Positions 1-43,032 of a DNA stretch of 43,032 bases are shown one piece after another (position 1 is the stretch's first letter; each line of letters starts with the position of its first letter). The DNA comes from Chiloscyllium plagiosum (Eukaryota): the NCBI RefSeq assembly GCF_004010195.1, contig NC_057718.1, forward strand, positions 41,327,208 through 41,370,239, written 5' to 3'. Made by a program: the position numbers and the translations under genes. The notes below the pieces were generated by a model. That model made no database searches. It worked only from the letters and a program-made list of their open reading frames with translations, and was not told the DNA's origin.

Positions 1-539
1 TGTGGGCTATGATGAGAGGTTTGGGAGCATCATGGGAGAAGTTGAGTGAAGTTTTGTCAACATTGGGAGTAACAAGTCGCATTTTCCAACTGAGTTATGG
101 ATGTTGAGACAAGATTCTCCAGGATTCTAGTAATGGGAACTATTGCTCATTATCACCCTCATTGTTACTTAGTGTCTTCTGATCAGAATGCAATCTCCAG
201 TTCTACCACCCACTTGGTATAAAGTAGATGCTAAGAATTCTCAACGTGGAAATCATAGTGGATATCTTTCAATCCAGCTTACTGCTTGCTCCTCTGAACC
301 TCTCTCTTAGACATTGGGCACCAACATCCTGAGGCATGCTCCATGAGCAATGCCTGCACTCACCTCACATCCATGGATTGTGGCACTCAACACATTACAG
401 CATCTGTGCACATCGTGGCACATCTCCAATCCACTTACAATGCACTCTGCATTTTAACACCGCAGTTTGGAATTCACTGGCTTTGGAATGTTTCTTCAAG
501 GACACTCCATTCAGAAGGACAGATTGCCAGGTCATGGAT

Positions 540-809
540 TTGCCACCATCAAAGACCCCTCCCACCCTAGTAATGCTCTCTTCCTACCTCTTCCGTCAGG
601 CAGAAGTTACAGAAGCTTGAACACACACACCAACAGCTTCTTCCCTCCTGTTATTAAAGTGCTGAAATGGACTTGTCCAGTTTCAAATAACATTGATAAT
701 GCTAATGTTGATCTTGCTTTGTGCACCTCCTGTGCAGTTGTAACCTTGTATGCCTCACTCTATCTAAGCACCCTATGATCTGTATGCCCTTGTTTGCTAT
801 GATCTGCCT
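540..809 (+). mobile_element. Rex1/Babar-type LINE, 3' end remnant
   Basis: ORF 467..778 contains IKDPSHPSNALFLPLPSGRSYRSLNTHTNSFFPPVIKVL, matching the Rex1 C-terminal motif D-x-x-HP...F..LPSGRRYRS...SFFP. A 3'UTR-like tail follows and is cut by the PLE at 810. Confidence 0.75.
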
Positions 810-2610
810 CAAAAAGTGTGGTGCTGAGAAAGCACAGCTGGTCAGGCAGAATCCGAGGGGCAGGAGCGTCGACTTATCAAGCATGAACTCTTCATTAGGA
901 ATGAGTGGGTGGCACAAGGAGGCTGAAAGATAAATTTGTGTGGGGGGGGGTGGTGTTGGTGGGGCTGGGGAAAGGTAGCTGGGAACGCGATGGGTAGATG
1001 AAGATCGAGATAAAGATGTTAGGTCAGAGAGGAGGGTGTAGCGTACAGGTGGGAAGGAAGATGGACAGGTAAGACAGTTCAAGAAGGTTGTGCTGAGTTG
1101 GAAGGTTGGATCTGGGATAAGATGGGGGGGATGAGAAATGAGGAAACTGGTGAAATCGATATTGGTCTCATGTGGTTTGAGGGTCCCAAGGCGCAAGGTA
1201 AGGTGTTCTTCCTCCAGGCCTCAAGTGGCTAGAATTTGGTGATGGAGGAGGCCCAGGACTCGCATGTCCTTGGTGGATTGGGAGGGACAGTTAAAATGTT
1301 CAGCCATAGGACAGTGGGGTTGCTTAGTGCGTGTGCCCCAGAGATGTTCTCTGAAACATTCTGCAAGTTAGCGTTCTATCTCCCCAGTGTGGAGGGGACC
1401 ACACCGAGAGCAACGGACACAGTAGACAAAGTGTGTGGAAGTACAGGTAATTCTCTGTAGGGTGTGGAAGGATCCTTTGGGGCCTCGGATGGAGGGGAGG
1501 GGGAAGGTATGTGCGCAGGTTTTACACTTCTTGTGGTGGGAGGAGAGGATGTGCAGGGTGGGTTGGTGGGGGCCGTGGACCTAAGAAGGGTGTCGTGGAG
1601 GGAATGGTCTCTGCAGAATGCATATGGGGTGGGGAGGGAAATATATCCCTGGCGGTGGGGTCTGTTCGTAGGTGGTGGAAATGGTGGATGATGATGCGAT
1701 GTATCCAGAGGTTAGTGAGGTGGAAGATAAGGATCAGGCAGGTTCTGTCCTTGTTGTGATTGGAGGGGTGGGGTTCAAGGGAGGAGGTGTGGGAAATAGA
1801 GGAGATGCATTGGAGCATTTCGTTGACCACATGGGAGGGGAAATTGCAATCCTTGAAGAAGAAGGCCATCTGGGATGTTCTATGGTGGAATTGGTCCTCC
1901 TGGGTGCAGATGCAGTGACAGCAGAGGAATTGGAAATAAGAGATAGCGTTTCTACTGGAGGCAGGATGGGAGGAGGTGTAATCCAGGTAGCTGTGTGAGT
2001 TGGTGGGTTTGAAGCAGATGTCGATGTTTAGTCGGTCACCAGAATGGAGATGGAGAGGTCCAGGAAGGGGAGGGAGATGTGCGAGATGGTCCAGGTGAAC
2101 TTAAGGTCAATATGGAAGGTATTAGTGATGTTGATGAACTGTTCAACCTCCCTGTGGGAGCACGAGGTGGCATCGATACAGTCATCGATGTAACAGAGGA
2201 AAAGGGGGGGAATGGTGCCAATATAGCTGAGGAAGGTAGACAGTTCCACATACCAGATGAAGAGGCAGGCATAGATGGGTCCCATGCGGGTGCCCATGGC
2301 TATCCCTTTGGTCTGGAGGAAGTGGGAGGATTTGAATGAGAAATTGTTGAGGGTGATGACTAGTTCAGCCGAGGAAAAGGTGGGGAATGGTGCCGATATA
2401 GCTGCGGAAGGTAGACAGTTCCACATACCAGATGAAGAGGCAGGCATAGATGGGTCCCATGCGGGTGTCCATGGCTATCCCTTTGGTCTGGAGGAAGTGG
2501 GAGGATTTGAATGAGAAATTGTTGAGGGTGATGACTAGTTCAGCCAAAAGAATGGGTGTGTCAGTGGAAGAGTACTGATTGGGTCGGCAGGACACAAAGA
2601 GACAGAGGGT
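810..2610 (-). mobile_element. Penelope-like element (Neptune type), 5'-truncated, decayed RT plus GIY-YIG region and 3' terminal region
   Basis: Minus ORFs give the RT motifs ELVITLNNFSF..QTKGIAMGTRMGP..ACLF, YIDD and LKFTWTIS..LPFLDLSI, the linker HHFHHLRTDPTARDIFP and the C-terminus RLGTLKPHETNIDFTSF. The terminal region at 810-905 holds a degenerate HHR (ctaatga...gataagtc). Confidence 0.9.
2196..2545. repeat. 175-bp tandem duplication inside the PLE RT
   Basis: 2196-2370 and 2371-2545 align with 4 substitutions by eye. Confidence 0.95.
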
Positions 2611-4671
2611 GGTGGTGCATACAAAAACATGATGGACATGCAAGAGGCCAGAATTGGAGAGCCCAGACACCTTGAACATCTGCTGAGCTGGAATAGATTA
2701 CAGAGATAGGGAAAGGCAAGACTATCGAAAATGTGAAGCTAGCTGCTGGATGAAGAAGACCTGCCAGATTTAATATTGAGGGCCTATACTTTGGGCAGCT
2801 TTCATCTATTCCTAGCTGTTCTGGACCTAACCTATTTGGGCCTAATTTTTAACCTTGGATTTTTTTTTTCTCTTTTTCTGATGTTTAAAAAACTGGAATA
2901 TGACATCAGAAAAGAGATAAAGATCCAATTCTTGTAATTTTGAAAATGGCTTCTGCCCCAGATTTATATTTTGTTCTAGTTCTGAAGGTTTTTTTGGTTT
3001 AATTTGGAGAATTGCATTTGTACACTGTGACTTGCCATAGTCATGTGACCTCATGGCTGCTTTTGGTTTAGAGGAAAAGGCCATTAAAGTTTATATATGG
3101 AACAAGTTTATCTCCACCCTTGAGAAGAAAGGGTGGTAGATTCTCAACCTACTGTGAAAAGTAGCAATGCTTCAGAATTTGTTAACAGGAAATATACTTA
3201 TTTCAACACAAGAAAACATGGTTATTTTTAACTTGGGCTGAATTGAAAGATGTCACTGCTTTCAGGTATTACACTCGATAACTTACTTGTGAACTCATGA
3301 AGCTCATGTTCAATTTTAACAGGATGATTTGAGTGGCCATGGCTACTTTTCTCCTTACATTAGCTGTTCCAGTTGCTTCAAAATCAAAACACACTGTGAG
3401 TTTGGACTTTCAAATACTATTGTTAAAAAACGGAGGGGTGAGGTCTGTTGGCGATGAAGTTGTCTGGCTCCATTGGTTTCATGTACCTACAAAAATAAGG
3501 GCTTCCGATACCACTGATCCTCCAGGGATTGACTCCTTTATATAATGACTGCAAGTGCAGCATAGTCTTTCACTGTCTAAGCTAACACTGCTGTACAGTA
3601 TTAATATTAACATTCCACAAACCCATCCAAAAACCCCATGATGCTTTGGTATTGAGGGAAATTCCTAAAACACAACGAGTTCACAGGATTTTGGAATGGT
3701 GAAAACTTGTAATGTCCTGCCGACACTCCTGAAGTACAACCTCTATTCCAGTTAACAAAGAATTTGCTATTGTTGGATACATCAGCTATGTAAGTCCACA
3801 AATCAGCACTGTTTCTTGAAAAACAGAGCCGCAGTGTATCACTACATTTTTCAGCCTTGACATATATACTTCAGAGTTTAAGGCCAAGAATAAAAGTTGT
3901 CTCCAGAGAGTTTAAAGACAAAAATTTAGCAAGCTCCTAAAGTCATTAAACACATTTTAGCATTATGTGCTGTGACAGTCTCGTGGATGATTAAACATGA
4001 AAGGCTAAGATTAATACAACATGCTATTTGCTCTGTGAATTCAAGCTTCCAAAATTATTTGAAGCATTATATGCTGCTCTCATTTCATTTAGCTCAAATA
4101 ATCAATTGAAACTAGATAGTAATTGGAAAGGAGTTATTTCCTTGTTCCAATGTTGCTCTGAAGAGTAAATTTTTACTTGTTAATGCTGATTCAACCTATT
4201 TCAGTTTTAAATTTCAGATTTTAATCCTGCAGTGTTTCAGAAATTGAATTACCAGCAGTTACCCCAATATGGCTAAATCTTGATAAAGGCAGAACTAATT
4301 TATGAAGAAATGTTATAAATGGATCAGGATTTCTAGATAACAAACGAAGTTGGGAATATTGCACCAGAACTTTATGTTTGGATTAGGTATAAATTCTTCC
4401 AATCTCCAGTGTATCTCAGTGCTGAATTGAGGCAAAGTCACTAAAGGATCAGTGATGTTTTTGAAGCTAATCTGCTCTTGTCAATTTGGTTGGGAGAAAG
4501 AAGGAGGACATTAAAAATGCACTTCATTTTAATCAGCCTTTGTGAGCAGTCCTTTATCAATAAATAGGAGTATAAGGAACATTTCCCAGCTACGCCTGGT
4601 TAAGGGAACCTTCCCTGCTGGCAACAGATATTGGGAATTGAAATATGCCAAGCAAAAAGTCAGACATAAAA

Positions 4672-4742
4672 ACGCACACACATACACACAAATATAAACA
4701 CAAACACACACATACATGCACACACTCTCACGCACACACACA
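4672..4742. repeat. Imperfect (CA)n microsatellite
   Basis: acgcacacacatacacaca...cacacaca. Confidence 0.85.
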
Positions 4743-5654
4743 TCCCCTACAGTTGACTCACAGGCCCTTGTTATGGATTTAGATAGGCAGTTAAGATGTA
4801 GGCAATTAAGATGAATGAGGTTGCTTATTCACCAGTTAAAGTGACATTTCTGGAGAGAAAGCTGAGCTTTGCACCCAGAGACTATAGGTTCCTAACTTGT
4901 AAGTGCAAATTGGGGTCCAATTATGCTATTTGATCCCAACAGCAATGTTTATTCTGGCTTCACTGGGTGACCAGCAGGATGGCAAGTGGGAGGGAGAGAT
5001 TACAGTAATCTTTTATCAAATTAAGGGCAGCACAAAGTGGATTGGGAACTAAAGAGAGCTGACTAGTAAGTTTCCTTGCTTTCTCTTTGGATCAAGGGAA
5101 AAAAAGAAACTACATAGAACTTAGCATCCCAGTTACTTGATCATTAAAGTCTTGGCAATTAAAATCTCCACTCATGGTAAATAATGAGACTGGAAGATCA
5201 GTAACTCTTTTTGGTGCACTTTCCTGCTGAACTAGTATTAATTTTTCTTCAAAGCGCTTGAACAATACCGTGAAAATATCTTAACCACTCCAGATCATGG
5301 ACAAACAGATAATAAATCAATAATTGGTTTCAATTTTATTACAGAAACTTGGTTGGATGACGTCAGTTTATGTAGAAAAGCTGATTGCACATTTGTGTAT
5401 AATATTCCTTTGGAATAGCATGTAGGTAATGAATAGAAGCTGAGCAAGTTTGGAATCCTTGTGAATGTGGGAGGAAAGCTGTCTAAGAAAACCTAAGAAC
5501 TGTATTAAGTATGTACTGGAACAGCAACAACTTACTTAAATTCCAAAATGCCTTTAAAGTTATAAAATATTCCAGGTTTGCTTAAAAGAGTAGGCCAATA
5601 GAGATGGAAAAGATTGAATTCCCAATGCTATTGAAGACCTTGGTTGAGGAAACA

Positions 5655-5820
5655 AATAAACAGAAGTAGTCCATTCAGCATCTTGAGTATGCTCTGCTAT
5701 TCTAGATCACAGGTGATCATTTACCTATGGCACCACATTCCTGCACTAACCCTTTATCCCTTGATGTGATTATTAACTAGAAATATATCAATCTTTCTCT
5801 TGAATGTACTTAATGACTAC
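5655..5820 (-). mobile_element. Old CR1 LINE 3' end
   Basis: agaagtagtccattcagcatcttgag... resembles the CR1 tail at 33950 (agaagtaaggccattcagcccatcgag). Confidence 0.6.
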
Positions 5821-6155
5821 ACTTGCATGCAGACACAGGGAGAATGTGCAAAAGGCCCCAAAGATTCATTCCAAGTTTGGCAGAGGTTCACCTGCATTTC
5901 CTTCAACCTGATTTACTGCATTCGTTGTTCCAGAGGTGGTCTCCTCTACATCAGAGAGAGGGAGCACAAACCCAGGCACCAGTACATGGAACATCTATGG
6001 TCCGTACGCTCCTATCAACCCCAAGTCTCGGTTGCCAGTCATTTGAACTTCCCCTCTTACTCCCCAAATGACATGTCCATCCTAGGCTTCCTCCACTGGC
6101 AAGATAAGGCCAAACCCAAATTGGATAAAGAACACCTCATCTTCCACTTCAGGAA

Positions 6156-6657
6156 TATGACAATGCTGCTCCTTTAACAAGGTTCTGTTGTCCTTGGTTT
6201 TTTTTAAGTGGGGTTGTAAAAGGCAGAGATTCTGATTTGTCTGGGATTTGGGATCTTTGCTATTGGCTAACAAATACTGTCCAAGCAACAATCAGGCAAG
6301 AGGCTTTTAGGGTTTTGTTTTTTGAAACAGTTATACAATGAAAGGGGAGCGGCCAGTTCTCTCAGTTCAGGGATTTTTCTAGTTTGGTTTAGTTTTAACT
6401 GGGGACCCAGAGAAGCTGCTTGAATTTACCATTTTGCAGGAAATCAGAATAGCTCTTTGTTAAGTTGCAGGAGATATTGTGTCGGTTAGGTTTTCATGTC
6501 GTTATTCTAAATTCTATTTTCTTTTGTTTGTGTTTCATTCCACGATGTTTAAATAAATTCTATTTTACTTGAAGCCAATTGGTTTGACCAGCTGCATCAC
6601 TCATGGGATATCCACCTTACATATGCCTGAAACAACAAGAAATGTTAGGGTCTGGGT
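6156..6657 (+). mobile_element. Probable LTR-like insertion splitting the PLE
   Basis: About 500 bp unrelated to the PLE, starting tatgac, with T-rich tracts and an aataaa near 6552. No intact 3' CA end or TSD seen. Confidence 0.4.
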
Positions 6658-6880
6658 TGGAAGCCTTCGCCAGCTTCCAAATTTCCCCAGATCCCGCCCT
6701 TCATCTCTGCTTTACTGCCTTTGCCTGACCTAATCTGTACATCTTTCATTCCACCTATCCCTTCCCACTGACCAATCCCAATTACCACCCACCTGCATCC
6801 ACCTATCGCTATCCCACCTATGTTTTCCCAGCCCCATTCCCCTTCCTTTATTTATTTCTCATCCACCTTCCCCCTCCTCA

Positions 6881-6910
6881 GTCCTGATGAAGGGTCCCGT
6901 CCGAAACACA
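6881..6910 (+). ncRNA. Degenerate minimal hammerhead ribozyme
   Basis: CTGATGA-agggtcccgtcc-GAAAC, but the cleavage triplet is mutated (aca). Confidence 0.6.
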
Positions 6911-6999
6911 ACTCTCCTGCTTCTATGATGCTATGTTTTTTCAAGCTCCACATTTTATCAACTCTTATTTTCTCTTTGGCTTCCTATAAAAGCAATTCA

Positions 7000-7388
7000 T
7001 TCACCCTGGTTACTTACCCACATTCAAGGGGGTCAGTCCACCCAGTATTTCCCTCGCATCGTGCTTAGTTTATCTACTGTTTCACACTTACCCTCTTTAA
7101 TTGGAATGTCTTCACTATCCCTCTCCTTTGTGAAGACAGGTCCAAAGTACATATTAAGAACTCTGCTGATTTATTCTGCATCCAGACATAAGTTGTAATT
7201 TACATCTCTCATAGGCATTTAGTTAGCCTCTTGCTCAAAAACATCTTTAGATTTTCTTTAATTTTACCAGCTAATATTTTCATATCCTCTGTTTGCCATT
7301 TCAGAAGTTTGCTTTCTACACTTATCTGAGCTTCCTAAAGTTTTTTTTAAGATTGTCATTAACTCTACTTTTCTGCTATATCTTACCC
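7000..7388 (-). mobile_element. Old CR1 ORF2 fragment
   Basis: tttgtgaagacaggtccaaagtacatattaag resembles ctgtgaagactgatccagagtacttattaag at about 35417 (LNxYFxSVFT region on minus). Confidence 0.5.
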
Positions 7389-7425
7389 TGCTGTGGTTCT
7401 GTTCACCGAGCTGGAAGTTTTTGTT

Positions 7426-7465
7426 GCAAACGTTTCGTCCCCTGTCTAGGTGACATCCTCAGTGC
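7426..7465 (-). ncRNA. Minimal type I hammerhead ribozyme
   Basis: Minus strand reads gca-CTGAGGA-t-gtcacct-agac-aggggac-GAAAC-GTT-tgc. Confidence 0.75.
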
Positions 7466-7967
7466 TTGGGAGCCTCCTGTGAAGCGCTTCTGTGATGTTT
7501 CCTCCGGCATTTATAGTGGTTTGTATCTGCCGCTTCCGGTTGTCGGTTCCAGCTGTCCGCTGCAGTGGCCAGTATATTGGTTCCAGGTCGATGTGTTTGT
7601 TGTTGGAGTTTGTGGATGAGTGCCAAGCTTCTAGGAATTCCCTGGCTGTTCTTTGTTGGCTTGCCCTATAATGGTAGTGTTGTCCCAGTCAAATCCATGT
7701 TGCTAGTAGCCACACACGCAGACGACAAGCAACATGAATTCGACTGGGACAACACTACCATTATAGGGCAAGCCAAACAAAGAACAGCCAGGGAATTCCT
7801 AGAAGCATGGCACGCATCCACAAACTCCAACAACAAACACATAGACCTGGACCCAATATACCGGCCACTACAGCAGACAGCTGAAACTGACAACCGGAAG
7901 CGGCAGGGACAGGCCACTATAAATGCCGGAGGAAACACCACAGAAGCCCTTCACAGGAGGCTCCCAA

Positions 7968-8008
7968 GCACTGAGGATGTCACCTAAGACAGGGGACGAA
8001 ACGTTTGC
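7968..8008 (+). ncRNA. Minimal type I hammerhead ribozyme
   Basis: gca-CTGAGGA-t-gtcacct-aagac-aggggac-GAAAC-GTT-tgc; stem I is gca/tgc. Confidence 0.75.
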
Positions 8009-8157
8009 AACAAAAACTTACAACTCGGCGAACAGAACCACAGCAACAACACATTTATGACCAAAACAAAGTTACTCAAATTATGAAGGAATGAGGAATG
8101 ACGAGAGGATATTGCAAATATATACATTGATATTTTCCTTTGAAAAATACTGAGATA

Positions 8158-8214
8158 CGCACAACACACACGCATACACACGCACGCGCGCACACACACG
8201 CACAAACACACACG
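8158..8214. repeat. (CA/CG)n microsatellite
   Basis: cacacacgcatacacacgcacgcgcgcacacacac. Confidence 0.85.
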
Positions 8215-8281
8215 TATTGTCGATAATAAACTGAAAAGCAAAAGATCTGCAATGTTAACTTGAAAGAACATTGTCCAAATA

Positions 8282-8494
8282 TAGCGGACAGCTGGAACTG
8301 ACAACCGAAAGCGGCAGATACAAATCACTATAAATGCCGGAGGAAACATCACAGAAGCGCTTCACAGGAGGCTCCCAAGCACTGAGGATGTCACCTAGAC
8401 AGGGGATGAAACGTCTGCAACACAAATTCCCAGCTCGGCGAACAGAACAACAACAACGAGCACCCGAGCTAGAAATCTTCTCACAAACTTTGAA
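8282..8494 (+). mobile_element. Third copy of the Poseidon-type PLE terminal region
   Basis: Direct repeat of about 7870-8047 with an extended 3' end (gagcacccgagctagaaatcttctcacaaactttgaa). Confidence 0.9.
8379..8418 (+). ncRNA. Minimal type I hammerhead ribozyme with GUC site
   Basis: gca-CTGAGGA-t-gtcacct-agac-aggggat-GAAAC-GTC-tgc. Confidence 0.8.
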
Positions 8495-8894
8495 ATCCAT
8501 AACTATTGTTTTTCCATAATTTTTGCACTTGGACATCTACCTATGGCTCCTCTGACCCTTTCTTACAATTTGCCTATACTGAAAGTGGGTGGCAAGGCCA
8601 ACTAACAAGCTTGACAAATTTAGTGGGATAGGACAACGAACTCCAAGGGAGAATACAAGTCATTTCTGCTAAGTTTGCATACGTGTAAAACTCCACCATC
8701 AATCTCTGTTTCTATTAGGACAACCTTTTCTCACCAATTTTATGAACCAGAATGATCGTACTCAAAATTAAATGCTGAAAATATATATGTAAATAAATAT
8801 GTATTAAAATATAAAATATAGCAATGGTTTAATATTTACTTTTCAAACTTACTTAAGTTTTACATAACAGTAGCTATTTTAAAAACTTATTTAT

Positions 8895-9035
8895 TGGCTG
8901 AATTAAATAGAGTTTTGATTGACAAATAAGTCATAGCATATATGAGAAAGTAGAGCTGAAGTCAGAGTTGGATTAGCCATGATGTTATCAGATGAGGAGG
9001 AGGATCGAGGGGCCAAATGGCCTACTACTGCTTTC
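8895..9035 (+). mobile_element. CR1 LINE 3' tail
   Basis: ttagccatgat...tcgaggggccaaatggcctactactgct matches the tail at 31070-31130. Confidence 0.7.
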
Positions 9036-11556
9036 TTTTGTACAAGAGAATGATCTGATGACGTAAGATACAGGGTGAATGCAAGTACCTTCCCTTGTTT
9101 GATCTAAATTGTGCAATTGAGGAGGCCCGTTAAGGAACCACTTTGCACTGGTATTTTACCATTATTGGGTGTTTTTCCTTTGCCTCCACCCAACATGTGT
9201 AGAGGCCATCAGACTAACAGTGGTAGACATCTGCACAGCGGGCCAGGGGAGCTGGAGAAACCATGCTTCACTGTGGCCCACTCGGATGAAAAGCCATAAC
9301 TCAGCTTGTGAATAAGTTTATGAGGGGTTTTCCCTTCAATTGGATAGCCCTGCCAAATTCAGGCTACTTTTTAATGTATCACTTCTACATAGGGAGAGAA
9401 CGATGCTTCCATGCTGAGGCAGTGCTCACCTGCCTGCCTTGGCAGTGCCCACCTCTACCAATAGGGCAGCCCTCTGACATTACTGGGCCCTTCTGAAATA
9501 GTAGGATTGGGGCCCACTTACTGTCCAATTATGAGGTTAATCCAGGAATATGTGCTGATATAGACAGACTTGGAATCCATATGAAGGCTGAACCCCCGTA
9601 TCTGGAGGTCCACCAGAACATCTGTCCATTTGTTTTGGCTTTAACAAGATTTCGCGACATTGATATTGGGGATACTGCATGGCATTTTGCCATTTCCATT
9701 ATAAAAATTTCAGTTGATGAAATCAATAATTGATTTTGAGAACTGTGTGAGCTAAAATAACTGCAGCAACTTGAAATACTGCATCTAGCCAACTGGCATA
9801 GTGTCATTAGTCATATTCTGTACTGTAATTGCACATCCATTTGTGTAGAACTTCATATCTCTGCTCTAGTAGGTCAGATTATATTACATGCATGAAGTCC
9901 TGGTCTTTTCTCTGACAAACTAATTATACAGCACTTAATAACAGCACATTGGTGCCACAAACAGCTATGGATTATAGTGCTTGATAGAAAATTCAAGTGG
10001 AAATAATAATAGGCAAGTTTCGACAAACAGTGAAAGAAATGTATGACAGATTGTAGGTGGAATCTCTTTTAATTAAGTTTGTGTTCATTGATTGCAGGTG
10101 TGCAGCGAAGGGAAACTGATATCTATGTAACTTTGAAATGGTGTTATTTCACTTTGAGGCCATTAATCCAGCTGGATATTTGTCTGAAGGTAGATCCAGG
10201 TCTAAAGACCTTAAATATTGGCCTCTCCATGTATGAGAGACCAAGTGTCCCGTCAGTGATAAATCAGCGAATTTGGACAGTGGTGAAGCAAGCTTTTCAG
10301 CCTGCTCCTTCGGCTAGTCAGGATCATAAATACTTCCAATCCAAACAGCATCAAGAAAATGCATTAACTGCCTCAAAATAGATCTTTTAAAAAAATTATG
10401 AAGCGGTAAAGCGATCCTGATAACTAAAACTGATATCTACCATTGTGTGAGAGTGAGCAGGTTTGAAAGGAGATCTGAATTTAAGCAGATTGAATGCTAA
10501 TTGCAGTAGACTATACTTTCTACTCACAAGGTTTACTCTGGAGACCCAGTGTTTCACAATATTGAAGAGTAATTAAATTTCTCTCCTGGAGCTGTAGAAA
10601 TACCAGACAGAAATTGTAATCACATTGATGCACTGGGATAAATAATTCATTGAAAGCTAAGGCTTTTTTGACAACAACTGAAATCAGTGAGGATAAATGG
10701 ATTAAATTCATAATATCATTCTAAAAAAGTATTGAGGATAACATTTTGAATTTTTTTTAATATACTTCCCTTTACTGCTTTGGCAACGCTTAGTCAATAT
10801 TCATCACCTGTCTCCTCCGCACATATACATCTTGAATCAGATGCCTTCTCTCTTTCAAGCATTGACAAAGTGTTCGTAGTTCCCTCAGAATGTCTGGGAC
10901 TTTACTCTGAGAATGTACTGGTCTGGAAAAAGATAAAAGTTGCAGAGCAATAAAAGATCATGCCATGGGGGATTATAGACACTGACTGCTGTAACAATAT
11001 TACATTTAACCAACCATTAAATGCCTGAGCGAAACAAAATACCCCCCATGTGCACTATGTGGATGAAATATTTAAATATGTACGAAACAATGGTTTCTCT
11101 TTTCCAACTTTGGTTTCTGTGCTTGAATATTTGGAAAATGATTTTTTTAAAAATAAGAAATAATGACCTGGATTTTCCTGTAATAGGTACATTGGTGGTA
11201 ACTTTGTAAGGTGGACATGAGTAAGACTATCTTCTGGTGGTGAATTAACAGCAAACCATAAATGTAAAATCATTGGGATATGTGGAGCATAGTAAATCAA
11301 AAATGGCAAAACAAATGGCTAATTCTGAGCAGATTTCCTTCTCTGGTTCATCCAAATTAGACTTTAGCACACAATTTAAAGTTTACAAGGCTTGTAATGA
11401 ATTATATGCCTACACACAGCAGGTTTCAGCACATCAGTCTGTTCCTGTGACCTCAGATGTATGTGTCTGTCTGTTTCCCAACACGCCTATCTCCCAAAAT
11501 CAACTTTAATCTATGATATCAAATCATTTAATATATTGTTCATTGTTTGAACATTA

Positions 11557-11890
11557 CTTTATTCATTCATGGGCATGAATATGTGCATCTCTGGCTGGGC
11601 CACCATTTATTGCCCATCTCTAATTGCCCTTAATCTGAGTGGTTAGAGCTGGAACCATCTCAGATGGCAGTTAAAAGTCAATCATATTGCTGTGGGTCTG
11701 GAGGCGTGTGTAGGCCAGATCAGGTAAGGACAGCAGATTTCCTTCCCTAAGGGACATTAGTGAATCAGATGTGTTTCTATAACAATTGATAGTTGGCATT
11801 GGAGTGGTTTTATTTTCAGACATTTTAATCAAATTCATCTGCCATGGTGGGATTCAAACGCTTGTCCCCAGCGGGTTCTGGACTCACCCA
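11557..11890 (-). mobile_element. tRNA-derived SINE with LINE-derived tail
   Basis: B-box-like gtttgaatccc on minus near 11850-11860. The tail (tttattcatt...catttattgcccatctcta) is shared with 20590-20655. Confidence 0.6.
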
Positions 11891-12599
11891 GAGACTGCCT
11901 TCTTTTGGTTAAAAGTAAGGAACTAAAATTCAATAAGGTCTGCTCGTGGGCTATGAAATCACAATAGATAATTACCCTGCAACCTGCAAATGTGATGCAG
12001 GCAGCATGTAAACTTGGTTCTGTGTGCCCGTATCCATGAATGCAGTTTGCTAAACACCCTGCTGAACTGCTGCAAATTCACCAGAGGATCCTACATCATA
12101 CGGAGCTAGTGTCAGTTAAATCTATCATGTACATCTTAAAGGTGAGGTGCATTTTGGCTGCATCAGCTGGAAAAGGTGCATGCAGAAAGAAGATACTGGA
12201 GCATTGGAACAGAAGGCCAGAGAGTGGCTCTTGCTTTCCCAACTACAGCATTGAAGACCTGAGTGCAGGAGGATGAAAGGTAGAGAGAGGGAATTCTTTG
12301 TAGGAGATCAGGAGACAGTCCAGACATCCACTGTGAAGGTAATGGGAGGACAGTGTCACAAAGACCAATGCCGGGAATCAAGCCTGAGAACTTTGATACT
12401 GAACTAGAAGTTCAATGATTTCACATGAGTTGTAGAGGTCAGTGCTATAGGCAACAACTGCTCTGCCAACCTTATATATTTTTCAATATTCCTTGTTCCC
12501 ATCCCTCAATTATCAACAATATACACAGGAATCAGGACTGATGCCTTAGATTCATGTGCTTCAACTTATCCTCACACATATATCTCGATTGCTCAGAGG

Positions 12600-12820
12600 A
12601 AAGGAAAACTGCTTTACGGAGTGAGACCTCGAATTTTTAGTGGACAGAGTGGTGGAGAGACAGGCAGACCTTTTCCCAGCTGTTTGATAGAGGAGGCCAT
12701 ACCAAAAGACGAAGCTAGTTTGGACCAAACTGCAGCCAGGCTCAATGCTGGGACCCAAATGAAGCAGGGCACCAGCGATGCAGGAACAAGATCAATGCTC
12801 TTCTGTACATTGTAAGAATA
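12600..12820 (+). pseudogene. Decayed Harbinger-associated Myb/SANT DNA-binding ORF
   Basis: Manual translation across stops and frameshifts gives FTE*DLEFLVDRVVERQADLFP...RRPYQKTKLVW / QTAARLNA / QRCRNKINALL. This fits the Myb/SANT-like pattern F...LE.L...V......LF...W......QC..K.N.L. Confidence 0.65.
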
Positions 12821-13169
12821 ATTGTCACCATTTGCTGAGAAATCAAGCTAAGACTCACAAGATGCATCTTATATAAATTCATGAGATGCAGGCATGGCCC
12901 TGTGTACAAAGTGACCAGTAGGAGCATGCAGGTCATAGGTGTCCCTGAGTTCCAAAGTGTTGAAGGGCCAGGATGGTGTGAGAGTTGATCCAAAAGCAGG
13001 AATGAGGATGCAGTGAGGCTAGTGGCTTGTCAAAGTCCACTTGCATGAAAGGTTTGAGGATCATGGTGGCTGTGGAGAATGCAGTGATGTTGTTGTAAAG
13101 AAGCAAGTCAATGATGGCTGGGTCAAGCATTCAATGAGCTATAGCTACCAGATACCCACTGTGATTTAC

Positions 13170-13357
13170 GCAGAGGTGGGTACTGCAGAAGATAGAGATT
13201 AGAATTAAGATTAGAGTGGTACTGGAGACACACAGCAGGTCAGGTAGCATCCAAGAAGCAGGGAAATTGATGAAGGGCTTTTGCCCAAAATGTTGATTTT
13301 CCTGCTCCTCGGATGCTACCTGACCTGCTGTGCATTTCCAGCACCACTCTAATCTTG
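13170..13357. mobile_element. Fold-back PLE-derived mini-element with a central degenerate HHR and 16-bp TSD
   Basis: Inverted arms at about 13207-13266 and 13297-13356 surround tgatga-agggcttttgccc-aaaatgtt. Perfect flanking repeat acccactgtgatttac at 13154-13169 and 13358-13373. Confidence 0.9.
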
Positions 13358-14004
13358 ACCCACTGTGATTTACCCATCCATGAATTTGCACCATCTAGTT
13401 TTACAGTGAAGGAGAGGACACTACATAAGGCAAGTTGGAGCTTTAGAGAGATTTAAATGCTTGGAATAGGGTTGTCACTGTTCAATGGCGAGGTTCCGAC
13501 TTGGCCATATACGACTTGAGAAAATCAGAAGGTATGTTCTCAGCATCCAGAGCCCGAGATTGTCCATTTTTCCCTTACTGTTTATACCACATGCAGGAGG
13601 AAAAACTTCCAACTATTGTGACATCCTCACTGACATGCTGTTATATGACAGAGTGACACAACATGTCCTGACATTCTAACTGGCCACTTACAGTGGGTTG
13701 AATTTTGTGCAGCTTGCATGAGCAGGATGAGAGGTGAGGGTGTCAAGTGCAAAATGGAAGGATCATGGCCTTCCATTAATGGGGAAAGTGGAGGACATTC
13801 TTTACGACCAAAGAGCAATTGTGCCACTTAAAGTTCCTACCATCATTGACATTTTAACAATGAATGGGGCCCTCTTTTGTATGGGGAGAGACTGACTGTT
13901 GAAGCTGATGGCCTCCCTGTGGCTTGATATGAATGGGGCACTATGCTGGGCAGGGCACCTGAATGGTAATGACAGCACATGCAGCAGCTCCTCTACCACA
14001 CCCC

Positions 14005-14303
14005 GGGCAGCAAGTCAGGGTGCCACCGTGGTTAGCACTTCTGCTTCATAGCACCAGAGACCCAGGTTCAACTCCAGTATTGGGCGACTCTCTGTGTGGA
14101 ACTTATACATTCTCGCTGTGTCAGATCACCTGTCGGCTTTGGGTTTCCTCCCACAGTCCAAAGATGTGCACGTTAGGTGGATTGGTCATAGTAAAAACCC
14201 CAAGCGGGGTTACTAGGGTGGGGGAGTGGGTCTGGATGGGATGGTTTTTGGAGGGCTCGTGCAGACTTGATAGGCTGAATAGCCTTTTTCTGCACTGTGG
14301 GGT
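14005..14303 (+). mobile_element. HE1-type (V-SINE) elasmobranch SINE
   Basis: tRNA-like head gtggttagcact...ggttcaactcc, core gggtttcctcccacagtccaaagatgtgcacgttaggtggattgg and a CR1-like tail. Confidence 0.85.
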
Positions 14304-15619
14304 CCTAGCTCTGACCCCACTTATCCTGCTGTGAGGTTTACAGCTGGGTGCAGTCGTACCAGTGCCCACTACTACCTGGGGAACTAAAATAATTAAGTTT
14401 CTTTTCAATGGGGAGCATAGTTGAACAGTCTCTGCAAAATATGGAGAGGTATGATTAATGGAGTAGGTTACTCACACTACATTTTCATCCTTCTTTTGAT
14501 GACCTTTGAGCAGTTTCTGTGCCATAGATATGGAATCGCATAGTGCAGCAACTCATGAAAATTTGGGCAAAGATGTGAAAATAAAATATATCAAATCACA
14601 TTCAGCATTCACAGAGAATAAACTGTAGTCACACCACAACGGGAGGTTAGTATGGGCTCTGAGAATCAAGGTTAAGGGAAGTACACAGCATCAGGTCAAA
14701 CTTTCAGTTTACTCTTGATACCCTTAACATTCCTTTGCACTTGACCTCCAAATGTCTTATGATAATGTGAATGGCCAACAGTTACACACTGGAATATTTT
14801 GTCATTGTATGCTGCATAAAATGCCAATGAAAACTGCAAATGTTAGATTCATTTTGTTGTTGCAACCACATCATCTGGTCTTTTTGCCAAACTGTATTCC
14901 CCCCCCGCGCCCCCTTTTAGCTTAAATAGTAACTATTCCACATAGACTGCAGCATTAACCAGAATAGAAACGATTGCACAGAAAGCTATCACGTATCAGA
15001 AGGATTCCGACAGTTTTGAAAATCTGGGCACGAAATTTAGAACAAAAATGACCATTTTGTGTGCATTGTTGGCTATTTTACACAAGGCACCAGGTTCCTG
15101 TGCAGAAATCTGCCAGGCTGGTTGCTTGGCATGGGCCACTTTCACCACGTTGAATCTGCGATGATGCCCTTAGTGTGTTTTAAATTCCCAATTAACCTGG
15201 CTTGTTGCTAAGCAGAGTACCCGCCACCGGCCCAGTTGGTACAATTGCAGTGGGGAAGGAAATGGCAGCCAGATGGTGGGCAAGCAACGCCCAAGATTTA
15301 GCAAGTGCCCCCGCCTTCAAATTCATCGATAAGGGAGCATCAACTCCAGCTTGACAAGTGATTTTTGATTTCTAAGTTAGGGAGTCACCTCCGATGGTCT
15401 ACCAGAGAGGGTTTTAGAGCATTTGCTGTGAATATCTGCTTGAAGTATACAGATGCATGAGAAAAACAGTTGCTCCCAGAAATGCATGCAGAAGCAGCAA
15501 ACTCTTTGGAAAACAGTTGAACAGAGAGAATAAGCGGAGATGACAGAAGCACAGAACAAGCAGCTGGAAGATGAAGTAGCAAGCAGTGGCAAAAGGGGTC
15601 TGTATATCAGTCATAACTA

Positions 15620-16330
15620 CCAAAAGTGTTCAGGACCTAACTCCCCAGCCAGAGCTCAGTGAGGGACAATGTAATTGACATTTACATGTCAGCAACGATA
15701 TCCTGTCTGAAATCTGCTGCAGCCAGAACTGCAACTTCGAAACAGAGCAAGGACACAATTGCCAATGACTGTGAAGGTCATTATAACTATGAATTAGAAT
15801 GCATCCACCTCCTTTTCAGTTTGGAGCTTGGGATATTTGCCACATCTTGCTGTTTAATTGCATCTGTTGCATGAAGGAAGTCCCTGATACTCTTCATTCA
15901 AAACAGCAAGCTCCATTTCATTCTTTCTTGTCAGAAAGCAATAGGTTGAATGAGTAGGCAGCTTTGAAAAGCTTACAAGCTTTACCAAGGTGTCAGGTGT
16001 CACTGGCTGAATGCATGTCACTTTTTGGGTGCTGCATGTCAACCCTTTGGTGTACTGCATCCGCAACATAAGTCCTTCAACATCCAAGTTATGTCTAACT
16101 ATAGGCAGTGAATCAAGATTTGTACAAGGCTTTCCATACATGAGCCAGTCATAATATGCCTTCTCTTCAAGAGTTGCTTTAAGAGCTGCTGGATGGCTTT
16201 GACTGGGTGCAGTTAGCTTCAATCAGTGATACCTTCTCTCAATGTTGAGAGCCATACTGTGGCATGTAACCACTCAACAGTATTATTACTGCTGCCACTA
16301 TGTTACAAACATAGTATGCAGAATGAAAGA
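15620..16330 (+). pseudogene. Decayed PIF/Harbinger DDE transposase (HARBI1-like)
   Basis: Manual translation gives colinear blocks ELSEGQC..LHVS....EIC, LPMTVKVIITMN*NASTSF, DICHI...CCMKEVPDTL, FEKLTSFTKVSGVTG*MHV, SFNIQVMSN, GWL*LG and IITAATMLQ. They match recalled Harbinger motifs LPVAVKVTVALNFYASGSFQ, GFPRVQGAIDCTHV, SINVQLVCD and IIVACCMLHN. Confidence 0.8.
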
Positions 16331-16489
16331 GGTATGCCTTGTATTTTTGGAGGCTATTTAGCTTCTCTTAGTTTTAAGATTTGATAAGTGGACAGACCTT
16401 TGTACAAGTTTAATCTGGAAATCTTCCTCTGTTTTCATTCTTAGCAATCATCAGAAAGAATAGAGCCTTATTCCTGCTTTTTAAAAAAG

Positions 16490-16880
16490 AATTCTCTGTA
16501 TTTCTCCAACTAGTTTTTGTCCGTCCTCTTCCCTCTTGTACAAATTGTGGCTCCTGTCAGTTAATAGATCCACAGGTGCCAGGTGTCTTTCAATAACCCA
16601 CTCAAGTGGACATTCTTGTCATTCATTGCATTTCAACCAATATAATGAATGCTTGAAAATTATTCAATAACAGTGAAACCTTATTCTGTCCTTACCTGGC
16701 ATTCACTTGTATCCCAGGGCTTCTGGAGAGCAAAAAAATATAAGAATCCAAATGCAAGCCAACTGCAGCAATTGCACAGTCTTTCTGGCTTAGGTTCTCA
16801 GCTCAGCTCTGCCAGAGACTGAACCTGGAATTTCCTCGGGAGGTTTACACTGTCCTAACTGACCGAGCATGGTTAGGGAA
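16490..16880 (-). mobile_element. Ancient SINE-like remnant
   Basis: B-box-like ccaggttcagtctc on minus near 16815-16828; otherwise highly diverged. Confidence 0.35.
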
Positions 16881-16939
16881 ATTGAAAGCTGCCCTTGAAG
16901 GGCAACCAATCACTTCCTAAGTCTCCCTTTAAAAATAAC

Positions 16940-18145
16940 TTGACTAACTTACATGTAGTTTCTGAGGAAATAATAAGGAGGATTGATGAAGGTTGATGAG
17001 GTCTATATGGATTTTAGCAAGGCTTTTGACAAGATCCCACATGGCAGACTGGTTTACCAAATAGAAGCCAATGGATTCAGGGAAATGTGACAAGCTGGAT
17101 ACAAAATCGACTCAGTGGCTGGAAACATAGATGTTTTTACATCTGGAAAGCTATATATAATGGCCTTCCACAGGTCTCCATATGAGATCCCCATGCTTTT
17201 TGTGGTCGATATTAACGATTTGGATGTAAATGTAAGGGGCATGGTCAAGAAGTTTGCATGCAGCACAAATATTGGTCATGTGGTTGAAAATGAGGAAAAA
17301 AGCTGTAAACTGCAGGAAGGTTTCATTAGATGGGTGACGAAGTGGCAAGTGGAATTAACACAGAAAAGTGCAAGATGATACCTTTGGGAAGCTCAACAAG
17401 ATAAGAGAATACACAATGAGAGGTTACTGAGAGATGTAGAGGAAGTGAGCGTCCACAGACACCTGAAGCAGCAGAACATTTTGATGAGGTAGGTTAAGGA
17501 AGCATATGAAATACTTTCTTTTATTAGCCAAAGTATAGACAAATGCCAGGGAGATTATTCTGAAACTGTATTAATCATTAGTTCAGCCACAACCTGAGTA
17601 CTGTGTGCAGTTCCGGTCACCTCATTACGGAAAGGATGTAATTGCACTAGAGACAGTACAGAGGAGATTTATGAGGTTATTGTTAAGACTGGAAAATTGC
17701 AGCCATGAGGGAAGATTAAATAAACTGGGGTTGTTCTTCTTGGAATAAAGGAAGCTGAGAGGAAATTTGATTGAGAGTACAAAACTGAAAGGGTCCAGTG
17801 AAGAATGAATGGAAAGGGCCTATGTACATGAGCAGAGAAGTCAGTAATAAGGGTGTATGGAATGAAAACAATTGGTAGAAAGATTAGAAGTAAGGTGAGG
17901 AAACATGTTTCATCCAGAGGATGCCAGATCTGGAATTCACTGTCTAAAAGTGTAATAGAGGCAGTAAAGCATAATCCATTTAAATGCTGCCCAGGTATGA
18001 ACCTCAGGTGCTGTAGCCTTCTGTGCATTGCAGCAAATGCTGGAACCTCGGGCTGGACTGAGGGATTTTGTTTTGTACCGGTGCAGACATGATTGGCCAA
18101 GTGACCACTTTCTCTGCTCTAAATTTTCTATAACTTCTGTTTCTA
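16940..18145 (+). mobile_element. Decayed CR1 LINE (RT to 3' tail)
   Basis: VYMDFSKAFDKIPHGRL at about 17000-17052, INDLD...KFA, EYCVQF.SPHY.KD and a ttctat-type tail. Confidence 0.85.
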
Positions 18146-18564
18146 TAGCACACTGAGTTGGGGAGAAGGACACCATCTGGAAGCTGGAAGGATCATTCTT
18201 TAAATATGGAAGCCTGGGATCTAAGAACTTTGAAAAGACGATAGCTCCATTAATCAATGCACCAAACCAGGTAAGCAGTTGAGAATTTCCCACTGGGTGA
18301 AATTAGCAGGAGGTAGGGGGTCAGAAGAAGCTGAGTTAGGTAAGTTTTAAATTTTTGTTTCTTCCTTTGTGTGGTGAAGTGGTGCAGAATTCTCCTCCAA
18401 CACCGACTGAGTACAGTGAATTATGGAGACTGCTCCTACAGTCACTGTCAGCAGCCTCTTGTCATCATCCAATGTTCTGCAGCTATTGAACTACTGTTTC
18501 TTACCAGTTTCAGTTAGGGAGCTGACCAATAACACATGGATTTGTTGCTGATGTCCTGAACTCT

Positions 18565-18870
18565 TGGCCTCAGTGTGGACTCGGACTCTCGGCCTAAGCG
18601 TGGATTCAGTGTGGTAGTCACTTGACCCAATGTAGTAATCTCTTGGCCAGTGTGGCAGTCTCTCAATCCAGTATGGTGATGTCCTGGCCCAGTGTGGGTG
18701 TCTCTCACGCTGGTGTGGGGGTCTCTCGGTGGCCCAGTGTGGCGGTCTCTCAGTGTTGAGGTGTGGCAGTCACCTGGCGGCCCGGTGTGGCAGTCCCCTT
18801 GCCCAGTGTAGCGGTCCCCTGTATGGTGTGACAGTCTCTCGGCCCGATGTGGCAGTCTCTGGGCCCAGTA
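18565..18870. repeat. Degenerate minisatellite, about 21-bp unit ggcccagtgtggcagtctctc
   Basis: Roughly 14 diverged tandem units visible. Confidence 0.85.
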
Positions 18871-18989
18871 TTGTTATTTATGGCACTGATTATTACTATG
18901 CAGTCCATAAAAATGCTTTTGAAAGCATTTTAACCATCAGAAAGGCCTGGAACATTGATAAGATTTTATAACTGATAGCATGAGAGAGG

Positions 18990-19270
18990 ACAAAAGGTGA
19001 AAGGAGAAGTTTTAAAAAAGACCCGAGGGGCAACTGTTTTTACACAGAGAGTGGTTCGTGTGTGGAATGATTTGCCTGAGGAAGTGATGGATATGATACA
19101 TTTATAACATTTAAAAGACATTTTGGATAAGTACGTGAATTAGAAAGGTTTGGAGGGATGTGGGGTAAATGCAGGCAAGTGGGACTGGATTAGGTTGGGA
19201 ACATGGTTGGCATGGACTATTTGGACCAAAGAGTCTGTTTCCATGTTGCATGACTGTATGACTCTAAACT
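18990..19270 (+). mobile_element. CR1 LINE 3' end
   Basis: tttttacacagagagtggttcgtgtgtggaat (FTQRVV.VWN) plus tail tgtatgactcta. Confidence 0.85.
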
Positions 19271-19702
19271 TTAGTCATATGCATGTGCTGACAGGAATTC
19301 CTATTCAGTTCAACCAGATATTGCCATGCTTGGGATCCCAGAATAGCTGCTACTGCAAAATCACGGTGCAATTTAGTTTAAAAGTGTTACTATTAAGCAT
19401 TATTGAGTATGAGAAAGTATTATTGGGCAGCACTTAAGCAAGTAGGATATAGCACTGGATGATGAAACTTAGGAGCTGCATTATTAAGTTACATCAGAGG
19501 CAGGATGACTAAGTGATTGGTAAAGAATGTAATATTTGTTTGGACATATGTTCCCATCACTAGCCTTTTCATTAGAGGCAAATTTGGACTGGTCTGAGGT
19601 GGCTGAGAATGGTTGGCACAGTGTTGCAAATATGAGGTTTCTAGGATTTCATCTTTTGGGAAAGTATCTCATTTATAGTAAAATGGAGGAATGAAGAAAT
19701 AT

Positions 19703-20556
19703 TGTGATCGGTTCTTATTTCTGTCTGACAGCAAACTTGAACAGCTTTGTTTGTTAAAGTTTAAGGGACGGGGAATCGAGTTGATTTACTAGGGAGAAGG
19801 TGCGCAATATTTACGGTTGTAAACATTGACCTGAGCAACTGTGGATACATTGTTAATCTCCAAATCCCAGGAAGGTGTAAGGAACATCAGGTTTCATAAA
19901 CATTGCACTTTATATTGTTTACTTAATTCCAAGATAGGTTGGAGTTTGGGTAGGTGGGGAAAGGTTGCCCAGAGGGTAGATAATGGGCATTTCCACCACA
20001 CAGGTCCCAAGTGATTCATGTGTCATGGGGATGGGTTTTGAGAAAGGGAGAGTCCATAGGATGCCATCGTAAGATCAGGATGCAGGTTATGGTTATCCCA
20101 AATACAGAATTACTGGTCTTCACAGAGTGGGTCTGCAAGATGATGAGAAAGAGTGAGAGAATAGAAGCTGTACGTCTCCATGATTCACCACTAGAAAAAA
20201 ATGCAGATAGAAGCCTAAAGGAATTCAGTTTGAGAGAGTCTAAATGAGGCTCAAAGTCTTACCCAGTTTTTGCTCAAGAAAAGTATCTCCAATTCGTATT
20301 TCACGGTGACAGTCAGTTCTGGCATTAGGAGTTATCCAGCTGAGAAAGGAAAGTAAGTGAGACAGGTCCTCAGGAGCTGAGGATTTCTGACAATTGCAAA
20401 ATTAAATGGAGGATTATTTCCAACAGTTTACATTGTACATTGCTTCCAGAAATAGTATATAGTTGATACTGCCTTTAGTTATTTTTGTTTATAGTAAAGG
20501 CCTTAAAATTTGGAATCCTGGAACTTGATCCTTTCAGTCATTCACTGAAAGTTACA
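19703..20556. mobile_element. Possible solo LTR
   Basis: Starts TGTGA and ends TTACA, with flanks aatat/aacat (1 mismatch) and no coding capacity. Confidence 0.35.
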
Positions 20557-21110
20557 AACATATGAATATGAGAAGCATGTGTAGGTATTCCTTTTTATTC
20601 ATTTATGGTATGTGAGCTTTGCTTCTGGGGCAACATTTATTGCCCATCTCTAGTTCTCCTTGACAAGGTGATGATGTATTGCCTTGAACTGCAGTAATCA
20701 TTTGATGCAGATACACTCACAATGCCATCGCCTCCCTAAGTACATCTAGACTGCTTTACCATTCAATAAATCATGGCTAATTTGACTGGAGCCTCAACAG
20801 TTTTCTCCCTACTCCCCAATAACCTCCGACTCCTTTGTTAGCCAAGAAACTAATGTACCTCTGGTTAAATGTATTCAACGACCTTGCCTCTCCCATTCTC
20901 TATGGACGTGAATTACAAAGATCCACAACACGAGGAGAAAATAAGTTATCCTCATTTCTGATTTAAATGGAAGATCCCTTACTTTTAAACACTTTCCCTT
21001 TGTCCTTGTCTCTATCACAAGGGGAAACATTCTTTCAGCACTCGCCCTGACAAATCTTCTCAAATGTTTCAATAAGATCACTTCTTATTCTTCTGAACTC
21101 CAATGGATAT

Positions 21111-21967
21111 TGTAAGGACAATATAAATTTTAGTTGAAATATAAACTGGAAAAGGGAAGTTTGGACTGCTGTATTGCAAAGAATTAATTTTTTTTAACAT
21201 CACGAAGGAAAAGGGGAACAGTTTTGCATTCACCCATTGATTGCACAAGTGCATGCAACTGTCGTTGAAGCTGATTTGATACTTTTCTGAGACTAGCTGA
21301 TACTATGTGCATTTTGGATAAAAAAATTAACTGCCCAGCAACAGCTTTTGGATTAGTTTTAAGTAGCAGTTTGTCACAGAACTGAGAGAAAGCAGCAATT
21401 GTACCCAGACCTCCAAAAGCCTACAAGCAAGCCAGATTGCTCTTTTCATCTGAGTGGGAGAAAACAATCATTGAAAGACTCTGCAAAGAAAAGCTTTTAA
21501 CTCAAGCCATGTCCTAGCTCAATTGTCCAGCTACGGAATTGATCGCTTATGTTAACAACAACATGATACCATCCTCAAAAACCAAAAAGAAATTTGTTCT
21601 ACTTGTGGTTTGGCCTATTGATTCATAGAGATTGTTCCTTTTTGCCTATATTTTCCACCCATGATATTCTGCCATGTTTGCCCTACTTGACAATGAATGT
21701 GCGTGTGTTTGGATGGAAAGGAGATGTAGTTTAAATTGGTTAATTCATAATACAAGTTACCACTTGTTAAAGGATGCTTTGTCATAATAATAGAAGTTTT
21801 TAGTTTTTGTTAATGAAACTTGATGTGAATTTTTCTCCTCCCAGACACTAATCACAGTCAGACAAATTAATGATCCACGTGATTAAATTGTTCATTTTTA
21901 TAATTCTGATGACTTGTGGATTAGGGAGCTTGATTTCCAGAGCCCAATTCCCATTAGGGTCATGACA
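21111..21967. mobile_element. Probable solo LTR (857 bp)
   Basis: TGTAAG...ATGACA termini. It interrupts a continuous CR1 sequence, with 4-bp flanks atat/atac. Confidence 0.65.
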
Positions 21968-22022
21968 ATACAAACTCAGTCTGTCTAATCTTACTGCATG
22001 AGATAATCTTGTCATTGTCAAT

Positions 22023-22157
22023 CTCCTCATTCCAGAAGAAGGGCCTATGCCCGAAACTTCGATTCTCCTGCTCCTTGGATGCTGCCTGACCTGCTGCGCT
22101 TTTCCAGCAACACATTTTTCAGCTCTGACCTCCAGTATCTGCAGTCCTCACTTTCTC
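22023..22157 (+). mobile_element. Short Neptune-type PLE terminal copy with mutated HHR
   Basis: cagaaga-agggcctatgccc-GAAAC-ttc followed by gatgctgcctgacctgctg...ctcactttctc; possible cattgt TSD. Confidence 0.85.
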
Positions 22158-22450
22158 CATTGTGAGTATTGGTTGAGTAAACCTTTTCCAAATTGCTTCC
22201 AATACATTTACCTCTTCCTTAAAAAGGGAGACCACGATAGTATAGAAAACTCCAGCTATCACCTCAACAATAGTCCAAATGACTGTAGCAAAATATCGCT
22301 ACTCTTATATTCTATTCCCCTTGCAATAAACAAGATTCCATTTATGTTCTTAAACTCTTGCTGTACCTGCATACTGACTTTCTGAGATTTTCTCACAGAA
22401 AGAATATGAATGCTTTTTGAAAGCTTTTGGTCTTTATGAGGTTACCTCCT

Positions 22451-22580
22451 CAACCACCTGATGAAGGAGCGGTGCTCCAAAAGCTAATGCTTCCAAATAA
22501 ATCTGTTGGACTATAACCTGGTGTTGTGTGGTTTTTGACTTTGTCCACCAAAGTCCAACACCGGCACCTTCAAGTCATGG
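22451..22580 (+). mobile_element. Short probable PLE terminal copy of a different family, with HHR-like motif
   Basis: cac-CTGATGA-a-ggagc-ggt-gctcc-aaaagc-ta-atg; the GAAA has become AAAA, consistent with CpG decay. Confidence 0.7.
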
Positions 22581-23899
22581 GTCTCTATGGGGATTGTAAC
22601 AATGGTTACTTGCCTGCAAGTAGTGAATAGCTTAATGAGACCACTAAAGGACAATGAACTTCGGCCGACTGGTATTTTATACAGGGAGTGAACTCCCAAA
22701 GAAAATCTGAGGCACATGTAACAATAATATTAGTGAAATTTAGATGGTTCATATTTCAAGTGTGAGGAGAATAATATTATTTTCCCAACAATTACTCTTG
22801 TTCTGGTGCTGTATCAAATTCAGGAAAGCTTTTGATTAATTCCTCTGCCCTGCTATAATAATTGATGCTTGCTCTGTGCTTTGTTTGGCATGATTAAATA
22901 TATGATTTTTGATGTCTCTGCAAGTCTGTCATTGTTGCTGTGCTTGTAAATTATTAAACACCAAACCAGTTTCGATGAGATAGTTCAAATTGTCGTTATC
23001 CTAGATGAATGCCATGCATTAGAAACCACAAAAGTGTTGAGAGCAATTATGGCATTCACATTCCTGGCAGTGTGTTAGAAGAAGAATGTGTGTTTGCTAT
23101 CGACCAGTGGCAGTCTTGAATGCGTCTGGGAGCATGCAGGATAAAAATCTATCAAGGGCCTCATGTGGGACTTGAGTATTTGTGCAGTGACTTCAGGTCC
23201 CAGGAACCCTGGCCATTCCTGAAAGGGCCAAGCTGCATTCAAAATGGTTTAGTAATGAGGCTGGAAATAGCATATCAGATACTACTAGACTGCATACTTG
23301 AGGTCCAAGGATATAATGCTATAACTGGAGATTGTTCCCAGAACACAATGTAGTTTGAAGTTAGCTGTAAATAACTCTATAATATCTTTAATCCATCTCA
23401 CACTGCATAGATTTCCTGAATGACACTGTTTTCTAAATTGTATGCAATTACTAATGCTAAAGATTCTATTCTGTGCAGTAGCACACTCATTCATTTCCTC
23501 AACTGGTCTCAGGTTTCCTCTACCACTTGTAGTACATTAACACATATTCAACTTTTAATAAAATTTAGTGTTTCCTAACCCTGAGTTCACCCCATGTTAA
23601 GTCATAGGCTTTGGTTTTAAACAACTAATTCCAAAAAGAAATGCTTCCAACACTTACTGCCAATACATTTCTTTCATAAATATTACAAATTATTCTCTTG
23701 CTATCTCAAAATCTAAAAGGTTTTTTCTTTATTGTAAAACGTCACTGGTTTGACAATATAAAAGGGATATGTTATAGTGACCATAATCTTATATTCAATG
23801 GTCATTATATATATCTGAAGGTTTATACTTTGTACACATTTCATATTATCAGAACATTTCAAAAGATTGAAAAGCTACTGAGTTATTTTGTCATCTCAG

Positions 23900-24205
23900 A
23901 TCCTGTTATTTTGTCAGTTAACGTGGCAACCAATTTCTGAAAATTTTGTTCTCACAAAACAGCAATGACCAGTAAATCTGTTTTGGTGATGGTGGATGGC
24001 AGATCAATGTTGGTCAGGGCACAGAGAAAATCTCTGGCTTTTCTTCAAAAAAAAAATTTTACAAACTACCTATCAGTTGTCTTAAAAATAGCACTTCCAA
24101 GGTAGCACTCCCCTGTACAGCACGAAAGTATCAGGCCAACGTGTGTGCTCAAGTCCAAGAGTGGGTGGGACATGAACGTTGAACATTCTCACGGAGAGGC
24201 ATGCT
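23900..24205 (-). mobile_element. Old Deu-domain SINE (SacSINE1-like)
   Basis: Reverse-complement similarity to 31155-31590 (cttgagcaca...ctgtacaggggagtgc). Confidence 0.55.
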
Positions 24206-24657
24206 GACAAATGTATGCGTAAATATATTTTCAATTGTTATTATTACTGTCAGGCCTAATAAGAAGGTCATCAATGGCTCCAAAATAACGATGATGAGAA
24301 TGATTAAGGAGTCTTTACATGCAGTATCACATTGCTCACGTTTACCTATTATGTTACTTATGAGTTTGTTTGCTGGAACTGTATTCTATTACCAGTTCCT
24401 AGATGAAACATATATCAGGCCCTATTTTCAGGAATTAAGCCCAACACTGCGCTGACTGTGTGGCATTCTGATACAAAAGTGTGGTGCTACAACTACTGTT
24501 CTTTGACTTCTAATTCAGTTGGATCAGGTATCAAGGGAGAACTTCTATTAATTCAACGTCTCACTGGAGTAAAAATTGTTAAGGACCCTTGATCCAAAAT
24601 GGGTCAGCAGTTGACTGATTCCTCTGGATAATTTTGTTATGTGTCTGGATCAGGGTT

Positions 24658-24950
24658 ATAGAACATAGAACATAGAAGAATACAGCGCAGTACAAGCCCT
24701 TTGGCCCTCGATGTTGCGCCGATCCAAGCCCACCTAACCTACACTAGCCCATTATCCTCCATATGCCTATCCAATGCCCGCTTAAATGCCCATAAAGAGG
24801 GAGAGTCCACCACTGCTACTGGCAGGGCATTCCATGAACTCACAACTCGCTGAGTAAAGAACCTACCCCTAACATCTGTCCTATACCTACCCCCCCTTAA
24901 TTTAAAGCTATGCCCCCTCGTAATAGCTGACTCCATACGTGGAAAAAGGT
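24658..24950 (-). mobile_element. Young CR1 LINE 3' end
   Basis: ORF TRGHSFKLRGGRYRTDVRGRFFTQRVVSSWNALP and an (atagaac)n tail. Confidence 0.9.
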
Positions 24951-25961
24951 TTCAGGTTCACTGATTATTATTCCTTATACAAAAGTAGACAATGGTGAAA
25001 CTCCTTGTATTGATCGTATGAAAGGAGCTGAGTCCAACAATATGATTTATCCCCATATTTGCTTTCTTTATGAAGTAAAATATCTTGAACACTACTTGAT
25101 GCGGAGTATAGCAGCTTTTATCTTCTGGGATGCAATTTAAATCCAGTGCAGAGCAGAGACATGAATTCCTCCTCATGCACGGTGCTGAAAAGCCACTCTT
25201 TCTTAGCTTTGTTCAACTTACACAAAATATAGGAGTGCAGATATTTTGTTGTATCAGACCAGGGGGGATTAAAGACTTTAAATAAATCATACAGTTGAGC
25301 CCCAGAATAGTGATTTGTCTTTCCTGTTATTAAGAAACCAAGATGAAAGATCAAGACTTGGAGTGAGGAACACCAACAAAATTTGAAAATATGCAAAAAA
25401 ACTGAAATAAATCAAAAAATATGCTCTAGGTGACACCCAGAGATTTATTATGAGTATGAGACAGAGGAACCAGAATAAAGAAGGGTGTGACTCATGCTAA
25501 TATCCGGCACTTTTATTACTTTTGACATTGGAAATTCCTAATTCTCTGGATGTCATCTCATAAAGAAAAAGTGGCATCATAGGTTGCAAATGACTTTTTG
25601 AGCAGAAAAAAAAATGATGATGATTCTGACTAAAATGATATTTCACTTGTCACGATTTGCTTGGGAGACTGTGCTGATGTTTAGCCCCATGGTTCCTGGA
25701 GTCAACAAAATGTGAAGACTGAATTAAGTGACCTAAATGTCCTATTTACCTATTTATGTGATTCATGTTAAATTAAATACAAATCAGGCTATTATCAAGA
25801 AAATAGTATAAGGTTGTAACCAAATTGATCTGAAGCAATATCAAAAAGGAGGAAAATGAATGAGTGATTTGTGACTATACAACTTAAATGTTTCCCCTTT
25901 TAATTCCCTTGTACTCCCCACCCCTATACTCAGATACAGATATAGCTCCCACCCCCCCACC

Positions 25962-26045
25962 CGCACACACACACAACACACAGACACACACACACACGCG
26001 TGCGCATGCACACAGACACACACACACTCAGACACTCACACAGAT
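25962..26045. repeat. (CA)n compound microsatellite
   Basis: cacacacaca...cagacacacacacacacgcgtgcgc. Confidence 0.9.
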
Positions 26046-26624
26046 ATATACAGAAAACAGACATGACACAAATATTGTGGGTGGAGAAAATAGAGAAGTC
26101 GGGAAATCCCACTATGTATCACCACTTCAGATCATCAAGCGAGGTGAGTTGTTCCCACGATTCTTTATTTGCACAATGATGATCAGTTTTTAGTTCATTG
26201 GTTCGTTGAACTCTGTCTTTCATTTTCCCTTGAGTTTTAGAATTTTTCAGCACTTTTGTATCTCATTTCCTTGCTCTTTCAATGGAGAATTGGAGAGAGC
26301 AATGTCACAGAGTAAAGGACTCGAGAGAGAAATGTTGCTGTAGCCAGCTTCTGGAGGTTTGTCCTTGTTTGTGTTTTCATTTATCTCACATTATCTGTGT
26401 TAAACTGTAGCTGGAACAATCAGAGTGGTGTTACTACGCTGAGCTGTCCTGAACCCACAACAGATGGTGCCACTTTGTCTGGGTTCAATGTTCCCGAAAA
26501 GTAACATTGGGCTGAACCTTACCAGAAATCAGCAAAGTGTAATTTCTAATGCACTTCATGGGGAGTTTCTCTCCATGAGCATTAACACATTTTCTTGTGA
26601 TATCTTCCGAAATGTGTCTTTATA

Positions 26625-27365
26625 AATTATAGACTTAATGGTAAGGTCCTGAGGATTGTTGTTGAACAAGGAGACCTTGGAGTGTACATTCATAGTCCCT
26701 TGAAAGTGAAGTTGCAGGTAGATAGGATCATGAAGGCAGTATTTGGTATGCTTTCCTTTATTGGTCAGAACATTGAGTATTGGATTTGGGAGGTCATGTT
26801 ATGGTTGTACAGGACATTGGTTAGGCCGCTCTTGGAATATTGTATGCAATTCTAATCTCCCTGCTATAGGAAGGATGTTGTGAAATTTGAAAGGGTTCAG
26901 AAAAGATTTACAAGGATGTTGCCAGGGTTGTATAGTTCGAATATAGGCAGAGGTTGAACAGGCTGGAGCATCAGAAGCTGAGGGGTGACCTTATTGAGGT
27001 TTATAAAATCATGAGGGGCATGGATGAGGTCTGGAGATAAGGTCTTTTCTCTGGGGTGGAGGAGTCCAGAATTAGAGGGCATACGTTTAGGATGAGAGGG
27101 GAAAAATTTAAAAGGGACCTCAGGGACAGCTTTTTCACACAGAAAGTGGTGCGTGTATGGAAAGAGCTGCCAAAGGAAGTGGTGGTAACTATTACAATTA
27201 CAATATTTAAAAGGCATATGCATGGGTATATGAATAAGAAGGGTTTAGAGGGATTTGGGTCAAGTGTTGGTAAATGGAACTCGATTAATTTACGATATCT
27301 GTTCAGCATGAATGAGTTGAACCAAAGAGTCTGTTTCTGTGCTGTATATCTCTATGATTTTATAA
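26625..27365 (+). mobile_element. CR1 LINE 3' region
   Basis: DLGV, LYRTLVRPLLEYC.QF, RGHTFRMRGEKFKRDLRDSFFTQKVVRVWKELP and tail ctatgattttat. Confidence 0.9.
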
Positions 27366-27431
27366 CTAATTACCCACCACGCCCCTATCGCTCCACACCC
27401 CTATCGCATCCCACACATCACAAATTCCTGG

Positions 27432-27528
27432 AGCAAGAACAGAAATTGCTGCAAAAGCTCCATAGGTTTGGCAACATCTGTGCAGAGAAATCAGAATTAA
27501 CGTTTTGAGTTGAGCGACCTTTCCCAAG
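27432..27528 (-). mobile_element. Short decayed PLE terminal copy with degenerate HHR and 8-bp TSD
   Basis: Minus strand reads cttgggaaaggtcgctcaactcaaaacgttaattctg...cagatgttgccaaacct. attcctgg flanks it at 27424-27431 and 27529-27536. Confidence 0.6.
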
Positions 27529-28204
27529 ATTCCTGGCACTGGCACTGTGGCTACCTTTAAAACTCAACCGTGCACTTGTTCAAGCACTAACAGTCTGCAG
27601 CTGCACCACGTGGTCCATTTTATTTACCCCAGATATGTCAAACACAGGGTAATAAATGGGGGAGGTTATGAAGGTCAGGTCAGGTCTGGAGCTGGGAAAG
27701 GGGCTTGGCTCCCAGAGGGTAAAGGGGCTTGGCTTTAAGAGCTGCAGAAAGGGTTGGGCTTGGTGCAAGTGAAGGGGTACAGGTCTGGAACAAGGGTGGG
27801 AGCTCCAATCTGGAACAGGGGGAAGGCCACTTGGATCCAGAACAGGAGAGTGGGTGTACCTCAGAAATGAAAACAGTTGGGTCCCGAAGAATTGATAGGG
27901 ACCATGTCTGGAGCCAGTGAAGGGTGGGGGGTGGTCTTCAGGTACCTGCTCTGGTTTCTTTGCCAGGTTTTCCCAATGTTGAGCTTGTTTTCCAAGTTTG
28001 AATACTAATAAGGAAAGTTGTAGTGTTAAAAAAGCATTTATAAAGCATTTTAACCTTTATAAATCTCCACTGCCTCATGAAAATCTTGTCATGCTGTTTG
28101 TGAAAGGTGGGGTGAGATGATTACAATATTAAGATGGGCCTCACTGCACTTGTTGCCAATTCTGCTCACCATGTTGCTCTGACCTGAATAAGAGTCTGTC
28201 CTAG

Positions 28205-28975
28205 ACTGATAAGCAGCAAGTAACGTCCACACTACAGAAATATCAGGCAATGACCATCTCCAACAAGACAAATTTTAATCTTTTCCCCTTGAAATTCAAT
28301 GGCATTACTGTCACTAAATATCTCGCTATAAATTCTGGGGCTACCATTGACCAGAAACTGAACTGGAACAGACAAATAAATACTGCGGATACAGCTAGAA
28401 TCTGGAAATTCTGCTTCAACTAACTCCCCTTCCAATTCCGCAAAGCCAGTCTACCATGTACCAGACACATGTCAGGAATTATGGAATACCCTCCATGTGA
28501 CTAAATGAGAGAGGATTCAGCAGAATTTAAGTGGCTGCACAAAATCCACAACAAAGCAGCTTTTTCTGGTCAACTGCCCGACACCATTTTCAGGGTTTAT
28601 TCCCTCCTTCACTAATGTGCAATTGCAGTAGTTCCGACCTTTTACAAGACGCACTGCAGCAATCCATCATGTTACCTTCCACAGCACTTTCCAAACCCAC
28701 TTTCTCTCCATCCTTGAAAGACAATGGAGGGAAGTTCCCCTCCATAGTACACCCCTTCTGCATTTAGAGTAAGATCACTGTTCCTTCAATATCGCTGGGA
28801 CAAAATCCTGGGATTCCCATCCGACAGCACTGCGAGTGTACCTTGAACAAATGGACTGCAGCCTTTTAATGAAGGCAGTTCACCACCTCATCTTCTCAAG
28901 AGCAGTTTGGAATGAGCAAACGATGCTGGACTCATCAGCGAAACTCAAATCCAAGGAAGATAAACAGAAGTTAAA
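28205..28975 (+). mobile_element. Decayed CR1-group LINE (L2/Crack/Daphne-like) 3' region
   Basis: QAMTIS...FNGIT...ILGATIDQKLNW..QI, and a YQTHVR.MEY-like motif; clade not resolved by eye. Confidence 0.65.
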
Positions 28976-30479
28976 ATTAAGCATTCATAAAGCTTTGATG
29001 TGGATACTATTACATTTACTCCAATCCAGGTGCCTGTTCCTTTGTTAATTTGCAGCAATGGAGGGGGAGATTTACAATAGCTAAAAAGTGCAATTTACCA
29101 TGGATTGCACCAGCATAAGTGGAAATCTTAAAAACGTAAAAAAAAATTGTCAAACAGCATCATAAAGGTTGCCATTCACTCTGTCCACACTTTCAAGACA
29201 TGGCACAGCCATCTTTTCATGTGATTGGGTTCCTAGTGAATGTAATGCCCCCCCATCAAAAAGACTTAAGTAGGCCAAGGCTGAAAAATGTGGTCAAACA
29301 AGCACCACAATATCAAATCTTACGCTACTGCTGTTAGTTAGGGAAGGGTCTAATGCCTGTTTCAAGTGTAGGTCTTAGGTACATGTTTTTCTGCCTTCAC
29401 CAAATTGGAGGCAACCTAATGCCCACTAAGCTGTCCATTTTACTGCCTGTTTTACACCTGAGAAATATAGCACCACCAAATTCTAGTCCAATAAATTCAG
29501 GGAAAAGAAAAGGGAATAGTATGTATATGCAGCTTGGCCAGCAAGCTGTCTTTGCTAAATCTTATTGAGAAATAATAAAACATTGGCCTTTTGATATTGT
29601 GAAAATCATATTTGGATAAATTCGGGGTGTGAAATACTCAAGACCTTGATAGGATTAATGTCATTGGAACCCGTATTGTGGGCATATAATTTTGTTACAT
29701 CTTAATGAAAGAATTGAGATGATGCAGAAAAGATGGAATTTGAAACATTCAGCTGAATGGAAAATTGTATAGAAATATGCCATTCATCTAAATTAAGGGC
29801 ATGACAAATGAAACCTACTTCATTCTTTTGTGCATAGGAAATGCGAGAAAGTTTCCCAGAGTAGCTTATTTAAGCTCAGAAATAGTTTGAGAATTGGCTC
29901 CTTTGACCCCAGTGGGTTTGAGCCCATAGAGTCAGATATGATGACAATTTTTTTTAATCACGTTCACTTGCTTTTATTGAATGGTTCATTCTTTCTCCCA
30001 TATATTTCATTCATGCAATGAGCGGTTGTCAATTCATAGATACCAAAGGTGTTTTTGGCACATGCATTATATTCTGTTAACTCTATACCTGATAAGTATT
30101 ACATTGTGCCTAACTATATATCATTATTTCATATAGAGAGAATGTGCACTACAACTTATTTCAGAATAGTAATAATAGCACTATCTCTGTTTTAATACAA
30201 TCATTGTAAATCTTAGAATGTGTTTGAATGGATTACAATTGCAACTGATTCATTAGGCTTTTGGAAATGAAATTCAAGGGAGTGCTTCCTCTACCCCATT
30301 GGACTGCAACTTGAGATGTGGTATGAGCAAAGGTGTGAGAGCTGGTGGCTGTTACAGGCCAGAGGAGGTGCAACACTCATTGAGACTAATGATGGAGAAT
30401 ACGGGAGTATAGGCATTTTACACATCCTTTGTTACCTACTTATCCTGACTCTCTTTACAATCTTCCATCTTTGTCCATG

Positions 30480-31150
30480 TTTGACTTGCAGGTTGAGTCC
30501 ATGGTTAAAAAAGTAAATGTAATGTTGTCATTTATTTCAAGAGGGTTGGAATGTAAAAGCAGTGAGGTGTTATGAAGACTTTATAAAGCTCTGGTTAGGC
30601 CCCATTTAGAATACTGTGTCCAGTTTTGGGCTGAGCATCTTAGGAAAGACATACTGACACTGGAGCATGTCCAGCGGAGATTCACACGGTTCATCCCTGG
30701 AATGGTAGGCCTAACATACAATGAACGGCTAAGAATCCTGGGATTGTATTCGTTAGAGCTCAGAAGGTTGATGGGTGATCGAATAGAAACTTACAAGATA
30801 ATGCATGGCTTAGAAAAGGTGGACACTGGGAAATTGTTTCCGTCAGGTAGGGATACTAGGATTCATGGGCATAGCCTTGGAATTAGAGGGGGTCAATTTA
30901 GAATGAAAATGAGGAGACATTTCTTCAACCAGAGAGTGGTGGGTCTGTGGAATTCACTGCCACAGAGCACAGTGGAGGCTGGGATGTTAAATGTCTTCAA
31001 GGCAGAGACTGATAAATTCTTAATCTCGCAAGGAATTAAGGAATACAGGGTAAGTCGCGTTGAAATGCCAATCAGCCATGATTAAATGGCGGAGTGGACT
31101 CGATGGGCCAAATGGCCTTACTTCCACTCCCATTTCTTATAGTCTTATGG
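30480..31150 (+). mobile_element. CR1 LINE 3' region, same subfamily as 33918-35470
   Basis: ORF 30702..31085 closely parallels ORF 33989..34393; tail cttatagtcttatgg. Confidence 0.92.
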
Positions 31151-31154
31151 TAAA

Positions 31155-31590
31155 TCATGTTTCAGTTGGTAACACTCTTGCCTCAGAACCATAGGGTTCC
31201 AGGTTCCACAGCTTGAGCACAAAGACCAAGGCTGACATGATAGTACAGTACTGAGTGAGGCCTGCACTGTTGGAGGTGCCAATGTTCAAATGAGACATTA
31301 AACTGAGGTCCCTTCAGGTTGTTTGGGTAGATGTTGAAGAACTCATGACACTATTTTGAAAAGAAGTAGAGAGGTTAGTGTCCCAGATGATATTTATCCT
31401 TCAATTAACAAAGAACAAGTTCTCTATCATGATCACATTTCCATTTGTGGGAGTTCTCTGCATACATATCTAGTGCTACATTTTCTATACTACAGTAGTG
31501 ACTACAATTCAAAAATATTTCATTTGCAGTAAACAGGTTGACAGTGATGCACATGAAAAGCGCGATATAAATGCAAGTCTTGTTTTGTTC
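31155..31590 (+). mobile_element. Deu-domain SINE (SacSINE1-like)
   Basis: tRNA-like head tcagttggtaacactcttgcctcag, core ggaggtgcc...atgagacattaaactgagg and L2-like tail gcgatataaatgcaagtctt. Confidence 0.7.
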
Positions 31591-31599
31591 CTTATTATT

Positions 31600-32400
31600 C
31601 CTCAGAACATGCTGTTAACGTTTTGGAAGAACAGGAAGCTAGGAAACGATAGAGTGGTGGCTTTCTTAATGAACAATGGTATAGGCACAATAGAGAGGAA
31701 TGATCTAAGTTCAGAAAACCAGGATGTAGAAATTGTTTGGGTAGAGATTGAAATAATAAAGACAAGAAGATATTTGTTGCAATGGAGTACAGGGTCCCTA
31801 ACAGTACTACACATTATGGAAAATGTAGAGTAAGAAACAATAGGAGTTGATCAGAAAGATAGAGCAACAATTCTAGGGAATTTTAAACAACATCGAGACT
31901 GGAAAAATCAAACAAACAAAGGGACCGAGGATGAAGAACTCATTGAATGTTTTAGGAAATTCTTAGAACTGCAATTCTGAAGCCAAACAGGGAACAAGAT
32001 ATAGCAAGCTTGGTGTTATGTAAGCAATAGGGTTAATCAGTAGGCTCATTAATAGCACCCTTAAGTAGCAGCAATCAAAATATGATTAAATTTAATTTCT
32101 GTCTGAGGGAAAGAAGAATGGATTCAAGATGAGTGTTTTTAATCCAATAAGGGAAATTATGCGACCATGAAAGCAGAACTAGCTAAAGTGAACTGGCCAA
32201 TTAGATCAAGGGATAGATCAATTGAGAGGTGGTGCCGAATGTTTAAAGGGATTTTTCGCAATGCACAGAATAGGTACATTCTAATGAGAAAGAAAAATTC
32301 CAAGGGGAAGACCAACTATTGGTGGTGAATTATAAAAATTAACGATGATACAAAATCTTAAAGCATATTGTGCAAAACAGGTGATAGATCAGGAGATGAA
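31600..32400 (+). mobile_element. Decayed CR1 APE-endonuclease region
   Basis: FWKNRKLGNDRVVAFL...DVEIVWVEI, followed by an ILGNF(GDFN-like)...DW motif. Confidence 0.75.
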
Positions 32401-32576
32401 CATTTCCACCCTACCTTATCACTCACCGTTCCTGAAACAACTCACTGCCCACTGAATAGCCACTGAAAGACCAACATCCCAGGTGCCTGTGGCACCTTTA
32501 AAAGACCATGTTGCATGTCGACAACTATTGTCCATTCACAGCTGCTCTGCACTAGTTCCTGACATGTGCCATAGGC

Positions 32577-32720
32577 ATGCTAGAGAAAGGAAATTTGGCA
32601 ATCCACTTTGTAGACAGGAGCTGGAGGATTTCTTGCTCAGACAAAGTGTCCCCTTCCTCACAGGACCAGCAGAAAAGGTCACTTCAACAGGCCATGACAG
32701 CCTGGTTCAAGGCTGCCATT
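32577..32720 (+). pseudogene. Second decayed Harbinger Myb/SANT-like ORF start
   Basis: MLEKGNLAIHFVDR...QDQQKRSLQQAMTAWFKAA parallels 12600-12820. Confidence 0.4.
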
Positions 32721-33917
32721 TTCAGAAACTCACAGTACTATCAGGAGAAGTTAGTGACTTCCTCCAGCGTTAGTGCCACCATCTTCTCTCTGATACCTCT
32801 CATTCATCTGTCACTGGTAGTGTACCATCTTCCATGAAGGCTCATTCTCTGCCACTCTCACAATTGCCTGTAATATCTTTCCTAGTCACCCTCACTCATT
32901 CAACTCCTGAAGATCACAAATCCTGTATGCCCCCTGCCTACCTGCTCATTCACTTGGGACACTAGCATCAACCTTTATCTGCACCTGAAGTAACAGCTGT
33001 GCCACACACTCATCTCCCTTACTTTCTTGCCGCTCTTTTATTCCAGGAGGAAAATAGCCTGCAACGGGGCAGAAAATGTCAAGATGATTGATGATTTGCT
33101 CAACATTTGGTTCCTTATACATTGAGGAACCATAAAGGAACTGAAGCCACAATAACTGTCATATATAGACCATCTAGTAGGAGCTCAGCAGTGCTAGATT
33201 ATTGAAATGCTGAAATGAAGCAACTATGTAGCATTGGCAGAACAGCATTAACCTTAGCCTTTAATCTTAACATAGACTAGGAGAGACAGACAAACACCTT
33301 GCAGAAAGATTGTGAATTTCTAGACTGTACACAGAATATTTTCCAGGATGCTTTTGGATGTGACAAAAGAACAAGCAATACTGGATGTAGTAATGTTATT
33401 AGTGGCCTAGTTGTTCATGAGCATTTGTCAAATAGTGATCATAGCATATTTGAGTTATATGCAGAATTTGTAAGAGAGAAGCAAAGATTGGTTCGCGAAT
33501 TTTGGATTAAGTAAGGTAGATTTTAATGAGATGAGACAGAGACTATCCACAGTAAACTGGGAAGCTCTGTGAGGTAAAACAATTGAGGAACAGTGAAGGG
33601 TGTTCAAAGAAACATTTATTCTATTTAGAAGCACTTTGTATCCATGAGAAGTAGAAGCCCTGCCTCACAAAACAATAACAGCTATGAACATCTAAGGAGG
33701 TAGGGAATAGCACAACCTTAAAAGAAAGTGCTGATAAAAAATGCAATAAACATTACAGATCCCACAGAATGGGACAATACAAACACCAACAAAGGGCCAC
33801 AAAGTGATTTGTAAGATCAGCTATAATGGGTTTGAAAGGAAACTTGGAAGGGACATAAAAGACAATAAGAAGAGATTTTATTGTTATATAAAGGGCAAGT
33901 GGCTGGTTATGTGTACT

Positions 33918-35470
33918 ATAAGACCATAAGACCATAAGACATAGGAGCAGAAGTAAGGCCATTCAGCCCATCGAGTCCACTCTGCCGTTCAATCATGGCT
34001 GATGGGCATTTCAACTCCACTTACCCGCATTCTCCCCATAGCCCTTAATTCCTGTGACATCAAGAATTTATTAATTTCTGCCTTTAAGACATTTAGCATC
34101 CCAGCCTCCACTGTCGTCTGTGGCAATGAATTCCACAGGCCCACCACTCTCTGGCTGAAGAAATGTCTCCGCATTTCTGTTCTGAATTTACCCCCTCTAA
34201 TTCTAAGGCTGTGTCCACGGGTCCTAGTCTCCTCGCCTAACGGAAACAATTTCCTAGCGTCCACCCTCTCCAAGCCATGTATTATCTTGTAAGTTTCTAT
34301 TAGATCTCCCCTTAATCTTCTAAACTCCAATGAATACAATCCCAGGATCCTCAGCCTTTCCTCATATGTTAGACCTACCATTCCAGGGATCAACCATGTG
34401 AATCTCCGCTGGACATGCTCCAGTGCCAGTATGTCCTGCTTGAGGTGTGGGGACCAAAACTGGACACACAGTACTCCAAATGGGGCCTAACCAGAGCTTT
34501 ATAAAGTCTCAGTAGCACAACAGTGCTTTTATATTCCAACACTCTTGAGATAATTGACAACATTGCATTCACTTTCTTAATCATGGACTCAACCTGCATG
34601 TTTACCTTTAGAAAATCCTCAACTAGCACTCCCAGNNNNNNNNNNNNNNNNNNNNNNNNNNNNNNNNNNNNNNNNNNNNNNNNNNNNNNNNNNNNNNNNN
34701 TGTGAACAGCTGCGGCCCCAACACTGAACCCTGCAGGACACCGCTTGTCACCGGCTGCCATTCCGACAATGAACCTTTTATCCCAACTCTCTGCCTTCTG
34801 TCAGACAGCCAATTCTCAATCCATACCAGTAGCTCACCTTGAACACCATGGGCCCTCACCTTGCTCAGCAGCCTCCCATGTGGCACCTTATCAAATGCCT
34901 TTTGGAAGTCTAGGTAGATAACATCCACTGGGTTTCCCTGGTCTAACCTACTTGTCACCTCTTCAACGAACTCCAACAGGTTTGTCAGGCATGATCTCCC
35001 CTTACTAAATCCATGTTGACTTGTTATAATCCGACACTGCTCTTCCAAGAATTTAGAAACCTCATCCTTAATGATGGATTCTAGAATTTTACCAACAACC
35101 GAGGTTAGGCTAATTGGCCTATAATTTTCTATCTTTTGCCTTGATCCTTTCTTGAACAAGGGGGTTACAACAGCGATCTTCCAATCATCCGGGACTTTCC
35201 CTGACTCCAGTGACTTTTGAAAGATCTCAATCAACGCCTCCATTATTTCCTCAGCCACCTCCCTCAGAACTCTAGGATGTAGCCCATCGGGGCCGGGGGA
35301 TTTATCAATTTTAAGACCTTTTAGCTTTTCTAGTACTTTCTCTTTTGTAATGGCAACCATACTCAACTCAGCCCCCTGAATCCCTTTAATTGTTGGGATA
35401 TTACTCATGTCTTCCACTGTGAAGACTGATCCAGAGTACTTATTAAGTTCTCCTGCTATTTCCTTATCTA
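33918..35470 (-). mobile_element. Young 5'-truncated CR1 LINE with largely open RT frame
   Basis: 264-aa ORF 34623..35417 with KSPGPDGLHPRVL, NYRPISLTSVVGK, YLDFQKAFDKVPH and QGSVLGPQLF; (ataagacc)n tail at 33918. Confidence 0.95.
34636..34700. other. Assembly gap (65 N)
   Basis: Run of N characters. Confidence 1.
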
Positions 35471-36210
35471 TTGCTGACTTTTGCTCTATTGAAGGTGGGA
35501 AGTGGAGATATTGTTAATGACCATGGGAAATTGGCAGACGTGCTGAATGATCACTTTGCTTCAATACTCACAGCAGAAAAGGAGGCTAGCTTGTTGGGAG
35601 TCCCAAAGAAATTAAGAGGCTTAGAAAAGAGTCAAAATAAAATCAGCTTATTCATCATCAATAGTGGGACATTAATGGAACTAAAGAGTGACACATCCTC
35701 AGGACCTCATCTATGGGTATTAAAGGAGATAGGAGAGCACATTGCCAATGCCCTAACAATATCTTTCAGAGTTCCCTGCATTAAGGAATTGTACCTCTGG
35801 CTTGGAAATTTGTTCATGTCACTCCACTCTTTAAGAAGGGTGATAGAGGGAAACCAGGGAATTACAGATCTAACATCTGTGACGGAGAATTGTTAGTGGT
35901 CTATCAACTTGAAAAATATCGGTTAATCAGGAAGAATCAGCATGGATTTAAAAATGGTATGTCATGCTTGACAACCTCATAGAGTTGCTTGAAAAAGTGG
36001 CAAAGGTGGTGGATAGAGGTAAGTTGATGGGTGATGTTGATATTTTCATACAATTTCATAGCATCCCTACAGTGTGGAAACAGGCTCTCCGGCTCAAGAA
36101 GTCCACACCACTCCTCCGGAGATTATCCCACCCAGATCCATTCCCCTACCCTATATTTACACCTGACTAATGCACCTAGCCTTCACATCCCTGAACACTA
36201 TGGGTAACTT

Positions 36211-36350
36211 AGGGGAGAAAGTGAGGTCTGCAGATGCTGGAGATCAGAGATGGAAATGTGTTGCTGGAAAAACGCAGCAGGTCAGGCAGCATCTAGGGAA
36301 CAGGAGAATCGACGTTTCGGGCATTAGCCCTTCTTCAGGAAGGGCTAATG
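36211..36350 (-). mobile_element. Young Neptune-type PLE terminal copy with short inverted 5' end
   Basis: Nearly identical to 42142-42238; gaagggctaatg at 36339-36350 is the reverse complement of cattagcccttc. Confidence 0.9.
36308..36341 (-). ncRNA. Minimal hammerhead ribozyme, intact core
   Basis: CTGAAGA-a-gggc-taat-gccc-GAAAC-GTC; stem I is weak. Confidence 0.75.
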
Positions 36351-36370
36351 GGCAACTATGGGCAACTATG

Positions 36371-36643
36371 GCACTAGGTAGGCTCAGAGCAAATGAGTGC
36401 AAGGGCAGTGAGTGAACAGGCTGGAGTTGCAGCATGGTGCAGTCAGCTGGGGTGCTGTTCCTGAGCACTAAGTGTTCTTGCTGCAGCATTATAGTGGTAG
36501 CTGCCAGTACAGCCTGAGGTACAGCACTGAAGTGCAGAAGTGTCCTCTAAGTGAATTGGTGATGGCATAGAATCCCGACTGTGTGGAAACAGGCCATATG
36601 CCCTCACAAGTCCACACTGACCCACTGAAGACTATCTCACCCA
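36371..36643 (+). repeat. 273-bp copy of 38203-38475
   Basis: 4 substitutions in 273 bp by eye; duplicated ORFs 36443..36625 and 38275..38457. Confidence 0.95.
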
Positions 36644-37324
36644 TGCAAACTCCACACAGACAGTCATCCAAGTTTGGAATCACACCCGGGTCCCTGGTGC
36701 TGTGAGGCAGCAGTGCTAACTGCAGAACCACTGTGCCGCCCTAATATATGAAATATCAGAAGGCTTTTGATAAAGTCCCTCACAAGAGATTGTTTGCTCA
36801 GGTGGGTTTATAACAAATTGCTGACAAGTTTAGGAAATTGATTGAGTGACAGGAAACAGAGAATTTGAATAATAGGTAAGTACTCAAACTGTCAGCAATG
36901 TGACTAGTGGTGTCCCACAGGGATTTGTTTTGGGGCCTCAGTTATTCACAGTATTCATTAACAATTTGGATAATAGCATTAATATCCAGATTTGCTGATG
37001 ACACAAAACTGGGCAGTATTATAGACAGTGCTGATGACAGCATAAATTTACAGCAAGATATTGATGGATTAGGTGAATGGACAAAGCTGTGGCAGATGGA
37101 TTTTAATACAAGCGAGTGAGAAGGTATCCATTTTGCACTGAAAACGGATAGGTCCGGTTAATTTTTAGCAGGCTCAAGTTAAATAGAGTGGGAGCCGAAC
37201 AAGATTTGGGGGATTAAGGTGCATAGCTTTTAAAAATGCCACAAATAGGTGCAAAACATAGACAAGAAGACTAATGGAATGCTGGCTTTCATTATCTACA
37301 GGGTTAGAGTATAGGGATGCAGAT

Positions 37325-37455
37325 AGGCGAAAGTGAGGACCGCAGATGCTGGAGGTTAGAGTGGAGAGTGTGATGCTGGAAAAGCACAGAAGGTCAGGCA
37401 GCATCCAAGGAGCAGAAAAATCAACGTTTCAGGCAAAAGTCCTTCATCAGGAATG
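37325..37455 (-). mobile_element. Short PLE terminal copy with HHR and 12-bp TSD, inserted in CR1
   Basis: Minus strand reads CTGATGA-aggacttttgcct-GAAAC-GTT. Flanks are agggatgcagat (37313-37324) and agggatgtagat (37456-37467). Confidence 0.88.
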
Positions 37456-38397
37456 AGGGATGTAGATGTTATACTGCAGTTAAACAAAACCTTAGTTAGA
37501 TCTCACTTGCATTACTGTGAGCAGATCTTAGGAAGGATGTTTTGGCCTTGGAGGGAGTTCAATACAGGTTTACAAGGATGATATCTTGACTTTACAGATT
37601 AAACAAATTGTCTTTATTCTCTAGACCATTAAAAGGTGAGTGGGTGATCTAATCAAGCTCTTCAGGATATTAACAGGGAATGACAGGGTAGATAAAGATA
37701 AACTATTTCCAGTAGTTGATTCTCAAATCAGGAAGCATTGTCACAGAATTGGGGCCCGACCATAAAGTCGAAATGTTAGCAAACACATTCAAAGAGTAGC
37801 GGAGGTTTGGAACTCTTTTCCTCAAATACTGATTGAAGTTAATTCAATTGTTAAACTTAAATCTGGGAGAGACAAATATTTATGAAGTAAGGGTACCAAG
37901 GTTTTATGGGCCCAAGCCAGGCCTACGGAGATAGGCCACAGAACAGCCATGAATTCTTTGTATTGTGGAGCAAGCTCAAGGGCTTGAATGACCCATCCTT
38001 CCTATGTTCCTATGACCCTCTGTATGAAGGTTACCTCTTTCGACTTGACTGACAGCCAAGATTGAGTACAACTGTCAGCCATGCCAAACTTACTGGCTTT
38101 GTTCCTGTGCTAAGTAAGACAACAGTGCTGTGAAATTGTGTCTCTGGCCGAGGGGGTAAAGCACAAAAAGGCAGGGTTAGGCAATGCAAGACAGGGGTGT
38201 GAGCACTAGGTAGGCTCAGAGCGAATGAGTGCAAGGGCAGTGAGTGAACAGGCTGGAGTTGCAGCATGGTGCAGTCAGCTGGGGTGCTGTTCCTGAGCAC
38301 TAAGTGTTCTTGCTGCAGTATTATAGTAGTAGCTGCCAGTACAGTCTGAGGTACAGCACTGAAGTGCAGAAGTGTCCTCTAAGTGAATTGGTGATGG

Positions 38398-38734
38398 CAT
38401 AGAATCCCGACTGTGTGGAAACAGGCCATATGCCCTCACAAGTCCACACTGACCCACTGAAGACTATCTCACCCAGACCTATTCCTTTACCCTGTTACTT
38501 TTTCTCCTGACTAATGCACCTAACCCACATATCCCTGGATATATGGGCAATTTAGCATGGCCAATTCACCTAACCTACACATCTTTGGACTGTGGGAGGA
38601 AACTGGAGCACCTGAGGAAACCCAAGCAGACATGAGGAGAATGTGCAAACTCCACATAGGCAGTTGCCCGAGAATTGAACCCGCATCCCTGGCACTGAGG
38701 CAGCAGTGCTAACTACTGAGCCACTGTACTGCCC
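38398..38734 (-). mobile_element. HE1-type SINE, near full length
   Basis: Minus strand starts gggcagtacagtggctcagtagttagcactgctgcctcag; core cacatctttggactgtgggaggaaac on plus. Confidence 0.9.
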
Positions 38735-41700
38735 TGTGCCATGAGAGTTCTTAGAAGCTGGCACATGCCGGATGTCAGTGTCTGTAGATGTAGGATGCAT
38801 GTGGCTGGTGAGCATACCGTGAGATGTTGGTACCTGGTGCCCAACATGGTGTCTAAACAACCTGTGGCCTGAACTTACCTGGTACTTGCTCTGATTGCCA
38901 TGTCAGGAACTCTCAACATCTAGATTGTTTAGTGTGCTTGCTAAGATGCATAGCTGAGTATTAATGAGCAGAGTATAGGCACTAATGGGACATTTAATAA
39001 ACTCTAATACCCCTATAAATGGCAACAGATAGCTGTAGGCCACTCAGCAAATGTACAAAAGACACAGTGATTTGTTGGCAACATTGAGATAGGCCTCACC
39101 AGACTTCGGACATGATTTTGCCACAAATTTTATCACAGTCCACATCATTCGGGGCCAATAATTCCTGTGTTTAAGTTACTATATGCGCTATTTGTTCTCA
39201 TGCAGAACAGGCACAACCCCCTCATCCACTGTCTCACAGCAGGCACTCCTCCCCCCATTCCCAGTAGATAGAAGATCTGACAGATGGCACTCACAGCCCA
39301 GCAAGAGACATGCTAGTGACTCATTTCCTTTCTTTCATCCTCTGCTTGCTGCTCATCTAATCACATCAGCAGCAAATGTGAGGCAGAACCAGCCTGTAAC
39401 TGGAAGAGTGGTTCCTCACCAATTCGGTCATTTCTCTAATCAGTTGCACCCATGATTGAACTTTCCCAAGCACTTTCAGAACGAATTTGCCCGTTGCCCC
39501 CATGGATGTTGAGCACTTCTGCGAAATGAGTTTGGAACGTATCTGTGTAATAGTATGTCTTAGCACTTAATAGTTAACTGTCTGCAGTATGAAGATGAGT
39601 TAACTTGTTTGGTAGTGAGTGCTGATTTATATTGCCAAACACAAAGTGTATATCTCTTGCACAGATACTTAAAAAGTCTATAATGTCTAAAATGTGAAAG
39701 TCAAACAATCATATAAAAGTATCAACTAAGAATTAGAAAACTAAGATTTCCAGAAAAAAGAACAGGACGTTTTAGTGAGAATGTAATCAATTGATCTAAG
39801 TGTTGCTGAAGACATCAATTAATAATGCGATGCATTAACTGAAAATAGCTCTTATTCAGAACACAACCATTACAATTTCCAATTGAAAGTGTAACATAAC
39901 TCACATTTGGTAGCACAATCTGTGTGTTGGAATGCAGAGGTCACACATGGAACTTCCTTAGAATTCTGAAATATGCATCTTAATTGTTACTCTTCACATT
40001 CTGGTATATATCAAACAACATGAAAGTGATAATCCTCAAAGTTCTATGACTGTGATCAAACAACTCATTTATCTCAGACAACAGAACACATGAACTTTGA
40101 ATACAATGGAAACTGGGAAAATTTGATGCCTGTAGCATTTCAAAGCAGTGAATACAGTTAAGCATTACTGAAAATACTCTAGAAGGTTTATAATTTACTA
40201 ATTTAAGCAATTAAATGAGAAACCAGTTAGCTTTTTTCAGAATGTTGACATTTTGCAGAAAATCCATGGTACAAGTAAGGTCACTGAATACCAAAAATAT
40301 TTAACTTGTGACCTAATTGTCACACCACGGGTGACTTCACTGTTTGCAAAATATGTGATGAAGTCATTCACTTTCTATTTTTTGACAGTAAATGGCCCAT
40401 TGCCACAACTCCTTTACTTCAGCAGAATTACAATTAAATTTCAAAAAGCCAAAATAGTCCATTCTCAGTCCTTTCCTTTCAAGTTCTGGTGCATTCATGC
40501 ATGACCCAAAAGACGTGATTCATTCCGATTCAGTGGGGACAAGATCTATGATGTTTTTCTGGCGAATCAGCCATTCTAGTCATGTGGCACCTACCATTTA
40601 AATTGAATGGCACGCCATTGGGTTAAGGCCTTAAGATTAGGTAGGGTTTGCCAACAACATGGTTTGCTGCATGGCGTTGGGAAGAGAGGAGGACTCCAAG
40701 GGAGAGGGCGTCATTCCTCAAGGCTATAAGTCCATGGATGGCAGGGTCCTAGATTAGTTTTGGTACAGTGGAGTTTTCTTCCTGTCTGGGTCCCACAAAA
40801 ATAATTCAGCACTAACCTTTGGTGGGCCTCTTCAACTGCATTAACCATAGGACTGATTGGAGACTGGGCAGAATTAGCTCTGATTAGCTTTGATCCAAAA
40901 TCAGGCTTCTATTTTTGTCAAAGGACTCTGACTTGCATGTCAAATGTAGCCATCCTGTAAAACATGCCATTTATGTAGATACTCAGTGGTTAGCTTCTAT
41001 CAAAATACAGTTAATTATATCAGCCATGTGAATAGGATGGGATGGTCAATACTGGCAAATAATATCTGACGAATCTAGTCAAAACGGATTCTATTACTGC
41101 TGTCACATCAAACTAAATCTTTCTCCACGCACCCTCCTGACAGCTCAGGCAAAACCTCTCATTGGCAAAGATTGCTAAATCTGCCATTGTTTCATTTATC
41201 TTTCCACATTGTGAACTGTAGTTTCAAACAATAATGAGAAATATGCTTCTGATCTAATACAAACTGTAAGTTATGCAATTTTGGAATATAATCCACAGTC
41301 TGTAAGAGTCATGGTCCGGGGAGAATTTGCCACAGAATTTCTTTTGTGATGTTTCTAAGGTTTGAAATATGAGAACCGTTGAATTCAATACCTTTATCCT
41401 ATGCATGAAGTAACAGCATCAAGCACTCCCAGCTCAGGGATTAAGTATGATTTTTTAAAACCCTCAATCTCACCTCAACAATGTAGTTCAATCTCTGCAC
41501 CCACAACCTCTTCACTAGATGGGATTTCCATTTCCCACGTTGCTTATTATGATCCGTCTTCTTAAAAATGCCAAAATATTATCATCATTTAGACACTACT
41601 AGTAGAAAGACTTCTGAAATTCTCTTCACGCAACATCTTTAAATGATCTCCATAAGTAGACATCCACACCCACTAAAACCACAATTAGTGCAATTTGAAA

Positions 41701-42024
41701 GGTAATCTCAAACCTCAGTTTTCAGTGCAGCTCTTACTGTTCAGATTTTATACTGAGAATCTCGGCACAGCCCAACTCTTACCTTACACAGCCAGGCGTA
41801 TCAATTTGAGGAGAATAGCTGAGAGATGGTAGCTTGCTTCTACCATCAGTGCCAAGTACTAACACTGGAATATTTGAGAAATAAGATTCAATGAGAATGG
41901 GTAATAGTTTGAGGGTTACAATTTGAGTAATGACACCCAGAGGAAAAATAGAGTGTACAAATGTAAGACTGCACTGGGAAATATGATCAAAGTATGGAGA
42001 ACAGGCAAAATAATTAAAGGCTCT

Positions 42025-42141
42025 TAGAGTCATAGAGTCATAGAGTTTTAAAGCACGGAAACAGACCCTTCGGCCCAACTCGTCCATGCTGACCAGTTCT
42101 CCCAATCTAATCTAGCCCCATTTGCCAGTACTTGGCCCTCT
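42025..42141 (-). mobile_element. CR1 LINE 3' tail
   Basis: (agagtcat)n tail and ggaaacagacccttcggcccaactcgtccatg. Confidence 0.8.
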
Positions 42142-42384
42142 AAAGATGGAAATGTGTTGCTGGAGAAGCGCAGCAGGTCAGGCAGCATCTAGGGAACAGG
42201 AGAATCGACGTTTCGGGCATTAGCCCTTCTTCAGGAATGAGGAAAGTTTGTCCAGCAGGCTAAGATAAAAGATAGGGAGGAGGGACTTGGGGGAGGGGCG
42301 TCGGAAATGTGATAGGTGGAAAAAGGTCAAGGTGAGGGTGATAGGACAGATGGGGGTGGGGGCGGAGAGGTCGGGAAGAAGATT
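42142..42384 (-). mobile_element. Neptune-type PLE terminal region, inverted relative to 42526-43032
   Basis: Contains an HHR; 42337-42384 is a diverged reverse complement of about 42985-43032. Confidence 0.9.
42204..42238 (-). ncRNA. Minimal hammerhead ribozyme, intact core
   Basis: cattc-CTGAAGA-a-gggc-taat-gccc-GAAAC-GTC-gat. Confidence 0.75.
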
Positions 42385-42525
42385 CTATCAGGACATAGTG
42401 ATCAAAAATGGTGTGTTTTGGCTTGTGCATGAGATGAATTTTCATAGACCAGCTGCCATATCTCACGAGGGTAGCAATCTAATCTCATTTTCACTGTCTT
42501 ATCAATATAGTCAAGACTGCTTAAA

Positions 42526-43032
42526 CAGGAGGTGCAAGACTTGCGCCCACACCTCCCCTCTCACCTCCCTCCAAGGCCCCAAAGGAAACTTCCATATCCG
42601 CCACAGATTCACCTGTACCTCCACACATATCATCTATTGCATCCCCTGTACCCGATGTGGCCTCCTCTATATTGGGGAGACAAGCCGCCTACTTGCAGAG
42701 CGATTCAGAGAGCACCTCTGGGCCACCCGGACGAACCAACCCAACCAACCTGTGGCACAGCATTTCAACTCCCCCTCCCACTCCACCGAGGATATGCAGG
42801 TCATTGGACTCATCCACCGCCAAACCACAACAACCCGACGGTCGGAGGAGGAGCGTCTCATCTTCCGACTGGGAACCCTCCAACCACAGGGGATGAACTT
42901 AGACTTCACCAGTTTCTTCATCCCCCCTCCCCCCACCTTGTCTCAGCCGAATCCCTCCAGCCCGGCACCGCCTTCCTGACCTGCAGTCTTCTTCTTGACC
43001 TCTCCGCCTCCATCCTACTCCGACCCATCACC
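42526..43032 (+). mobile_element. Neptune-type PLE with open GIY-YIG endonuclease domain; runs off the window
   Basis: RRCKTC...FTCTSTHIIYCIPCTRCGLLYIGETSRLLAERFREH...VAQHFN...EERLIFRLGTLQPQGMN, stop at 42979. Confidence 0.93.

Follow-up and report, generated by a model that had tools for sequence, protein, structure and literature searches.

Hammerhead motifs in the window

The window, a stretch of 43,032 nucleotides from the genome of Chiloscyllium plagiosum, contains twelve hammerhead ribozyme sites that a preliminary description had assigned to about four families of Penelope-like elements (PLE). All twelve are indeed present in the sequence, as are four families (A to D), and no further family was found among the eight family representatives compared with the window. 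It should be noted that the minus-strand positions in the earlier description are the 3' ends of the motifs. The features are as follows:

815..2697, minus: old PLE remnant with reverse transcriptase (RT) pieces (2613-2043), a linker and GIY-YIG region (2043-1149) and then a 3' repeat with the motif at 898
871..898, minus: decayed family A core at the 3' end of this remnant, G5 changed and GAAAC box lost
6884..6909, plus: family A-like core, CUGAUGA and GAAA kept, cleavage triplet gone
7389..8045, no single strand: palindromic family B insertion whose arms are 91% alike; it includes two hammerheads that face outward and a C-terminal piece of the endonuclease
7429..7462, minus: full family B core, helix I of 3 bp, triplet GUU
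7918..7923, plus: TATAAA box, 53 nt upstream of C3 (7971)
7971..8005, plus: full family B core, 411 nt from 8382 on the same strand
8280..8495, plus: family B copy with a long tail
8382..8415, plus: full family B core, G10.1-U11.1 wobble, triplet GUC
13176..13356, no single strand: short family A palindrome, minus arm long-tailed and coreless, plus arm short-tailed with a core
13267..13294, plus: decayed family A core, C3 gone at the joint, two CpG-type changes
22024..22158, plus: family A stub with a long tail, core (22033-22060) without U4 and G16.2
22445..22575, plus: family C stub whose core (22458-22486) has an AGCU palindrome and the triplet CUA but, after a CpG-type change, no G12
27425..27527, minus: family D stub, core (27499-27527) badly decayed
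36214..36341, minus: family A stub with a long tail, target-duplication-like flanks and a full core (36311-36338)
37326..37458, minus: family A stub with a long tail, target-duplication-like flanks and a full core (37423-37450) with weakened helix II
42144..42384, minus: inverted family A arm with a full core (42207-42234)
42385..42525, no strand: non-PLE filler between arms, ~140 nt, common to six other loci
42518..43032, plus: young PLE GIY-YIG endonuclease region and start of a 3' repeat, which meets an N run where the window ends

A full core (CUGANGA, one extra base, helix II, GAAA and a palindromic triplet) occurs at six of the twelve sites, with C3 at 7462(-), 7971(+), 8382(+), 36338(-), 37450(-) and 42234(-), and core bases have been lost at the other six, namely 898(-), 6884(+), 13267(+), 22033(+), 22458(+) and 27527(-). 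The GAAAC-GUH core proposed earlier does not apply to family C, which ends GAAAG-CUA; helix II, described there as staying paired, includes an internal A-G mismatch in family B. The cores at 7971 and 8382 are the closest candidate dimer pair within the window, with ~235 nt of other sequence between them, and a TATAAA box likewise lies 53 nt upstream of C3 at both 8382 and 7462. In the stub at 36214..36341, helix I is truncated and begins at -3.

A strict descriptor requiring 4 bp in helix II gave two matches in the window versus none in each of 30 shuffles, and without the triplet it gave three versus a shuffle mean of 0.03. Once one mismatch was allowed, six window matches compared with a shuffle mean of 3.5, and thus the decayed copies rest upon homology rather than upon the descriptor. 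A 3-bp helix II setting also gives six matches in the window, and the shuffles cover the 4-bp setting. An Rfam scan of the window returned no hammerhead among its 12 matches (E up to 5), and the window contains single stubs and inverted pairs with no head-to-tail hammerhead array. None of the 91 frames chosen by splice-like signals from 926 non-repeat frames (143 kb) had a Pfam match over the cut-off, and no listed RNA record matched window positions 9000-17000. With six full cores where the genome average predicts 2.5 (p 0.04) and with its copies clustered, the window is near ordinary for this genome.

The motifs are minimal type I hammerheads

Pairing was assessed across eight family representatives picked by core pattern, in which 23 of 24 helix I pairs are Watson-Crick (permutation mean 9.0, p 5e-5); in the form of family A that occurs most often, the third pair is a U-U mismatch. 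Helix III is a loopless palindrome, either ACGU or AGCU or a product of CpG decay, with a central dinucleotide that among 152 cores was CG in 90, GC in 17, a CpG-decay form in 39 and something else in six. All six window matches have an extra base between A9 and helix II, which the descriptor left optional, and their 10.1-11.1 pair is G-C in four and G-U in two. Helices I, II and III covary across families, as had been anticipated for helix II, and the helix I pairing together with the palindromic helix III identifies the motifs as minimal type I hammerheads. They lack the stable helix III, the loop contacts and the covariance-model match of canonical type I hammerheads. In a folding model, the active fold had a probability of ≤0.02 as a monomer, a result that says little because the folding energies favoured the dimer fold no more than the monomer fold.

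This kind of motif is already known, having been described in 2014. The minimal hammerheads that the terminal repeats (pLTRs) of metazoan PLEs carry (Cervera and De la Pena 2014, PMC4209133) share the core, the extra base after A9, the G10.1-C11.1 pair, the short helix I and the loopless palindromic 15.2-16.2 segment, and they too are mostly single dispersed copies whose close pairs lie on opposite strands. Helix II in families A, C and D differs in having 4-5 bp. In that study the monomer was inactive and the dimer slow and of low activity; a dimer result is also reported for Lunse et al. 2017 in a review (PMC6765202).

Penelope-like origin of the four families

A PLE origin was borne out, as RT and endonuclease (EN) remnants lie directly upstream of the motif in families A, B, C and D, and relatives combine RVT_1 with GIY-YIG. 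The GIY-YIG matches had E values of 1e-4 to 7e-4, and most of the 49 longer relatives carry RVT_1. The remnant at 815..2697(-) aligned by tblastn with full-length RT+EN relatives (E 6e-65), and its order from 2613 to 1149 on the minus strand, RT and then C-terminal GIY-YIG, is that of EN+ PLE. Full-length elements were also sought, and the long open frames proved to be N runs, with the candidates themselves running into N. The family D stub at 27425..27527 aligns at 79% with a family D copy that is intact (E 1e-14). Family B is a putative member of the Poseidon clade, from its likeness to the anole element PAc. The family A linker contains a CX4CxxC zinc finger in L077 and L078, in agreement with the CX2-5CxxC linker finger of the Neptune clade (Craig et al. 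2021, PMC8557442), and family A is therefore a putative Neptune member.

The insertions resemble those of canonical EN+ PLE (PMC8557442) in their inverted arms, their 30-40-nt tail at one end and the C-terminal GIY-YIG, and differ in that most consist of little beyond the ribozyme and a tail. PAc of Anolis (Frangieh et al. 2024, PMC11167929) likewise has an ATG in the core, where helix II begins, and two 3' ends 30-40 nt apart, which correspond to the tail; in the family B copy at 8280..8495, the ATG at 8388 within the core opens a 36-codon frame that reaches the end of the copy. Neither system shows reads that end at the cut site. PAc differs in that its activity was demonstrated with protein, whereas the present motifs are predicted ribozymes, and short copies ending at helix I are not described in the main text sections of that report. 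The animal non-LTR retrozymes (bioRxiv 10.64898/2026.07.22.740005) are similarly non-autonomous, hammerhead-bearing and pLTR-related, but they form head-to-tail arrays, in contrast to the single stubs and inverted pairs of the window.

The genome-wide load is very large

The preliminary description had suspected a very large genomic load, and the genome-wide scan agreed with this, yielding 208,214 full-core matches versus 653 for the reversed pattern. All helices were complete in 66 of 98 sampled cores, which extrapolates to roughly 140,000 helix-complete cores in the genome. A run of plus-strand matches at first resembled a regional strand bias, and the reverse pattern revealed it as a listing effect. 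Given this excess and the covariation of helices I, II and III, the idea that chance explains the matches to so short a pattern, which the 3.5 matches per shuffled window under the relaxed descriptor and the silence of Rfam might have encouraged, is refuted. Lunse et al. reportedly arrived at ~150,000 motifs in total in 2017. The load of ~200,000 full cores is 20 to 50 times the published counts for coelacanth (~4,000) and Xenopus (~9,000), which were obtained with different descriptors, and the main text sections of that survey (PMC4209133) name no shark. Nor did the open literature that was searched provide any shark count of PLE hammerheads.

Stub copies and the cluster of 5' ends at helix I

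The majority of copies are stubs of 95-140 nt with 5' ends that cluster at helix I. Of 209 family A arms reaching +10, 145 have their end at -14 to +10 (mode -4), and the 20 nt past +10 account for only three of the remaining 64; in family C, 51 of 64 arms end in the helix I cluster, and the family B copies (n=10) were too few for this test. At the -4 base, 87 RNA reads and 20 contigs also break off. TATAAA lies at -33 in family D, -38 in C, -50 in B3 and -53 in B, and the long family A arms have TTATCT at -33 to -36 in 42 of 48 cases and an initiator-like motif in 40 of 48; the arm at 42144..42384 has both, with the A of the initiator-like motif at 42238 (-4) and TTATCT at -34. Twin insertions combine one long and one short tail, as exactly one long tail was found in 49 of 61 short palindromes (p 1e-6) and a one-sided tail in 18 of 18 two-armed loci judged by eye. 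The open literature that was searched mentions no starts at helix I.

Because the 5' ends cluster at helix I and TATA-like boxes stand ~30 nt upstream of it, the stubs are likely to be copies of the start of uncut RNA, made when the 5' end of the element RNA was reverse-transcribed before any cut. Transcription would begin on the first base of helix I or shortly ahead of it, ~30 nt downstream of the TATA-like box, and the PLE protein would begin reverse transcription at two sites lying 90-135 nt beyond that point, as the anole PLE does in vitro, where priming is internal at two sites, the protein is needed for cleavage and uncut RNA is the main template (PMC11167929). Priming in the first pLTR would then produce a short copy extending from the tail to the RNA start, inserted singly or as an inverted pair.

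The 5' ends coincide with short microhomologies that could produce a cluster without an RNA start. A possible, if less probable, origin of the cluster is accordingly stalling or fold-back of the RT at the ribozyme, or joining by microhomology. Microhomologies of TTC/GAA or GA are used at many joints, the target and the element have ATT in common in several direct insertions (by eye), and a cap-derived G before the -4 base was not enriched (5/25). However, the cluster has a sharp edge 5' of the structure, and a stall would be expected on its 3' side; family C clusters alike without ATT, and TATA or initiator-like motifs stand at the expected distance in four families.

If any insertions had instead been copied from ribozyme-cut RNA, they would start exactly at the cleavage site. 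For family A, 398 starts fall at +28 versus 154 at +25, and five to seven of 279 sampled arms begin at the cut site by eye; the raw family C counts are 74 at +29 versus 49 at +26. Against this, CAG precedes the site in 65 of 100 listed family A cases, 19 of 20 such CAG loci are inverted joints, and 13 of the 20 join an arm starting at -2, such that the first two base pairs of helix I serve as the microhomology. By eye, 17 of the 74 family C cases resemble GT slippage and another 10 a single recurrent variant, which removes the excess at +29; moreover, none of 89 sampled family C arms begins at +29, and junctions from +24 to +35 look flat by eye. As no clear fossil of a cleaved template was found and a cut-site footprint is inseparable from microhomology, even a small share of such insertions seems unlikely.

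Consequences for host transcripts

The load had been proposed to affect overlapping transcripts, a proposal that the data did not support. Across 778 kb of introns, full cores were 22 sense versus 30 antisense (p 0.33) at an ordinary density of 67 per Mb versus 73 per Mb in random stretches. Three control repeats were 155 sense versus 113 antisense, relative to which the cores lean slightly antisense (Fisher p 0.047), but no difference was seen between intronic cores and other arms of the same families (p 0.64, approximate table). The interval for the sense share of intronic cores (0.30-0.59) leaves room for a purge of up to about half, and the ratio was uneven by gene, with one at 1:8 and another at 6:1. 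Family A arms are intact in 50 of 136 cases, CpG transitions are among the changes in 65 of the 86 losses, and non-CpG core conservation in these arms is 97% versus 94-96% in the flanks. Dispersed cores thus decay neutrally, mostly at CpG, and are kept no better than their flanks after insertion; selection would have maintained the motif in active lineages, not in dispersed copies.

Potential partners are few, as only two of the 66 helix-complete cores have one on the same strand within 1 kb and 10 of 66 within 5 kb; an inverted arm lies upstream of 25 of 66. The RNA reads gave no pile-up of ends at the predicted cut site, a weak test given a library type that would hide such ends. RNA contains the element family in both orientations, with 93% of the examined reads continuing into other sequence. 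The ribozyme would need a second copy, through a 4-bp intermolecular helix III, and probably also the PLE protein, which means that a single stub within a host gene's transcript would rarely cleave. Lone stubs are therefore likely to be almost inactive in host transcripts.

Should sense intronic copies nevertheless cleave host pre-mRNAs often enough to affect expression, either through a second copy that pairs with them in cis or trans or assisted by a PLE protein, the ~140,000 extrapolated helix-complete cores, the read-through RNA in both orientations and the slight antisense lean would all fit, as would the depletion of tandem retrozymes from Xenopus introns (bioRxiv 10.64898/2026.07.22.740005). 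The balanced intron counts at ordinary density, the likeness to other arms, the scarcity of partners and the missing read-end pile-up, weak as that test is, make this improbable, as do the low published rates (PMC4209133) and the ~45 sense cores that a 1.6-Mb gene would hold by extrapolation. A modest purge or conditional ribozyme activity may exist. Even more speculatively, a PLE protein or abundant element RNA might switch on sense intronic copies, cutting host pre-mRNAs. If true, host transcripts would be subject to conditional cutting across the genome by a system that had been seeded by stubs of the start of the element's RNA, and the shared 4-base palindrome would let any two copies of one family pair.

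Implications for Penelope-like elements

Overall, we put a probability of about 0.7 on the reading that these are minimal type I hammerheads in the pLTRs of four PLE families, carried mostly by stubs likely reverse-transcribed from the 5' end of uncut RNA and likely almost inactive in host transcripts. The load is far above published counts; that a vertebrate tolerates it would follow from a lone motif being nearly inert, as the intron result suggests. If the stubs are copies of the uncut RNA start, then the ribozyme lies within the first 35 bases of the transcript, and a cut there would take away the capped leader and, for family B, also the start codon. Hundreds of thousands of junctions would then record PLE copying in this genome.

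Hammerhead motifs of the window and their genomic load

The window is rich in LINE reverse transcriptase (RT) remnants and Penelope-like element (PLE) remnants, and a Pfam search (91 of the 926 non-repeat frames in 143 kb, picked for splice-like signals) found no host exon. The preliminary description had claimed 12 hammerhead sites, all of which were found in the window sequence, with the full core retained at six. They are listed here by the position of core base C3, from which all offsets below are counted, and by the PLE family (A to D) that carries them:

7462(-), 7971(+), 8382(+): full core, family B
36338(-), 37450(-), 42234(-): full core, family A
898(-), 6884(+), 13267(+), 22033(+): decayed core, family A or A-like
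22458(+): decayed core, family C
27527(-): decayed core, family D

A strict descriptor matched twice in the window and never in 30 shuffles. Allowing one mismatch gave 6 matches versus 3.5 in shuffles, and decayed copies were therefore accepted through homology. An Rfam scan of the window returned no model matching the motifs. Eight family representatives were chosen by core pattern alone. Their helix I pairs 1 to 3 were Watson-Crick in 23 of 24 cases versus a mean of 9.0 with strands permuted. Helix II differs in both sequence and length yet stays paired, just as had been proposed for stem II. The dinucleotide following GAAA in 152 cores (1.55 Mb) was CG in 90, GC in 17, a CpG-decay form in 39, and something else in 6; CG and GC each yield a 4-base palindrome. 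The motif thus matches the minimal type I hammerhead that PMC4209133 describes. The genome contains at least four more families with hammerheads, which differ in helix I and II sequence and are absent from the window; examples lie at other sampled loci:

L112:8820(+), L128:7025(-), L157:250(-), L159:4883(-)

Across the whole genome (3.56 Gb), one family A pattern had 93,494 exact matches (control 0), and a general full-core pattern that does not enforce pairing had 208,214 (control 653), or 58 per Mb, which upholds the suggestion of a very large load. Helix II and the palindrome were present in 95 of 98 pattern matches from 1.41 Mb of samples, and helix I as well in 66, which extrapolates to ~140,000 helix-complete cores. 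PMC4209133 puts coelacanth at ~4,000 such motifs and Xenopus at ~9,000, using a descriptor different from ours. No shark count was found in the literature searched, supplements being outside that search.

Carrier elements and decay of dispersed cores

Relatives contain RVT_1 and in some cases GIY-YIG as well. Searches by tblastn with full-length relatives located the following:

2613-1149(-): RT and endonuclease remnants, directly upstream of the 898 motif
42518-42901(+): RT/endonuclease remnant match

At other loci, endonuclease or linker remnants likewise lie upstream in long copies from families B, C, and D. The family A linker is CX4CxxC, a type that PMC8557442 treats as a mark of Neptune and Nematis. 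Family B has an ATG within the core, as is described for the anole Poseidon element (PMC11167929). Unrelated sequence lies between the 6884 motif and another PLE endonuclease remnant (5770-6177(+), E 2e-17).

Only 50 of 136 family A arms (single copies within an insertion) that span the motif are intact, the losses being CpG transitions alone (49), CpG plus other changes (16), other changes (15), or helix II only (6). Three CpG sites overlapping G12, the palindrome, and the cut site are 80% kept, whereas the remaining core bases are 97% kept versus 94-96% for the flank, a figure that includes subfamily differences. Thus, the motif is conserved among families, in active elements, and is not specially retained in dispersed copies.

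Other repeats of the window

The interval 42144-43032, a composite of an inverted arm, ~140 nt of filler, and an endonuclease region, recurs over its full 889 nt at six other loci, with 99.7-99.9% identity. Two of these (L069 and L066) have both arms plus their own target-duplication-like flanks, and the tail is long in all six and short in the window. The composite appears to be a young non-autonomous element that has terminal inverted repeats and is propagated whole. It should be noted that 5 of 7 copies meet N at the same base, and assembly effects are possible. The filler had no RNA coverage in a single-cell poly(A) run. The 273-nt and 175-nt repeats below are either recent duplications or assembly overlaps. 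Of the two LINE 3' ends below, the second is followed, beyond an N run, by an RT frame of 296 codons belonging to it (34623-35513(-)).

L066-L071: composite relatives, six loci on five other contigs
30484-31151(+) and 33923-34601(-): two LINE 3' ends, inverted, 2.8 kb apart, 84% alike
36371-36643 and 38203-38475: direct repeat, 273 nt, 99% alike, 1.8 kb apart
2196-2545: tandem duplication, 175 nt, within the PLE RT remnant

Cores in host transcripts

An effect on overlapping transcripts, also proposed in the preliminary description, has no support so far. Long genes were located by Pfam exon matches, from which gene extent and strand were inferred, giving 80 stretches between exons in 8 intervals (778 kb without N). 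These contain 22 sense and 30 antisense full cores (p 0.33), or 22 and 28 in a strict set (sense share 0.30-0.59), at a density of 67 per Mb versus 73 per Mb in random stretches; individual genes vary (1:8 and 6:1 sense to antisense). Relative to three control repeats (155 sense, 113 antisense), cores lean antisense (p 0.047); compared with other arms of the same families they show p 0.64 (approximate). A strong purge of sense cores from introns is excluded, and a modest purge may exist. The sense excess of these LINE and SINE copies (intron sample L097-L176) is significant for no single repeat; in mammals, intronic LINE and SINE copies have the opposite strand bias.

Helix III of the minimal hammerhead is described as forming solely between two copies, with monomers not cleaving and dimers cleaving slowly (PMC4209133); the anole motif is reported to require its protein (PMC11167929), and among Xenopus retrozyme dimers 1 of 9 showed cleavage (bioRxiv 10.64898/2026.07.22.740005). 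A same-strand partner lies within 1 kb of 2 of 66 helix-complete cores and within 5 kb of 10, which are lower bounds given 10-kb stretches, and for 25 of 66 the upstream sequence includes an inverted arm, predicted to pair with the core in read-through RNA. In the single-cell poly(A) run, 1,217 family A reads matched 42090-43032 in both orientations, 93% of which continue into other sequence. No site in this interval had many molecule starts or ends among these reads, a weak test since the library type would hide ribozyme ends. A second RNA run had 0 reads of the family.

Origin of the stubs

Stubs are short PLE copies of 95-140 nt, with the ribozyme and a tail. When arms were gathered via their 3' part, without the core as a criterion, 145 of 209 family A arms reaching +10 ended within -14 to +10, most commonly at -4 (25 arms) and -3 (20), while the next 20 nt held the ends of only 3 of the remaining 64. 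Family C ends cluster likewise (51 of 64 arms), and break points of RNA reads and contigs fall on the -4 base as well. Upstream, TATAAA lies at -33 in family D, -38 in C, -50 in B3 (one or two copies for each of these), and -53 in B; among 48 long family A arms, 42 carry TTATCT at -33 to -36, and 40 have an initiator-like motif centred on the A(-4) region. Copies also show two 3' ends ~35-40 nt apart, one long and one short tail being combined in 49 of 61 short palindromes (p 1e-6), and internal priming at two sites is described for the Anolis Poseidon element (PMC11167929). Given this 5'-end cluster, the upstream boxes, the two tails, and that priming, the simplest reading is that stubs are copies of the RNA's start. 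Reverse transcription primed in the first PLE terminal repeat would run from the tail back to the beginning of the RNA, placed in families A and D at the first base of helix I. A cap-derived G before the -4 base was not enriched (5 of 25).

In several subfamilies, a run of pyrimidines with a terminal AG lies 20-26 nt before the core and is similar to a 3' splice site, and in Drosophila Penelope an intron end is said to coincide with helix I (PMC4209133); just 1 arm in 279 has its end at -25.

42260-42270(-): splice-site-like tract, also in long family A arms

Microhomology or fold-back can account for part of the 5'-end cluster. Some copies may instead begin at the cut site, having been copied from cleaved templates. 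Family C has 74 copies starting at +29 versus 49 at +26, but by eye GT slippage seems to account for 17 of the 74 and a single recurrent variant for 10. Family A has 398 starting at +28 versus 154 at +25, but CAG precedes the site in 65 of 100 listed +28 copies, and of the first 20 loci with CAG in front, inverted joints make up 19, and in 13 the partner arm starts at -2, joined via the first two helix I pairs. Copying of cleaved RNA and joining by microhomology would give identical products at this family A site, and at most ~2% of arms are involved in such starts. The reading of stubs as copies of the RNA's start is a testable lead, and the motifs themselves are of a known kind, a real and well-formed case whose load in this genome is remarkable.
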